Origin: a virus
Length of the DNA: 64,000 bases
Strand: one strand, 5' to 3'
IMG/VR virus record: IMGVR_UViG_3300043424_000316
Coordinates: 1-64,000 of that record
Below, in pieces: positions 1 through 64,000 of the stretch (the stretch's first letter is position 1; each line of letters begins with the position of its first letter). Both the position numbers and the translations under genes were made by a program. The notes under the pieces are model-generated. The model saw nothing but the letters and a program-made list of their open reading frames with translations. It was not told the DNA's origin and did no database searches.

Positions 1-265
1 CTTCTTCTTCGCCTTCGCCTTCTTCCATAGCAGGTTCTTCATCTTCACCTTCGCTATAGAATCCGTATTCTTCTACGGGTGCTTCTTCTTCACCCTCACC
101 TTCCTCGACTGGCTCCTCGGCTTCTGCCTCCTCTGCCAACTTTTTGGAAAGCATAGACTGCAAACGCGGAGTGAATGCTTCTTCCAGTGCAAGTTTAGCA
201 TTTGCTAATGCTACTTCCTTAACGGCTTTTGCATCTGCAATAGCTTCTTTCAATAAATCATTCAT
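1..265 (-). CDS. Prohead core scaffold-like protein, N-terminal part (runs off window)
   Basis: Not in ORF track. ATG at 265 with GGAGA 5 nt upstream; reads MNDLLKEAIADAKAVKEVALANAKLALEEAFTPRLQSMLSKKLAEE then a highly acidic tract, open to base 1. Position downstream of portal and protease fits a gp22-like scaffold. Confidence 0.7.
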   Translation of the reverse strand, partial: MNDLLKEAIADAKAVKEVALANAKLALEEAFTPRLQSMLSKKLAEEAEAEEPVEEGEGEEEAPVEEYGFYSEGEDEEPAMEEGEGEEE

Positions 266-282
266 AAAAATCTCCAACTATT

Positions 283-344
283 TTAGTGTTATTTGAAACA
301 CTAATTGCAATAAAAATAATATCGGACTCTATAACGGATAGAGT
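283..344 (-). promoter_or_regulatory. Two stem-loops in the 5' leader of the scaffold gene
   Basis: ttagtgtt(283-290)/aacactaa(297-304) 8-bp stem and actctat(326-332)/atagagt(338-344) 7-bp stem, lying between the promoter-like motif and the SD. Confidence 0.5.
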
Positions 345-354
345 ATTGTGTAAG

Positions 355-367
355 TATAAGTATGTAG
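355..367 (-). promoter_or_regulatory. Putative phage late-promoter motif (coding strand CTACATACTTATA)
   Basis: Variant of the intergenic motif that recurs at 5002, 6918, 25221, 33285 and 52059. Confidence 0.55.
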
Positions 368-371
368 TTAC

Positions 372-500
372 TTATTTTTTTTCGGATTTTTGTATGGAAT
401 TTTTCATAGGTCCATATTGAAATATGGATTTAGCGTCTTCTTTTGTATAAATAAATCTTTTATTTCTATTCTCGGTGTTTATTTTTACTTCTTCAGCCAT
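372..500 (-). CDS. Small 42-aa protein coupled to the ADP-ribosyltransferase
   Basis: Below ORF-track cutoff. MAEEVKINTENRNKRFIYTKEDAKSIFQYGPMKNSIQKSEKK; GAGG SD; start overlaps the ART stop by 8 nt; fills the gap up to the promoter motif. Confidence 0.6.
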   Translation of the reverse strand: MAEEVKINTENRNKRFIYTKEDAKSIFQYGPMKNSIQKSEKK

Positions 501-1785
501 AATTTTCCTCTACTAATATCTTATAGATATTTCTATTTTCATTGAATCCTTGTATTGTATATCTACAATTTCTCGGAAGTGTTACCTCTGTTTCGTGACA
601 ATAATCATTTGAATGGCACGGTAGGGTTAATATAGATGTTCCAGCAGGAATAAAAAATTCAAATAATGGTAATCTTTTTTTACCAGTTCCCTCTGATATT
701 AGCGGATTCAAAGAAGTTGTAACGAATGTTTTATCAAACCATTGACCAGCATCAACGAACATTTCTAAAACTTCTTCATTTTCAACTGATTTATATGAAA
801 CTATACTGTATTCCAACATCTGTGGTTGTTCTGAAAATGCATAATCCATTTCATATATTGTAAATGCATTCATTGCACTATTGTATATCTTTTCTCTTGC
901 ATCGCCTTCTTTTGGTTTACCCAACTGAATTTGTGTTTTTATTTCTTGTTTGGTTACTGATGGTTTTGAAAACCTTATTATGTTGTTTATCTTATCAGAA
1001 TTTACATAGAAATGTTTCAATGCCATTATAGTCTGTTTATCAAGTTGACCTTTACTTATCAGACTATGTTTAGATACCGCAATAGATTCCACTTTTTTGT
1101 ATAGTTTTGAAAATTTAACCTTATCGTCACCAACACTCAAATCATACATATCGATTATATCTTCGTAATCGTATCGTAATAAAGCATCTCTTGTTTCTGG
1201 ATATAAATTATCTGTTTTTATATCTAATTTTTCAACATCTACTTTATTCAAAAAACCAACAGTTTTCAAACCAGTCTTTTCCTCATTAGGTTCTTTTGGT
1301 GTTTCTGTTGGAGTTTCGGTTGGTGTTTCAGTTGCAGGTGTATCTGCTGCCGGTTCTTCCGTTGGCGTTTCCGCAGCCGGTTCTTCTGTTGGAGTTTCGG
1401 TTGGGGTTTCTGCCGCCGGTTCTTCTGTTGGAGTTTCGGTTGGGGTTTCTGCCGCCGGTTCTTCTGTTGGAGTTTCGGTTGGGGTTTCAGTTGGAGTTTC
1501 CGCAGCCGGTTCTTCTGTTGGAGTTTCAACTGGAGTTTCTGCTGCAGGTTCTTCTTCTTCCTTTTTAGGTTCTTTTGGTACAGACTTTTGATGTTTTGCA
1601 GGATCAAAATTCTTTTTACTTATGTAATAAGATTTACCACTCTCTTTGTTCACTACAAGCATTTTGTCTGGATTTTCACTTGCAGGTTTATCGTCTTCCT
1701 CGTATAATGAAAAAGACCTTTCCAGGTTTTCAATAACTTTTCGTGTTTCTTCACGAATTAGTTTTTCAAGACTAGCAAAGGTCAT
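493..1785 (-). CDS. ADP-ribosyltransferase (VIP2/C3/T4 Alt-like) with Pro/Thr/Glu-rich linker
   Basis: C-terminal domain has LKHFY..S.KINNIIR, SYKSV (K at the catalytic Arg position), FVTTS (STS motif) and HETEVTLPR (ExE). Start placed at ATG 1785 behind GGAGA; the track start at 1815 overlaps bS21. Confidence 0.75.
   Translation of the reverse strand: MTFASLEKLIREETRKVIENLERSFSLYEEDDKPASENPDKMLVVNKESGKSYYISKKNFDPAKHQKSVPKEPKKEEEEPAAETPVETPTEEPAAETPTETPTETPTEEPAAETPTETPTEEPAAETPTETPTEEPAAETPTEEPAADTPATETPTETPTETPKEPNEEKTGLKTVGFLNKVDVEKLDIKTDNLYPETRDALLRYDYEDIIDMYDLSVGDDKVKFSKLYKKVESIAVSKHSLISKGQLDKQTIMALKHFYVNSDKINNIIRFSKPSVTKQEIKTQIQLGKPKEGDAREKIYNSAMNAFTIYEMDYAFSEQPQMLEYSIVSYKSVENEEVLEMFVDAGQWFDKTFVTTSLNPLISEGTGKKRLPLFEFFIPAGTSILTLPCHSNDYCHETEVTLPRNCRYTIQGFNENRNIYKILVEENYG
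1300..1560. repeat. Coding tandem repeat (39-bp unit encoding AAETPTETPTEEP)
   Basis: ggttcttctgttggagtttcggttggggtttctgccgcc repeated near-perfectly from 1379, with degenerate flanking copies. Confidence 0.9.
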
Positions 1786-1795
1786 TTCTTCTCCA

Positions 1796-2023
1796 TTAAA
1801 TGTTTTCAGAATCAAATTTGCGTTGTCTCCTTATCGCAGCATTTCTTTTTTCTGATTTCTTCTTTGATGGTTTAATATATTCCATACGATTTTTATATTC
1901 TTCGAGAATACCGGCTTCTTTTACTTTACGCTTAAAAACCTTAATCATCGTATCTATATTCATTCCACCTGCTTTAACTTTTACATGGGCAGGTTTTGAA
2001 TTGGTATAAACTCTGTCTGACAT
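1796..2023 (-). CDS. rpsU: Phage-encoded 30S ribosomal protein bS21
   Basis: 75 aa, basic; NIDTMIKVFKRKV..AGILEEYKNRMEYIKPS matches the bS21 pattern (ID.ALRRFKRK...G...E.R.R..Y.KPS); AAGGA SD. Confidence 0.88.
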   Translation of the reverse strand: MSDRVYTNSKPAHVKVKAGGMNIDTMIKVFKRKVKEAGILEEYKNRMEYIKPSKKKSEKRNAAIRRQRKFDSENI

Positions 2024-2036
2024 AACATCTTCCTTA

Positions 2037-2633
2037 TTATTTTTTTATTTCATAAAATGATCCGAGTTGTTTACCTATATTTTCGTAGATAGACTCCAAG
2101 GTTCTTTGTAACTTAGTTATTCTTTCTGATATTTTTTGAAACTCATTTACAGATTCTTTCAATCTCTTTGAATTTCTTTTATGTGAAACACCTTCAAACC
2201 AATCACCAGATTCTTCAACCATATTCTTAGTTGCAAATTCAACCATTCTTTTGATTTCAGATACTATTTCTGGAAGTTGTTTTGAACGATGTATTACTGA
2301 ACGATATTCATTGTATCTAGAAATTGCCTCAATATACTGTTGTTTTTGTTCAGATGTTAGAACTTTTGTACTGAACTTCTCATTCATTACTTCTTGAACT
2401 GCATCAGCAACTAATTGATTTATTTCTTCCTTAGTCATTGTTGTTTTTGTTTCACCAACTTTTTTTGGAATACCTTTATGTTTTGTACTGGCATATTTTT
2501 CAAGTTCTTTTTCGGACATTGAATTTGCTAATTGTTTTACTGTTTTAGTAACATCCGATGCAGGTACTTTACCTCTTTTGTAAGCAAGTGCCAAGCCCAT
2601 AAGTTTTTGTTGTTGTTGGGATAATGCCGGCAT
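2037..2633 (-). CDS. DUF3008-like N-terminal domain plus coiled coil; likely head-associated
   Basis: MPALSQQQQKLMGLALAYKRG...SMSEKELEKYASTKHKGIP resembles DUF3008; located in head module. Confidence 0.55.
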   Translation of the reverse strand: MPALSQQQQKLMGLALAYKRGKVPASDVTKTVKQLANSMSEKELEKYASTKHKGIPKKVGETKTTMTKEEINQLVADAVQEVMNEKFSTKVLTSEQKQQYIEAISRYNEYRSVIHRSKQLPEIVSEIKRMVEFATKNMVEESGDWFEGVSHKRNSKRLKESVNEFQKISERITKLQRTLESIYENIGKQLGSFYEIKK

Positions 2634-2635
2634 TT

Positions 2636-3307
2636 TTATTTCCCCTCAAATATACATTCACAAACATTTCCGATTTCACATATAATGTTTGTTATGTTGT
2701 TATGAATGCGTTGTATTTTAGGATCAATTTTTGAAATAGTTTTCGTACTTATTCCTTCTGTTATCAGTCCTTCATTGATACCCTCATGCATACTATCTGG
2801 ATACATAAATGCACCATGAGTTGATGGGTTAGATACAAAATCCCAACCAATCAATTCAAAATCATCTTGAACCTCAACGGTTCCTTCACTTATTTCCTCA
2901 ACAGAACCCAACCCTCTTGATGAAATACCAAGACGAATACCTGCACCAAGTAGTTGTTTCAATATATTTCCAGATGGTGTTGGTAATATCTCAACTGTAC
3001 CAACCACATCATTTCCTTTCCATTGTACGCCAAGAACATTGTGAGAAACGTTACGAAGATTTATCACTGATGAATCTGGATGGTCAAGTTCACCGAGAGC
3101 ACGATTCTCTTTTATATTAGTATCTGCATACTTTTTAACTTCACGCATTAAAATCTTTTTTGGATATACTCTACCATTTTGATTTTTTGCCTCTGCTCTT
3201 TGTAATACTCCCGAAACTATAACTTTGCCATTATTTCTTTTTTCAGATTCTGCAATCATCTTTGGACTTGCACTAAAAAGAATAGTATCTACGAGTAGTT
3301 CTTTCAT
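2636..3307 (-). CDS. Prohead core protein protease (T4 gp21-like)
   Basis: GVLQRAEAKNQNGRVYP, ALGELDHP, LGISSRGLGS, WDFVSNPST motifs; start at MKELL (AGGTG SD), track start 3316. Confidence 0.93.
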   Translation of the reverse strand: MKELLVDTILFSASPKMIAESEKRNNGKVIVSGVLQRAEAKNQNGRVYPKKILMREVKKYADTNIKENRALGELDHPDSSVINLRNVSHNVLGVQWKGNDVVGTVEILPTPSGNILKQLLGAGIRLGISSRGLGSVEEISEGTVEVQDDFELIGWDFVSNPSTHGAFMYPDSMHEGINEGLITEGISTKTISKIDPKIQRIHNNITNIICEIGNVCECIFEGK

Positions 3308-3308
3308 A

Positions 3309-3812
3309 TTAAGCACCTAATTCATTTATTTTTTTGGTAATTCTATTTATTCTTTCGGATATTTTTCTCAACCTTGACATAGATTCACCCCAAAGAGTTC
3401 TTTGGTCAACATTCATTTCTGTTTTTAATTTTAATGCATGTTCAACAACTCTTTCTACTTCATATATCGTTCTATTTATACTTTTAATCGAATCGTTTAT
3501 TTTTCTATTTGTACTACGACTCTCATCTTTACGAAATTCTTTGTATGTTGCTTCGTTTATTACACCCATTGCTTGTTTGTAAACGGATTCATAGTTTCTT
3601 TTTTTAGTCTTTGGAACAATTTTATACCCATAGACTTCTGCAGTTTCTTTGTTGTGTTCTTCAAAATCATCTTCACTAGCAGCAAATGCATTAGGTGTCT
3701 GATATCCTGGAACGGAAGCAGTTGTGCTCATTTCATCAAGAGACATTTCTTCAACAAATTCTCTATAATCTTCTGATTCTTTAAGTTTTCTTATGAAAGA
3801 TTCTACATTCAT
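3309..3812 (-). CDS. Hypothetical head-module protein
   Basis: 167-aa ORF with SD; E-MSTTASVPGYQTPNAF segment and C-terminal helical bundle. Confidence 0.6.
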   Translation of the reverse strand: MNVESFIRKLKESEDYREFVEEMSLDEMSTTASVPGYQTPNAFAASEDDFEEHNKETAEVYGYKIVPKTKKRNYESVYKQAMGVINEATYKEFRKDESRSTNRKINDSIKSINRTIYEVERVVEHALKLKTEMNVDQRTLWGESMSRLRKISERINRITKKINELGA

Positions 3813-3815
3813 ATA

Positions 3816-4124
3816 TTACCTAATAACTTGATTACGAATTAGTACATAAGAATCTGCACCACCTTGAATATGTTCAATAGATAATTCGGTGAGCATTGTC
3901 TTTGGCAAATGGCCGATGTCTATTGTTCCACCACCGGTAAGATATGCCGTACCTGCAGCACTACCGTATGGTATAATTGCACCTGCACCATAGTTTGAAC
4001 CTGTAAACCAAATTGATCCAGAAACCGGAATAGATTTCAACCATTTTCCAGGATGTCCTTTTCTTTCAAATTCATTTGCCTTTGATGCTGGAAAATTATA
4101 TGGGTGTACTTCATTAACTGACAT
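3816..4124 (-). CDS. Hypothetical protein (possible head decoration)
   Basis: 102-aa beta-rich ORF, GGAG SD, TAATG overlap with upstream gene. Confidence 0.55.
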   Translation of the reverse strand: MSVNEVHPYNFPASKANEFERKGHPGKWLKSIPVSGSIWFTGSNYGAGAIIPYGSAAGTAYLTGGGTIDIGHLPKTMLTELSIEHIQGGADSYVLIRNQVIR

Positions 4125-4966
4125 TATTTACTCCATGATAAATCATCTATTAAACTGTAATAACGAAGTAGAGCAGATATATGATTTTCTTCTACCTTCT
4201 TAATACCTTCATATTCATCCAAAAGACCAACTACTTCTTGCAATTTTATTTTCAAAGATTTATCCTTTACTCTATGCATGTTTTTAGTGAAAAGTCTTTT
4301 TATAGTAACCGCTTCTGTTTGAACGAGGGACTTCAAGTTATTAGTGTTACTTACATTTTCAATATACTCTCTAAGCAATACCTTCTGTGATTCAGAAAGA
4401 TTACTATATTTCGCGTTGAACTTCTCCACCAAATACTTGTATGCCATTAAACGAACTTCTTTTGGTTCATTTGCAATAGCAACATCTTCTGTTATCACAG
4501 AACTTTTTGATTTTGAAGTTATATTTTCAAGTATTGTTATTCTTGATTTTGTAATTTCAACCGGATTTTCCAATTCATTGTATTCAAATATCTTGTAAAC
4601 AGATGCAAGAAGTTTGTAATTTTGAACTTTTGTTTGGAAAAATGAATCAATATCAAAGTTTTCTTTTATTGTTTTTATCAATTCATACTTTTCATTGTTC
4701 AACTTATTTCTGTTTAGCCCCCTTCTTGCCTTTAATACTGCTTCTATTAACATATTTGCCTTTGTGTCTGACTTCAATCTTTCATCACAAAGAGTCTTAT
4801 ACAGCTTATATTCTTTGATAAGTTCTGTATTTTTGTTAAAATGTTTTTTTAGAATCTGTATAGCAATGGATTCATTGGAAGAAATAATGTCCGAAGTTAT
4901 TTGTCTTGTTAATAACTCGAACAACATTCCAGTATTTTTGAATTTTGAATGCTTGATTTTCTTCAT
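4124..4966 (-). CDS. Hypothetical helical protein directly downstream of portal
   Basis: 280 aa, begins KIKHSKFKNTGMLFELLTRQI; has its own promoter-like motif at 5002-5013. Confidence 0.65.
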   Translation of the reverse strand: MKKIKHSKFKNTGMLFELLTRQITSDIISSNESIAIQILKKHFNKNTELIKEYKLYKTLCDERLKSDTKANMLIEAVLKARRGLNRNKLNNEKYELIKTIKENFDIDSFFQTKVQNYKLLASVYKIFEYNELENPVEITKSRITILENITSKSKSSVITEDVAIANEPKEVRLMAYKYLVEKFNAKYSNLSESQKVLLREYIENVSNTNNLKSLVQTEAVTIKRLFTKNMHRVKDKSLKIKLQEVVGLLDEYEGIKKVEENHISALLRYYSLIDDLSWSK

Positions 4967-5001
4967 TTTTCCTTATACCTGTTTGTGTGCACTTTCATAG
5001 A

Positions 5002-5013
5002 ATAAATATAGAG
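5002..5013 (-). promoter_or_regulatory. Putative late-promoter motif (CTCTATATTTAT)
   Basis: Intergenic copy of the recurrent motif, 35 nt upstream of ATG 4966. Confidence 0.55.
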
Positions 5014-5017
5014 AAAA

Positions 5018-6886
5018 TTACAATTCATCTAATAAATTGTTTTCATCTAGTAAATTTGAATCATTTTCTTTTTTATTCGCCGGTTTAAGACTTTCCGATA
5101 TTATACTCTTAGTTTTTATCTTAATTCCAGACATACTTCCAATAAGTTTTTCAATATCACGATTTTCAAGAGAAAGGGGTGAATTTCCTTTGTGATTTGC
5201 CTTTGGTGAACTATTTACTTTAAGAGTGTTACCAACGTCTTTCATTCCAATCGGATCCCTTCCAAAAGGACTCTTATCAGTTCCATAGTTCAAGTTCTTA
5301 GCAGGTCTACCTGCACCAGGCCAACCACCATCTGGAACCTCATTATCATTTATCATCTTATACCCACTACCACGAATCTGCATACTTGCAATATCATGTG
5401 GAGTTCCGAAAGATTCCTTTGTAATAGCTGGATCATTTCCTTCATTTTCAATTTGTTTTTGACGGAATGCATGTTTAATGTCTTCAAGAACTTCATTCTT
5501 TTCAAACTCTGCCTCATCTTCTGATAGATTGAAAATGTTTGAATAAATATATTTCAATGAAAACAATTTCTTTTCAATCAATGTACCAGCCAAATCTACC
5601 TTTTCTTTCATAAGAGCAACTTTTTCTTGTTCATATATGATAGATGGTCCAGTTAAACTCAATTCAAAATTCACAAGGTCTGCATTTTCATAACCTTGTG
5701 CATAAAGATGTACAATAGCAATCTTTGTCAGTTCGGATATTACAATTCTTTGTATTCTTTCTATTGTTCTAGCAAAACGAATATCAAGAGCAGCGAGTGT
5801 TGCCTTACCTTCGGTTCTTTCATCATAGCCCAAATAAGGTTTTGGTACTTTAAGAGCTGCAAAGATTTTTGACTTTAAGTATTCAATATCTTGGATAGAA
5901 TCGTATTGTAATCCGGCGAGAGTTTCAATAGAAGTACCTGATTGTCCACCACGAACTGGAAGATAAAAGTCTTCTAAAAGATTCTGCATATTAAAACGAA
6001 GATTGTAGTCACCGGTTTGTTCATTGATAACTGGTGTCTTTTTCATTCGATTCATAAGATTGTTCATATATTGATCAACTTCAGCAGGAGGAATGTTACC
6101 AATATCTACTTTGAATATCCTTTTTTCAGGTGCTCTCATAATACGATGTATCAACATCGCATCTTCCATGAGTAATAACTGTTTGTAAAGTTTTCTTGCA
6201 CCTTCCAACATAGACTTTCCGTATGGTAAAAAGTTTGTATCACCAAGAAGACGAAAGTGTGCTATCTCGTAATTCTGAAATTCACCTTTTCCAAGAGGAC
6301 CTTCATAAATAAATTTTGTCATATAGATATGTTCTGGATCAGTTCCTTCTTCTCTTTGCATTTCATATGGTGAAAACGGAACAACATTTGTTACACCCAA
6401 TTCATCCTTAACATCCAAGTAAAGATAAAAGTCACCATACTTACAAAGATTACGAATCCAAGGCCATAGGTTATATTCTATATTAAGAACATCGTAAAAA
6501 AGATTACGAAGAATTTTTCTTATATTATCATTGTCTGTTCTAATCGTAAGAACATCACCCAAATCGTTTTTTAATGTACTTTCGTCTGAATATATGTCAA
6601 GAGCAGATGAGATTATAGCATCCGTGTCCATTGCCTCATAATCAGTGTATAGATCTATTTTTGTAGCAGAAAAAGAATTGTATTGATTGTATACTGATAT
6701 TGGAGTACCCTTTGTTCCATGTAATCTACCGTATCTATCAATGACTTTTGACGTGTGTGGGTTTCCATCGGCTTGATAACGGGCAGTATCAACAACTTTT
6801 AATTTTTTACCCCCAACATTACGAACAACAACATTGGTGGAAAAAAGTGTCTTTAATCTGTCAAATAATGATTTTCCTTGAGCCAT
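5018..6886 (-). CDS. Portal protein (T4 gp20-like)
   Basis: YEAMDTDAIISSALDIY, LMEDAMLIHRIMRAPEKRIFKVDIGN, EDFYLPVRGG, IEYLKSKIFAALKVP motifs. Confidence 0.95.
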   Translation of the reverse strand: MAQGKSLFDRLKTLFSTNVVVRNVGGKKLKVVDTARYQADGNPHTSKVIDRYGRLHGTKGTPISVYNQYNSFSATKIDLYTDYEAMDTDAIISSALDIYSDESTLKNDLGDVLTIRTDNDNIRKILRNLFYDVLNIEYNLWPWIRNLCKYGDFYLYLDVKDELGVTNVVPFSPYEMQREEGTDPEHIYMTKFIYEGPLGKGEFQNYEIAHFRLLGDTNFLPYGKSMLEGARKLYKQLLLMEDAMLIHRIMRAPEKRIFKVDIGNIPPAEVDQYMNNLMNRMKKTPVINEQTGDYNLRFNMQNLLEDFYLPVRGGQSGTSIETLAGLQYDSIQDIEYLKSKIFAALKVPKPYLGYDERTEGKATLAALDIRFARTIERIQRIVISELTKIAIVHLYAQGYENADLVNFELSLTGPSIIYEQEKVALMKEKVDLAGTLIEKKLFSLKYIYSNIFNLSEDEAEFEKNEVLEDIKHAFRQKQIENEGNDPAITKESFGTPHDIASMQIRGSGYKMINDNEVPDGGWPGAGRPAKNLNYGTDKSPFGRDPIGMKDVGNTLKVNSSPKANHKGNSPLSLENRDIEKLIGSMSGIKIKTKSIISESLKPANKKENDSNLLDENNLLDEL

Positions 6887-6917
6887 TTGTCACCTATTAT
6901 GTATAATGTAAACTTAA

Positions 6918-6930
6918 TATAAATATGTAG
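6918..6930 (-). promoter_or_regulatory. Putative late-promoter motif (CTACATATTTATA)
   Basis: Intergenic, about 31 nt upstream of portal ATG. Confidence 0.6.
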
Positions 6931-6945
6931 GAAAAATTGTAAACG

Positions 6946-8538
6946 TTATTTTAACAACCAAGTCAAATCTTCATTTTGACCATTTATGTTCATGCTCCAT
7001 CCATTACTATCATCACCAAATTGATATGATGGTTTATGTGGAACGGATGCCTTTCCCATGTAATCTAAACTCATTCTCGTTTTCATCAAACCTTCTTGAC
7101 GAAGTTTTATTGCAGTATCTCTAACCCACAATCCTATTGAGAATGACATAACCAAATCGTCATTGTATCCAGATTGTGCTTCGGCTTTTGAACCATTCCA
7201 AACGAATACAAGAAGTTCTTCGGTTAATCTAGCAGATTTTATTATAGGTGCCCTTTCACGAAAATAAGTTTCTAATTTGGAAATCAATAATGGTCTAGTT
7301 TTTGCACTTGTAGTAAATCCAGGAACCATTTGTGATTTATCTTTTAAGTCATAACCTTTCGGAATTTGCACAGATGGATCAACATATCCATCTTCTTTGT
7401 ATGTATAGTATAGATTTGGATAACCCCTATCTATAACTTGTTGAATAACAGCCCAACCAACATTTGCATTTTCAATAACAAGCATTGCGTCATTGTATTC
7501 AGTTGCAACTGATACTAACATATTACCGTATGATTTTGTATCAAGTTTTCCACGATATTCTGCAACCTGTTCTAAATTATCAACATCGATTACATGGAAT
7601 GCTGAATTGTCATTTCCATCACCACGAGCAACATCTGCTACAACAATGTAAGTTTTTGAAGGATCAGGATAATCCCATATCCAATAAGCATCTTCTGCTC
7701 CACGTTTTTCTTTTGGCTCACATACAAAGGTTTCTCTATACCATTGAACCAATTCACCATCAATAACAGAACGACCAGATGCAAGAAAGTTTCCATCACA
7801 TTCTTGTTTTGCCATATCTGGACCGAGAAGTACATCCTGCTCGTCTCTCCAAGATTGGTCACGGTCTGGATGAACTTGCCATAATAATTCTATTGGATTA
7901 AAAGCACTCTCCCCTAATGTTGCCTTTACCCATTGTTTATGGTAAAAGTTTCCAACACCGTTTGGAGTTGAGTTGATAATAGCAGTACCACCAGTTGCTA
8001 GTGTCTGTTGTGCAGATGCCCATATCTTATCTATGCCATCAATAAAGGCGGCCTCATCGATAATAAGAAGTGACAATGCTTCAGAACGGGCAGAGTCAGC
8101 GGCAGCAGAAACAGCTTTAATCTGTGAACCATTCTTAAAACGAAGTGATAATTTGTTATCTTCTTGTACACCAGTCTTTAACCAACTTGGCATATTATCA
8201 TACATAACACGAACTTTCGTAACCAAGTTCTTTGCCGTTTCTTGTTTAGTTGCAATAACAAGGATATTCTTATCTTGATTAAACAACATCAACCAAAGTG
8301 AATAACCTGCAATAAGAGTAGATATACCCAACTGACGAGATTTTAGAACTATATTCCACCGATGACTATTAAATTCTTTGAGAACATCTTCCTGAAATGG
8401 ATATAACTCGAATAGTATCTTGCCACGAGTTGGATGTTGAATCTTTGCATACCTTTTCATAAAATATATCGGATTGGACGCACATTTTGCGTATTCCTCT
8501 TTTATGATCTCTTTTAGATTTTTAGTTGTTTGACTCAT
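6946..8538 (-). CDS. terL: Terminase large subunit (T4 gp17-like)
   Basis: LYPFQ Q-motif, KSRQLGIST Walker A, LLIIDEAAF Walker B, STPNG motif, VVADVARG and DDLVMS RNase H-like nuclease motifs. Confidence 0.96.
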   Translation of the reverse strand: MSQTTKNLKEIIKEEYAKCASNPIYFMKRYAKIQHPTRGKILFELYPFQEDVLKEFNSHRWNIVLKSRQLGISTLIAGYSLWLMLFNQDKNILVIATKQETAKNLVTKVRVMYDNMPSWLKTGVQEDNKLSLRFKNGSQIKAVSAAADSARSEALSLLIIDEAAFIDGIDKIWASAQQTLATGGTAIINSTPNGVGNFYHKQWVKATLGESAFNPIELLWQVHPDRDQSWRDEQDVLLGPDMAKQECDGNFLASGRSVIDGELVQWYRETFVCEPKEKRGAEDAYWIWDYPDPSKTYIVVADVARGDGNDNSAFHVIDVDNLEQVAEYRGKLDTKSYGNMLVSVATEYNDAMLVIENANVGWAVIQQVIDRGYPNLYYTYKEDGYVDPSVQIPKGYDLKDKSQMVPGFTTSAKTRPLLISKLETYFRERAPIIKSARLTEELLVFVWNGSKAEAQSGYNDDLVMSFSIGLWVRDTAIKLRQEGLMKTRMSLDYMGKASVPHKPSYQFGDDSNGWSMNINGQNEDLTWLLK

Positions 8539-8906
8539 TGTACTGCTAAAATTATTCCAACAACAGAAGCTGCTCCAGTTAGGAACCAGAGAAATTTATT
8601 ATCGTACCAACGAGGTTGTAGTTCTTCATTTATTTTTTCAAGTTCTTTGCCTCTTTTTTGACAAGCATCAATAACTTGATCACGATTATTTAATTGTTTC
8701 ATAAACATATCAGATCTAGATTGATATAGGTCTATAACCGTATCCTGTGCATCAACTACTGTTTTTAAGTAATCGATAGAATCTTTCAATAGTTGTATTT
8801 TATTTGCAAGTAATGTTATTTCTTTTTTATTAAAACAATAAATCGAATCTTTTTCTGTGGCAAACAAAGTTACAGTTGAAAACATTAAAGCCAAAACATA
8901 TTTCAT
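8535..8906 (-). CDS. Membrane protein: signal peptide, coiled coil, C-terminal TM (spanin-like candidate)
   Basis: Hydrophobic N-terminus, heptad core, PRWYDNKFLWFLTGAASVVGIILAV tail. Confidence 0.45.
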   Translation of the reverse strand: MKYVLALMFSTVTLFATEKDSIYCFNKKEITLLANKIQLLKDSIDYLKTVVDAQDTVIDLYQSRSDMFMKQLNNRDQVIDACQKRGKELEKINEELQPRWYDNKFLWFLTGAASVVGIILAVQ

Positions 8907-8908
8907 AA

Positions 8909-9253
8909 TTACTCACTTAAAAATTTATTGATATACTTTATCGCTTCATTTGAATTTTTTATGGTAGGTTTTCTTTTTTTGTTGAAAGAACCTTTTACGT
9001 CTTCCAATTTATCTTTTTTTACATTTAATATGGAATCCATTTTATCGGCACGCCGTTTCAATTCTATGTAATCATATTGATATTTGTTTATCAACGCTTC
9101 CAAACTGTCTTTGGTTTTCGTTGAAACCTTTATCTGTTCTTTTGATTGTGAGTTTTCATACACATTGTATATTAGCAAAATTGAAAGAACCGATATAGCA
9201 ATAATTTTTATGTAATCACCAATCTTTTTTTCCAAAACATCTTCCATTCTCAA
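8909..9253 (-). CDS. N-terminal TM plus coiled coil (i-spanin-like candidate)
   Basis: IKIIAISVLSILLIYNV TM followed by a long coiled coil; adjacent to the previous membrane gene. Confidence 0.45.
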   Translation of the reverse strand: MRMEDVLEKKIGDYIKIIAISVLSILLIYNVYENSQSKEQIKVSTKTKDSLEALINKYQYDYIELKRRADKMDSILNVKKDKLEDVKGSFNKKRKPTIKNSNEAIKYINKFLSE

Positions 9254-9594
9254 TCCTTTGTATAAGTTGAAACCATTTTTGCCTTACCACGTCCAGTTGC
9301 ACCCTTCTTTCTCTTTCGTGTTACGGCACTTCTTTTTTGTTTTGATGACATTGAAGCAGCTTTTGATGCCGGAACACATTTTGGATAAGCCCTCTTTCCA
9401 CCTTTTCTTGATTTACTACCGGCAGAGGCGCCGCACGGTGGGTGTCCACCACCTTTTTTCTTACGAGAAATATCAACCCATTTTTCTCTAAACCAGCCGG
9501 TCAATCCACCACTGGGTTTTTTTCCTTCTATCAAAACCGTTTTGATATATTCACGGATTATTAGTCTAATTTTATGTTCGTATTGTGTATTCAT
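9250..9594 (-). CDS. Small highly basic viral protein (DUF5872-like)
   Basis: GLTGWFREKWVDI...PCG...YPKCVP motif; K/R-rich. Confidence 0.55.
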   Translation of the reverse strand: MNTQYEHKIRLIIREYIKTVLIEGKKPSGGLTGWFREKWVDISRKKKGGGHPPCGASAGSKSRKGGKRAYPKCVPASKAASMSSKQKRSAVTRKRKKGATGRGKAKMVSTYTKD

Positions 9595-9615
9595 AAAAAT
9601 AAATATACCAAACGA

Positions 9616-10149
9616 TTAAATTATACTAACCCATGGCAAAATTATAGGACTTTTATTTGGAGCAGTTCCTTCGATACTACCTACTATTTTTCTCTGAAAT
9701 GCTAGTATAGAGTTTGACAGAGCATCTAAATGTTTGTCCACATCACCAAGAACAAAAGAGTAAAATAAATTAGTACCAAACGGTTCAGGTGTTCCCGGTA
9801 TTGTAACAACTGGACCTTTTACTGTCAAATCCATAGCCGGTAAAAATGGTGTTGGTGTAAATTTAGCAGAAGCCCAATAACCCATAAAACCTATCGCCAT
9901 CAGATTGTAAGCCCTTTGATTCACACTTCTAGTTTTATCGGAGAAATTGGCATCAAATGCATCGTTTATACATTTTTCTAAAAATGCAGTATCTCCTTTT
10001 AATAACTTAGCACCAAATGTTGTTCCAGCAAAACCAACAGTTGATGTTTCATATGCCTTTGCCATAATTGAAGCAAAAACAGACCTACTCTCAACATTGT
10101 TTGCAACAAGAATAGGTCTCATTATTTTCTTAAATATAGTAGCATTCAT
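9616..10149 (-). CDS. Hypothetical protein
   Basis: 177-aa ORF in operon context. Confidence 0.6.
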   Translation of the reverse strand: MNATIFKKIMRPILVANNVESRSVFASIMAKAYETSTVGFAGTTFGAKLLKGDTAFLEKCINDAFDANFSDKTRSVNQRAYNLMAIGFMGYWASAKFTPTPFLPAMDLTVKGPVVTIPGTPEPFGTNLFYSFVLGDVDKHLDALSNSILAFQRKIVGSIEGTAPNKSPIILPWVSII

Positions 10150-10154
10150 ATGAT

Positions 10155-10730
10155 TTATGTTTTATCTATTGCACCCTTGCCACTTGATGGCCACCCGAAC
10201 CTACATGACCAATATCTGGCTTTGTGTCTTGGTCCAGGAGACTGACAATTATGACGAGCACGGAATGATTTTCTACGAGCTGCATTACTCTTTTTAATTT
10301 TCATAGTCTTCTTACCACCTTCCCCTTTATGTCCAAAGTTTACTTTTACAACATTACCATTTGGTTTTTTAACATAAACGGAAAACTTTTTAGGTCCACT
10401 TGGTGTCCTAAATGGTTTACCCAATTTAACCTTACGACCACGATATTCTGCTTCGTTCATCATGTTTGGTTCACTTTCTTGTAAAGTGAAATGTAATTCT
10501 GTTATCTTCCCACAACCGTTTGTTCTATATGCTTCAAGTTGATATGTTGGATTATTGATAACTTCTTTTACATTACGATACCCACCACCAGCAGCTTTGT
10601 ACGCCTTAACAACTGCTCCAGATGCATATGCACTCGGCCATACTTTATACTTTCTTTTAATTCTCGATTTAATACTGTTGTAAAGTTTTTTATTTGTTGG
10701 TACAGCTCTCTCAACAATCACTTGTTTCAT
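10155..10730 (-). CDS. Basic two-module viral protein (possible internal head/DNA-binding protein)
   Basis: Module 1 PTNKKLY...WPSAYASGAVVKAYKAAGG; module 2 AEYRGRKVKLGKPF...KKFSVYVK...VNFG...RRKSFRARHNC...ARYWSC, of a type seen in large T4-like phages; GGAGA SD. Confidence 0.6.
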   Translation of the reverse strand: MKQVIVERAVPTNKKLYNSIKSRIKRKYKVWPSAYASGAVVKAYKAAGGGYRNVKEVINNPTYQLEAYRTNGCGKITELHFTLQESEPNMMNEAEYRGRKVKLGKPFRTPSGPKKFSVYVKKPNGNVVKVNFGHKGEGGKKTMKIKKSNAARRKSFRARHNCQSPGPRHKARYWSCRFGWPSSGKGAIDKT

Positions 10731-11038
10731 AAATTTCTCCGTTTTCTTCTTGGTGGTTCATCTATAATATCGTTATCACTTATTTCTTCATAATAATCAT
10801 GGTGTTCCATTTTCCTAAATTTACTAGCGAACTGTTCAGATGCAACTGAAAACAATCCACCAACAACAATATAAAGGAATCCATCGAATATAAACTGTTC
10901 CACTTTTTTATCATAAAAAGTAGATAGTATTGCCATAAATATCATAACAAGAAAAGAAAAAAACATCATCACTCGTTTTGAGGATATAGTGCCACCCAAA
11001 CCCCTAAAAGTTTCTGATATTGGATTAACTTTCTTCAA
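10727..11038 (-). CDS. Holin-like protein (2 TM)
   Basis: SSKR followed by two hydrophobic helices and a highly charged C-terminal tail. Confidence 0.55.
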   Translation of the reverse strand: MKKVNPISETFRGLGGTISSKRVMMFFSFLVMIFMAILSTFYDKKVEQFIFDGFLYIVVGGLFSVASEQFASKFRKMEHHDYYEEISDNDIIDEPPRRKRRNL

Positions 11039-11648
11039 TCCTTTCTCCCAAATCCTTTTCTAGTTGTTCTATGAAATTCTTTCTAAATTCTGAAAACTCG
11101 TTTTCTATTTTCTGTAAAAGTTCTTCTTTATTCAAAGGAGTTTTCCATTTTTCATTGTCACCAAAATCATTTGTAAATTCAAGTCTTGACAATTCACTTG
11201 CAATGGCATCTTTATCTTTTTCCGCCTCTTTCAACCAAGCAAGTGCATTTTCTTTTACTTTTCGTTTTTCATAATCATCCCATGTACCCTCAAGACGAAT
11301 TTTATGTTCCATATCAACCACACAATCAAAACACATACCATGTATTGCTTTCATTTTTTGATCAAGTCTTTTTGGCATAGTACAGGTGCATGTTTCCTTC
11401 TGACAGTTTGGAAAAGAATTTAGGTATTGGTGCAATTCTTGTTGCCATTCCTTACCTAATTTTATTTTATATCCGTTTTTTTGTTCCCACTCATTCCCAT
11501 CTTCATCAAACCACTTGTCCCCTATTTTACGTGAAATACCTTTTTCTTTGTCTTCTTCGGTATAACCAACTTGAACCTTTTCTTGTATTTCATGTTTTCC
11601 AGCCAAAAGTTTCTTAACATCATTAAGACTATCAATTTTTAATTCCAT
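11025..11648 (-). CDS. Hypothetical protein with Cys cluster (putative Zn-binding)
   Basis: CQKETCTC...HGMCFDC; GDKWFDEDGNEWEQKNG. Confidence 0.6.
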   Translation of the reverse strand: MELKIDSLNDVKKLLAGKHEIQEKVQVGYTEEDKEKGISRKIGDKWFDEDGNEWEQKNGYKIKLGKEWQQELHQYLNSFPNCQKETCTCTMPKRLDQKMKAIHGMCFDCVVDMEHKIRLEGTWDDYEKRKVKENALAWLKEAEKDKDAIASELSRLEFTNDFGDNEKWKTPLNKEELLQKIENEFSEFRKNFIEQLEKDLGERIEES

Positions 11649-11659
11649 AACATAACCTT

Positions 11660-12403
11660 TTATTTTATTATTTCTTTGTAAACTTTATTCCAAAATTTTC
11701 TTGTTATCATGTGCAATGGCCTCAGACCACTTTTATCTCTATTATCCTCTTTCATTTTACCACGTTTTGTATTGAATTTAGAAACAACCATATTAAATAT
11801 ATCAGCATCAAACCAACCAAATATAGAAATGAAACGAGACTTCAATTCTGCCAACTTTGCAGAACGGTCAGATAGTGCGGCAAATATACTTTTTGATGTC
11901 ATTTTGCCAAATGATGGAATATCATATCGAACATGATTCACTACCATATAATAAACATATGGGTTTTGAATGTCTTTGTAAGTCAAATGACTACTACCAT
12001 TCCATTTCATCAATCTCTTGTAATCTTTTAATTTAGAAACGTCATCTTTATCTACGGCATAAATTACAACAGTTGAATCACCATCGAATTGTTCGATTAC
12101 ATCGGTTGCATGAAATGGTGTATTTGACCTTTGTATATGTTTAACATTATGACGACGCATAATTGTAAACTTTTCGTCATATGTCAATGGTTTTTCTATC
12201 GGATCTGTAATGTCATTTGTAACAATGATTACGTTATCCTTATCGAACTTACGGCAAATTCTTTCATATTCTTCACGATGATAAATTGCCATCGGTTGAA
12301 ATTTGCCAGGATACAGAACAACAATATCTCTATCCACTAATTCATTTTCATTGAATATGGCAAGATTCATTTCTTTTATCAGTCTAACAATTTTATTGTT
12401 CAT
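11660..12403 (-). CDS. Cytidylyltransferase-like (HIGH superfamily) protein with degenerate motif
   Basis: VVLYPGKFQPMAIYH in place of YPGRFQPFHxGH; PLTYDEK downstream. Confidence 0.6.
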   Translation of the reverse strand: MNNKIVRLIKEMNLAIFNENELVDRDIVVLYPGKFQPMAIYHREEYERICRKFDKDNVIIVTNDITDPIEKPLTYDEKFTIMRRHNVKHIQRSNTPFHATDVIEQFDGDSTVVIYAVDKDDVSKLKDYKRLMKWNGSSHLTYKDIQNPYVYYMVVNHVRYDIPSFGKMTSKSIFAALSDRSAKLAELKSRFISIFGWFDADIFNMVVSKFNTKRGKMKEDNRDKSGLRPLHMITRKFWNKVYKEIIK

Positions 12404-12857
12404 TTTGTGTTCCAGGTTTAGTAGGCCAAACTATATTGAAAGGATCCGATTGTAATGTTATATCTCTCAGTGATTGACGATATAATTGCCACTCTTCCCT
12501 TTCTTCTGGCGTAAAAGGACTATCAAGAACTTGTGTCCAATCGCTTTCTACCAATTCAATGTTTCTACGTGAACGAATTTCTATCCACATATTAGTTATT
12601 CTTAATTGAATTTCTTCTTCTGTAATTTTTTCTATATCTTCATATTCTACCACTTCACTTTCATAAATTTCAAAATGTCTTCCAATTATTTTATACCCAT
12701 CGGGAACATCTGATGCTTGGAATCTATATGGAATCCACCCATAAGATTTCAAAATATCAATATCCAAAAGATTAAAATTTGATATATTTTCCCAAGTTAT
12801 AGGTAAGAGTCTATTTGATTCTACAACAACACCGTTTTTAACATAAGCATATCTCAT
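12393..12857 (-). CDS. Tail fibre assembly chaperone
   Basis: C-terminal IRSRRNIELVESDWTQVLDSP...WQLYRQSLRDIT...VWPTKP signature. Confidence 0.85.
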   Translation of the reverse strand: MRYAYVKNGVVVESNRLLPITWENISNFNLLDIDILKSYGWIPYRFQASDVPDGYKIIGRHFEIYESEVVEYEDIEKITEEEIQLRITNMWIEIRSRRNIELVESDWTQVLDSPFTPEEREEWQLYRQSLRDITLQSDPFNIVWPTKPGTQNEQ

Positions 12858-12904
12858 TTATACATCCGTTTTTAAATCAAAAAGTCTAAATATAAATATA
12901 AATT

Positions 12905-13588
12905 TTATTTAGTTTTATCGTTTACAAATTCATCCAATGAATTGTACATAGATGATGTATCAAAATTACCTTCAATTATTTGATTACATCTTTTTTCAAA
13001 TAAATCTATGTGATCACCCCATCTGCTCTCAAACAAATGATAAATGTTATCATTATAGAGTGTTCCTATTCCATAATATCCATAATTTGACATTCTCCAA
13101 ACACCATCGTATTTTGGAACACCATCAAATTTTGTTGGGTATAAACATCGATATGTTTTTCCATGATATTCAGCAGTATAACTCAATTCTTCTGCTGTAT
13201 CAGATCTTTCTGATAAGTAAAAAGAAGGCATATCTAGTTCTTCATAACAAGTTTTTGATAAAACTAAAAAACAAGGAGCTGCATATACATGGGTTTTTGG
13301 TGGAATATGATTAGAAACTTGAGCTGCACCTACAAACGATTTATTATCTAATGCATATTTTATAGAATCATCGATTATTTTTCGATTAAGAGGAACACAA
13401 TCGATTTCAAAAAAAACATAAACATCAGATATAGTATTACGGCAAACTCCTGTCATCCATATTCCTTGATTGACATTCATATTTGAATACTGTATATCTA
13501 TTCCGAAGTGTTTCATAACTCGTTTGTGGGATTGTAGTATTCTATCGTCTACATTATCCCAATATAATGTATGGTATGATATTTTCAT
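12905..13588 (-). CDS. Putative glycosyltransferase (GT-A-like)
   Basis: YVFFEIDCVPLN (DxD-like), H.YAAPCFL, IYHLFESR; located in glyco cluster. Confidence 0.5.
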   Translation of the reverse strand: MKISYHTLYWDNVDDRILQSHKRVMKHFGIDIQYSNMNVNQGIWMTGVCRNTISDVYVFFEIDCVPLNRKIIDDSIKYALDNKSFVGAAQVSNHIPPKTHVYAAPCFLVLSKTCYEELDMPSFYLSERSDTAEELSYTAEYHGKTYRCLYPTKFDGVPKYDGVWRMSNYGYYGIGTLYNDNIYHLFESRWGDHIDLFEKRCNQIIEGNFDTSSMYNSLDEFVNDKTK

Positions 13589-13590
13589 CT

Positions 13591-14367
13591 TTAAATCTCT
13601 ATACTATTCCACAAATTTTCCCAATCCAAAAATGGATCCTTTTGTTCATTAAATCCCATATGAAGTGCAAGTGAAGTGATTGGTGTAAATAATTTCGCCT
13701 CCCATCTCCAAATATGATTTATTGTTGTTCCTTCATGTACTAAATTTCGTTCACCCCACTCAGTCATATATTCGGTTGATAACATATAAAATCTACTCCA
13801 ATGTTTTCTAACAAGTTCTGGACTACACATGAAAACGAAAGTAGAATACTTATTTGTTCTCCATCTTCTATTTTTTCCTAAAACTATTCTACATTCATCT
13901 ATGTAATTTGGTTTGTAGTTATCTGGATCATCAAATGGGTGTAATCCCACTTCAATTCCTAAATTTTTCTTGAATGTTTTATATGAATCCACCATTTCTT
14001 CTATTGCAGTTGGAAAATGTAAATAATCATCTTCTACAAAATAAACTAGATCTGCAGTTGAAGCTCTACCCATTTCAAATTGCATATATCCAGAATAGTT
14101 AAATCCTTTTTCTTCTAAAGGAATATATTTGTATTCGTGTTTTGAATTTTTAAATATATCGTGTAAATAATCTACTGTTTTTTGAAATGAATGATCGTCT
14201 AACCATATAAATTTTATCTTACCATCTTTATAGTTTTCTGCAGAATTTACTAACGATTTTACACATTTTCTTATTAAAGTTTGTTTATCAACTCCACAAT
14301 ATCTTGGTTCTCTTGATGGATGAATGTCTATCAAATCATGTGTTCTTAATATAATATCTAAGTTCAT
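13591..14367 (-). CDS. Glycosyltransferase family 2-like
   Basis: IWLDDHS and LVYFVEDDYLH acidic motifs, SLALHM. Confidence 0.7.
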   Translation of the reverse strand: MNLDIILRTHDLIDIHPSREPRYCGVDKQTLIRKCVKSLVNSAENYKDGKIKFIWLDDHSFQKTVDYLHDIFKNSKHEYKYIPLEEKGFNYSGYMQFEMGRASTADLVYFVEDDYLHFPTAIEEMVDSYKTFKKNLGIEVGLHPFDDPDNYKPNYIDECRIVLGKNRRWRTNKYSTFVFMCSPELVRKHWSRFYMLSTEYMTEWGERNLVHEGTTINHIWRWEAKLFTPITSLALHMGFNEQKDPFLDWENLWNSIEI

Positions 14368-14372
14368 ATCAT

Positions 14373-14969
14373 TTACCTTTTAAATAACCATGTTTGTTCA
14401 GCATAATTATATGCAGCTGCTTTTATTTTAATTACATTTGGTTTACCAAAAAAATCATCGACTGCATCCATAACGGAAGGCCATGCATAATCATCACCGG
14501 CAATATATCCACCTTTTTTCAACTTTGGAAACCAATGTTCTATATCAGATTTAACACTCGCGTAATCATGTGCTGCATCTATAAAAATAAAATCCAAACT
14601 TTCATTTTCATATAGTTTTGATGCTTCAGTTGAAGACATTCTAATTGGATTTATTACAGATTTAATAGAATACGTATTTTTTATGAACTCATCGTATAAA
14701 CCATTTGGTATTTCTAATAAAGGTTCATATGAATCATTTTTTTTATCTAAATGTTCTGATGAACCCTCCCATGTATCTATACAATCAAAAGTAATTTTCT
14801 TACCACTATTTATTATCTCAACACCCATATATGTTGAACTTTTTCCTTTCCAGCTACCAATTTCAACAAAATGATACTGATCCACATCATTACAAGAAAG
14901 AACCATTTGTGTAAAAAGTTTTTCTTGAACAAACCAACCTGGAATTTTGTAGTAATAATGGTTTATCAT
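14373..14969 (-). CDS. Class I SAM-dependent methyltransferase (Methyltransf_24-like)
   Basis: FVEIGSWKGKS, DCIDTW, DFIFIDAAHDY, GGYIAGDDY. Confidence 0.88.
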   Translation of the reverse strand: MINHYYYKIPGWFVQEKLFTQMVLSCNDVDQYHFVEIGSWKGKSSTYMGVEIINSGKKITFDCIDTWEGSSEHLDKKNDSYEPLLEIPNGLYDEFIKNTYSIKSVINPIRMSSTEASKLYENESLDFIFIDAAHDYASVKSDIEHWFPKLKKGGYIAGDDYAWPSVMDAVDDFFGKPNVIKIKAAAYNYAEQTWLFKR

Positions 14970-15976
14970 TATTTATATCCCTCAGCTAATTTGATAAGTT
15001 CTTCTCTAATTTTTAGAAACGGTTCGTCCCATTCTCCATATTTTTCTTGTCTAAATAATCTAACGGAATCATACCAAGCTGATGTATTTCCTGGAACAAC
15101 CCATGTGTAATACGGCATTATTGGAATCACTATCCATGTTGGTTTTCCCATAGCAGCTGCTAAATGTGCAACAGAAGTACAAGAAGAAATTATTAAATCA
15201 CATCCGGCTATTATATTAGCAGTTTCTTCCCATGTCTTCATTTGTTCTCTCATATCACCAAATGGAAGGCCATCTACTAAATTTTCATCTCTTTGAAGTG
15301 AATAAAATGTTGTATTTGGAATATCATGCAGGTTAATCATTAAATCTGGAGGAAATCTTCTATGTTGTTCATCTTCAAAATCTGGTGAACCACTCCATCT
15401 AATACCTACTTTTAAAGTTCCTTCTTTTGAAAATAATTTTCTCGGTTCTTTTGCAGATATAAAAGGAGATCCATCCAAATCATCTAATTCCATTCCCAAT
15501 ACATAAGCAGCTGACATTGCTGGGACCCAATAGTCATAGTGGGCACCCATTACAATCTCATTATCTACACAAATAAATCCTTGACGAGAAAATAATTCTT
15601 TTATTTCAGGAGCACATGAAACCAAAACTCTTGCACCCATTTCCTGAAATTTTTTAGCGAAACGAAAATTTAGTATTTGATCACCATAACCACCTTCACA
15701 TCTAAATAAAAGAGTTTTATTTTCAAGTGGTTCATTTTTCCATATTTTTCCAGGAAGTGCTGGTAATCCAAAAACATTTATGAAACGACCGTAATTAAAA
15801 TGTTCAAATGCTTTAATCATATTTCCATGACGCATTTCATGCCATCCTAAATTAAAAAGAACTCTTGTATCATCTTGTGACTGTTCTCTTAATATCTGTT
15901 CACTAATTTCTGGTTTTCCACCTACTGCATATGATAATGCCTCATCAAGTGGATGTATTTTTTTGTCCATAATCAT
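14969..15976 (-). CDS. TPR-associated GT9/heptosyltransferase-fold glycosyltransferase
   Basis: Short TPR-like helix pair, EGGYGDQI, KVGIRWSG, FYSLQ, DLIISSCTSVAHLAAAMGKPTW. Confidence 0.75.
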   Translation of the reverse strand: MIMDKKIHPLDEALSYAVGGKPEISEQILREQSQDDTRVLFNLGWHEMRHGNMIKAFEHFNYGRFINVFGLPALPGKIWKNEPLENKTLLFRCEGGYGDQILNFRFAKKFQEMGARVLVSCAPEIKELFSRQGFICVDNEIVMGAHYDYWVPAMSAAYVLGMELDDLDGSPFISAKEPRKLFSKEGTLKVGIRWSGSPDFEDEQHRRFPPDLMINLHDIPNTTFYSLQRDENLVDGLPFGDMREQMKTWEETANIIAGCDLIISSCTSVAHLAAAMGKPTWIVIPIMPYYTWVVPGNTSAWYDSVRLFRQEKYGEWDEPFLKIREELIKLAEGYK

Positions 15977-16035
15977 AACCTCTTATTTTTAATTACTAAT
16001 ATAAGTAATTTTCATAAATAAAACAAATGTTTTTA

Positions 16036-19000
16036 TCAATAATTTCTAATAATCATAGAATGCCGATTACCAACACTTCCGGAAATCCAACTGTATTGTG
16101 TTCCTATTTGCGTAATCAGTGAACGACTTATTTTATCTCCGGTTCCTAATTGTCCAAAATTATTATTACCCCATACCCATACAGTATTATTAGATTTTAC
16201 TACAACGGTAGAATCTTCGTTATTGTTGAGACCGGATTGAGAATTTGATATAACGGCATTCAACCAATCTGTATCATTACCCAGTTGAATTGGGGATGAT
16301 CTATTTATATTAAAATTTTGGTCATAACCTAAATTTCCACTATTTGATAAACCCCAAGACCATAATGATCCATCATTTTGTAATCCAATTACAACATACT
16401 GACCTAATGATGCACTTGCGAAAGTCGGGATTGAAGTAATTTGAATTGGACTGGATCTACTAATTACATTAGCTGTTCCAAATTGATAATTACCAGTACC
16501 CCAACCCCAAACATAACCATTATTTTGAATTGCTAAAGTAGTTACTTGAAAGTCTGTATTGGTTATGTATACTTCCGACCAATTATTTAAAGTTCCTATT
16601 TGAACGGGAGAAGATCTATTAGTAGTTACACCAATTCCTAATTGACCATTCCCGTTTGCACCCCAACCCCATAATGTCCCATCGGTTTTAATAGCCATTG
16701 CATACGTAATTCCGGCAGCAATTTTTGACCAATTATTTAAAGTTCCTATTTGAACAGGAGAAGATCGTGTTACAACGGTTCCGTCTCCTAATTGACCACT
16801 TGAATTTAATCCCCAACCCCAAAGTGTACCATCTGTTTTTATAGATACCGAGTGAGCATCACCAGCAGAAACTAATGACCAATTATTTAAAGTTCCTATT
16901 TGAACAGGAGAAGAACGGAATGATGTGGTATTATCACCCAATCTACCATTATTATTGCTACCCCAAGTCCAAAGTGTTCCATCCGTTTTTACTGCCATCG
17001 TATGTGAAAATGATGCATCAATCTTGGACCAATTATTTAATGTACCAACTTGGACTGGAGAAGAATAACTTGTTGTATTTCCAGTACCTAGTCTACCATT
17101 TGCATTGTTACCCCAAGCCCATAATGTACCATTTGTTTGTATTGCCATGGTATAACTTGAACCTGCAGAAATCTGAGACCAGTTACTTAATGTTCCGATT
17201 TGAACAGGAGAAGATCGTGTTGTAATAGTTCCATTCCCTAATTGACCAAATGAATTTGGTCCCCATGACCAAATACTGTTATCTGTTGCAAGAGCTATTG
17301 TAAAATCAGTTCCTCCAGTTGAAATCGATTTAAAACTTCTATCAGTTGGTATTTTATTTGGAACATAAGTGTTTCGATTTGTTCCAGCCAAAGTATCAGA
17401 AGCATTACCCCAAAACCAAAGTGTTCCATCCGTTTTTATACCAAAACTCCTCAGATAACCGGTTTCAACTGAATGCCAGTTTGTTAAAGTTCCAATTTGA
17501 ACCGGAGATGAACGATTAACAGCAGTGCCGTCTCCTACTTGACCACTTGTATTACGACCCCAACCCCAAAGTGTACCGTCTGTTTTAACAGCTAACATAT
17601 GTCCCTGGTCACCAGCAGAAACTTTTGCCCAATTTGTTAATGTGCCAACTTGTGTTGGAACTGATCTATTTACATTTGATACGTTTTGACCTAATGTACC
17701 TATAAAATTATCAGATCCCCATGTCCACAATGTATTGTTAGATCGTATTGCAGCAGCACTATTATCACCTTTTGCCGATATAGATGACCAGTCAGTAAAT
17801 ACACCAACTTGAACTGGACTAGATCTACTAACAATATCATTATTTATACCTAATTTACCAGATGATGCCTCACCCCATGCAAATAAAACATTATTATTTG
17901 TGATAGCATAGGTTACGAGTGCTCCACTTTCTACCACATTCCAATCGGTTCTCGTTCCGATTTGAACTGGAGAATTTTTATTTATTATACTGTTATCTCC
18001 TAACTGACCGATTGAATTTATTCCCCATGCCCAAAGTGCACCACTACTACTAATTGCCATAGTATGTGAAAATCCTGCCGAAGTCATTTTCCATTGTGTG
18101 ATATTACCAATTTGATTAGGTGAAACATAATCCCAATTTATACCACTTCTTAAATCTGTTCCAGTTGTTGGTCCAATCGACTGCAATCTTGATGTTGTAT
18201 CTATTGCATGCACAACATTTCCTGTTCCACCGGAAGAAACTTGTGACCAACTGTTCAAAGTTCCTATTTGTACGGGGGATGACTGATTATTTGATCCACC
18301 AGGAGATCCAGTTTGTGTTGATAATGGAGTATTTATAGATCCCCACAACCATAATGTATTATCATTTCTTATTGCAAAACTATTTGTACCAGATAAACCG
18401 GTGGTAATCCAAGAATTTAACGTTCCAATTTGAACAGGAGATGATCTATTTACAAAATTAGTAGACAATCCTAATATACCGTTACTATCACTACCCCACG
18501 ACCATAATGTACCGTCTGTTTTAATTGACATTACATGTGCACCACCAGAAAATACAGATGACCAGTTGGTTAATGTTCCAATTTGAACTGGACTTATTTT
18601 AGATATAGATGTTCCGTCTCCTAATTGACCATTTGTATTTGATCCCCAACTCCATAATGTTCCATCATATTTTATTGCCAAAGTGCTATTGCTACATATT
18701 GCTGCGTTTGACCAATCATTTGTTGAACCAAGTTGAGTAGGCACACTGTAAATTACTTGTCTTAATGAATATGGAGACTCACCTGCACCATAAAGTTGAT
18801 TACTATTGTTTATTACAAGTGTATATCTATAACCGGTCATTCTACCTAAAACAGGTTTATTCCAATTCGTTAATACTCCAACTTGAATTGGAGATGATCT
18901 AGATATAGTGTCACCAATCCCAAATACTCCACCATTATTTGATCCCCATGTCCACAATGTACCGTCTGTTTTGATCGCCATTACATGACCACCGCCAGAA

Positions 19001-20385
19001 AATACAGATGACCAGTTGGTCAATGTTCCGATTTGAACTGGAGAAGATATGTTGCCAGTTACACCAATTCCTAATTGACCAAAGTTATTTTCACCCCAAC
19101 CCCACAATGTTCCATCGGTTTTTATTGCCATGGTATAACTCATACCTGCAGAAATCTGAGACCAATTACTTAATGTTCCGATTTGAACAGGAGATGATCT
19201 ATTAGTATTGGTGCCAATTCCTAGTTGACCGGCAGTATTTCCACCCCATCCCCATAATGTTCCAGTTGTTTTAATTGCCATAGTAAATGAGGCACCAGAT
19301 GAAATTTTTGACCAATCGGTTTGTGCCCCAATTTGAACTGGAGATGATCTACTGGTAGTTACGCCACTTCCTAATTGTCCAGATGTATTAGTTCCCCACG
19401 ACCAAAGCGTACCAGTATTTCTTATCGCCATGGTAAATGAGTTTCCAGCTGAAATCTCTGTCCAAGAATTTAGATTTCCAATTTGAATTGGGGAAGAAAA
19501 TGTAAAATTAACTGTACCTTGTCCTATGGATCCATCCACATTAAATCCCCAACCCCACAATGTTCCATCTGTTTTAATTGCAACGGTATGATTTCCTCCA
19601 GAAAAAACTTTACTCCAATTTGTTAAAGTTCCTAATTGAACTGGAGATGATTTAAAAACAAATGATCCCGTTGTCCATAACATACCATCGGTTTCAGAAC
19701 CCCAACCCCATAATGTCCCATCGGTTTTTATCATGGTTATAGTGGCATTATTACCAACTGTTGTTGTTCCGTTTGCCCAATTTTGAGGATAATTTACAAT
19801 CGCTAATTCTGAAGCAGGTGGGTATATTGACAACCCCCCATTTGCATCAGAACCCCAACCCCATAATTTTCCATCACTTGTTATTCCAATACTGTGTTTA
19901 TTACTACTTGCATTTGGAGCTACAAAAGATGACCAATTTGTAAGCGTTCCAATTTGAACTGGAGATGAACGATTTATAGTCGTACCATCTCCTATTTGAC
20001 TACTGATATTATTTCCCCATGCCCATAACGTTCCATTTGTTCTTATAGCAATAGTTTCGGCATTGCCGGCTTTTACATTAGACCATGTATTTAGTGTACC
20101 AATTTGAACTGGAGATGATCTACTAACAGAATCATTTGTACCCAACTGTCCATCTAAATTTCTACCCCAACCCCAAAGTGTGCCATCCGTTTTAACAGCC
20201 ATCGTATGTGACGCTCCAACGGAAACCACTGACCATGTTGTTCCAGAAACAACATCTCTAAAAAATCCTTCGGAAATAGAATTATTTAATTGTCCCCAAG
20301 CGGTATTACCATTACCCCACAATTCAGTTGTTGGTATGTATGGGGTATATGATCTAGAAACATTGAGTAATATATCCTTTATCAT
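16036..20385 (-). CDS. Giant RCC1/BLIP-II repeat protein (about 28 blades); likely receptor-binding/fibre tip
   Basis: About 50-aa repeats AIKTDGTLWGWG.N..GQLG.G....RSSPVQIGTL.NWS; follows the fibre gene. Confidence 0.9.
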   Translation of the reverse strand: MIKDILLNVSRSYTPYIPTTELWGNGNTAWGQLNNSISEGFFRDVVSGTTWSVVSVGASHTMAVKTDGTLWGWGRNLDGQLGTNDSVSRSSPVQIGTLNTWSNVKAGNAETIAIRTNGTLWAWGNNISSQIGDGTTINRSSPVQIGTLTNWSSFVAPNASSNKHSIGITSDGKLWGWGSDANGGLSIYPPASELAIVNYPQNWANGTTTVGNNATITMIKTDGTLWGWGSETDGMLWTTGSFVFKSSPVQLGTLTNWSKVFSGGNHTVAIKTDGTLWGWGFNVDGSIGQGTVNFTFSSPIQIGNLNSWTEISAGNSFTMAIRNTGTLWSWGTNTSGQLGSGVTTSRSSPVQIGAQTDWSKISSGASFTMAIKTTGTLWGWGGNTAGQLGIGTNTNRSSPVQIGTLSNWSQISAGMSYTMAIKTDGTLWGWGENNFGQLGIGVTGNISSPVQIGTLTNWSSVFSGGGHVMAIKTDGTLWTWGSNNGGVFGIGDTISRSSPIQVGVLTNWNKPVLGRMTGYRYTLVINNSNQLYGAGESPYSLRQVIYSVPTQLGSTNDWSNAAICSNSTLAIKYDGTLWSWGSNTNGQLGDGTSISKISPVQIGTLTNWSSVFSGGAHVMSIKTDGTLWSWGSDSNGILGLSTNFVNRSSPVQIGTLNSWITTGLSGTNSFAIRNDNTLWLWGSINTPLSTQTGSPGGSNNQSSPVQIGTLNSWSQVSSGGTGNVVHAIDTTSRLQSIGPTTGTDLRSGINWDYVSPNQIGNITQWKMTSAGFSHTMAISSSGALWAWGINSIGQLGDNSIINKNSPVQIGTRTDWNVVESGALVTYAITNNNVLFAWGEASSGKLGINNDIVSRSSPVQVGVFTDWSSISAKGDNSAAAIRSNNTLWTWGSDNFIGTLGQNVSNVNRSVPTQVGTLTNWAKVSAGDQGHMLAVKTDGTLWGWGRNTSGQVGDGTAVNRSSPVQIGTLTNWHSVETGYLRSFGIKTDGTLWFWGNASDTLAGTNRNTYVPNKIPTDRSFKSISTGGTDFTIALATDNSIWSWGPNSFGQLGNGTITTRSSPVQIGTLSNWSQISAGSSYTMAIQTNGTLWAWGNNANGRLGTGNTTSYSSPVQVGTLNNWSKIDASFSHTMAVKTDGTLWTWGSNNNGRLGDNTTSFRSSPVQIGTLNNWSLVSAGDAHSVSIKTDGTLWGWGLNSSGQLGDGTVVTRSSPVQIGTLNNWSKIAAGITYAMAIKTDGTLWGWGANGNGQLGIGVTTNRSSPVQIGTLNNWSEVYITNTDFQVTTLAIQNNGYVWGWGTGNYQFGTANVISRSSPIQITSIPTFASASLGQYVVIGLQNDGSLWSWGLSNSGNLGYDQNFNINRSSPIQLGNDTDWLNAVISNSQSGLNNNEDSTVVVKSNNTVWVWGNNNFGQLGTGDKISRSLITQIGTQYSWISGSVGNRHSMIIRNY

Positions 20386-20394
20386 AGTATAACC

Positions 20395-22308
20395 TTATAG
20401 ATTTTGAGCACCAATAAAACCATACCAATTAGTTCCTTGATTTGTTGTAATAAAACCATAAATATCTTTTTTTCCATTTGTTGATGTAACAGATGGTGGC
20501 AATCCACCAGACCAAGTAACAGCAGAACCCCAATTCCAAACATAAGGGCTTCCATTTCCAGTTGTAACTAATGTAAAACTACCAGCATAATTTGTTGCAG
20601 GTGGATTTGTTATTGTAAAACTGTTTACATTATTATTTACAGTTACTTCAAAAACGTTAGCACTTGATAAATCAAGTGTCAATCCAGTGGGAACACCACC
20701 TATTACAACAGTTGCTTCTCTTTCTTCAATATCAGTCAATCTTGTAGTTGCTGATATAATAGCACTGCCCGTAATGTTTAATGTTGTTCCATCAAATGAT
20801 AGATTAGTCTCTGCATTGGCAGAATTAGAACTACCATCGGATGTTAGTATTCTATTATCAGATGCGTTAGAAATTGTTGAAAATCCAGTGCCAGAAGTTC
20901 CAGATGTTCCAGTTGCACCGGTTGCACCAGATGTACCACTTGTTCCAGATGTCCCATTTGCACCAGAAGTTCCAGATGTTCCAGTTGCACCGGTTGCACC
21001 GGATGTACCACTTGTTCCGGATACACCAGTAGCACCAGAAGTTCCAGATGTACCAGATGTTGCAGCAGAATAACTTGTTCCGTTTATTATCAGTGAACCA
21101 TTTATGTCCAATGAACCCGTTATATCGGTGTTTGAATAAATGGTAACACGTGAACCGTTATCAAATATATTTGAATTTGTAATGTGGTCACTACCTTGTG
21201 ATTTTGCAATATAATTTAGAGTAAGACCGGATTCGTCCCCAAGTGAACCAGTATTTCTTGGTCCAGATATAAACATTCCACCAGAATATGTTGATCCACT
21301 AACCTGTTGATATATCCATTTATTATTTTGACTATCCCATAATAATGATGATGTTGCTTGGTGTGAAAGAGAACCACTATCGTAAACAACGAGTCCACCA
21401 AATCTTTCTGCAGGTTCAAAAACATTTACTGAAATTTTAGATGAACTCACTGCAAGTTGAGATGCAGTTACATATGTTATAGATGAAGAACCGAATACAC
21501 TTAAATTTTGTGTTATTACAAGCGATCCAGTTATTATTTGATCACCAACAAGTGTAAGCAAACTTCCATTAAATGATAGATTAGTCTCTGCATTGGCAGA
21601 ATTGGAACTACCATCGGATGTTAGTATTCTATTATCAGATGCATTCGATATTGTTGAAAATCCAGTACCAGATGTTCCAGATGAACCACTGCTACCATTA
21701 AATCCAGAACTTCCAGATGAACCAGAGGTTCCAGATGATCCAGAACTTCCAGATGAACCAGAAGTTCCACTTAGACCAGTTTCACCAGATGTTCCAGACG
21801 AACCACTTGTTCCAGATGTTCCAGATGAACCACCACTTCCATTAACACCAGATGTACCAGATGTTCCAGATACACCATCTACTCCAGAAATTCCAGATGA
21901 ACCTGAACTACCTGAAGATCCGGATTCACCAGATGTTCCAGAAGATCCAGATTCACCAGATGTACCACTACTTCCACTTGTACCATTAGCTCCATTAGCT
22001 CCAGATGTTCCCGATGTACCGTTTGCTCCAGAAGTTCCCGATGTACCAGAAGAACCACTTGTTCCAGAACTTCCCGATGAACCAGAATTTCCGGATGTTC
22101 CTGATGTTCCGTTTGCACCGGAAGTTCCACTTGTACCGTTTGCTCCAGATGTTCCAGATGTTCCAGCAACACCAAATTCAACACCACCAGCAGTTACACC
22201 GTCACCGATATAAAATTTTTTGGTATCTGTTGTGTATATTGGTTCACCTTGAACAGGTGTTATACTTGTTCTATCAGCTTCCGTTCCGCGTCTTAATCGT
22301 AGTGGCAT
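20395..22308 (-). CDS. Tail fibre with Mtd-N-like N-terminus and G-T-S triplet tracts
   Basis: LRLRRGT...GEPIYTTDTKKFYIGDG N-terminal module; two (G-T/S-S)n tracts; C-terminal LDLSSANVFEVT...DIYGF domain. Confidence 0.75.
   Translation of the reverse strand: MPLRLRRGTEADRTSITPVQGEPIYTTDTKKFYIGDGVTAGGVEFGVAGTSGTSGANGTSGTSGANGTSGTSGNSGSSGSSGTSGSSGTSGTSGANGTSGTSGANGANGTSGSSGTSGESGSSGTSGESGSSGSSGSSGISGVDGVSGTSGTSGVNGSGGSSGTSGTSGSSGTSGETGLSGTSGSSGSSGSSGTSGSSGSSGFNGSSGSSGTSGTGFSTISNASDNRILTSDGSSNSANAETNLSFNGSLLTLVGDQIITGSLVITQNLSVFGSSSITYVTASQLAVSSSKISVNVFEPAERFGGLVVYDSGSLSHQATSSLLWDSQNNKWIYQQVSGSTYSGGMFISGPRNTGSLGDESGLTLNYIAKSQGSDHITNSNIFDNGSRVTIYSNTDITGSLDINGSLIINGTSYSAATSGTSGTSGATGVSGTSGTSGATGATGTSGTSGANGTSGTSGTSGATGATGTSGTSGTGFSTISNASDNRILTSDGSSNSANAETNLSFDGTTLNITGSAIISATTRLTDIEEREATVVIGGVPTGLTLDLSSANVFEVTVNNNVNSFTITNPPATNYAGSFTLVTTGNGSPYVWNWGSAVTWSGGLPPSVTSTNGKKDIYGFITTNQGTNWYGFIGAQNL
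20794..21672. repeat. Internal duplication of about 100 bp (20794-20893 and 21571-21672)
   Basis: Both copies encode GTGFSTISNASDNRILTSDGSSNSANAETNLSF and differ by only a few synonymous changes. Confidence 0.9.
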
Positions 22309-22341
22309 TAAAATACTCGTGTAAATTCAATATAAATTATT

Positions 22342-22575
22342 TTAGTTACCATTTGCATTTATCCTATTAAGCAAACTTCTAAGCAACTCCGTTTCATCAT
22401 CAGTTAATGGTGTCTGATTTGATTGAGACTGTACATTTTTTGCACCAAAGTCTGTCTCATGTTCAGATGTAGCTGGTACGGCAGTGCAACCATCTGGCCA
22501 TTGTACTTCTGAAATACCGTCCCATATAACTATATTAGTTACAAAACCATCTTCATTTATTAAAGCATATCTCAT
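22342..22575 (-). CDS. Small fibre-associated protein
   Basis: MRYALINEDGFVTNIVIWDG; ATG 22575 with AGGA SD, immediately after the fibre stop (track start 22602). Confidence 0.6.
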   Translation of the reverse strand: MRYALINEDGFVTNIVIWDGISEVQWPDGCTAVPATSEHETDFGAKNVQSQSNQTPLTDDETELLRSLLNRINANGN

Positions 22576-22577
22576 TT

Positions 22578-25190
22578 TTATCCTATACTTACTATAATAC
22601 AAATACCATTTCCACCATTACCACCACGACCACTTGCATATCCGTTATCAGAAGCAGCGCCGCCGCCACCGCCCGCGCCGTATGATCCATCACCACCGCG
22701 TCCAGTTGCTTGCCCTGTTTTGTAAGAGCCGCCGCCGCCAGGAGTCCCAACTGTCAAATAACTATAAGTAAAAGAAACTCCATCATTTCCATTACCACCG
22801 TTAGTACCTCCGGTTGAAACTGAAACTGATGGCAAAATTACAGACCAATAATCAATCGTACCACCATTTGCAGTTGTTGTACTACTTCCAGCGGCACCCG
22901 CTCCACCTGCACCTCCAAAATTTCCAGTATAAGACAAACTTTGATTTGATACTCCAGATACCGTTCCTGGACTTCCATTTGAACCATTTTGACCACCAAG
23001 TGTTGAACTAGGTGCAAAGTTACTTATTACTGAAATAGCGGCTCCTCTATTACCAGAAGAAGTTGTCCCACCATTACCACCACCAGAAGTATATGTACTT
23101 GTAAATGAACCAAAAGATGTTGCTCCACCAGGAGATCCATTATTACCGTTTGTATTATCGGTTGTTATACTTGTACCACCCGCACCACCGGCTCCAATAG
23201 TTACAGATACGCTACCAGTTACTTGTGTATTATTTAATTCAACCCATACCGATGATGCAGGAGCACCACCACCACCACCATATCGTGTAGATGTAGTTGC
23301 TTGTCTTGCACCAGATCCAGCTCCACCACCACCTCCAACTAAATAAACTTTGAAATACTTTCCCCAAGCAGGAGGAGTCCAAGTGCTTGAGGTTGTAATT
23401 GTATCTATTTGCACTTGCATTCCTGCACCACCACCTGCGGCAGACAATGTAGATCCGGACATTGTTAGTCCACTTCCGAGTATTATTTCTTCAATGTTTC
23501 CTGCACCAGTAGTTGCACGGCCGAGTAATACTGATGATGTAGTTACATTTTGTATTTTAGCGTATGTTACTACATCATTATCAATAGTCCAAATACTTCC
23601 AGAACTTGTTACGGTAATATCACCCTTGTCACCATCGGTTACTATACCAAAATTTCCACCACCACCAACATCAGTTGGTGTTGCAAATGAACCAAAATCA
23701 TATACGGCAGGTGAACTTGATGCAAAAGATGATGTTACGGCATAGGATGAACTAATCGAATAAGAAGCAGTTGTTGCCGTTGCAGCATTTCCAGATATGG
23801 ATGCACTAATGAAAGATGAATTTATCCATTTGGAATTTATATCATCATATACAAATGCTTGACGATCAGTTGGACCAGATATATTTACATCAGATAATCC
23901 AGTTAGCAGTGTTGTTACAGGAGATCCACCACCTCCTGCCCCACCAACAGACCTAAATAAACCACCAGGTGATATTTGATAATCATTTGATGTATTAAAA
24001 GTTCCATTACCTTTTATGACAATAGCACCAAGATAAACTGCATTTTGTTGAGTATTTGGTGTTTCATTAAAAGTTTCTATTTCAAGATTTGTTAATGCTT
24101 CGTTTATAGTCCCATATTCAACACTACCGTAATAAACAACAATACCTTTTGTTGCACTATTTGGGTACCAGAATACTCTCTGTATTGTAAATTTTGATGG
24201 ACTTGTTGTGGTTAATATACCGTCATTATTTGGATTATAGTTTCCAGGATCAATTACTGTATATCCAAGACCACCGTTAGTATCTTGGACAAAAGATGAG
24301 CCAGATTGATAATATCTAAAAATTTTAGATACCGATGTTCCAGGATCAACAATATAACTTGGATTATTCGGATCAACTTGATAATTTCTACCGTCAGCAA
24401 ATGCAGTTCCACTACTAACCGTCAAACCTAATGATGACGATGGAACTATTGTTAGACCAGAAAGTTTAAGTGGTCCAAATGCCTTTATGAAATCATATGT
24501 TCTTTGTTTGTAACCATATGCGGTATTTGGATATGTAATTGTACCGTTTATTGTACTTAAATTCTGATGTAAAACTGTTCCAAGTGAAATTTTAGTATTA
24601 TACTCCCCATTGTTAAATGGTTGAGTTTGTTGTGTAATTCCACCACCACTCCCTATTCCAAGAAATGTTTGAATGGATGAAGTTCTATATGTTAAGGTTT
24701 GTGATGTATATGTTGGCCAGTTTACAAACTCTATGGTTGGATAAGGATCGGTATTTATACTTGCATTTAGATTAACAATAATTCCACTACCAGATGATAC
24801 ATTAAATGTTGTTGAAGAAGCAGATGTAATCAATCCACCGTGCAACAATCCAGTATACATATTCCCTTCTAACCAACGAAGACGGATTGTATTGGTAAAT
24901 GCACCATTGTATTGAGTGAAGTATAAATCGTTTGTTGAACCACTTGTGTAGATATACGAAGCGGATTTATCAGTAGGTATTGCTAAATCTGCAACTGGTT
25001 GTAAACCGATATAACCAACAATGTCTTCACTGCCAGTTATGTATAAACTACCGGTTAAATTTGTTCTACCAATAAGTGTATTAGAACCCGTTGTAACCAA
25101 TGATCCAGTTATTACGATACCATTAGAAGCAGTTACAGATGCAAGGTGTGCCTGACTACCACTTACTATAAGTTTTTTCCAATTAGACAA
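22578..25190 (-). CDS. Tail fibre-like protein with C-terminal glycine-rich domain
   Basis: TTG start with GGAG SD; N-terminal WKKLIVSGS; C-terminal TWTPP...KVYLVGGGGG...GGNGICIIVS glycine-rich adhesin-type domain. Confidence 0.7.
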   Translation of the reverse strand: MSNWKKLIVSGSQAHLASVTASNGIVITGSLVTTGSNTLIGRTNLTGSLYITGSEDIVGYIGLQPVADLAIPTDKSASYIYTSGSTNDLYFTQYNGAFTNTIRLRWLEGNMYTGLLHGGLITSASSTTFNVSSGSGIIVNLNASINTDPYPTIEFVNWPTYTSQTLTYRTSSIQTFLGIGSGGGITQQTQPFNNGEYNTKISLGTVLHQNLSTINGTITYPNTAYGYKQRTYDFIKAFGPLKLSGLTIVPSSSLGLTVSSGTAFADGRNYQVDPNNPSYIVDPGTSVSKIFRYYQSGSSFVQDTNGGLGYTVIDPGNYNPNNDGILTTTSPSKFTIQRVFWYPNSATKGIVVYYGSVEYGTINEALTNLEIETFNETPNTQQNAVYLGAIVIKGNGTFNTSNDYQISPGGLFRSVGGAGGGGSPVTTLLTGLSDVNISGPTDRQAFVYDDINSKWINSSFISASISGNAATATTASYSISSSYAVTSSFASSSPAVYDFGSFATPTDVGGGGNFGIVTDGDKGDITVTSSGSIWTIDNDVVTYAKIQNVTTSSVLLGRATTGAGNIEEIILGSGLTMSGSTLSAAGGGAGMQVQIDTITTSSTWTPPAWGKYFKVYLVGGGGGAGSGARQATTSTRYGGGGGAPASSVWVELNNTQVTGSVSVTIGAGGAGGTSITTDNTNGNNGSPGGATSFGSFTSTYTSGGGNGGTTSSGNRGAAISVISNFAPSSTLGGQNGSNGSPGTVSGVSNQSLSYTGNFGGAGGAGAAGSSTTTANGGTIDYWSVILPSVSVSTGGTNGGNGNDGVSFTYSYLTVGTPGGGGSYKTGQATGRGGDGSYGAGGGGGAASDNGYASGRGGNGGNGICIIVSIG

Positions 25191-25220
25191 AATAGAACTC
25201 CACAGTTTATATCAATACCA

Positions 25221-25232
25221 ATAAATATGTAG
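25221..25232 (-). promoter_or_regulatory. Putative late-promoter motif (CTACATATTTAT)
   Basis: Intergenic, 30 nt upstream of the fibre start. Confidence 0.6.
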
Positions 25233-25234
25233 AA

Positions 25235-27325
25235 TTACATTTTCAATAGATTTTCAATATGAGGTTTTACCATATCAAATGTTATTGATTTTGTACATTC
25301 AAACTGTCTTTCAGTACCTTTGTGTTCTGGACACCAATTCCAATCTCCTCTATCAAACAGATGTTTAGCAAAACAACCATGACAAACATCTTTGTTTATT
25401 ACACGAATCACATCAGATTTCATTTCTTGCCATGGTTCTGAAAACCCGCTTATCAATATGGTTGGAACGTTTAATGCCCAAGAAAACCAAGTTAATCCAC
25501 TTCCCAATCCAACGAAAAACTTAGCACCTTTCAATATCGAACCAATTTCTTCCAATGATTTGTTATTTATTTTAATAATACCATTTGGTTGTTTATTACC
25601 CATATATCCATCTTCTTCTTTTGAAATCAAATAAACTTCATATCCAAATGATTTTACATAATCAACTAATTCTTGCCAACCAGTTGGATTATTCCAGTAT
25701 TTTGCCTGAGCGGTCGAGTGAACTGCTATACAGATATATGGTTTATCTGTTTCATAAACTGAAAGTTGTTTTATTTTTGGTTTGATTTCCGAATAATCCA
25801 AACCGAGTATATCGGTTATGGTTTTTTGAAGTGGTATTGTATTTGGTGGATTTTCATTTATATCTGTATTAAAGTTTTTGTCATCAGTATAATACCAACC
25901 TATTTTATACGCACAATCAAAATCTAAAAAATTATCTATTTTATCCAAAAAAGTAATTTCAGGATATGATTCACTGAAAAGTGAATTGTGAAAAGAGAAT
26001 ACATATGTTTTACAATTATGTTTTTTTCTAAATTCATCAACATATGGAATCCAAGCAATAGTATCTCCTATCGAATTTGAATCAATGTATATCAATACTT
26101 TTTTATTATTCAAATCAAAATTGTGTTCTATAACATTATTTTTTGAATCAGTTATGACTATTTTCCAGTCTACAAACTTTTTCTTATTTGCCTTTGCCCA
26201 AGAATTTGTTGAAATATCCGCAGAGTATACAACTTCACCCTTTGATTTATCTATAAATTTAACGTTGTATTGTTCTGGAAATTGTCCTGTTATTTTTACC
26301 TTCGGTCCATCTATGAAATTTATATCAAGTATGTTTTCATAATTTAGACGTTTTGTATTTTCATAAATTCTTATTGCAACATTTTTCATATCAGTCTTAG
26401 ATACTGTTTCATATATTTTATCTAATTTAGATACAACATTTTTCCAATCAAAGTTCTGTACACTATCTAATGTTTTTAACTTTTCAGATTCATAGTTTTC
26501 CATAACATATTGGATTTTACTAACAATATCGTCAACATCCCTTTCAATTTGTGTAGTATGCAAATCACCAGAACAGTCTGTTGTAATAACAGGAAGTCCA
26601 GATGAAGCTGCCTCCAATATAGTTAAGGGTGGATGTCCCGCCTCTATGCTAGTCGCATGAACTAATATGGTATGATTTGAGTAGTTATCTACTAATTCAT
26701 CATCCGTCAAATCATATTTTATATCAACATTTGGTCTTAGTAAATTTCTATTCTTATCGAAAAACTGTTTATTGTTATTAGTTGGACCAATTACCGTAAT
26801 TGGTAAATTTAATTTAGTGGCCGCCTCTATTGCATATCTAAATCCTTTTCTATCGAATGTTGGATTTGAAATAACTCCGTTGTTCCCAACACAAATTATT
26901 TTATGTTCGTTTATTTCTTTTTTAATAGTATAGTTGTTTAACGAAACACCATGTTCCAAATAAATCGGAAATCCATCAAAGTATTCTATTAAGAATGGTG
27001 CAGGAACTATTGCAACTTCTGCCAATTTCATTGCCAATAAATTATCAGTGTATAATTGGGTTTCCTTTCCAGCAAGATATACATGATGATCATGACAAGT
27101 GTATATGTACGGTATTCCCTTTTTATACATTTCTAATGCATGATTCCATGCATGAACATGGACAATATCATACACACCGGATTCAATTTCATTGATATAT
27201 GGTATATCTACAATATGTCCTAATTTTTCCAATTCACATTTATATTCCCAAATTATTTTTTCAACTGCACCCCAACTATTAGGCGGAATCGGTAGTAATC
27301 CCAAATTAACTTGTGCTATTCTCAT
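25235..27325 (-). CDS. GT4 glycosyltransferase fused to TibC/Aah-type protein O-heptosyltransferase domain
   Basis: N-terminal IPPNSWGAVEKIIW...LTILEAASSGLPVI (GT4); C-terminal DINFIDGPKV, SNSIGDTIAWIPY, STAQAKYWNNPTGW, FVGLGSGLTW, ISGFS and four-Cys CHGC...WCP.H...FECTKSI. Start at MRIAQ (track start 27334). Confidence 0.82.
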   Translation of the reverse strand: MRIAQVNLGLLPIPPNSWGAVEKIIWEYKCELEKLGHIVDIPYINEIESGVYDIVHVHAWNHALEMYKKGIPYIYTCHDHHVYLAGKETQLYTDNLLAMKLAEVAIVPAPFLIEYFDGFPIYLEHGVSLNNYTIKKEINEHKIICVGNNGVISNPTFDRKGFRYAIEAATKLNLPITVIGPTNNNKQFFDKNRNLLRPNVDIKYDLTDDELVDNYSNHTILVHATSIEAGHPPLTILEAASSGLPVITTDCSGDLHTTQIERDVDDIVSKIQYVMENYESEKLKTLDSVQNFDWKNVVSKLDKIYETVSKTDMKNVAIRIYENTKRLNYENILDINFIDGPKVKITGQFPEQYNVKFIDKSKGEVVYSADISTNSWAKANKKKFVDWKIVITDSKNNVIEHNFDLNNKKVLIYIDSNSIGDTIAWIPYVDEFRKKHNCKTYVFSFHNSLFSESYPEITFLDKIDNFLDFDCAYKIGWYYTDDKNFNTDINENPPNTIPLQKTITDILGLDYSEIKPKIKQLSVYETDKPYICIAVHSTAQAKYWNNPTGWQELVDYVKSFGYEVYLISKEEDGYMGNKQPNGIIKINNKSLEEIGSILKGAKFFVGLGSGLTWFSWALNVPTILISGFSEPWQEMKSDVIRVINKDVCHGCFAKHLFDRGDWNWCPEHKGTERQFECTKSITFDMVKPHIENLLKM

Positions 27326-27330
27326 TTGTA

Positions 27331-29268
27331 TCACCCTTTCTTAGCAAAAATAAAACCACCAACAGAGTTCATATTACGAGTTGATATTGAATACCCATTA
27401 GATTTGAGTGTATCTTCTAATCCTCGAACATCATCGATCGTTTTTGATCCAAGTAAGTGATATTCAACAAGTATATTATCTATCAAATTGAAATCATCGG
27501 AATCAAATGAATTTATCAAATCATATTCAGCAGATTCTATATCTATTTTTAATAAATTTATTCTATCTACACGATTTTTTTCAATAAATGATTTTAATGT
27601 AATTGCATTTACTGAATATGTATCTGAAAAAGAAGAATGATTTTGTATAGCAGAAACGGTAGAGTTGTTATCATGTGTATACAAACTCAATTTGCCGTTT
27701 TCATAATGAAGTGCCGAGTCTATTATTTCTATATTATCAAATGAATCTCTCAATGTTTTTAATGCGTTTATATTAGGTTCTATTGCATATATCCTTTTTA
27801 CACTCGAAACAGTTCTTATGTATTCTATCCACATACCAACATTAGCACCAACATCCACTACTGTATCAAAAGTCTTTCCTTTCAAATATGGATCATAAAT
27901 TCTGTCTATGAAAAATTCATTGTAATTGAAAAACGTTGGTTCTGTTATATTTTTCATATGTATAAATGGTTTTTCAACACTTGGGGTTTTTATTCGTATT
28001 CTTTTACTATCTATAAAATTTCCATTTGAATATATTTCAACATTAAATCCGCCAAAAGTTGGTTCTTTATCGAAATCATAATGATTTTTTGGAACGGGTA
28101 TTATCCAAAATTTTGAATCTCTCACATACTTTGGATGTTTTACAGACCACATGACTGCATTAGAATCCATGTCTTTTACCGAAACAACAACATCATCAAA
28201 ATCTAAATTATGTGAATAATATATTTTATTTTCCGTGTTATCATATTCTACTGTAAATCTACCATTTTCCATTTTAGAATCCATTATTTGTTCATCGACT
28301 GAATTTATTGAAATACCTAATTTATCAACTATCTTTTTTATATTTTTATTCAAATCATCAAAATCCAAATAGGATATAGATTCATATTTATCATACATAC
28401 CCAAATAAACAGGTAAGTTGTATATCAAAGAAGGTAAATTGTAACCTATCGATTCTCTTATTACAAGTGGACTAGTTTCTTTATCATTTTCAGTCCCTCT
28501 TGATGTGAACAAAAACAAATCCATACAAGAATAGAAATTATCAACATCGCCACGTTCACCCCAAATCTTAACATTAGGTGGACAATTCTTAACTAATGGT
28601 TCCCAATACATTTTGAAATTATCTGCTTGATTTCCAACAAAATGAAACTGTATCGGATATTCTTGGAGTTTACGAGCATATTCAAAAATTTCTGATTGAT
28701 TTTTTCTTGGACTGAATAAACCAACGTTAAGTATATGTTTGATATTTGAATTCAATCCTAATTTTTTCAATCCATCTTCTCTACTCTGTCTTTCTTTATA
28801 CTCAATATCGTTTTCAAGAATCGTAATTGGTATATTTAATTTTGAAAATTCTTTTCTTTGGTATTCTGATATAAGTGCAAATTTATCAGGAAAAAATGTC
28901 TTATTTCTAATATCAAAGGAAGAATCGTGTGATGTCTCTATTATTTTATATGGTCTATCAACTGAATATAGTTCAACGGAAACATCTGTTTTCATAAAAA
29001 ATTCTGGTATTTCTTGTAAGTGTACAATATCAGGATTTATTTTTTTAACTATTTCATTCAATTCGTTTTTATCTTCTGATAAAGAGTAGAACTTGTCTCC
29101 AAGTAATTTTACTATCTGTTTTCTTTGAACAACGAAAATATCTGCTATCATAGAATACTCTATACAGTAGACATCAACATCATTTATTATTTTTTTTATT
29201 AGAGATAGTGTATATTGAGGAAGGCCACCCGTTGAAAGATGTGGCACAATAAACAAAACTTTTTTCAC
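27331..29268 (-). CDS. GT4 glycosyltransferase fused to FkbM-family methyltransferase
   Basis: PHLSTGGLPQY, NVGLFSPRKNQ, DLFLFTS, E.SPLVIRE; C-terminal VVDVGANVG, IEPN, LLKIDIESAEY; GTG start with AAGGTG SD. Confidence 0.85.
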   Translation of the reverse strand: MKKVLFIVPHLSTGGLPQYTLSLIKKIINDVDVYCIEYSMIADIFVVQRKQIVKLLGDKFYSLSEDKNELNEIVKKINPDIVHLQEIPEFFMKTDVSVELYSVDRPYKIIETSHDSSFDIRNKTFFPDKFALISEYQRKEFSKLNIPITILENDIEYKERQSREDGLKKLGLNSNIKHILNVGLFSPRKNQSEIFEYARKLQEYPIQFHFVGNQADNFKMYWEPLVKNCPPNVKIWGERGDVDNFYSCMDLFLFTSRGTENDKETSPLVIRESIGYNLPSLIYNLPVYLGMYDKYESISYLDFDDLNKNIKKIVDKLGISINSVDEQIMDSKMENGRFTVEYDNTENKIYYSHNLDFDDVVVSVKDMDSNAVMWSVKHPKYVRDSKFWIIPVPKNHYDFDKEPTFGGFNVEIYSNGNFIDSKRIRIKTPSVEKPFIHMKNITEPTFFNYNEFFIDRIYDPYLKGKTFDTVVDVGANVGMWIEYIRTVSSVKRIYAIEPNINALKTLRDSFDNIEIIDSALHYENGKLSLYTHDNNSTVSAIQNHSSFSDTYSVNAITLKSFIEKNRVDRINLLKIDIESAEYDLINSFDSDDFNLIDNILVEYHLLGSKTIDDVRGLEDTLKSNGYSISTRNMNSVGGFIFAKKG

Positions 29269-29282
29269 AAAACACCTTTAAT

Positions 29283-30161
29283 TTAATATGCCAAAACGTA
29301 AACGCTTCCAGTATATGATGCACCGGTTGCAACTCCAGGAGCAGTTTGTAGTGAATTTCCTATTCTTTGTGTTTGAGAGTTGCTATGAAAGTCATTGCCC
29401 CAATAAGACCAAAATGTTTGCAATGGGTTATCATTTCTCCACGCATCGCCCTTTCCACTTGTTGATGATAGTGATCCTGTAAATGCACATAATGCTTGAA
29501 TATCATTATCTGAATCCAGATTTATTCCCATAATAACAAATCTAGTTGGAACTGCGGCTGGTGTTGTATTTGTTCTGAATGAATTACCACCACTTGCAAC
29601 AAGTAGACCGGAATAACCATTAACACCTGCAGTATGAAACCTTGCACTTGATGCAGTCCATTTGATGTTGTCTAAAACAGCTCCACCGTCAAACCTTGAT
29701 GCGGTCTGTTGAAACCTATCCAATCTATCTAATATATTGTAAATAGATTCTGTTTGAGTTGATTCTACTAAATCGTATATCAGATAATTATTATGTGATG
29801 TTGGATCATTTGAATTAGATGTCCCATCTACAAAAGCAATTTTTGTTATATTTGTTTTATTAAAGAATGCAGGATAAAGACCCTGTGAATCCCCGAATGT
29901 TGTTCTTGAACTTGCTGTTGTACTTGTTAAACTGGCACTTCTAAAAAGAGTTGTTCCAGGATTTCCCATATTAGTTCGTAATATAGATGCAGTCCAATTT
30001 GCTGAAGTTACTTTTTTACCATTATATCTCAATAAAACTTCCCATCCGATAGACTCTGTTACCGGAGTGGTTGATGCTGTTAATGAAAATGATCCACTCG
30101 TAGATACACGTCTCAATATAAATCCACCATTTCCACCATTATTTGATATTTTCAAACTCAT
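29283..30161 (-). CDS. Hypothetical Ser/Thr-rich virion protein
   Basis: 292-aa ORF, ATGA-coupled to the upstream small ORF. Confidence 0.55.
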   Translation of the reverse strand: MSLKISNNGGNGGFILRRVSTSGSFSLTASTTPVTESIGWEVLLRYNGKKVTSANWTASILRTNMGNPGTTLFRSASLTSTTASSRTTFGDSQGLYPAFFNKTNITKIAFVDGTSNSNDPTSHNNYLIYDLVESTQTESIYNILDRLDRFQQTASRFDGGAVLDNIKWTASSARFHTAGVNGYSGLLVASGGNSFRTNTTPAAVPTRFVIMGINLDSDNDIQALCAFTGSLSSTSGKGDAWRNDNPLQTFWSYWGNDFHSNSQTQRIGNSLQTAPGVATGASYTGSVYVLAY

Positions 30162-30334
30162 TTCAAATATAACTGCTGAAGTTTGTAAACAAGATCATAT
30201 ACGACTTGAACCTCTTTTCCCTTAAATGTACTATCGGAAATCAATTTTAATAAAAATTCCAATTCCTCCTTAGAAAAAGAAGGAATTGGAGGTATTGTAT
30301 TATTTTCATTATTTTCTTTTTTAACTAAACCCAT
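30158..30334 (-). CDS. Small 58-aa helical protein
   Basis: Below ORF-track cutoff. MGLVKKENNENNTIPPIPSFSKEELEFLLKLISDSTFKGKEVQVVYDLVYKLQQLYLK; AGGT SD; ATGA overlap with the next gene. Confidence 0.7.
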   Translation of the reverse strand: MGLVKKENNENNTIPPIPSFSKEELEFLLKLISDSTFKGKEVQVVYDLVYKLQQLYLK

Positions 30335-30358
30335 GATAAAACCTATTATTTTTCATAA

Positions 30359-30390
30359 CAAATATACAAAATTTTATGAATATATCCAAA
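30359..30390 (-). promoter_or_regulatory. Bacteroidota-type housekeeping promoter (TTTG-N20-TATATTTG)
   Basis: + strand caaa 30387-30390 and caaatata 30359-30366, spacing 20 nt; matches the -33 TTTG / -7 TAnnTTTG consensus. Confidence 0.55.
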
Positions 30391-31654
30391 TGTTTCCAGT
30401 ATTACTATCAACAAAAATGGTTCCAAATCCACTTGCACCACCATAAACAGGATCGGATGCTGGATTCGCAGTACCTTCTTGTACAACACCCATGAACGCA
30501 TCTGGAGTTAGAGATGTTGCAGTTGGAGATGCATTATTTTGTAATGCCCAACGATCTGCACTCGCATCAACACCCAATGCATATCCTGTACTTGCTGCCT
30601 GTTGTATTATTATACCACCATCTGTATTTGTATCTGAACCAGACGCAAATAGGGCAAACTTGTCTTCAATAGTAATGTTTGTAGTATCAACAGTTGTTGT
30701 TGTACCATTGACAACCAAATCACCACTAACAACAAGTTTATTATTTACAGTTGTTGTTGATGAACCATTACCTATATTAACTGCAGTAGCACCAGTAGTA
30801 CCAACATTTATTGTTGTTGCATTTGTTGTAGCAACATTAAATGTTGCAGCGGATGTTGTAATATCACCACCATTAACTGCAATATCACCTGTAAGAGTGA
30901 CATCAACAAATTGAGGACTATCGCCAGTTTGAAGACCGGTATCAACATCGGTTTGAACACCGTTAATCACTGCACGAACTGTGCCTTGTGATGGAGAACT
31001 GAATGATGAACCACTAACTGTTCCAGTAGGAAGAGCAGATACTACACCACTTGTAAATGTGGTTGATGCAGTGTTCAAAGTAATGTTTGGTGTACTACCC
31101 TCACCACTTGTTACACTTGATACAATAGCACCGGAACCGGAAACTGTTGCAACATAATCACCGGTTGTATCAGTTCCGAGAGCAACCGAATTAGCTTGTA
31201 TGGTTGCAACACCAGTTGATGCATTGATGAGAATATCACCACTTACACCAGCATAAGATGATGAGTTAAAAAATGTCTGCATTGATCCCGAATTAACAGA
31301 AAGACTATCTGTTGCTTCAACGGACAATCCTGTACCCGCAAGGTCTGTTAGAAGATTTCCATAAGTGAATTTCTTATTTCCACTTGTTGCATCACCTGGA
31401 TCATCATTGATAAAAAATTTATCAGTTGATGCCAGATTAGTTGTTGCATTTGTTGGAAATGATGGAGTTGCAGTTACTCCTGTCAGTCCAGTACCATCTC
31501 CTGTAAAGGAACCTGTGAAAGAACCAGTAAGACGAGTATTTGCCTGGGTTGGTTGAATTTGTTGATTAGTACCGACTAATACCCCAACCGAAGCACTCAC
31601 CGATGCAAGTTCGGCTACACTACCCGATACTATAAGTTTTTTCCACGTTGCCAT
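30374..31654 (-). CDS. Tail fibre/virion structural protein
   Basis: MATWKKLIVSGS N-terminus shared with 22578-25190; FTGSFTGDGTGLT and GDLVVNGTTTTV fibre-type motifs; GGAGA SD. Confidence 0.7.
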   Translation of the reverse strand: MATWKKLIVSGSVAELASVSASVGVLVGTNQQIQPTQANTRLTGSFTGSFTGDGTGLTGVTATPSFPTNATTNLASTDKFFINDDPGDATSGNKKFTYGNLLTDLAGTGLSVEATDSLSVNSGSMQTFFNSSSYAGVSGDILINASTGVATIQANSVALGTDTTGDYVATVSGSGAIVSSVTSGEGSTPNITLNTASTTFTSGVVSALPTGTVSGSSFSSPSQGTVRAVINGVQTDVDTGLQTGDSPQFVDVTLTGDIAVNGGDITTSAATFNVATTNATTINVGTTGATAVNIGNGSSTTTVNNKLVVSGDLVVNGTTTTVDTTNITIEDKFALFASGSDTNTDGGIIIQQAASTGYALGVDASADRWALQNNASPTATSLTPDAFMGVVQEGTANPASDPVYGGASGFGTIFVDSNTGNIWIYS

Positions 31655-31678
31655 TTAATTCTCCAAAATTTGAGTTGT

Positions 31679-33238
31679 TTATATGAATAAATATAAGTTA
31701 CTTCCTGAAATAACTAAGCTACCAGTGGAATCTATTATTGGTAGCTGGTTTATAGTTGGTAATACAAACGTACCTTCAACATTCAGACTTCCACTCATAT
31801 AAGCAGATCCAGTGAAAATCAATAAATCACCAGACAATGTTGTATCACCATTTATTGTTGTGCTGCCTGTAACACTCATTGAACCAGTAAATTGGTGTCT
31901 ATCATCTAATGTATCACCAAAACGAGATGATCCAGATACAAGTAGTGTTTGATAATTAACTACCGATGAGGAAACAACATAAGTTCTAGCGGTTATAGTG
32001 CCACCGACTAAAAGATTTCCGTCAAAGTTTGCATTAGTTGCATACAGAGTGTTAAATCTTGGTGAATCTGTTTCTGCCAATCCTAACACACCTCTTTGTC
32101 CGGAACCAGATACTATATTTGTTCCAAATAAGTGTGAAAGTGTTTGAATTGAGGATGAAACTATACCGACTGGTTTGCTTAAAATGTTATCCCAATATAC
32201 ACTGCCACTCAATTCACCATCAGTAACAAATCCTAAATCTTGAATTTGTTGTGAAGACGATATTACACCGGAAAATACACCACTAAAAAGTGGAGCGGTA
32301 ATAGTACCTTGTGACGTTAATGATCCACTTAAAAATAATGAACCAGTAAATTGGTGAGTATCATCTACGGTATCGCCGAATTGCGTTGAACCGGATGCCT
32401 TTATTGATTGTATATCAACGATAGAAGATGATACAACATAGGTTCTAGCAGTAAGTGTTCCGTCTATAAATGCATTACCATCTATTGTTAAGTTACTACC
32501 GGATATGTTACCGAAAACAACATTATCAGTTGTACCCAATCCGATAGAATTTCTTTGATTTGAAGAAGATATTATTCCTGTTCCACCCAATACTTGAACG
32601 GAACTAGATACAATACCACTTGGTTTGTTTAATATATCATCCCAAACACTAGATGTAATAAATCCAAAATTTTGAATTTGTTGTGAAGATGATATTGTAC
32701 CAGCAGCAACAAGATTTGTTAAACCACTACCATCACCAACAAATGTCCCATATACTGATCCAGATACATAAACTGAACCTGTAAATTGATGTGTGTCTAA
32801 TATATCGTTACCGAATATATTTGAACCACTACTAAATGATTGGGTTACATTTATCACCGATGATGATATTATCAACTGTCTAGCAGTTAAATCACCAGTC
32901 AGAGTAAGGTTGTTAAATGTTGGTGAGTCTGTGGTTGCAAGTCCTAACACGCTTCTTTGTGCAGAACTCGATACTATATTTGTTCCCGAAAGGTGTGAAA
33001 GTGTCTGTGCCGATGATGACACAGTTCCAGAAGGCATAGATGCAGGTGAAAGATTGGTTAATTGTGAACCATCCCCCTTGAAGTAATACGCATCTACCGT
33101 TCCAGACACAGCCAATAATGTAACAAGAGATCCAGTTCCGTCAAGAAGTGTTGAATCATCAACGGGATCGGTTTGAAGCAATCTATAATAAGATTCGGAA
33201 ACAAATAGATTGGTTAGGTCTCTTTGTGTACTTGGCAA
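31679..33238 (-). CDS. Fibre-like structural protein with three internal repeats
   Basis: Three copies of AR..(V/I)(V/I)SSS...SGS..FG....D.HQFTGS; TTG start. Confidence 0.7.
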   Translation of the reverse strand: MPSTQRDLTNLFVSESYYRLLQTDPVDDSTLLDGTGSLVTLLAVSGTVDAYYFKGDGSQLTNLSPASMPSGTVSSSAQTLSHLSGTNIVSSSAQRSVLGLATTDSPTFNNLTLTGDLTARQLIISSSVINVTQSFSSGSNIFGNDILDTHQFTGSVYVSGSVYGTFVGDGSGLTNLVAAGTISSSQQIQNFGFITSSVWDDILNKPSGIVSSSVQVLGGTGIISSSNQRNSIGLGTTDNVVFGNISGSNLTIDGNAFIDGTLTARTYVVSSSIVDIQSIKASGSTQFGDTVDDTHQFTGSLFLSGSLTSQGTITAPLFSGVFSGVISSSQQIQDLGFVTDGELSGSVYWDNILSKPVGIVSSSIQTLSHLFGTNIVSGSGQRGVLGLAETDSPRFNTLYATNANFDGNLLVGGTITARTYVVSSSVVNYQTLLVSGSSRFGDTLDDRHQFTGSMSVTGSTTINGDTTLSGDLLIFTGSAYMSGSLNVEGTFVLPTINQLPIIDSTGSLVISGSNLYLFI

Positions 33239-33284
33239 TTATTCTCTCTCATAGTGTATATGTTTGAATAAATACATTCTACAC

Positions 33285-33297
33285 TATAAATATGTAA
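33285..33297 (-). promoter_or_regulatory. Putative late-promoter motif (TTACATATTTATA) followed by a leader hairpin
   Basis: Intergenic; adjoining atagtgta(33251-33258)/tacactat(33280-33287) stem. Confidence 0.55.
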
Positions 33298-33305
33298 AAG
33301 ATTTT

Positions 33306-36300
33306 TTATGATATAATAATTACTGTATGTTGTAACAGAGTTGGATTTGCATTAAATACAAGCGTTGCGTTATTATTATCATCAGCGGTAACAACATATT
33401 CTTTGGTTGCATCACCAACAGGAGCATACGGTGGTATTAAATCATAAGTTGCATTTTCCCGCACATATACAATAATATCTCTGGTTCCTAAATTATGAGT
33501 AAAAGTAAAAGTATTGGTAAATCCTGTTCCAAATCCAGATGTATACTTACCAGCACTATTTCCTGATGTTCCGGATGTTCCAGTATTACCACTTGTACCA
33601 CTTGTACCAAATGTTTGTCCAGATGTACCAGATGTACCATTTGCACCAGATGTTCCTGATGTGCCCGGCACACCAAATGCACCATCGGCTCCAGATGTTC
33701 CAGAACTACCACTACTTCCAGATGTTCCAGAACTACCACTAATTCCAGATGTTCCACTCTCACCAGAAGTTCCACTTGATCCAGCAAGACCATTAACACC
33801 ACTTGTTCCAGATGAACCAGAATTACCAGATGTACCGGATGTACCTGAATTTCCACTGCTTCCGGATGTTCCATTTACTCCAGAAGTTCCACTACTTCCA
33901 GACAAACCAGCATCACCTTTCTCTCCCGATGTTCCGGACGAACCGGATGTTCCACTCAGTCCACTACTTCCAGATGTTCCACTTATTCCAGATAATCCGG
34001 ATGTTCCAGAAGAACCAGAAGAACCAGACAATCCAGAAGTTCCAGATGAACCACTTTCTCCAGATGTTCCCGATACTCCAGATGTTCCAGAAACTCCAGA
34101 TGTTCCGGACGTTCCACCAGTTCCTTGTGGTCCAGGAGCACCAGATAGCGATATACTCCAACTTGAATATGTACCACTTCCTGTTATCGTTGTAATGTTT
34201 ATTATTAACTCACCAGTTCCACTGTTATACGATGTAATATCCCCTTCCATTTTATTAGAACTATTATATGCAGCTATTACATTCTGACCAACACTTAATT
34301 GTAATCCAGTATCAACTGTAAATGTTTTTGATCCTGTTCCTATTGTATTTGAAGTAGAAGATGTTGTTGTATATTTGTCTCCAGAAAGACCTGCAGTTCC
34401 AGATGTACCATTTACTCCAGATGTTCCGGATGTTCCTGGTTGACCGGGCATACCATTTATACCATTTGTTCCAGATGTTCCGGATGTTCCAGAAACACCA
34501 CTCGAACCACTTTCTCCAGATGAACCACTTGTACCCGATGATCCACTATTTCCAGATGTTCCCGATGTTCCAGGTGAACCAGTTGCACCAGTTGCACCAT
34601 TTGCTCCAGATGTACCAGAAGTTCCGGATGTTCCGGGTGAACCAGTTGCACCGGTTGCACCACTTACTCCAGATGTACCAGAAGTTCCACTTTGTCCAGA
34701 TGTACCAGAAGTTCCCGATGTTCCATGTGTACCACCGGTTCCACCCGATCCAAATGTTCCACCGTTTATCACAGCATTTTGAATAGTTACTTGACATCCA
34801 TCCCATTTAATATAAGATTCCCCACAAGTTCCATTATTACAACTTCCACCTCCGGAAGTACCAGCAGTACCAAAAACTGGATTATACGATCCACTCCAAC
34901 CTAAAAGAAATTCAGAACTCGAACCGATTATGAATAAATCAAAACTAGATGGTGTTGATCCAAAATTGAATGTGGATCCACATTGATTTATCATGTTTAT
35001 ACTGTTCTGTGAGAACGTACCAGATGCTAGATTGTAAGGATTTCCGGTTGTTAATCCCCATCCAAAACTTGATGGATTATTTGGATTGTTTATTGCATTC
35101 TGAACACCTTGATACAGATATGGTTGGATTGCAGATCCCGATGTTGTTGCGTTTGATGTATTAGCATATAGTTGCATACCACTTGCAGTGTATGAAGCAA
35201 GATATGTTGAACCAGTTATTATGTTATCATCACCGTAAATGTAAGAATTACCACCCTCAAAAAATAAATCATTATTTACAGTTTCAACATTAGATTCTCT
35301 TAAAGTATCATTAAAGTATTGGATTTTCAAATCCATATACTCTAATTTGTGATTTTGATTCATTGGAACATTAAGATTTATCCGTTTCGGAGTAAATCCA
35401 GGTTCAACTGTTTCTTTTATTTCAATATCTTGTAAAACAACGCCAGGATGTAATAAAAATTTTACTCTACCATCACCGTCATTATCAGGAGAAATAGTTA
35501 ATTTATTATTTCTTTTTAATTCACTTTCTACATTTTTTAATTCTACACTACCAACATATTTACCAAATTCAGTGTCATTATTGAAACAACTACCAGTTAC
35601 ATATATCTCTAATTTTGGTTCAAGTTTTGTAGTAGATGGTCTGTATCTATACGCATCGAAAGTAATTTCATACAAAGTATCTTTGTAAAAAGTTGTTGAT
35701 AGACTTGCGGATTGTTCAATTATTATTGCCTGATTTCCTACCAAGGATGCGATAGTTGATTCTATACCGGTAAATTTATTTGTATTGTATAAATTTAATG
35801 TTGGAGTTGGTGCACCATTTATTGAAGATGCAGTCCAATAACTTATAGCGTTTATAGATATTGGTGAACTATCACCTGCAACAGTTGCAACTCGTGATGG
35901 TTCAAATTTCCCAATAGGAAAATCAACGATTCGAGAATCTTCATCTATTAGTATATTTTTTGGTTCAATTTTACCGTCATAGATTTCTTTGAAATCCGAA
36001 CTTGTATCGTTCTTACTTTTCGCTAATACCTTAACACGACTTACAACACCAACAGTTGGATCTATCTTATTTATTTTTAACTTAGCATAGTTTTTTATAT
36101 TCTGAGTTATATTTTTTGATGTTGGTTTTTGTTGGTAAACTAATCTATACGGTTGTATTTCTGCATTTGATATTTCTGTCAGTTGTCCATCTGTTCCAAT
36201 GACTTTTAATTTTTTATCTAATTCCAACACATAGTTGTTATTAACAGATTTAACACTTGCACTATATTCAAAACTACCAGTTTGGTAGGATATGAGTGGT

Positions 36301-36953
36301 TCTATATTATCAGAAAGATTTGGAAATGATATAGTTGCACCAACAAGGTTTTCTGTAAATGTTTCACCTAGAGAAAATATCTTGGGTTTACCGTTTTCCA
36401 ATGAATATCTAGCAGTTCCAGTTTGAACTGATTCCTTATTACCACCTGTAAATCTATCTTCTATTACAGAGTATTTTCTTTCTGTTATAGATACTTCTGG
36501 ATTTTCTTCAAATAATATGTCATTATCATTTGGTTTGAATTTATCAACACCAATAGTATAGACAAATTTTATATTGTTCTGTACAATACTGTTGTTTGGA
36601 AGTTTTTTTAATTCCAAATCAACATTACTAGTTCCGATAAAAGTTATTGTACCAGTTCCGAGTGATGTTGTTCTATAAACATAAACCGAAACTATTTTTG
36701 TTCCATCTGCTTCTTCTGCACTTGTTACATGATGAAAAACGTTATTTCCACTTGCATCCAATACTTCAATGTATATTGGATAATACGGTGAAAGGTTATC
36801 AAAGTTGGGTTTTATCTTAAACCCATTTTTACCGGCAGAGAAATAATCTGGTATAGATATTATGTTAAAAAAATTAGAAGATAGTTCTGAATCATCAATA
36901 AATTGAGTATCGGAAACTATTAAATTACGTTTAAGTCTTTTATATTCTACCAT
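33306..36953 (-). CDS. Large virion protein: globular N-terminal region plus long G-T/S-S triplet tracts
   Basis: About 740-aa beta-rich N-terminus, two long SGTSG tracts, C-terminal FTHNLGT domain. Confidence 0.72.
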   Translation of the reverse strand: MVEYKRLKRNLIVSDTQFIDDSELSSNFFNIISIPDYFSAGKNGFKIKPNFDNLSPYYPIYIEVLDASGNNVFHHVTSAEEADGTKIVSVYVYRTTSLGTGTITFIGTSNVDLELKKLPNNSIVQNNIKFVYTIGVDKFKPNDNDILFEENPEVSITERKYSVIEDRFTGGNKESVQTGTARYSLENGKPKIFSLGETFTENLVGATISFPNLSDNIEPLISYQTGSFEYSASVKSVNNNYVLELDKKLKVIGTDGQLTEISNAEIQPYRLVYQQKPTSKNITQNIKNYAKLKINKIDPTVGVVSRVKVLAKSKNDTSSDFKEIYDGKIEPKNILIDEDSRIVDFPIGKFEPSRVATVAGDSSPISINAISYWTASSINGAPTPTLNLYNTNKFTGIESTIASLVGNQAIIIEQSASLSTTFYKDTLYEITFDAYRYRPSTTKLEPKLEIYVTGSCFNNDTEFGKYVGSVELKNVESELKRNNKLTISPDNDGDGRVKFLLHPGVVLQDIEIKETVEPGFTPKRINLNVPMNQNHKLEYMDLKIQYFNDTLRESNVETVNNDLFFEGGNSYIYGDDNIITGSTYLASYTASGMQLYANTSNATTSGSAIQPYLYQGVQNAINNPNNPSSFGWGLTTGNPYNLASGTFSQNSINMINQCGSTFNFGSTPSSFDLFIIGSSSEFLLGWSGSYNPVFGTAGTSGGGSCNNGTCGESYIKWDGCQVTIQNAVINGGTFGSGGTGGTHGTSGTSGTSGQSGTSGTSGVSGATGATGSPGTSGTSGTSGANGATGATGSPGTSGTSGNSGSSGTSGSSGESGSSGVSGTSGTSGTNGINGMPGQPGTSGTSGVNGTSGTAGLSGDKYTTTSSTSNTIGTGSKTFTVDTGLQLSVGQNVIAAYNSSNKMEGDITSYNSGTGELIINITTITGSGTYSSWSISLSGAPGPQGTGGTSGTSGVSGTSGVSGTSGESGSSGTSGLSGSSGSSGTSGLSGISGTSGSSGLSGTSGSSGTSGEKGDAGLSGSSGTSGVNGTSGSSGNSGTSGTSGNSGSSGTSGVNGLAGSSGTSGESGTSGISGSSGTSGSSGSSGTSGADGAFGVPGTSGTSGANGTSGTSGQTFGTSGTSGNTGTSGTSGNSAGKYTSGFGTGFTNTFTFTHNLGTRDIIVYVRENATYDLIPPYAPVGDATKEYVVTADDNNNATLVFNANPTLLQHTVIIIS

Positions 36954-36954
36954 T

Positions 36955-39900
36955 CTAATTCTCTATTTTAGAAAATCCATTTTCCTTTTTGATTTCAATA
37001 TGATTATCTACCATATCACGAACACTATCTATGTGTGATATAAGTATGACAAACTCGAATTGTGTTTTCAAATACTCCATAAACAAAGAAAAGTTTGCCA
37101 TTATTGTTGGATCCATGACACCCAATCCTTCATCTATTGCAATAAAGTTCGGTCTTGGTAAAGACGAAACTTGTATCAATGCTGTTCTGATTGCAAGTGA
37201 TGAAATAAACTTTTCCATACCACTTGACAATTCTAAATTCCAAAAACGGTCATTATCGTAAACGATGTAAGTGTTTATACTCTTACCATCCGTATCAAAA
37301 AGAACTTGAAAGTCAACAATGTTTGCCAATATGTTATTCGTTTCCTCTTGAATACTTGGCAAAGCATTACTAATCAATTCATACGGAACACCATTTCTGT
37401 TTACTGCCTTCAAATAATAATCGTATGCTTCATATTCATTTTCGAGGTCTTTCAACTTTTGAATTGAAACCTCACATTCGTTTATTATTCTTTCACTAAC
37501 CTTTACGTTTCCACTGTATTCCAAAATACTTTCATCAATCTTTTTAAGTTCAATCTTTAACCGATTATTTTTATTGTTTTCTAATTCATCAATTTCTGAT
37601 TGTATCTTGTTATTCTGATTGATAATATCTTCATTTTCTTTCAACTTTTCAATTTGACTATCTATTACAGATAGTTCTTCACTAGTTTTTGTAATGTCTT
37701 CCTTTACAGAAAATATACTCTTTTCAATAGAGTAGATTTGCTTTTCATATTTGAACGTACTATTTTCAAGACTATGTAATTTTTCCAATTCGGAATATAC
37801 AGATGAATTTTTTGAAAATTCTTCTTCAAGATGTCTTATATCGAAAAGCAATTCATCACGGTCTTGCTCATACCCCCATATTAGTGATTTTGCATTTTGT
37901 GCATCCTTTACAAATACATTATTAACACAAAACTGACAATTAGGATCATACTCATGGTCTTTCAGATTATCAATTTTATCTTGACAATGTTGAACTTTTA
38001 ACTTAACACTCCTCAAATCCGCTTCAAATTGTGTAAGTCTGTTTCTAACACCATCAACTCTTTCCTTATTTTTCATAAGAGTTTCTTTGTCAAACTCTTT
38101 TGTCAAACCACTATATTTTTCATAGGAAGATTTGGCATCAGATAATTCGTTTTCTAATGATGTTAATTCCTTTGTCAAATCATTCATCTTTCTATCTAAT
38201 AAATATCGTTTATCTAATAATGATTGGACAGATTTTGAAGAAAAGTTATCATCGATTGGTATTAGTTTCTTATGCAATTCGGATATTTCATTTGTCAATT
38301 TTTCTATTTTCTTTTCGATATACGATTTCTGGTCTACCGTTTCTTCTAACAAAACTGTATTTGTCTGATGAATACCATTTGCATCAGCAAGTTTTGTAGA
38401 ATAATCATGTTTCTTAAATTCCTTTACAAGTGCCTGTAATCCCTTTACTTCATCAGTTGCAATGGTATTCAGTTCTTCAAATAGATTTAAGTCAAAGAAT
38501 TGTGCTAACAAATCTTTCCTATCCTTCTGTGCTTTATCTACAAAGTTTGTATTATTACCTTGCAATGACATGGCGGTTAAAACAAAATCATCATAAGTTC
38601 CGATATATTTACGAATTGCATAATTTGTTGTATCTCTATCTTCGCCATTTAGAGAAACCAAATTACCATTTTCTTCATACCAAAAATCTACATTAACTTT
38701 TACATTACCTTTCTTTTCTTTGGTTGCAACCCTTTTGATATAATAATTTTTATCACCAATCATAAAATGTAATTTACATTGGAAGTTATCTTTCTTATTA
38801 TTAAGAACTTGTGCAGCCTTAAATGTACGAGAACATTTATCGAACAAACAGAACATTAGAGCATCAAGGAGTGATGATTTACCACTTGCATTTGGTGCAA
38901 ACAATCCGTATATCCCATTCATGTTTGAAAAATCAACACGATTTCCTTTACCGTAAGAAAACATATTATCAAATTCAAATGATATAGGTGTCCATATAAG
39001 ATTACGAACAACATCACTTTCAGATAATTTTGTATTTATATTACGATTTATATTTCTCATCTTTTCAAGTATTTCATCTGATACTGAAAACTTATCACTA
39101 ACATAATCCGTAATCAATTTATTTTGGTATTCAATATCTCTAATTTTCCCTATTGGGTTTACCTTTGTTTGTATATTACCGTTGCTAGAACCAACAATGT
39201 GTTGTGTTCTGATGTCTATAGCATTCGTCATTGATTTTAAGTCTGTCATTATCTGATTGACTTCTGAATGTGGTGTGTTTGTTATTCTCAAACGAATTGA
39301 ATTGTATTTTGTAAATTTCGTTGGTAATTTTTTTATCTTACCGTTTTCAACATCAATAGTATGATAAGACCAATCATTTTCAATTTCAATAAACTTTGAT
39401 TTTTTATTTTTAATATCCCATTCAATTATACCATGTGTTAATCCCTCACCGTAGTTTTGTTGAATCAGAGAACCCGCATATGCAAACTTCCCATCAACAT
39501 CAAGGTATTGAAATTTGTGTATATCACCAAACAATCCATAATCAAAACCATCAAACATTTCAACCTTTACTTGATTGTGTTTCATAAGAACACCTGCATC
39601 AGTTGCTGCCCTATCAACAGGACCATGATATAAAACTATTTTTGTTTTATTACCACTATTAACATCTTTTGCCAAAATGAAATTTTCAGGATTCTCATAA
39701 ACAGAGTTTACAACGAAATCAACATTTTCAAGTTCATATACTCCAGTTTCTTTTAGATAAAAAAGGTTGTTGTGCTCATCGTTAATCAAAGAAACTATCG
39801 GTGAAAGTGCATCCATCCTACTCATATTGTTAAGGTTACAATCGTGATTCCCTGCAATTAAAACAGTTGGTGCAATCCTTGAAAGTGTATCTAAAAATTC

Positions 39901-40137
39901 AGTTACCATTGCAACCAATTCGGGTGTCATGTCTGTTTTTGCATGAACAATATCACCTGCAAGATAGATTATTGTATTTTTGTTTTCTTCAACTTTTTTT
40001 CTACAAACATCATATACTTTTTGGAACACACTACGATATTCCTCATGTCTTTTAAGATTACGAATGTGAACGTCTGCAATATGAATAATTTTATCTACTT
40101 TAGCAAGTGATCCAACCCACAATGTTTCTTTACGCAT
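36955..40137 (-). CDS. Single-chain Mre11/SbcD nuclease - Rad50/SbcC ATPase fusion (gp47+gp46-like)
   Basis: HIADVH, AGDIVH, GNHD, GDIHK phosphoesterase motifs; APNASGKSS Walker A, coiled coil with CQFC hook, LSSGME signature, IAIDEG Walker B, ISH. Confidence 0.92.
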   Translation of the reverse strand: MRKETLWVGSLAKVDKIIHIADVHIRNLKRHEEYRSVFQKVYDVCRKKVEENKNTIIYLAGDIVHAKTDMTPELVAMVTEFLDTLSRIAPTVLIAGNHDCNLNNMSRMDALSPIVSLINDEHNNLFYLKETGVYELENVDFVVNSVYENPENFILAKDVNSGNKTKIVLYHGPVDRAATDAGVLMKHNQVKVEMFDGFDYGLFGDIHKFQYLDVDGKFAYAGSLIQQNYGEGLTHGIIEWDIKNKKSKFIEIENDWSYHTIDVENGKIKKLPTKFTKYNSIRLRITNTPHSEVNQIMTDLKSMTNAIDIRTQHIVGSSNGNIQTKVNPIGKIRDIEYQNKLITDYVSDKFSVSDEILEKMRNINRNINTKLSESDVVRNLIWTPISFEFDNMFSYGKGNRVDFSNMNGIYGLFAPNASGKSSLLDALMFCLFDKCSRTFKAAQVLNNKKDNFQCKLHFMIGDKNYYIKRVATKEKKGNVKVNVDFWYEENGNLVSLNGEDRDTTNYAIRKYIGTYDDFVLTAMSLQGNNTNFVDKAQKDRKDLLAQFFDLNLFEELNTIATDEVKGLQALVKEFKKHDYSTKLADANGIHQTNTVLLEETVDQKSYIEKKIEKLTNEISELHKKLIPIDDNFSSKSVQSLLDKRYLLDRKMNDLTKELTSLENELSDAKSSYEKYSGLTKEFDKETLMKNKERVDGVRNRLTQFEADLRSVKLKVQHCQDKIDNLKDHEYDPNCQFCVNNVFVKDAQNAKSLIWGYEQDRDELLFDIRHLEEEFSKNSSVYSELEKLHSLENSTFKYEKQIYSIEKSIFSVKEDITKTSEELSVIDSQIEKLKENEDIINQNNKIQSEIDELENNKNNRLKIELKKIDESILEYSGNVKVSERIINECEVSIQKLKDLENEYEAYDYYLKAVNRNGVPYELISNALPSIQEETNNILANIVDFQVLFDTDGKSINTYIVYDNDRFWNLELSSGMEKFISSLAIRTALIQVSSLPRPNFIAIDEGLGVMDPTIMANFSLFMEYLKTQFEFVILISHIDSVRDMVDNHIEIKKENGFSKIEN

Positions 40138-41089
40138 ATAATATCCTTTGTTTAATTATGTCATAACTGTCTGTGGGTTTTGTTTCTTGTTTGACACCAA
40201 CAAAATCTTTGAAACCCATTTCATTTATATCTTTTTGTTCCATCTTAACCATTGATACTTCGATACCTTCACATAGTAGTTTAGATGAAATTTTTATTGC
40301 ATCATGTATTGCATCATTATCAAGTGCAACAATTACTTTTGGTGGTTTACGTAACAATATCTTTTCCATAAGTCTTGGTTGAATTATTTTGCCAAAAAGT
40401 GGAATTGCATTATATCTAGCAGTGATTGCATCGAATACACCTTCAACAAGTGTAACAGGTTCTTCCCAATTTATGAAACTTTCAAAACCAATAACATCCT
40501 TGCTCCATTTTGGATTTTTATATTTCAATGTATCTTCTTCAAAGATAGAACGAGAAACAAAAAAGTTTAGATTGAAATTATCATCATAAGAAGGAACGAT
40601 AATTCTGCCAGAATAGTTTCCACTCGGACAATAACCAATACCATATCTCAAAATATCCGTTCTACCAATTCCTCTAGATTTCAGATAGTTTAATGATTGT
40701 TTCATTTGCATCTTTATCTGAATGTCTTTTATCTTTGGAAACTGATATAGACTGATAAATTCTTTTGGTAAAACCAATTCTTCTTTTGTTTCTTTTTTAT
40801 TTTGAATGTATAGGTTTTTTGTTTTGAGGATTTTATCAAGGTCTTCTTGATATTGTCTACCAACTTTCAATTTCTTGAAAAGTGAAACAATACTTCTACC
40901 TTTAGCATTACTAACCCAACAATGCCATGGATTCTCTGCATTATTATTTACTGATAAGTCTATTTCAAGTTTTGGTTTGTAATGACTAATGAATGGTGAA
41001 AAGAACGAATAATTGTTGCCAGATGTTCTTCTACCTTTACCGATAACTTTTTCTACAAGTGATAACAAATCGTAGTTAATCATAAACAC
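40130..41089 (-). CDS. DNA primase (DnaG/TOPRIM)
   Basis: YLKSRGI, GRIIVP, KYKNP, LVEGVFDA, VALDND, KDINEM. Confidence 0.9.
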   Translation of the reverse strand: MFMINYDLLSLVEKVIGKGRRTSGNNYSFFSPFISHYKPKLEIDLSVNNNAENPWHCWVSNAKGRSIVSLFKKLKVGRQYQEDLDKILKTKNLYIQNKKETKEELVLPKEFISLYQFPKIKDIQIKMQMKQSLNYLKSRGIGRTDILRYGIGYCPSGNYSGRIIVPSYDDNFNLNFFVSRSIFEEDTLKYKNPKWSKDVIGFESFINWEEPVTLVEGVFDAITARYNAIPLFGKIIQPRLMEKILLRKPPKVIVALDNDAIHDAIKISSKLLCEGIEVSMVKMEQKDINEMGFKDFVGVKQETKPTDSYDIIKQRILYA

Positions 41090-41108
41090 ACTTTATGTAA
41101 AATAATAC

Positions 41109-41146
41109 TTGTCACAAATATAGTAAAAATTTGTGACAATTACAAG
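41109..41146 (-). promoter_or_regulatory. Bacteroidota-type promoter (TTG-N20-TATATTTG) overlapped by a perfect 11-bp inverted repeat
   Basis: ttgtcacaaat(41109-41119)/atttgtgacaa(41129-41139); -7 element caaatata at 41115-41122; -33-like caa at 41143-41145. Confidence 0.6.
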
Positions 41147-41547
41147 CAATCTTTTAGCCAATCTTCCGGTATTTCTTTTTTTGCCCATAGCCAACCTTTC
41201 TTATCACAGTATTGGGCATAAGTTGTTTTACTTCCCTTGTATAACTTTGCATTAGGATTTTGGAACACGAAACGAATGTCTATTCCAGGATATTGTTCAA
41301 ATATAAGGTCAAATTTTAGTCGGTCTGTCTTTACCCATCTACCCTTTGTTTCAACATACATCTTTTGACCAGATATTTTGGTTAGAACAAAATCTGGTGT
41401 ATAGTTGTGTTTAGTTTCTGGTTGTATGTAGGATATTTTTTCGGTTTCATAACTAAATGATTTTTTACTTTCTTTCAACAAATCATTTACATTATCTTCC
41501 AACCCACTACGAAAACCATGCTTTATTGCAACCTGATTTCTACGCAT
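41140..41547 (-). CDS. T7 endonuclease I-like Holliday junction resolvase
   Basis: GFRSGLED, YTPDF, YVETKG, DIRFVFQ, KTTYAQYC, IPEDWL. Confidence 0.9.
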   Translation of the reverse strand: MRRNQVAIKHGFRSGLEDNVNDLLKESKKSFSYETEKISYIQPETKHNYTPDFVLTKISGQKMYVETKGRWVKTDRLKFDLIFEQYPGIDIRFVFQNPNAKLYKGSKTTYAQYCDKKGWLWAKKEIPEDWLKDCL

Positions 41548-43274
41548 TACATATCAAACCTTACGATAACATTAACATCAACATCATCACGTTTTTCTAA
41601 TGGATTTGCTAACTTAGCAACCGCCAATAAATTGTAGTCGTCATCGTATAAACCAATACTTGTTATGTATGGATTGAATAATGATGATGTAACATAATTT
41701 TCTAATTCATGGCTATATGCAGCTTTATCAACTCTAACTGTTGGATTCTGTGTGAAATTAAATTCACCTCGTCTTATTTTACATATAATTTCATATTCGT
41801 AAAATGTTACTGTTGATCTGAACTCACCTCTAAACCCATTATCCAAACCGTTGTAATCAAAGTTTCCAGTTTGTCCCAAAAATGAATTTGCATATTTTGG
41901 TCTTGGGTCTGATATTACAAAAAATCCAGTTCCGTAGAATACATTACCAACTCTTGAAGTCTGATATGCATATCCTGTGTTCAATGTATTTTCATATAGA
42001 TATGGTATTTTATCGGATGAAATTGCTGAATTGTATATCCGTATTTCATCCATTGTTCCATGGAAAAGACTTGAACTATTCGGACTACCACCTATGAAAA
42101 ATAAATTCTCATTTCCAACATCAGTATCGATAGAATCTACAACCTCACCATTCAATACTCCGTTCAACCAAATTTGATAATTACTTCCTGATTTCTGACA
42201 AACTACGTGATACCATGTATCGTTTGTTAATGCACTTGATGTAACCTCAACGGTTTGAAAAATAGAACTTTGTCTAAATGATATTTTTCCAGGTTTATCT
42301 GATAAACTATTGTTGTAAAATATATCAAAAGGATATTGTTTGGATTCTTTTTCCGTTTCATCAAAAGTATGAACTAATGTGGTTTCATCTATTGTGTATA
42401 TTTTTTTGACTAAGTTTTTATTAAAGAGATAATTTTTACCATCAATTCCATTTGGTTGATTTGATTTTGGATTTAACCAAAAACTAAATGCAAAGTCTTG
42501 TCTTTTATTGAAATTAAAGTTTACATTTGAATTTAATCTAAAATAAGATCCACTCATATATGCACCAACGCCGGTTGGTGTTACTGATCCACTCAATGGT
42601 ATACCAGGAACATAAGTTATCTTTTTTGTATTATGTATATTAACTTTATTTCTATGTGAAGACATATCCAACACATAATCCAACTTATTGTTTTTCATGT
42701 TGTATTCACGATATTTTTCATTGAATCCAACATACAATAAACAATTTCCAAAATTTACAAATTTAGTTTCATCAAAAGAATTATCTCGTAAATTACCAGC
42801 ACCATCATCTGTCAATGTATATTCGTATGGTGAACCATAATTGTTAAGTGTAACCGATTTCTTTTTTATACCCTCACCGAATACACCAACTGGTATCATA
42901 AACAAAGAAGCGGATTCAGCAAGATATGTAATCTGTTCATCTGTTGTTATGAAAGATGGTAATTTATCATTACTATATTCTGTATAGTAGTTATGATCCA
43001 GATAGTACCAAAGTATTTTTGGATCAAGACTTTGTGTTGTAAATACTCTTTCGTATAGGGACGATGAAATGTTTGCAACATTTCCAAAATACTTATGGTT
43101 TTCTGGATAATAAGCACGATAAACTTTTATTCCATACTTTTCATAGTAATACTCCTCTGGATTATTTGTAGAAATTTTCCAAAGTTTATTTATTTCAAAA
43201 GGGCGTATTGTAAATTCGCCAGCTTTCAATTTCTTATGAGTATAACTTAAATTATTTCCAGATTGAAATGACAT
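41547..43274 (-). CDS. Baseplate/tail-associated protein with LamG-like domain (paralogue family)
   Basis: FAFSFW...WYHVVC...FHGTMDEIRIYN LamG motifs; C-terminal PYITSIGLYDD...LLAVAKLANP. Confidence 0.7.
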   Translation of the reverse strand: MSFQSGNNLSYTHKKLKAGEFTIRPFEINKLWKISTNNPEEYYYEKYGIKVYRAYYPENHKYFGNVANISSSLYERVFTTQSLDPKILWYYLDHNYYTEYSNDKLPSFITTDEQITYLAESASLFMIPVGVFGEGIKKKSVTLNNYGSPYEYTLTDDGAGNLRDNSFDETKFVNFGNCLLYVGFNEKYREYNMKNNKLDYVLDMSSHRNKVNIHNTKKITYVPGIPLSGSVTPTGVGAYMSGSYFRLNSNVNFNFNKRQDFAFSFWLNPKSNQPNGIDGKNYLFNKNLVKKIYTIDETTLVHTFDETEKESKQYPFDIFYNNSLSDKPGKISFRQSSIFQTVEVTSSALTNDTWYHVVCQKSGSNYQIWLNGVLNGEVVDSIDTDVGNENLFFIGGSPNSSSLFHGTMDEIRIYNSAISSDKIPYLYENTLNTGYAYQTSRVGNVFYGTGFFVISDPRPKYANSFLGQTGNFDYNGLDNGFRGEFRSTVTFYEYEIICKIRRGEFNFTQNPTVRVDKAAYSHELENYVTSSLFNPYITSIGLYDDDYNLLAVAKLANPLEKRDDVDVNVIVRFDM

Positions 43275-43275
43275 A

Positions 43276-44559
43276 TCAATTTAACCTTAATCGTACTTGA
43301 ATTATATGTTCTTCATTTGGTTTCTTTAATATAGGTCTTGGCAATTTACCAACTGCTATCAATTCTCTATCATCATTGTATAAACCAACAGAAGTTATGT
43401 AGGATATAGGAAAGTCTACAAACGATTCATACTTAAAGTGACCATAACTTCCAGATAGATAAGTATAATTGTTACTGTAATTAAATTCGTATTCTTTTAT
43501 TCTACAAAAATATGTTTGTGTTTTTACTTCTTCCGATATTCTTGAATACCAAGAACCAGTGACCGGCCTATTAGTTGTTGTATTACATGATGCACTTATT
43601 GCAAAAAAGAACTTTCTTATATTGTCACCATCTATTGATGCAGTGACAGTATTGAGTGAACATGATTGATCCAGAACTACACCATCCAATACAATTATGC
43701 CCTTTTTCGGAAAAATTATTCCCCATGCATCATCTGTTTTTTCACCATATATCCCATCATTTAACGAACCAGAAACTAAGTAATAATACTCTCTTAATTC
43801 TTTTCTCAAAGTATTCACATCTGCCAAATCTTCCGAATCATCTATTAAAGTATAGATTGCAGATGATGATGGGTGTGGGTAAAAATTACTACCAGTATTA
43901 TACAGTTGATTTGTACTAGATGAAATTGGAGCAAGTGTTATCTGTATATTTCCTGGATCAACCATTTCTGGAAACAAGTTTCTATTAAAATTTATTGCAT
44001 AAAAATAGTCACCGTTTTTTCCGTTCTTAAATGGTATCTTACCATCGATTGAATGAAAATACTCCATCAAATAATTTTTGTATATTATTTTTGATGGATA
44101 AACTGGAGTGTATTGATCCTCATAATATATTGAACCTGAACCAGATATATGTCCATATGTTATATCACATATTGTATCACAGTTTTGATCGGTTTCTATA
44201 TTGCTCAATACTCTTAAAAAATATCTTGAATCACCAAAATTAGAAGATGTGTGGAATGTATTAAGTCTTTCACTTCCGTTTGGAAACATACCCTTTTTTC
44301 TGTATTTAGTTTGTACAATAGAAAAATCTCTCGGTGAAACAAACTTTTTGAATATACGAGATTTAACAGAAGAAGCCAATGGCACAGGTGTTGGTGCAGG
44401 AGCGGACTGTGGGGATTGCATCAAAAAAGAAATTGTATCGTTGTTCACAACAACTCTATACTTATCCTTTGTTGGAAATCCTTTTGTTATCTGAAAATCA
44501 ACATATGCCTTTAACAGATCTAATAAATGTTTATTTATTTCAAAACTTAATACATTCAT
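43276..44559 (-). CDS. Baseplate/tail-associated protein (paralogue family)
   Basis: YGHISGSGS, PSK.IY, DPGNIQI, LIDDS, YITSVGLYNDDRELIAVGKLPRP. Confidence 0.65.
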   Translation of the reverse strand: MNVLSFEINKHLLDLLKAYVDFQITKGFPTKDKYRVVVNNDTISFLMQSPQSAPAPTPVPLASSVKSRIFKKFVSPRDFSIVQTKYRKKGMFPNGSERLNTFHTSSNFGDSRYFLRVLSNIETDQNCDTICDITYGHISGSGSIYYEDQYTPVYPSKIIYKNYLMEYFHSIDGKIPFKNGKNGDYFYAINFNRNLFPEMVDPGNIQITLAPISSSTNQLYNTGSNFYPHPSSSAIYTLIDDSEDLADVNTLRKELREYYYLVSGSLNDGIYGEKTDDAWGIIFPKKGIIVLDGVVLDQSCSLNTVTASIDGDNIRKFFFAISASCNTTTNRPVTGSWYSRISEEVKTQTYFCRIKEYEFNYSNNYTYLSGSYGHFKYESFVDFPISYITSVGLYNDDRELIAVGKLPRPILKKPNEEHIIQVRLRLN

Positions 44560-44563
44560 AAAA

Positions 44564-44995
44564 TTATGTTAAGGTTGTTGATAAAATTGTTGGTACGTTT
44601 GCAGTCAACTTAAAAATTTCAGATAATCGTTTTCTTTCTTCTATCAAAACTGATCTTAATTCCGGTGTAATAGCAACACCTATTGGGGTTTCAGAGAATA
44701 AATCAGGATTCAAAATATATGGAACTTTACCAACTGTTAAAGTTTCTCTCAATGTATTCAAGTTTGCAGTTGCTGTTTCTAATTTCTCTCGTTGAGACAA
44801 TGCAAGTGCACTTGGATTTGCATTTATTGCTTCATAGAATAAAACAGAATTTACACCACCGTTTGTATCTATATCCAACATTTTCATAAATAAATCAACT
44901 GCTATTTTTCTCGCCTCTTGTTCTTGTATTACCATTGGGTAATCGCCCAATATGGATCCAGATAGAGCTGTTATTATTTCGGTTTCTGTTATCAT
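44564..44995 (-). CDS. Hypothetical protein
   Basis: 143-aa ORF in operon context. Confidence 0.55.
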   Translation of the reverse strand: MITETEIITALSGSILGDYPMVIQEQEARKIAVDLFMKMLDIDTNGGVNSVLFYEAINANPSALALSQREKLETATANLNTLRETLTVGKVPYILNPDLFSETPIGVAITPELRSVLIEERKRLSEIFKLTANVPTILSTTLT

Positions 44996-44996
44996 A

Positions 44997-47900
44997 TTAC
45001 CAATTCAAACGTATTTTTATTAAAACATCATTTTCTTTTGTCTTCTTAATAGGTTTACTTAGTTTTGCAATAGCAATCAATTCTTTTTTAGTATTATACA
45101 AACCAATCGTAGTGATATATGTCATTGGATTATCTACAAAACAAGTGTTTTTAATTCTACCCTTTTCTGTTCCGTTGTCTATGACATATGTTGGGTTATT
45201 ACTATAATTTGCCTCACCAGATGGTATTCTCACAAAATAATGATTTGTTGTTTTGAACTTTACATTTCTAGCACGCATTGGTTTATCTACAGCAGCAGCA
45301 CCACTAATTGCAGTGAATAATTTGAAAGAATTATCACCGTTTATGTTACTACCGGTTACACTATTGAATGAAGCAGAAACATTTAATTTCTTACCATCCA
45401 ATACAATTATGCCCAAATTTGGATATACCTTACCATATGTTGTAATATATTCATTTGTTTCTAAACTTCCTGTTCCACTGACGTGTATACCATTGGTCAA
45501 AGAACCACTTACTATATCATAGTAATAATTCGGATCATCATTTGCACAAACATCCTCACTATCAAATGTTGGTGAATTGTCTATCAATGTAAGTATCTTT
45601 GGATTTGATCCAGAAACTTTCACATTACTACCAGTGTGTACATTATTGGCAATTCCACTGCCACTCAATTCAGCAATGTTTATTTCAAAGTTACCAATAT
45701 CAAGTTTGTCACTCAAACCATTTCTGTAATAATTTATCACATAAATATCATCAGGTGTATTGACTGATCCACCATCATAAAATGTAAAATACTTTTCATG
45801 TGGATCAAGTGTGAGCAATCTATATTGTGAATATATCGCTCTACTTGGACTATCATTTACTTCATATCCACTTGATATTGATCCAGAACCTTTGTGATTT
45901 CCGTATGCAACTGCAAAATAAGCGGTTTTATTACAGTTATCACAATCTGTTATTTCGTAATAATAATCTTTCTGTGAATTGGTTTGTGTTGATGATGTAT
46001 AGTAACAATCGAGAGATTGTGACAAATTAAACAAACCTTTTATAGATTTCTTTCTAACTCCTGGAAGTATATCAGTTCCATATAAGAATGGATGGTGTAA
46101 TCTTCCTTCACCTGTTCTTTCAAAGCAATCTGGCTTCTCTCTACGGTTGTCAGTTAATTCTTGTCCAACTGTCAATGAGTATGCAGCAGCTCTTGATTCT
46201 GGAGCAGGTGCTGGATATGCAGGGTCTAAAACTTCTCTTTGAGGGAAAGTTTCAGTTGTGCCATATAATGGATTTGTATATGATATTTCATCGTATATTA
46301 CATAATGAGTCAAAACTTCAACTTCATCACAACCACAAGGATTATCTAAATCAACTTTCCATGTAGATACTGTTCTTGAAGATGGAATACAAGATAAGTT
46401 TGTAGATGAACGTTGAACTGATGTGTAACTAGAGAAATATATTCCGGGTTCATTTGGGAATCTACCTTCGATTGGCGAAACTTCATCTTCTGTTGAATAG
46501 TAATATCCATCAGCTGTTTTTAACAATTCACCAGAAATTTTTCTAGAGGCACCAGAGTTTGGTTTAGCGAGTATACTTATCACCCACTTATCAATATCAG
46601 AACCAGGTTTTGATTTGTAATCAATTTCTACTCTACCAACGCCAGGTTTATTACAGAATATCTTATATGGAATTATTCTACTTCTTTTTAGACCCCATTG
46701 ATAATCTTCACGCAAACCCTCTAAACATGGATTTCCTGGTATTGGTTCCATTGTTGTAGATTTTGCATTCCGCATTGGAACCAAACCGTTTTGTAATAAT
46801 AGTTGGAATTGTGGTGAGTTTCTATCCCCACGTAATATATCAACTATCTTTCCAGTTACAGCACCAGTAGAACTTGCAGTTTGGTCAATTAGATTTACAA
46901 CTGCATCTGCATATACTTTTTGATTTACAACTGCCTGGTCATCTAAGACAAGATTCCATAAAAATCCACTTTGTGCACCCTCTTGATAGAATGGTGCAGA
47001 ACAATCATTGGATGTTGCAATTCCAAAAGACCAAGATACCTTTCCATAAAATTGATTTTGTGTATCAACAGTTTGTGCATTCAAGGCAGTGGATCCGCCA
47101 CTACCAATACCAGTTCCTACACCGGTTCCTGTACCGGTTCTTGTACCGGTTCCTGTACCAGTTCCTCCGCCAGTGTTTGTGGATGTTTCCACTTCACCAC
47201 TAACTCTTGAACTGATAAGTGTTGTTAATGAACGATCAGTTCTATCATTTTGAGGATATTGTTGTTGTAATGCACTACTGATTTCAACTATATCGTTTGG
47301 AGTTATAGATCTATATTCGGTTGCACCCATGAAAAAGAAATTTTCTATTATACTCATGGCAATATATGCACTAGTATCATTGTACCAGGAATTATTACCT
47401 ATGATTAAATCTTGAACAGATGCTGGCAATCTGGTAATAAATCCAGTTGGTGGTGAACCGTTTCTCCAAAAGGTATTCTGTCTATCTTTTCCAGGACTTA
47501 TACCCATATTTGGACCAAAATTATCTACAAATGGTTTGAATCCATCTAAATTAGATAATTGTTCTATAATATCCTGGTATACGGTTACATTATTTTGATA
47601 TGTAATTACCGGTAGTTCTTGATATATTCTTGTGATAATATCCTTTACATCATAGTAATAACCGTATTGTATTTTACCAACTGCATCAGATGTTGAATTT
47701 TTGGGTACGGTTACAAGATTACCATTTTTATCAGGTAATATATTAAAGTATGGATATGAATTTACCTCTATCGTAAACAACTCTGTTGGTGGGGTGTTTG
47801 GACACGCCGCATACATTGTTACTACTAATTTTGGATCACGCTTTATATTGAAACCAAAAAACTTCTTGGTTGCAGGTAATGTTGGATCAACTACTTGTCT

Positions 47901-49040
47901 TATCTTAAAACTATATTTTGTATTAGGGCAAGTAGCTGGTAAAGAAATTCTTCTTGGCTGTGGAGCTGCAAATGAAAACGAAGCGGCAGGAGCAGACAAG
48001 TCATTTTCTGTTAAGTTATTCATATTAGTACCAATAGGTGAAGCAGACATCATTTGAACAAATTGTTGATCTGTAATACCAGCTGGAGCAAATTGTCCAG
48101 AACTCATTAAACCATCAGCCGAAAAAGTATTTAGAGTGCTTGCACCCAATGGTAAAGCGGGAATACCATTAGCGGATCTTAATGTTTGTGAAGCAAATGA
48201 TCTATTTCCTGATAGTGGGCTATTGATGTTTCTGAAAGGATTACGGATAATATCTCGCCAATTTCTTGGTACTCTTGACGGATCAACACTTATACCACCA
48301 CCACCACCGCCACCAGTGTTAATTGGTATATCGCCTGTTGTACTTTCACCTTCCCACCGAATACCGCCGCCACCTTGAAAATCTGATCCTGGATCATCAA
48401 CACCGATTGGATCAAAATATGTACCATCAACAAATTCAAGACTACCCATTTCACTTGTTTTAACACCAACCTTACTTCCACCCATTTTTCCTCTTTTCTT
48501 TCTAACAACTCTGCCAGAAACAAAACTTGCAGGATCAACAGAACTTCTTAATGAACGATACAAATTTGCAGTAGAAGTAGTTGATGTTGCCCAATTTTGA
48601 ACTTGATTTGCAGAATTTACTTCTGGTTCTATAATATCAAGTGAACCATCTTGATCCTCATCACGACCAACATACCATATTGGTTGTAATGAAGACATAT
48701 ATGTTGCTGGTTGTGTTGAGTTAAAAGGAAGTGCAGTATTTCGTGTATAAATCCAACTGTTATACGGAGTGACACCATTTGTTTGTTGAAGATAAATTCT
48801 GTATACATCGAATAATGTTCTGAAATTAAAATAAATTTCTCGTAATCTCGTATTGTTTATCACAACATTTGTATTTTGTGATAGATACGGATCATTCATA
48901 ACTGAATCAGAATTTGAGATGTAAGAATCTAAAAAATCTATTGTGGTTATTATCGAGTTCAAATCATTTCTTCTTATACCAGTAATTCCTTGATTTATTA
49001 CCGAAACAAGAGCATCATCTAGTATGACATCAGTAATCAT
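44997..49040 (-). CDS. Large tail-associated protein; unique about 1000-aa N-terminus plus C-terminal paralogue domain
   Basis: Last about 340 aa closely match 50161-51297 (NFEINIAELSGSG.ANNVHTGSNV.VSGS; YITTIGLYN...AIAKLSKP). Confidence 0.7.
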   Translation of the reverse strand: MITDVILDDALVSVINQGITGIRRNDLNSIITTIDFLDSYISNSDSVMNDPYLSQNTNVVINNTRLREIYFNFRTLFDVYRIYLQQTNGVTPYNSWIYTRNTALPFNSTQPATYMSSLQPIWYVGRDEDQDGSLDIIEPEVNSANQVQNWATSTTSTANLYRSLRSSVDPASFVSGRVVRKKRGKMGGSKVGVKTSEMGSLEFVDGTYFDPIGVDDPGSDFQGGGGIRWEGESTTGDIPINTGGGGGGGISVDPSRVPRNWRDIIRNPFRNINSPLSGNRSFASQTLRSANGIPALPLGASTLNTFSADGLMSSGQFAPAGITDQQFVQMMSASPIGTNMNNLTENDLSAPAASFSFAAPQPRRISLPATCPNTKYSFKIRQVVDPTLPATKKFFGFNIKRDPKLVVTMYAACPNTPPTELFTIEVNSYPYFNILPDKNGNLVTVPKNSTSDAVGKIQYGYYYDVKDIITRIYQELPVITYQNNVTVYQDIIEQLSNLDGFKPFVDNFGPNMGISPGKDRQNTFWRNGSPPTGFITRLPASVQDLIIGNNSWYNDTSAYIAMSIIENFFFMGATEYRSITPNDIVEISSALQQQYPQNDRTDRSLTTLISSRVSGEVETSTNTGGGTGTGTGTRTGTGTGVGTGIGSGGSTALNAQTVDTQNQFYGKVSWSFGIATSNDCSAPFYQEGAQSGFLWNLVLDDQAVVNQKVYADAVVNLIDQTASSTGAVTGKIVDILRGDRNSPQFQLLLQNGLVPMRNAKSTTMEPIPGNPCLEGLREDYQWGLKRSRIIPYKIFCNKPGVGRVEIDYKSKPGSDIDKWVISILAKPNSGASRKISGELLKTADGYYYSTEDEVSPIEGRFPNEPGIYFSSYTSVQRSSTNLSCIPSSRTVSTWKVDLDNPCGCDEVEVLTHYVIYDEISYTNPLYGTTETFPQREVLDPAYPAPAPESRAAAYSLTVGQELTDNRREKPDCFERTGEGRLHHPFLYGTDILPGVRKKSIKGLFNLSQSLDCYYTSSTQTNSQKDYYYEITDCDNCNKTAYFAVAYGNHKGSGSISSGYEVNDSPSRAIYSQYRLLTLDPHEKYFTFYDGGSVNTPDDIYVINYYRNGLSDKLDIGNFEINIAELSGSGIANNVHTGSNVKVSGSNPKILTLIDNSPTFDSEDVCANDDPNYYYDIVSGSLTNGIHVSGTGSLETNEYITTYGKVYPNLGIIVLDGKKLNVSASFNSVTGSNINGDNSFKLFTAISGAAAVDKPMRARNVKFKTTNHYFVRIPSGEANYSNNPTYVIDNGTEKGRIKNTCFVDNPMTYITTIGLYNTKKELIAIAKLSKPIKKTKENDVLIKIRLNW

Positions 49041-49051
49041 ATATTTTTTCC

Positions 49052-50164
49052 TTAATAGTCAAGTTTTACTTTAATAACCACTTCTCTATCAAACGATTTT
49101 TGTATTGGTTTACTCAATTTTGCAACTGCAACCAAGTTATTTTCATTATCATATAATCCAACACTTGTAATATAAACTTTTGGATCCATTATCATACTTT
49201 CGTACTTTAATACATTATTTTGATTGAAAAAACTTGGATTGTTTGTATAGTTGTATTCATCAGAATATACTCTAACAAAATAATACGTTGATGCAACTAC
49301 CTCACTTGTTCTTCCTTGAAAAGAATATGAAGCAGTATTAAATGCCATAGCACCACTTATTGATGTGAATAATCTATATGCATTATTATCACCAAATAAA
49401 CTTCCAGTATAGTTCTCGGTTGGTGTAGTAACCCTACTTCTTGATGTATAAAACGAAGCGGAAGCATCCAATGCCTTACCATTCATTACTATAATGCCAT
49501 GGTCAGGATAATACAGTCCCCAAGGAGTTGATGCATATGAACCAGTGTATTTACCACCTGCAAGTGTACCACTAACAACATTATAGACTCTACCACCTTG
49601 AACGGATAGTTCAGTTGTTGTTGTGCCGGAATCATCTATAAACGTGAATACGTCAGCTGCAGTTGATATACTACTACTACCAACAGAATTTAATTTACCC
49701 AAAGATAGTTGCCATGTACTTGTGTCCATTCTATCTTTGTATCTCGACCTATTTACATTTATTACATACACATATTCTGATGTTTCAGATACATTTCCGT
49801 TTGTAAATTCAAATGCATTCACTCCAGGAGGCAATAATAATTGTCTATATTGTGAATACACTGCTCTTGTTGGGTAATCATAATCTTGTGCACCATACGA
49901 ACCAGTTGATGAACCACTTCCTTTTGAATCACCGTAAGCAACACTAAATTGAACTTCGGCATTCGGAAAAATAGATTGACTATTGTATAGTTCATAAAAA
50001 TATCTTTTAGTGCCATCTGATTGATCAGATGATGTAAATGCAGTATAAAGAGCAACATTATTTCCAGACCATAGTGGAGCTGTAACCAATTCTCTACGAT
50101 TTCTTCCTATTGCATCATTAGAAAATCTTTTTAATACAAACGGTGTTGTAGCCATAACAATCAA
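49052..50164 (-). CDS. Baseplate/tail-associated protein (paralogue family)
   Basis: QFSVAYGDSKGSGS, PTRAVYSQYR, FIDDSG, VYITSVGLYDNENNLVAVAKLSKP. Confidence 0.7.
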   Translation of the reverse strand: MIVMATTPFVLKRFSNDAIGRNRRELVTAPLWSGNNVALYTAFTSSDQSDGTKRYFYELYNSQSIFPNAEVQFSVAYGDSKGSGSSTGSYGAQDYDYPTRAVYSQYRQLLLPPGVNAFEFTNGNVSETSEYVYVINVNRSRYKDRMDTSTWQLSLGKLNSVGSSSISTAADVFTFIDDSGTTTTELSVQGGRVYNVVSGTLAGGKYTGSYASTPWGLYYPDHGIIVMNGKALDASASFYTSRSRVTTPTENYTGSLFGDNNAYRLFTSISGAMAFNTASYSFQGRTSEVVASTYYFVRVYSDEYNYTNNPSFFNQNNVLKYESMIMDPKVYITSVGLYDNENNLVAVAKLSKPIQKSFDREVVIKVKLDY

Positions 50165-51297
50165 TACTCCAATTTAATAGTAACTGATAATTCACTTGTA
50201 AATGATTTCTTAATAGGTTTACTCAATTTTGCAATAGCAAGCAAACTCAAATTACCGTCTATATCAGGTCCGTATAGACCGATTGATGTAATATATGCAG
50301 TTGGATTATCGTGAAATCTTGAATTTTTTATCACGCCTTTGTTTATACCATCTTGATATATCATGGTTGGATTACTTGAATAGTTACAAACATTGTTACC
50401 TATTCTACAATAGTAATATGAACAATGTTTTATATCAATCGCTCTTGCAGTAAAACCTTTCGTTCTTAATGCAGCAGAACCACTCATTGCGGTAAACAAT
50501 TTGTAAGAATTGTCACCATTTATATTACTACCAGTTACAGTGTTAAATGATGCAGATAGATTTAATGTATCAGCAGATATTAGTATAATACCCTGACTTG
50601 GAAATACTCTACCATAATAATGTGGAGAAGATGGATTGTAAATACCATTCTGCAAACTTCCACTAACCAAATATCTAACATAAGAAGTTTGTGTAGTATT
50701 CTCTATCAAATCTGTTGTATCTCCAGAATCATCTATCAAAGTAATATACTGTGGTGTTGAACCAGAAACTTGTACATTACTACCAGTATGAACATTGTTT
50801 GCCTTTCCACTACCACTCAACTCTGCAATGTTTATCTCAAAATTACCGGGATCCATTTTATCACCAAATTTATCTCGGTTTATATTGATGGCATAAAAAT
50901 GTTTAATTTGTTCCGTTGCACCAACAAGGGTAGAAGACGGTAAATAGAACCCACCTTCATCACCATCCAAACACATGAGTTTGTATTGAGAATAAATTGC
51001 ACGAGAGGGTGTATCATTTGCCTCACCACCTTCATTTATTGAACCTGAACCGCTTATGTGTCCGTATGCAACAGAGAACATAATTTCATCTGCACAAGAC
51101 AAAGAAGCAGAACCCCAAACTTCATAATAATAATCTTTGGAAGCGGATGATTGTACAGAACTTGTAAAAAGCGTAAGCAATTCTGCTGTACCAGCCGCCC
51201 ACAATCCTCTTGCAGTACCAGTAGTTGTTGGAGCAGGTTGAATTGGTGGAAATGGAATGTAATAAGTTTGTAAACTTGAACTAGCAAACAGTGACAT
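50161..51297 (-). CDS. Baseplate/tail-associated protein (paralogue family)
   Basis: FSVAYGHISGSGS, PSRAIYSQYK, LIDDSG, AYITSIGLY...LLAIAKLSKP. Confidence 0.7.
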   Translation of the reverse strand: MSLFASSSLQTYYIPFPPIQPAPTTTGTARGLWAAGTAELLTLFTSSVQSSASKDYYYEVWGSASLSCADEIMFSVAYGHISGSGSINEGGEANDTPSRAIYSQYKLMCLDGDEGGFYLPSSTLVGATEQIKHFYAININRDKFGDKMDPGNFEINIAELSGSGKANNVHTGSNVQVSGSTPQYITLIDDSGDTTDLIENTTQTSYVRYLVSGSLQNGIYNPSSPHYYGRVFPSQGIILISADTLNLSASFNTVTGSNINGDNSYKLFTAMSGSAALRTKGFTARAIDIKHCSYYYCRIGNNVCNYSSNPTMIYQDGINKGVIKNSRFHDNPTAYITSIGLYGPDIDGNLSLLAIAKLSKPIKKSFTSELSVTIKLEY

Positions 51298-51334
51298 ATT
51301 TAACCTCTATAACTAAATTGTTTAATAATATACA

Positions 51335-52021
51335 TTAGGTATTACTGAAAGAAACGGGAACAACAAAACGTGAACCATATCGTGTATTGGTGATAATAAG
51401 TTTTGTTGATTTTCCATCAAGAGTTGTAGGCAACCACGCACCGTTTATACCTATTACAAATTCAAGTCTAGGAACTATATCACTTGTAGTATTCCAAGTT
51501 TTTGATTTACCAGACATTGGAAGTTCAACAACACCAGTATTAACTGCAAGTACATTGAAATATGTTGTGTCTAACATTGTAAATGTATATCCACCTGGAT
51601 TTTCTGTAATCACCAAAGGACCATTTCCTGTACTTGACCATTGTTTCAATTCCAATGTTAAATTTGGCTTTGAAGTTGTTGTTAAATTTCTTGCACCACC
51701 AGTTTCAGTCAGTATCAAAGAACTTGGAGTCGATTCAATATATGGTATCGCCTTAGTTCCTTCTGACAATGTGATCAATTTATATTTCATAGATTGTGTT
51801 TCATCAGGAACTGCTTCAGTTATAGGTAAATTTTCTATAACTGTCCCCATTTTATCATCACCAAGCGGATGACTTTGATTCCATAAATCATAATCAATTT
51901 CATCATCGGCAAGTGCAAATTGTGTAATGTTGAAAGATGATGCACCTTTTGCCAAAAGTTCTCTACCTTTTTTTGTAAGGATTGCGTCTACTGTAACTGT
52001 TGTGTTATTCAAGTAACCCAT
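51335..52021 (-). CDS. Baseplate-region structural protein
   Basis: MGYLNNTTVTVDAILTKKGRELLA...ITQFALADDEIDY; AAGGAG SD. Confidence 0.65.
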   Translation of the reverse strand: MGYLNNTTVTVDAILTKKGRELLAKGASSFNITQFALADDEIDYDLWNQSHPLGDDKMGTVIENLPITEAVPDETQSMKYKLITLSEGTKAIPYIESTPSSLILTETGGARNLTTTSKPNLTLELKQWSSTGNGPLVITENPGGYTFTMLDTTYFNVLAVNTGVVELPMSGKSKTWNTTSDIVPRLEFVIGINGAWLPTTLDGKSTKLIITNTRYGSRFVVPVSFSNT

Positions 52022-52058
52022 TGTAAAACTCCTTGTTAGAAAATTAGTTGTATACTAA

Positions 52059-52072
52059 TATAAATATAGTAA
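52059..52072 (-). promoter_or_regulatory. Putative late-promoter motif (TTACTATATTTATA)
   Basis: Intergenic, upstream of ATG 52021. Confidence 0.55.
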
Positions 52073-52095
52073 TTATTCAAAAATATAAAATTATT

Positions 52096-55000
52096 TTAAG
52101 ATTGTCCTCGTGATTCACGAATTTGTTGTAACCATTCTGGTAAAACTTCAAAAGGTAAAACTAAAATTATCAAAGCACTTGGATCATTGTTTATATCTAA
52201 ATATGTGTAATTTGGCGTATACATAGGATATGAAATTTTATTAAGAACATCCCCACCTGGTAATTTACAACCATCGAATCTTATATTTCGTATTGATTGG
52301 GGGTAGTTATTCATATTCATTTGACTTGAAGTTACATACTGATATTCAGAGTAATTAGAACTATCAGAATTTACAGATGATGTGTAATAGAAATAATATG
52401 ATTTGTAGAAATTGTCATGTCTACCATTTCCAATAATTTCAAATGTTGATGTTCTTTTATTGTATTGATTTGATGCAGTATACCAACTTTTACTTGAACT
52501 AACAGATCCACCATATATGTAATTTATTCTATCAAATGTATTTGTAAATTGAAGATTAAAACTTGCAGAAGGATCTAAATTGGTTGAATTTGAATCTAAC
52601 AATCTATTAAACTTTCCAATAATTTTTCTTCTATTTTTAGAATCTAAGAAAATATCGTATGTAGTTTTTTCTGCAGTAAAACTTGTAGGTCTTGATCGTA
52701 TAGTTGCCTTTTGATCCAAAGTTTGACCAAATATATTTCTATATCTTTCGGAAATACTTGCTGTTGTTGCAGAAATGTTTGTTATTAAATTTGTTGATAC
52801 ATCAATATCATCTTCTAAATTATCTGTTTCAGATTCGATAACAGTTTCAATATCAAATTCACCATTTATATTTGTAAATTCACTTGGTATTTCTTCATCA
52901 AATCCAACAAAAATTGTTGTCTTTTTTGAATTTGATATATCACCACTAATAACAACTGATGACGATATTTCTGTTGTATCTCTTACAAATTTTTCAGGAG
53001 GCAATCCACCGAAATCACGATTGATTTTTACCTTAGACCTTTCAAGTATATTTGGTTCAACTACAACCCCAAGTATTTCATTTGTTCTAACAGGTAATGT
53101 CTGACGTATTTGATCGAAAACACTAAAATCAAATAACGATACCATTCTCAAATAAGCGGTAAAGTCATTTCTAGTTGTATATTTTTTCCAATACTCTTGA
53201 GCAAATTTTTTCAATGCAGGGTATTCATCTTTTTTGGTATTCGAGTATTCACCCAAATAATCATCTATAACAGTATAACCGATTGATTCGTATATGTCTT
53301 CATTTATTATGTGTTGTGGTGAAAATGCAACCATCAATTTATTAGAATCGATAGAGAATCTATCAAATGCAGTTACAGTTGATGATTCATCCATTAACAA
53401 TGCACCTTGTAATGATGCAGAGTCTATTCTTATCTTTTCAGAAAAAGGAGTGTTGTTAGCAACAGTTGCAACTTCCATGTTGTAAACTTCAACTGTTGGT
53501 ATAAATGAATCACGATTGAACAAATGAAAATATGCATTCTTTGAAGAACTATAAAAAGTATTTTTTGTTTGATCCGGATGGACACTCTTAATACTTGATG
53601 TTGATTCTGCATTAAATGGTTGCCAGAATTTCCACTGACCTTGTAAGTCATAGAAAGAAGATGTTGATGTATTTCCATTGTATGATCTTGCAGCAAGAAC
53701 GTGGTTATCAAATGAAGATGTTATTAGAGATTTTGTCCAATATCTTAATTCAAAAATTGATCCAGATAATGAATAATATGTTTGTTGATTTGAACCAGAT
53801 CCTAAAAATAAATTACCATCTGATGACCAAGCTCTATTGTAGTTACTTTCAGTTGCACCATTTACACTTATACTTGCACTTCTATCTACAACAATTTTTC
53901 CATACTTTTCTGTTTTTAATATGAAATCATAAGTTTGATTTGTGGTTAAGTTATCACTGTTCTGATTTCTACGAATCATTATGTTAAGTGGAATGTCATC
54001 ATACAGATATTCGTCTTTAATAGAAGCAGATTTATAGTTAGTACCATCACCGATATAAAATGTCAAATCACCCTTTTCATCAGATCCGGTTCTATTAACA
54101 GTTACAAACCAATCAACTCTACTTGAAGTTGTTTCTTTTTGTAATAAGGTTTGAATCTTATTACCTTCATAATCATAAAATTTAGACGGATTCATTTTCC
54201 ATCTAAATGTCAAAGTATCTGGAAACTGCCAAGTATTGTTTTCATTGTTTACTCTTTCCCAAGGCACTTTTACATAACTTGATGTTGGTGGTTGCTGTCT
54301 ACTTCCAACAAATTCCAAATAATATGTATGTTTTTCCCACTCTGCTCTTGGGATAATACCCAAATCTGCATTATCAGGTCCACCGTATTCTCGTATACTT
54401 AATAGAGTTTGTGGAATACCATAGGCAGCCAAAAGTGCCTTTATTCCTCTTGAAGTTCCTTTTGATTTATAGATGTACGGTAGATTGTTTAATACCCGTC
54501 TCCAAACCTCTTTGGTTCGTTCTTCTTCACTCTTTGAATAGTTTTTACCTACTGTTGTTCTTCCAGTCCATATCGGCTCGCCACTACCACTTAAACCTAA
54601 AGCATATTCCCAAAGGTCTTTTGTTTTTGTTCCACTTGATAATGTCCAACCTAAATTTCGAGTTACCTCATAAATAAGATCTTGTGATACACCGTCTTTC
54701 GGGTGTTCTAATCGTAAATTCTTTTTTAATATATGGTCAGTGTAATAATACAGAACATCAAAATGTTGAGCCAACATATTAACAAATGTTATTATCTGAT
54801 TATTGTCTGGATTATCATATACATGGTCAGGTAATGCCTTTACAAGTGCAGCAGAATTTGACATATCATAGTCTGTTGCCAAATCTAATATATTGTTATA
54901 CCAATTCTCAACCTCAGTTGATGTTGTTTGATATAAATTAAACTTTCCTTGTCTTGATATTAAATCGTATGTACTTCCGGTTACTTCATATTTTGGAAAT

Positions 55001-56154
55001 GGTTTTATTGAAGAAGTTAATTCGGAAGTATATCGTAAACTCGCAGAAGTTTCATAGTACAACCATTTTTCAAACTCATCAAATCCAGATACAACTTTAT
55101 CTCTAAGCATTTTAACTTTTGTCTTATTAGATTCAAGTGATCCAGTGTATACTTCTAAATTCGATAATTGAGTATTGTAGTTTTCTATCAATCGTATTTT
55201 GTAGTAAAAATTTTCAACTCTTTCTTCGGCAGAAGAATAAAATACAAAATTCTTAAATTCAGTAAAATCATAATTCAATGATACATTTGATCCAGATACA
55301 TTTATGTATTTATCTAAAATCTGCTGAGAAGTCTGTACATTAGTTGAAAGTAAATCAGTCCAATTTTTATACTCTGTGGTTCCTGTTATGAATCTATCAT
55401 ATTCTACTTCAAAATTTGGACCCTTGATAAATCTTGGTTGTAATCTTTCAAACTCTTTTTCTACTTGAACCGAATCTATGTACGGTTTCATTATCTGACT
55501 TGAAAGCCAGCACTGATAGTATAAATCAACATCAAATGGTAAAGGTTCTGCTAACTTTACAAAAAAGTATGTAGGGTTTCCATCAGAAGTTACATTTATT
55601 ACATCTACTATATTATTTTCACCAAAGTTCAGAACTATTGGTAGTTTGTATCGAGATCCCCTCATATACTCGACTACAAAATTTGTTAGATTTTCAATAG
55701 ATTCTAAATCACTTGGATTTGTTAAAGTTAAACGGAGTTCTTTTCTATCAGAAGATAAATCTGAAATGAATAATCTATTTTGATTATCATTTGATCCAAT
55801 TAAATCTCTAAAAAAGTTGTAAACAATTCTATATGGACCAGGAATTAAATTTAATTGTCTTATATGATCATGTATAGGCAGATTAACATATCGTATAGGT
55901 TCGCCGTCTTCATTTACTCTTGGATCAATAGAATAATTTGCATAATATAATGTAGTAAAATAAGCGGAGTTTGGTAAAAATACGTGAAGTTCAACATTTG
56001 TACCAGGAGAAGATGGATCCTCTGGATTGTTTAATGTAGAAAATTTAGGAACAATAATTTTACTGTTCAAATCAGAATAAAGAAATCGTTCACCACGAAT
56101 TGGATCACGTGACCTTAATATGTCTGTTATATTTTTGTATAAAAAATTTGGCAT
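52096..56154 (-). CDS. Large baseplate wedge-like protein
   Basis: LNNLPYIYKSKGTSRGIKALLAAYG (P2 gpI/gp7-type motif), LamG-like SGSIFELRYW region. Confidence 0.65.
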   Translation of the reverse strand: MPNFLYKNITDILRSRDPIRGERFLYSDLNSKIIVPKFSTLNNPEDPSSPGTNVELHVFLPNSAYFTTLYYANYSIDPRVNEDGEPIRYVNLPIHDHIRQLNLIPGPYRIVYNFFRDLIGSNDNQNRLFISDLSSDRKELRLTLTNPSDLESIENLTNFVVEYMRGSRYKLPIVLNFGENNIVDVINVTSDGNPTYFFVKLAEPLPFDVDLYYQCWLSSQIMKPYIDSVQVEKEFERLQPRFIKGPNFEVEYDRFITGTTEYKNWTDLLSTNVQTSQQILDKYINVSGSNVSLNYDFTEFKNFVFYSSAEERVENFYYKIRLIENYNTQLSNLEVYTGSLESNKTKVKMLRDKVVSGFDEFEKWLYYETSASLRYTSELTSSIKPFPKYEVTGSTYDLISRQGKFNLYQTTSTEVENWYNNILDLATDYDMSNSAALVKALPDHVYDNPDNNQIITFVNMLAQHFDVLYYYTDHILKKNLRLEHPKDGVSQDLIYEVTRNLGWTLSSGTKTKDLWEYALGLSGSGEPIWTGRTTVGKNYSKSEEERTKEVWRRVLNNLPYIYKSKGTSRGIKALLAAYGIPQTLLSIREYGGPDNADLGIIPRAEWEKHTYYLEFVGSRQQPPTSSYVKVPWERVNNENNTWQFPDTLTFRWKMNPSKFYDYEGNKIQTLLQKETTSSRVDWFVTVNRTGSDEKGDLTFYIGDGTNYKSASIKDEYLYDDIPLNIMIRRNQNSDNLTTNQTYDFILKTEKYGKIVVDRSASISVNGATESNYNRAWSSDGNLFLGSGSNQQTYYSLSGSIFELRYWTKSLITSSFDNHVLAARSYNGNTSTSSFYDLQGQWKFWQPFNAESTSSIKSVHPDQTKNTFYSSSKNAYFHLFNRDSFIPTVEVYNMEVATVANNTPFSEKIRIDSASLQGALLMDESSTVTAFDRFSIDSNKLMVAFSPQHIINEDIYESIGYTVIDDYLGEYSNTKKDEYPALKKFAQEYWKKYTTRNDFTAYLRMVSLFDFSVFDQIRQTLPVRTNEILGVVVEPNILERSKVKINRDFGGLPPEKFVRDTTEISSSVVISGDISNSKKTTIFVGFDEEIPSEFTNINGEFDIETVIESETDNLEDDIDVSTNLITNISATTASISERYRNIFGQTLDQKATIRSRPTSFTAEKTTYDIFLDSKNRRKIIGKFNRLLDSNSTNLDPSASFNLQFTNTFDRINYIYGGSVSSSKSWYTASNQYNKRTSTFEIIGNGRHDNFYKSYYFYYTSSVNSDSSNYSEYQYVTSSQMNMNNYPQSIRNIRFDGCKLPGGDVLNKISYPMYTPNYTYLDINNDPSALIILVLPFEVLPEWLQQIRESRGQS

Positions 56155-56181
56155 ATAAAACTTTCACTTATTAAATTATTA

Positions 56182-56967
56182 TTAACCTTCTTCGTCTTGC
56201 GGTTCTTCTTCACCGGTATCATTAGCAAAATAATCAGCTTCTATGAGTTTTGACATTCTACTTAAACCAATCTCATTTTCATCTATAAAATTACTTTTGA
56301 AATTTTTCAAAGAATCAACATCTTCTGCCAATGCAGTCAATGTTTCATTTGTTCTTTCAGATAATGCATTCAATATATTTTCGGTTCTTATCTTATCTGT
56401 TTCTAATCTCGTTGACAAATCTGTTAGTATCTGTTCTTGTTGAGCAGACAACTCAGTATTTATTCTTTCAAATGCATCAGCACGAACTTGTTGTTCTAGA
56501 TATTCATTTGCCCACAGATTCATTGTTTCTTGCCACTTAACTTCTTGTGTACCCCAATCTGCAAGTTCTTGATTTTGTGAATCTATTATATTCTGCAATT
56601 CATCTATTTTTTGTTTCAAACCTTCTATTGAGTTTGGATCATTCTGTGCTATATTCTGTAAATTTTCTAATAATTGATTTCTAGCAACACTTTGTATATT
56701 TTCCATTTCGGATGGTGAAATTCCAGAAAGTGGAACACCTCTTAATAATCCAGTTTGTATTGTTTTTATTTGATCAAAAACCTTTTTCTCTGCATCAACG
56801 GCATCTCTTAATGTAGAAAAATTTGACTTTACCACAAAATCAAAATTAGAAGACAAGAATCTTTCATCAACAACAGGAACTTCTATTTGTCCTTTATTAT
56901 TAGAAGAACGGTCATCCAAATAACTAAGTATTCGGTTTGTAGCAGAGTCTCTACTCAATTCATTCAT
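56182..56967 (-). CDS. Coiled-coil hypothetical protein
   Basis: 261 aa, long heptad region, acidic C-terminus; ATGA overlap. Confidence 0.6.
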   Translation of the reverse strand: MNELSRDSATNRILSYLDDRSSNNKGQIEVPVVDERFLSSNFDFVVKSNFSTLRDAVDAEKKVFDQIKTIQTGLLRGVPLSGISPSEMENIQSVARNQLLENLQNIAQNDPNSIEGLKQKIDELQNIIDSQNQELADWGTQEVKWQETMNLWANEYLEQQVRADAFERINTELSAQQEQILTDLSTRLETDKIRTENILNALSERTNETLTALAEDVDSLKNFKSNFIDENEIGLSRMSKLIEADYFANDTGEEEPQDEEG

Positions 56968-58142
56968 CGTACAACCTTAAAGTAATGATTATTGTCAAAA
57001 ATTTGAACGTTATCGCCACCATCTCTTTCTACTTTAACAACTACTCTATAAAATCTTTCTGGTTGAAAAGAATCCATCCAAAGATTAAAATAACTGCTAG
57101 TACCATCACAACTTATTTTTGATCCAGTATAATCAAATGGTAGTATCACTTCATCGGTATGTGCATCTCGTATTTCATAATAAGAAGATGACGGTAAATA
57201 ATAATTTACTGTTTGATATGCAGTTGTTGTATAATTTTTTTGTGGATAACGAGTATTTGCATATATTCTTATTTTTGCCTTTTCTTTTTCTGCGTAGAAT
57301 TTTTTCAATTTTACATTTATATTGACATTATCTTCTGAAACTGGAGTCAGACTTCCTGTAATAAATTCAGAATCATCCCATACTATATTCAGTCTTGGGA
57401 CATAGATTGTGTTACTATCTGTTCCAAAAAATTTAAGACTGTTTAATAGATTATCGGGAGAACTCTCCATTTCATTACTGAATTTTAGCAACATACCATC
57501 ATTTTCAAACCTACCGGATCCAGTTATCCATTTTTTAACTATACCACTAACATCCATGTATAAATCAGTTGATTCAAAAGAAAATGATTGAGTACATTCC
57601 AAACCATCGTAATCCCACCAAGTTCCACCACCCTCATGTGTAAAATATGATGATGTTACGGTTGCTGTTAAGTAATTTGTTCCAAATAATATATTGGCAT
57701 CAACCCATGTTTCAGATATACCATCCCATTCGTATGAACCAGTTTGTGGTGGAATATCCCATTCTATTCCAGTTACTTTTGATGTTCTATATTTCCATGA
57801 AACACCATCTGTTGTATATGGAAGATTTGAAAATCTACCAGTTCCGTTTACCCAAGATGAACTCAATGGATATGCATATACAACATATTCTTGTGGAATT
57901 TCTCGTATATCTGCAGTAATCAATGATAGATAGTATTTTGCATTGTTTGATATTTTGCCAGAATTTACTTTATTCTGAATATCAGATACATCAAATTTCA
58001 ACAGTATTCTGCTATTGTAAATTGATGAACCAGATCCAGGAGTTTCGTGTGATAATTCCAACAATGGATCTATACCAGTATTCATGGTATATTGTCTTTC
58101 GTAAATCGTTGCATCTCTTTGAGCAAAAATAGAATATATCAT
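56964..58142 (-). CDS. Virion protein with DNRLRE-like domain
   Basis: RDATIYE...NTG.D..LEL...SRILLKFD; ENDGMLLK; PRLNIVWDD. Confidence 0.55.
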   Translation of the reverse strand: MIYSIFAQRDATIYERQYTMNTGIDPLLELSHETPGSGSSIYNSRILLKFDVSDIQNKVNSGKISNNAKYYLSLITADIREIPQEYVVYAYPLSSSWVNGTGRFSNLPYTTDGVSWKYRTSKVTGIEWDIPPQTGSYEWDGISETWVDANILFGTNYLTATVTSSYFTHEGGGTWWDYDGLECTQSFSFESTDLYMDVSGIVKKWITGSGRFENDGMLLKFSNEMESSPDNLLNSLKFFGTDSNTIYVPRLNIVWDDSEFITGSLTPVSEDNVNINVKLKKFYAEKEKAKIRIYANTRYPQKNYTTTAYQTVNYYLPSSSYYEIRDAHTDEVILPFDYTGSKISCDGTSSYFNLWMDSFQPERFYRVVVKVERDGGDNVQIFDNNHYFKVVR

Positions 58143-60028
58143 CCGAATGACCTCGCTCTTCCAACAATATCATTGTTTGGATATTTTATTTCAAAAATCG
58201 AAGGATCTAGTGATGGGAATAATACACCATCTTTAATAGATTGATCTATATTGTAAGCATGGGGTGAATAACCTAATGAAGGATCAAATAGATTCTTAAT
58301 TTTTACATTAACAACAGTTTGAACTCCAGGAACTCTATCAAGTTCTGTAAATATATTACTGATGATGATTGGTTGATTTATTTGCCATTTTTTAACATCA
58401 AAGTAACTTTTCAATCTATCGATACATCTAAGAATTACTTGATTGGAATTTTCATCTGGAAGTGTAATAATATCAAATTCAATTCCGATGTTTATGATAT
58501 AAGCATCTCTAATGTTTATGGCATCTGTTAATAGTCTATACCAATTTAGATAATTTTTGAGATTTTCTTTTGTTGCATCATTTACAGTTGTCAATTTTCC
58601 ATTTATGTCATAACCCAATACATAGAAATTTAGAGCCAAATCATTTTGAACTCTATCACTATTAAAAATAGAATCTCTTGTTAGTTGGGTATCTTTTGTT
58701 ATGTATGCCTTTGCTATAGATCCGTATCTCTGTGGTAAACTATAAGCACGGATTATGTAATCTTCTTTTGTTACCGCTCTATTTTGTGCAGCAAATGATG
58801 CAACTGCATTGTATCTGATTTCATTTATATCTTCTTCAACTTTACCACCAGTGGCAGGTTCAGGATTGGTAACTGCCAAACTTGATACGGCCTGTGAATA
58901 AAGAACAGGATCCAAACCTTCTTGATCAAGAACAACATTTCTTCTCAATATATTGGTTAATACTTCACTTGGAACATTATCAGTATTACCATTCCCAACT
59001 GTATAATAAAATGTTAGTGTTGTATTATTAGGAGAAAGGCCGTATGTTTTTGTATAAAGAAAATTTGAAGGATCAATATCTATCGATAGATTTGGATTAG
59101 TCATTGGTAACGAACCACCAACTAAATCCGGATTAGGTATCAATAGTTCATCATCAACATCACTAATTCCCGCACCAAATTGTATTTCATATGTACCATT
59201 TGAGAATTGTCTTGTTGTAAATCTTCTTGGAATTTTTTTCAGTTTTAACAAATAGGGTGTTTCCAATCTATATTTGCTAAGTTTTGCATCATTTCTTGGG
59301 ATGTTAAGAATTGGTTCAAATACAGTATCTTGTGATAAGTAAGGTACATTTGTCCATACGTTTCCTTCACTATCAGTTGCATATAAAACTTCTATTATGT
59401 TTTCAACTTCTAATGTTACCTTATCATATGGTTTTGGATCACTAAATGTAAATTCAGCAGTACGAATATCACCAGATACCGCTTTTGTTGATTTTCTAAG
59501 CAACCAATAAGTAACCTCGCCAGTGGTATCATCTATTTCATACGGAGTAACTTCGGTTGGATCAAAACTACTACTCGTTTTGAAATCAACATAATCTATT
59601 GTTCTAAAACTAACATCACCTTCGGCTGTTGGTGAAACTACCATTCCAGGTTGTACCGCAAAAGCATAATCAAAATCAGGAACAACACTTCCACTGATTT
59701 GTTTTGCCGGAACAATCTGAAAAACATCTAAAACAACATTTGCAGAAATTCTATTTTTAGGTGTATAACCCAATGATTGTGCAATGTTTAATATATTTTG
59801 ACGTTCATTTGCGAACAAAATCATCGATTCTTGTAGAGTAACATCGGTATAAAAAGATAAGACATCACCAACATAAGCAGCCATTTCCATGAACATCATT
59901 CCTGGAGATGCCTCGTTAAAATCTTGGTATGTATCTGGAAAATAATTTTTGCTAAAATCTACAAGTGCCTTTTTTAGCGAATTAAAATCTCTGTTTGAAT
60001 AACGAATGTCTTTGTTTATCAAGGCCAT
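58139..60028 (-). CDS. Baseplate wedge protein (T4 gp6-like)
   Basis: RDFNSLKKALVDF, YQDFNEASPGMMFMEMAAYVGDVLSFY, YEIQFGAG, AQNRAVTKEDY. Confidence 0.88.
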   Translation of the reverse strand: MALINKDIRYSNRDFNSLKKALVDFSKNYFPDTYQDFNEASPGMMFMEMAAYVGDVLSFYTDVTLQESMILFANERQNILNIAQSLGYTPKNRISANVVLDVFQIVPAKQISGSVVPDFDYAFAVQPGMVVSPTAEGDVSFRTIDYVDFKTSSSFDPTEVTPYEIDDTTGEVTYWLLRKSTKAVSGDIRTAEFTFSDPKPYDKVTLEVENIIEVLYATDSEGNVWTNVPYLSQDTVFEPILNIPRNDAKLSKYRLETPYLLKLKKIPRRFTTRQFSNGTYEIQFGAGISDVDDELLIPNPDLVGGSLPMTNPNLSIDIDPSNFLYTKTYGLSPNNTTLTFYYTVGNGNTDNVPSEVLTNILRRNVVLDQEGLDPVLYSQAVSSLAVTNPEPATGGKVEEDINEIRYNAVASFAAQNRAVTKEDYIIRAYSLPQRYGSIAKAYITKDTQLTRDSIFNSDRVQNDLALNFYVLGYDINGKLTTVNDATKENLKNYLNWYRLLTDAINIRDAYIINIGIEFDIITLPDENSNQVILRCIDRLKSYFDVKKWQINQPIIISNIFTELDRVPGVQTVVNVKIKNLFDPSLGYSPHAYNIDQSIKDGVLFPSLDPSIFEIKYPNNDIVGRARSFG

Positions 60029-60042
60029 GTTTTATCTCTTAT

Positions 60043-60552
60043 TTAATAATTTTCGGGATATATTGCAGGAATCTCTATCCCACCAGTAACAGATATAAAT
60101 ATCTGAATGGGTAAATATATCGTTGTTTCTCGTAGTTTTACGGTAAATTCTATCTTTATTGCATGGTCATTTTCGGACAAATATGATTCTTCTGGATTTA
60201 TATTGACCACTAATTTTTCCAATGTTAAAAAAGGCATCCATTCTTTGAATGCATCGACTATATCACTTTTTATAGCATCTATAAATGTTTCTTCACTTGT
60301 TATATTCTCAAAAAGAATATATCTAAGATTTGTTCCAAAAGTTGGCAGCATATATCTTTCACCCTTAGCGGTGAGAAGTAGGTTTCTTATATTTGAATAA
60401 ATTTGTTGTCTGTTTGTTACACTTTGATAAAACACTCCCTTTGGGTTATTGAATGGCATCAATACACCAACAAATTTATTACTTTTAACAGAACCCTCAT
60501 TTACGGGTTTTGTAAAATACTCCCATCTATTTCTACCTAATCTTTTTTCCAA
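60043..60552 (-). CDS. Baseplate protein gp25-like
   Basis: NIRNLLLTAKGERYMLPTFGTNL...F; EWMPF. Confidence 0.88.
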   Translation of the reverse strand: MEKRLGRNRWEYFTKPVNEGSVKSNKFVGVLMPFNNPKGVFYQSVTNRQQIYSNIRNLLLTAKGERYMLPTFGTNLRYILFENITSEETFIDAIKSDIVDAFKEWMPFLTLEKLVVNINPEESYLSENDHAIKIEFTVKLRETTIYLPIQIFISVTGGIEIPAIYPENY

Positions 60553-60555
60553 TTA

Positions 60556-60984
60556 TCATCTCCCTTTTTTTTCATCTATTTTTTTCATAAGAGCAGAATA
60601 GTCTTTTGTCAATGCAGACATAACTTCACTTGGTATTTCGGCTTTATTATACCCTTGTGGTATTGGTGCACTACCTCTTTCATACCCAAAACCTTCAGCC
60701 ATATCCGCAGTGAAAGTAAATTCATCTTCCATCTCATAACTTTCTTGAAGACTTCTTTTAGTTTCTTCTAATAATTGCTGTATAGAAGCAAATTCTGTTT
60801 TTTGAGTTTTAGGTTTAACAGTTTTTTTAGGAGACTGAATCTCATTGTACATAGTCAATCCATGTTTCAAGGTGGAAACATCATCTTTTTTCGTTTGTTT
60901 TTGATTCAATTTTTTTGTAAGAGCATAATCTATTTCCTCTCTTATTATTGAACGTATTTCTTGTAAAAATTTTTTCGTGTCCAT
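60556..60984 (-). CDS. Hypothetical protein
   Basis: IRSIIREEI N-terminus, ALTKDYSALMKKI C-terminus; AAGGAG SD. Confidence 0.6.
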   Translation of the reverse strand: MDTKKFLQEIRSIIREEIDYALTKKLNQKQTKKDDVSTLKHGLTMYNEIQSPKKTVKPKTQKTEFASIQQLLEETKRSLQESYEMEDEFTFTADMAEGFGYERGSAPIPQGYNKAEIPSEVMSALTKDYSALMKKIDEKKGR

Positions 60985-60996
60985 TCTAAAAACTCC

Positions 60997-63633
60997 TTAT
61001 CCAGGTTCTACAATTTGATCATATAAATTATTTTTTAACGTTTTTAATACCTTTTTATCACCACCTTTAAGTGCTTTGTAATAACTATCAACTAAATCAG
61101 TTCTTCTAAATTGTCCGTTCATTGTTGGTTCTATTTTTTGATATTCTGATGTTGGTGTTAGTTTGTGAAATGCACAATGTTGGCCTGGTTTTTTAGTATC
61201 TCCAAATTTCCATATAAATCCTTTTTGAGAAGCAAACTGACCACCTGCACCTGTAACCGATCCACTTTTTGTATTACCACCAAGTCTCCACATTGATCCA
61301 TCTGGATTAAGATAACCACATAATTCTATATGGCTTCCACGTGTAATAATAGAAGTTTCCCAACCTCGTTGACTTAAAAAATGTTCCATTAACTTTTTAC
61401 CCATTTCTGTTAAACCACTTCCATTGTAATGAACACCATTTATGAAATATATTGAAATTGGATTCGGTAAAAGTGATTCATATACTTGAATTGCAATTTT
61501 TTCGGATTTTACACTTTCTTTGTTTTTTGGTTTTCCTTTGACTATAACTGTATTATTAGTTACAGTTTTCTTCTCAAAATGTGTCTTTTTGTAAAAGGTG
61601 TACATTTTATTAAATTCTCTTTGATCACCTTCCCCCGAAGATGGTGATCCCATTTTGTAAAATTCAGGATCAACTTCCCAATTATTTGTTTCAGGATTTA
61701 TGAACATGGGTACATTGCCGTATGTGCCATTAGTTTCTTTTGTAATTGGGTTTGGTGTATTTGCAGAATAAGTAATAGTAACTCCATTTGCTACTGACCA
61801 CTTAAATTGTCTTACTGGTTTATATCCAGAATGTTCACAAGCGTGTTTAGCAAACATTCCACACCAATGATGTATTTCTGCCCAATTTGAGTATTGTAAG
61901 TCCGTTCCAATCCCATATTTACCAGTTGGACCAAATCCTGCATTTTCTTTAACCATTCTGTGTTGTTCTGTTTGATTTTCTGCAACATAAGGAACTACAT
62001 TATTTGGTATACCAACTTCTGGAAAATTCATTATTATTGGATAATCTATCATTTTCAATAAACTTTTATCCGATGGAATATCTACACCAAGAACAGGTTT
62101 TTTAGTCAAACCGCTCCAAACTGCACCAAAATACCATTTTACAGAATGTGTTAATTTAGATTCTACTTTTAACTCATTTTCTTTTAATCCTAAATTTTCA
62201 GTTTTTTGTGCTCGAAATCCCCAATTAGGACCTTTAACTGGAGGTGCTGATGTTAAGTTTATCAAGTGTGATGTTATTCTCATAGATACTGGAACCTCTG
62301 CCTTAGATTCTTGTAAATCTCTCAATTTCGCAGTTGTAAGTGCCTTACTATTTTCAACATTTACAGGTGCACCCTCTGGTGATTGATTTGATTTTTCTTT
62401 CGCTTCAAATTTTTGTTCAGGATCAGTTGGGTTTGTTGCTGGGTTTTCATCATTTGGTGTATCTGTATTTGATGCAGGTGGTTCTCCCAATCCCCAACCA
62501 ACGTATGTATTTCTTGGACTATCATCGGATGAACCATCTGGTTTTTTTAATCGAGAATCAACCAATTTCGATAACCACTCAGCAGCAGTATCTCCACCAT
62601 TTATTGTTACATTTTTTGATGAGTATTTTGTACCATTTATTATCAAATTACCGTCATCTTCAAATGCAATATCACCATCGTAATTAGAATTTGGTGCAGT
62701 TACACCAGATGGTGGTTTAACAACAACGACCATTCCATATTTGGATTCAGGTTTTATCACATATCTAATGGAAGAAACATCTATTTTTTCAGATGGATTT
62801 TGAGGATTTTTCAAACCTAATGCATCATTAAATTTACTAATCTTTTCTTCATCAGACAAATTAAAATAATCTTTTAGATTAAATGTTGTTGTTCCTACTG
62901 TAAATGTATCATCTTGCCAAGCAGCATTTTGTTTTGATATATCTGTTTCAGTATCGGAATACTCTGTACCTTTTCTATCGATTGGATATTGAACACCTTT
63001 GTACTCTACATATTTTCCTTTACTACGATTTCTACCCTCTCCAAAAAATGATGGTGGATTAGTACCAGTACCCTCACCGAATTGACCACTTCTATCTCCA
63101 CCTGTGTTTTGTTCACCATTATCTGGTGTATTATCTATGAAATTATCATCTTTTGGTGGTTGTTCTTCTCTTCCACCGCCAGTTCCACCACCGGTATTAG
63201 TTCCACCAGTTCCACCACCGGTATTAGTTCCACCAGTTCCACCACCGGTATTAGTTCCACCAGTTCCACCACCGGTATTAGTTCCACCACCAGTTCCACC
63301 ACCGGTATTAGTTCCACCGCCAGTTACACCACCGGAGGTACTACCGAAAAGATTTGTAACAAAATCCGCAATAGCTAAATCTGGATTTGAAGATTGTACA
63401 GTAGTATTTCCAGATCGTGTTTGATTACCAGAACCACCTGTTTGTGTACCACCAGATTGATTTCTTCTATGTCCACCGTCTTTGTCTGAACGGTTCTTTG
63501 TTGAATCATCTAATGTATCTACATCAGTTGTCTCCTTTTTTCTATTATCTCTAGCTCTAGTATTTAATGAATTTCTCGTGGTTTTATCACGAGGTGCTTC
63601 ATCTTGTTCTATGTCATCTACTGTTCTTGGCAT
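60997..63633 (-). CDS. Tail/baseplate-associated protein with C-terminal CHAP/NlpC-P60-like amidase
   Basis: HWCGMFA (catalytic Cys), GSHIEL (His) and LGGNT motifs; disordered Gly/Thr-rich N-terminus; lies just upstream of the gp25-like gene. Confidence 0.55.
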   Translation of the reverse strand: MPRTVDDIEQDEAPRDKTTRNSLNTRARDNRKKETTDVDTLDDSTKNRSDKDGGHRRNQSGGTQTGGSGNQTRSGNTTVQSSNPDLAIADFVTNLFGSTSGGVTGGGTNTGGGTGGGTNTGGGTGGTNTGGGTGGTNTGGGTGGTNTGGGTGGGREEQPPKDDNFIDNTPDNGEQNTGGDRSGQFGEGTGTNPPSFFGEGRNRSKGKYVEYKGVQYPIDRKGTEYSDTETDISKQNAAWQDDTFTVGTTTFNLKDYFNLSDEEKISKFNDALGLKNPQNPSEKIDVSSIRYVIKPESKYGMVVVVKPPSGVTAPNSNYDGDIAFEDDGNLIINGTKYSSKNVTINGGDTAAEWLSKLVDSRLKKPDGSSDDSPRNTYVGWGLGEPPASNTDTPNDENPATNPTDPEQKFEAKEKSNQSPEGAPVNVENSKALTTAKLRDLQESKAEVPVSMRITSHLINLTSAPPVKGPNWGFRAQKTENLGLKENELKVESKLTHSVKWYFGAVWSGLTKKPVLGVDIPSDKSLLKMIDYPIIMNFPEVGIPNNVVPYVAENQTEQHRMVKENAGFGPTGKYGIGTDLQYSNWAEIHHWCGMFAKHACEHSGYKPVRQFKWSVANGVTITYSANTPNPITKETNGTYGNVPMFINPETNNWEVDPEFYKMGSPSSGEGDQREFNKMYTFYKKTHFEKKTVTNNTVIVKGKPKNKESVKSEKIAIQVYESLLPNPISIYFINGVHYNGSGLTEMGKKLMEHFLSQRGWETSIITRGSHIELCGYLNPDGSMWRLGGNTKSGSVTGAGGQFASQKGFIWKFGDTKKPGQHCAFHKLTPTSEYQKIEPTMNGQFRRTDLVDSYYKALKGGDKKVLKTLKNNLYDQIVEPG
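63181..63318. repeat. Coding tandem repeat, 27-bp unit x5 (GGTNTGGGT)
   Basis: agttccaccaccggtattagttccacc starting at 63181, 63208, 63235, 63262 and 63292. Confidence 0.92.
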
Positions 63634-63661
63634 ATTTTTCTCTATTTTTGTTAATCAGTTA

Positions 63662-64000
63662 TCACCAAGCTATACCAACCGTTACTGGTCTACCGCTTCC
63701 CGCATATTTTTTACCATTTGCAAAAAATTGTCTTGATGCACTACCATCAGAAACACCCATATTTTTTACATTTCCTTTATAGTAATTGAAAACAGCAGTT
63801 GCAAGAGTACCTGGATCGGGTATGGATGTTGTTCCTGCAAACCAAACTCCATTTTTAGTCACTCCTATAAATGATGTTCCACTATCAAGTCCTAATTTAT
63901 CCAACTGTTCTGGTGTGTAAGTGGAAACTTTTCCATTATCAATAACAAGAGCAGAACCCGGTGCAGAGGATTTTATTCCCTTTGCAGTATTTACTGCCTT
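63662..64000 (-). CDS. C-terminal fragment of a gene entering from beyond the window; possible phosphodiester glycosidase-like domain
   Basis: Frame open to 64000. TSFIGVTKNG and VSDGSASRQFFANG...RPV resemble RTAIG...LDGGGS...RPV. Confidence 0.45.
   Translation of the reverse strand, partial: KAVNTAKGIKSSAPGSALVIDNGKVSTYTPEQLDKLGLDSGTSFIGVTKNGVWFAGTTSIPDPGTLATAVFNYYKGNVKNMGVSDGSASRQFFANGKKYAGSGRPVTVGIAW

Follow-up and report, generated by a model that had tools for sequence, protein, structure and literature searches.

Which molecules are modified by the glycosyltransferases that a large, uncultured aquatic phage encodes among its fibre genes? The question is raised by positions 12905-36953 of the window, i.e. 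the whole stretch of 64,000 nucleotides of viral DNA that was analysed, the source contig of which is 44% complete. All genes of this region are located on the minus strand, and six glycosyltransferase (GT) domains and two methyltransferase domains are interleaved with Gly-X-Y fibre genes. The first-pass annotation had described this arrangement correctly and had combined all of the enzymes into one system that glycosylates the virion's own fibres. Our analysis points to a narrower answer, namely that the phage probably adds sugars to fibres of its own, because relatives possess a TibC-like cassette if, and only if, their fibres contain proline-free Gly-Thr/Ser-Ser tracts. This cassette consists of the adjacent genes 27331-29268 (GT4-FkbM) and 25235-27334 (GT4-TibC-like). 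To our knowledge, virion glycosylation by phage enzymes is documented in only a handful of cases, all of them without a TibC-type enzyme and without a collagen-like acceptor. A literature search on phage TibC, on phage heptosyltransferases with glycosylated fibres, on O-glycosylation of collagen-like fibres and on the related phage Mel-JY01 yielded nothing pertinent.

Gene content of the fibre block

The features are given in descending order of their coordinates:

33306-36953, minus: fibre protein 1, 1215 aa, candidate acceptor (Pfam Collagen 2.5e-37; PHROG tail-fibre families)
31679-33238, minus: Ser/Thr-rich (28%) fibre-like protein, conserved at 73-94% identity whether or not a relative has the cassette
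30374-31654, minus: Ser/Thr-rich (29%) fibre-like protein, N-terminal WKKLIVSGS motif in common with 22578-25190
29283-30161, minus: small protein (292 aa) rich in Ser/Thr, syntenic in both classes of relatives
27331-29268, minus: GT4 fused to an FkbM-type methyltransferase, cassette gene 1 (PF00534, PF05050, TIGR01444)
25235-27334, minus: fusion of a GT4 (aa 1-~330) with a domain of the TibC/Aah family (aa ~333-699, nt 25235-26338), cassette gene 2
22578-25190, minus: fibre protein of 870 aa (26% Ser+Thr) that ends in a glycine-rich domain (PF21722 1.2e-10; DUF5907)
20395-22308, minus: fibre protein 2, 637 aa, candidate acceptor (Collagen 3.2e-31; Mtd_N 2.7e-10; PHROG tail-fibre families)
16036-20385, minus: RCC1-repeat protein, 1449 aa, 25% Ser+Thr, probably structural (PF25390, PF00415)
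12905-15976, minus: second enzyme block, consisting of the next four genes
14969-15976, minus: GT9-like (PF01075 E 4e-4, 20.2 bits, weak, just below the gathering score of 22)
14373-14969, minus: methyltransferase (Methyltransf_24 4.3e-19)
13591-14367, minus: GT2 (PF00535 E 1.2e-8)
12905-13588, minus: GT-A-fold protein (AlphaFold2 model and Foldseek; no Pfam match)
12393-12857, minus: phage tail assembly chaperone, which closes the fibre block (PF16778 3.5e-17)

Fibre protein 1 comprises a conserved non-collagen N-terminal region of ~730 aa, followed by two Gly-X-Y tracts (aa 732-860, nt 34374-34760; aa 938-1114, nt 33612-34142), and contains 326 Ser+Thr and 102 triplets (GTS 38, GSS 15; Pro 7/102). 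In fibre protein 2, an Mtd_N head precedes the tracts (aa 46-216, nt 21661-22173; aa 419-475, nt 20884-21054) and a C-terminal tail-fibre-like domain; this protein has 227 Ser+Thr and 76 GXY triplets in consecutive runs (GTS 33, GSS 17; Pro 0/76). As in collagen-like proteins, the Gly-X-Y periodicity is uninterrupted and detected by Pfam Collagen, and glycine at every third position in runs of up to 59 triplets is far above chance. Pro/Hyp or charge pairs stabilise the triple helix of collagen-like proteins. In the window tracts, the X position is mainly Thr or Ser and the Y position mainly Ser. With ~180 triplets, mainly GTS/GSS and nearly without proline, the fibre genes match their earlier description as laden with Ser/Thr. 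The collagen-like proteins are presumably tail fibres and not some other type of virion fibre. Proline-free Gly-Ser/Thr 'collagens' of up to thousands of residues are common in aquatic phage genomes.

Among the other proteins, the Mel-JY01 homologue of 31679-33238 is annotated as 'structural protein', and 29283-30161 has no match in Pfam, PHROG or NCBIfam. The gene 22578-25190 follows the TibC gene after 45 bp, and in this position relatives have a collagen-tract fibre. The RCC1-repeat protein is not tied to the cassette and adjoins the GT9-like gene in cassette-less relatives too.

Most of the enzymes had no match in PHROGs, and the PHROG label 'DNA methyltransferase' for 14373-14969 was not adopted, because Pfam indicates kinship to TylF/O-methyltransferases. 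For the GT9-like protein, the best phmmer match in the PDB had an E-value of just 0.24. Its TPR label comes from an Atlas lead to TPR+GT9 clusters; Pfam detected no TPR family. The product of 12905-13588 was modelled by AlphaFold2 with a pLDDT of 94.9 when an alignment was supplied, whereas the model obtained without alignment was unusable (pLDDT 34.5). Foldseek matched GT-A enzymes only, with E-values of 6e-5 to 1e-3 and modest TM-scores of 0.40-0.52. The acidic motif has the consensus D-x-D and reads E-I-D in the window, with D63 being invariant, and the model supports assignment to the GT-A fold with a DxD-type motif.

The GT9-like gene and GT2 or Methyltransf_24 persist in relatives that lack both cassette and tracts (L132, L134-L137, L141 and L144), and because of this persistence the second block is, as judged from gene content, outside the cassette-tract coupling. 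A single system of six GTs is therefore not supported, since the genes at 13591-15976 recur in varying combinations in such relatives.

The TibC-like domain and its sugar donor

The family of bacterial autotransporter heptosyltransferases (BAHT) is known in enterobacteria as a modifier of virulence adhesins. The C-terminal half of 25235-27334 matches TIGR04414 at 1.1e-85 and 287.8 bits (curated cut-off 200 bits) over model positions 14-373 of 374, and the TibC structure PDB 4RAP matches the product at 1.4e-59. By these comparisons it is a bona fide TibC/Aah-family domain, as the first-pass annotation had suspected. The N-terminal half is a GT4 (PF13692 2.4e-8, PF00534 5.6e-8). The real start of the gene is likely the ATG at 27325, and the resulting 696 aa form is present in a protein collection.

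In TibC, Asp110 acts as catalytic base, Thr226 and Lys230 bind the beta-phosphate and Trp305 binds heptose O4 (PMC4358343). These residues correspond to D424, T541, K545 and W616 of the window protein, and the iron-finger residues Cys339/342/358/370 to C651/654/668/680; all of them are invariant in 81/81 phage domains. The thumb tip reads GYM in the window protein and GFV in TibC. A further TibC residue, Arg286, contacts adenine N1 and thereby confers specificity for an ADP-activated donor, and the R286A mutant is inactive (PMC4358343). Unlike TibC, the phage copies have no Arg at this position (0/81) but Val, Ile, Thr, Leu or Ala, and the flanking columns of the 81 domains contain no conserved basic residue. 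In the window protein, I597 replaces Arg286 and G611 replaces Pro300.

Because Arg286 is needed for TibC activity and adenine recognition and is Ile here, the donor may be different from ADP-heptose. A search of the window's contig, which is 44% complete, for heptose-pathway genes (CTP_transf_like, SIS_2, RfaE domain I) gave only a sub-threshold match at 12140-12316, in an ORF without NCBIfam match, and no such gene was found in the complete relative G003. Heptose, the sugar originally proposed, is consequently not secured. Certain other phages carry split HldE-like kinase and adenylyltransferase genes immediately after TibC.

The partner gene 27331-29268 encodes a GT4 in its N-terminal half (PF00534 3.1e-9) and an FkbM methyltransferase in its C-terminal half (PF05050 2e-16; TIGR01444 1e-22). 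Of 80 viral loci with a TibC gene, 62 contain GT4 homologues and 46 contain FkbM homologues.

Co-occurrence of the cassette with Gly-X-Y tracts

The first-pass annotation had proposed to test whether TibC-like genes and Ser-rich repeat fibres co-occur, and this pairing was found in close relatives, in phages broadly and in bacteria. Among syntenic relatives, the flanking fibres contain 39-403 GXY triplets in 10/10 loci with the cassette and 0-10 triplets in 9/9 loci without it (Fisher 1e-5). The tracts are specifically absent from the otherwise homologous fibres of the cassette-less relatives: fibre protein 1 retains aa 1-~725 and fibre protein 2 only aa 521-637. The genes between cassette and tracts are 73-94% identical and common to both classes. 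In a tree of one fibre gene, parsimony requires 2-3 changes, while the well-supported branches are still compatible with a single change. SbcCD-anchored loci repeat the pattern, and some of them do so with their genes arranged differently (L207, L210).

In a set of 44 dereplicated TibC-bearing viral loci, a Ser/Thr collagen ORF lies within 10 kb in 30; this ORF directly adjoins the TibC gene in 14, and in 12 of these it follows TibC on the same strand after 44-115 bp. A reverse test compared viral contigs chosen by the DNA pattern (GGN ACN WSN)x6 with arbitrary contigs and detected TibC in 16/47 versus 1/47 (OR 24, p 7e-5). The lone TibC-positive control contig itself contains 63 matches to the tract pattern, at a distance of 2.5 kb from the TibC gene. 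In bacteria, homologues with Ile or Val at the Arg286 position have a secreted (GTS)n protein 8-532 bp away in 13/21 loci, in contrast to 0/17 for Arg-type homologues; these partner proteins are small and have the (GTS)n tract as their common feature.

Some findings count against the link. No tract accompanies the TibC gene of G004 (85% complete), the tract genes of the complete G003 are at least 18 kb from TibC, and TibC is missing from roughly half of the near-complete contigs with tracts. In three loci (L024, L062, L076), the cassette is part of a tract-less fibre block and located beside giant fibre-like proteins of 2250-2448 aa.

Candidate acceptors and related glycosylation systems

On comparative evidence, we consider it probable, at roughly 0.6, that the cassette O-glycosylates the phage's own fibres at Ser/Thr residues of the proline-free tracts. 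TibC family membership and the coupling of cassette and tracts thus favour the earlier proposal of fibre glycosylation, but the uncoupled second block falls outside it. The cassette enzymes would act in the cytoplasm of the infected cell, with the Ser/Thr residues in the Gly-Thr/Ser-Ser tracts of 33306-36953 and 20395-22308 as acceptors. If the TibC-like domain works as TibC does, it would link the first sugar, possibly a heptose, to the hydroxyl group. Extension of this sugar may be the task of the GT4 domains, both the fused one and its neighbour, and O-methylation that of the FkbM domain. The modification could influence triple-helix stability, provide shielding or serve adhesion.

It is unlikely, in our view, that the cassette instead glycosylates the other fibre domains that are rich in Ser/Thr and probably of beta structure (31679-33238, 30374-31654, 22578-25190). 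Such domains resemble the beta-helical acceptors of TibC more than the tracts do, as BAHTs recognise a beta-helix (PMC4358343), and both the tract-less loci with a cassette in the fibre block and G004 are in line with such acceptors. However, relatives possess homologues of 31679-33238 and 30374-31654 whether or not they carry the cassette, whereas the tract itself co-varies with it, and the small bacterial partners united by the (GTS)n tract also argue against other domains. Modification of a host structure, such as LPS, capsule, S-layer or a host (GTS)n protein, e.g. for a superinfection block, would reduce the position in the fibre block to the usual clustering of accessory genes. Envelope glycans are common targets of GT4, GT2, GT9 and FkbM enzymes, and the second block is independent of the tracts. 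Phage GTs that alter the host serotype are known, as cited in PMC12619734. Nevertheless, this explanation is quite improbable, because the TibC family consists of protein O-glycosyltransferases (PMC4358343) and because the cassette co-varies in an all-or-none manner with the tracts of the phage's fibres and is 24-fold enriched in tract contigs. Hardly credible is the absence of any functional link, with fibre modules swapped as blocks or enzymes acting on DNA: fibre modules are mosaic and the close-relative contrast could reflect a single change, but DNA glycosylation was rejected, as before, because none of the domains belongs to a DNA glycosyltransferase family. Against the lack of a link, the intervening genes are common to both classes, and the pairing recurs with other gene orders and domain fusions and on bacterial chromosomes.

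Fibre glycosylation by the cassette would resemble the TibC-TibA and Aah-AIDA-I systems of E. coli (BAHT; TIGR04414; PDB 4RAP/4RB4), in which an enzyme of the same curated family (~360 aa aligned) is likewise encoded next to a Ser/Thr-rich repetitive surface protein. Their acceptor is a beta-helical autotransporter passenger, whereas the candidate acceptor here is a phage-fibre Gly-X-Y tract; the fibre block contains no autotransporter gene and the neighbours are phage fibre genes. Unlike TibC, the phage domain is virus-encoded, fused to a GT4 and partnered with a GT4-FkbM protein. BAHTs form a ring-shaped dodecamer and transfer heptose from ADP-heptose.

More tentatively, and with slightly less than an even chance, the TibC/Aah branch with an aliphatic residue at the Arg286 position may be a dedicated O-glycosyltransferase for proline-free Gly-Thr/Ser-Ser tracts in hundreds of aquatic phages and environmental bacteria, e.g. 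Methylococcales and Burkholderiales, producing 'glyco-collagen' rods that are stabilised or stiffened by sugars and not by hydroxyproline. Long glycosylated virion fibres would then be made by phages with enzymes that they encode themselves. If confirmed, fibre glycosylation by a TibC-type enzyme would add a new substrate class to the BAHT family, explain how proline-free Gly-Ser/Thr 'collagens' can be stable or functional and turn the non-Arg286 TibC domain into a genomic marker that predicts glycosylated fibres, with the related Microcystis phage Mel-JY01 as a cultured test system. It would also have a bearing on host recognition and on how fibres are masked against proteases or defence receptors.

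Other glycosylated structures offer partial parallels. BclA of the Bacillus anthracis exosporium has collagen-like Gly-X-Thr repeats with O-linked oligosaccharides capped by anthrose, a methylated sugar (PMC6222408, PMC7793302; Daubenspeck 2004, listed in PMC11923368). It is similar by analogy only, as a collagen-like glycoprotein surface filament, and differs in its unrelated glycosyltransferases, rhamnose-based sugars and proline-rich repeats and in being a bacterial spore protein instead of a virion protein. Mycobacteriophages encode glycosyltransferases that modify their own structural proteins (Freeman et al. 2023, cited in PMC12619734); according to the citing text, the glycans are on capsid and tail-tube subunit C-termini, with no TibC-type enzyme or collagen-like acceptor. 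In the cuticle collagen of Riftia, O-glycosylated Thr can reportedly replace hydroxyproline in triple-helix stabilisation (Mann 1996, Bann 2000, as listed in PMC11923368). This animal collagen carries galactose on Thr in the Y position, whereas the window tracts mostly have Thr in X and Ser in Y.

Contig and gene layout of the fibre block

The window derives from a 77,220-bp viral contig in IMG/VR (44% complete by CheckV estimate), which has a GC content of 33% and holds nearly all of its genes on the minus strand. Judged by its gene content, it is the contig of a large tailed phage, marked by portal, large terminase, baseplate wedge, primase and a fused SbcCD-like nuclease. The nearest isolate is the Microcystis phage Mel-JY01 (190 kb), which is syntenic with the window from the fibre block through the terminase. 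In the order of transcription, from first to last, the region contains:

36955-40137, minus: SbcCD
33306-36953, minus: collagen-like fibre 1
31679-33238, minus: Ser/Thr-rich fibre-like protein
30374-31654, minus: Ser/Thr-rich fibre-like protein
29283-30161, minus: small unknown protein
27331-29268, minus: GT4-FkbM
25235-27334, minus: GT4-TibC-like
22578-25190, minus: glycine-rich fibre
20395-22308, minus: collagen-like fibre 2
16036-20385, minus: RCC1-repeat protein, 1449 aa
14969-15976, minus: GT9-like protein
14373-14969, minus: Methyltransf_24 methyltransferase
13591-14367, minus: GT2
12905-13588, minus: protein without family match
12393-12857, minus: tail assembly chaperone

The first-pass annotation had described at least six glycosyltransferase and two methyltransferase domains amid Ser/Thr-rich fibres, and this observation was confirmed by profiles, one predicted fold and triplet counts. 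Profile searches recovered five of the glycosyltransferase domains and both methyltransferase domains. The match of 14969-15976 (E 4e-4, 20.2 bits) is slightly below the Pfam gathering score; of its earlier label TPR-GT9, the GT9-like part stands at this sub-gathering level, whereas 'TPR' is still a lead. The sixth candidate, 12905-13588, had no match in the profile searches. Folded with a 33-sequence alignment, in which a D-x-D-type motif is conserved, it gave a model with a pLDDT of 94.9, and the structural matches of this model are exclusively GT-A enzymes with modest TM-scores (0.40-0.52), including Mimivirus R699, the human LH3 GT domain, B3GalT6, GalNAc-T2 and SpsA. The two collagen-like fibres contain 76 and 102 Gly-X-Y triplets in runs of at least eight, with 0 and 7 prolines; X is mainly Thr/Ser and Y mainly Ser.

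Directly upstream of the fibre block, 36955-40137 fuses a Mre11-like phosphoesterase and a Rad50-like ATPase in one 1060-aa polypeptide, a fusion that many viral contigs share with 39-95% identity. Within the block, the protein encoded by 16036-20385 consists nearly entirely of RCC1 repeats (25% Ser+Thr); in relatives, the GT9-like gene always comes next after it, and in L131, L191, L192, L199 and L205 the homologue of fibre 1 carries fused RCC1 repeats.

Co-occurrence of TibC-like enzymes and Ser/Thr tracts

The phage TibC-type enzyme probably serves fibres that carry Ser/Thr tracts, a reading that survived the proposed comparison of related phages, in which the enzyme tracks the tract fibres. 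Four mutually independent tests addressed the link: syntenic relatives, TibC neighbourhoods in other phages, a reverse search, and bacterial homologues. Syntenic loci with the gene order of the window were retrieved with the fibre gene 31679-33238. All ten loci that bear the GT4-FkbM and GT4-TibC-like cassette (window counted) have 39-403 triplets in the flanking fibres, whereas all nine loci that span the slot without the cassette have 0-10, with a longest run of 5 (Fisher p 1e-5, kinship of the loci ignored). The genes that separate fibre 1 from the cassette show 73-94% identity in cassette-bearing and cassette-less loci alike. Cassette-less relatives retain the N-terminal ~725 aa of fibre 1 and the C-terminal domain of fibre 2, and only the tracts are missing. 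In the tree of the intervening fibre gene, parsimony requires 2-3 state changes and the well-supported branches are compatible with one; thus, the contrast reflects few independent events. Loci anchored on SbcCD followed the same pattern and added a lineage ordered SbcCD, GT4, TibC, collagen fibre.

TibC-like relatives are encoded in 326 viral contigs. The best 80 loci were clustered at 85% identity into 44 clusters, and in 30 of them the flank that was available (at most 10 kb) contained a Ser/Thr collagen ORF of at least 20 triplets, several of the 14 tract-negative clusters having incomplete flanks. In 14 clusters the ORF is directly adjacent to TibC, and in 12 of these it follows TibC on the same strand at a distance of 44-115 bp. 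Among 8,328 triplets in TibC neighbours, X is T (51%) or S (37%), Y is S (72%) or N (17%), and Pro accounts for at most 1%; TibC domain fusions and gene order differ between lineages. For the reverse search, 47 viral contigs were chosen solely by a DNA pattern for six G-T-[S/T-like] triplets, and 47 control contigs of at least 20 kb by an arbitrary AT-rich 18-mer. TIGR04414 scored above cut-off in 16/47 tract-pattern contigs versus 1/47 controls (odds ratio 24, p 7e-5), and in the sole positive control contig the TibC gene is 2.5 kb away from 63 matches to the tract pattern.

The pairing is not strict. A 175-kb contig (G004, 85% complete) encodes TibC but is free of tracts along its whole length, and in the complete genome of another TibC-bearing relative (G003) all five tract genes are at least 18 kb from TibC. 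Of the near-complete contigs that bear tracts, about half are without TibC, and therefore tracts do not strictly depend on a TibC-like enzyme. A literature search found no paper describing a phage TibC-type enzyme with Ser/Thr-tract fibres.

Two loci deserve separate mention. In Mel-JY01 (L002, PP395634), the stretch 2-3052 reads as a single plus-strand ORF of at least 1016 aa with 202 Gly-X-Y triplets and 40% Ser+Thr; it extends beyond the beginning of the linear record, is located two genes upstream of the gene for a FkbM-TibC fusion protein, and is covered in the deposited annotation by two minus-strand hypothetical CDS and one short plus-strand CDS. An uncultured 735-kb megaphage (L122, LR756501) carries the same pair at 13113-21086, as a 1140-aa GT4-containing protein and a GT4-TibC fusion, adjoining a divergent protein of 695 aa that contains 29 Gly-X-Y triplets.

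The TibC-like domain, its bacterial homologues and its candidate sugar

The TibC-like identity of 25235-27334 held in profile comparison: residues ~333-699 score 287.8 bits on NCBIfam TIGR04414 (cut-off 200), and ~360 residues align with the sequence of the TibC crystal structure (E 1.4e-59). With residue roles taken from the TibC structural paper (PMC4358343), D424 (catalytic base), T541 and K545 (phosphate binders), W616 (heptose-O4 Trp) and the four iron-finger Cys are all present, and these positions are invariant in 81/81 aligned phage domains. In TibC, Arg286 touches adenine N1 and its mutation to Ala abolishes activity (PMC4358343). The corresponding residue is Ile in the window protein and Arg in 0/81 phage domains, with no compensating basic residue near this position in the aligned phage domains; Pro300, the D,D/L,D selectivity position of TibC, is Gly in the window protein. 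The enzyme is therefore a genuine member of the family whose catalytic core is intact and whose nucleotide pocket is altered. TibC-TibA and Aah-AIDA-I are the closest known systems, sharing the enzyme family by sequence, but the window enzyme departs from them in its acceptor class, its nucleotide pocket and its domain fusions, and in being encoded by a virus.

Bacterial homologues were surveyed at 36 loci in a genome collection. Methylobacter, other Methylococcales, Polaromonas and Burkholderiaceae carry a stand-alone TibC-like gene 8-150 bp from a gene for a small signal-peptide protein, whose N-terminal part is formed by a (GTS/GTT/GTA)n tract. Grouped by their residue at the Arg286 position, the bacterial homologues fall into two clear sets: a tract-protein neighbour is present for 13/21 homologues with Ile, Val or Thr and for 0/17 of the Arg type (from Selenomonadaceae, Lentisphaeria, Acidisphaera and others), and all phage domains are non-Arg. 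At L149, L151, L160, L162, L165, L168 and L177 (chromosomes or MAGs of Methylococcales and related bacteria), the neighbours are signal-peptide proteins of ~290-320 aa, each with a (GTS/GTT)n tract and most with two repeats of a Cys-containing domain; this family appears to be undescribed.

The proposals that the sugar is heptose and that the glycosylation is for shielding or adhesion were not established. In some other phage lineages, split HldE-like genes directly follow the TibC gene, with heptose-1-phosphate adenylyltransferase and heptose-7-phosphate kinase as top models, both under equivalog cut-offs. Such adenylyltransferase and kinase halves occur at L018 (11073-12575), L076 (11078-12206) and L064 (11462-12202), and phages of these types appear, from sequence, to encode their own heptose-activation step; in L018-type loci only, a small cupin also follows TibC. 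These neighbours favour activated heptose as the donor of the family. The contig of the window, like complete G003, has no HldE-like genes, so that the donor would need to be supplied by the host. With Arg286 missing, the activating nucleotide may be other than ADP. For the window enzyme, the odds of heptose are about even.

The second enzyme block

The six glycosyltransferases had also been regarded as one system, which was not established, because the genes of 13591-15976 recur in relatives without cassette and tracts. In L132, L134-L137, L141 and L144, which have neither, the GT9-like gene recurs with GT2 or Methyltransf_24; the combinations of these genes beside the RCC1 protein vary between relatives, and no homologue of 12905-13588 was found in any fetched locus. 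The four genes of 12905-15976 cannot be counted as part of the tract system, and they may act on a host structure or on a different virion protein.

Nearby, 11660-12403 (minus strand) is a 247-aa ORF with a CTP_transf_like match below threshold. The ORF, which may represent a remnant or a domain of a nucleotidyltransferase, is found in relatives with and without the TibC cassette, and it matches as a homologue the N-termini of a 639-aa 'cytidylyltransferase like protein' of Mel-JY01 and of 921-1145-aa proteins of other relatives.
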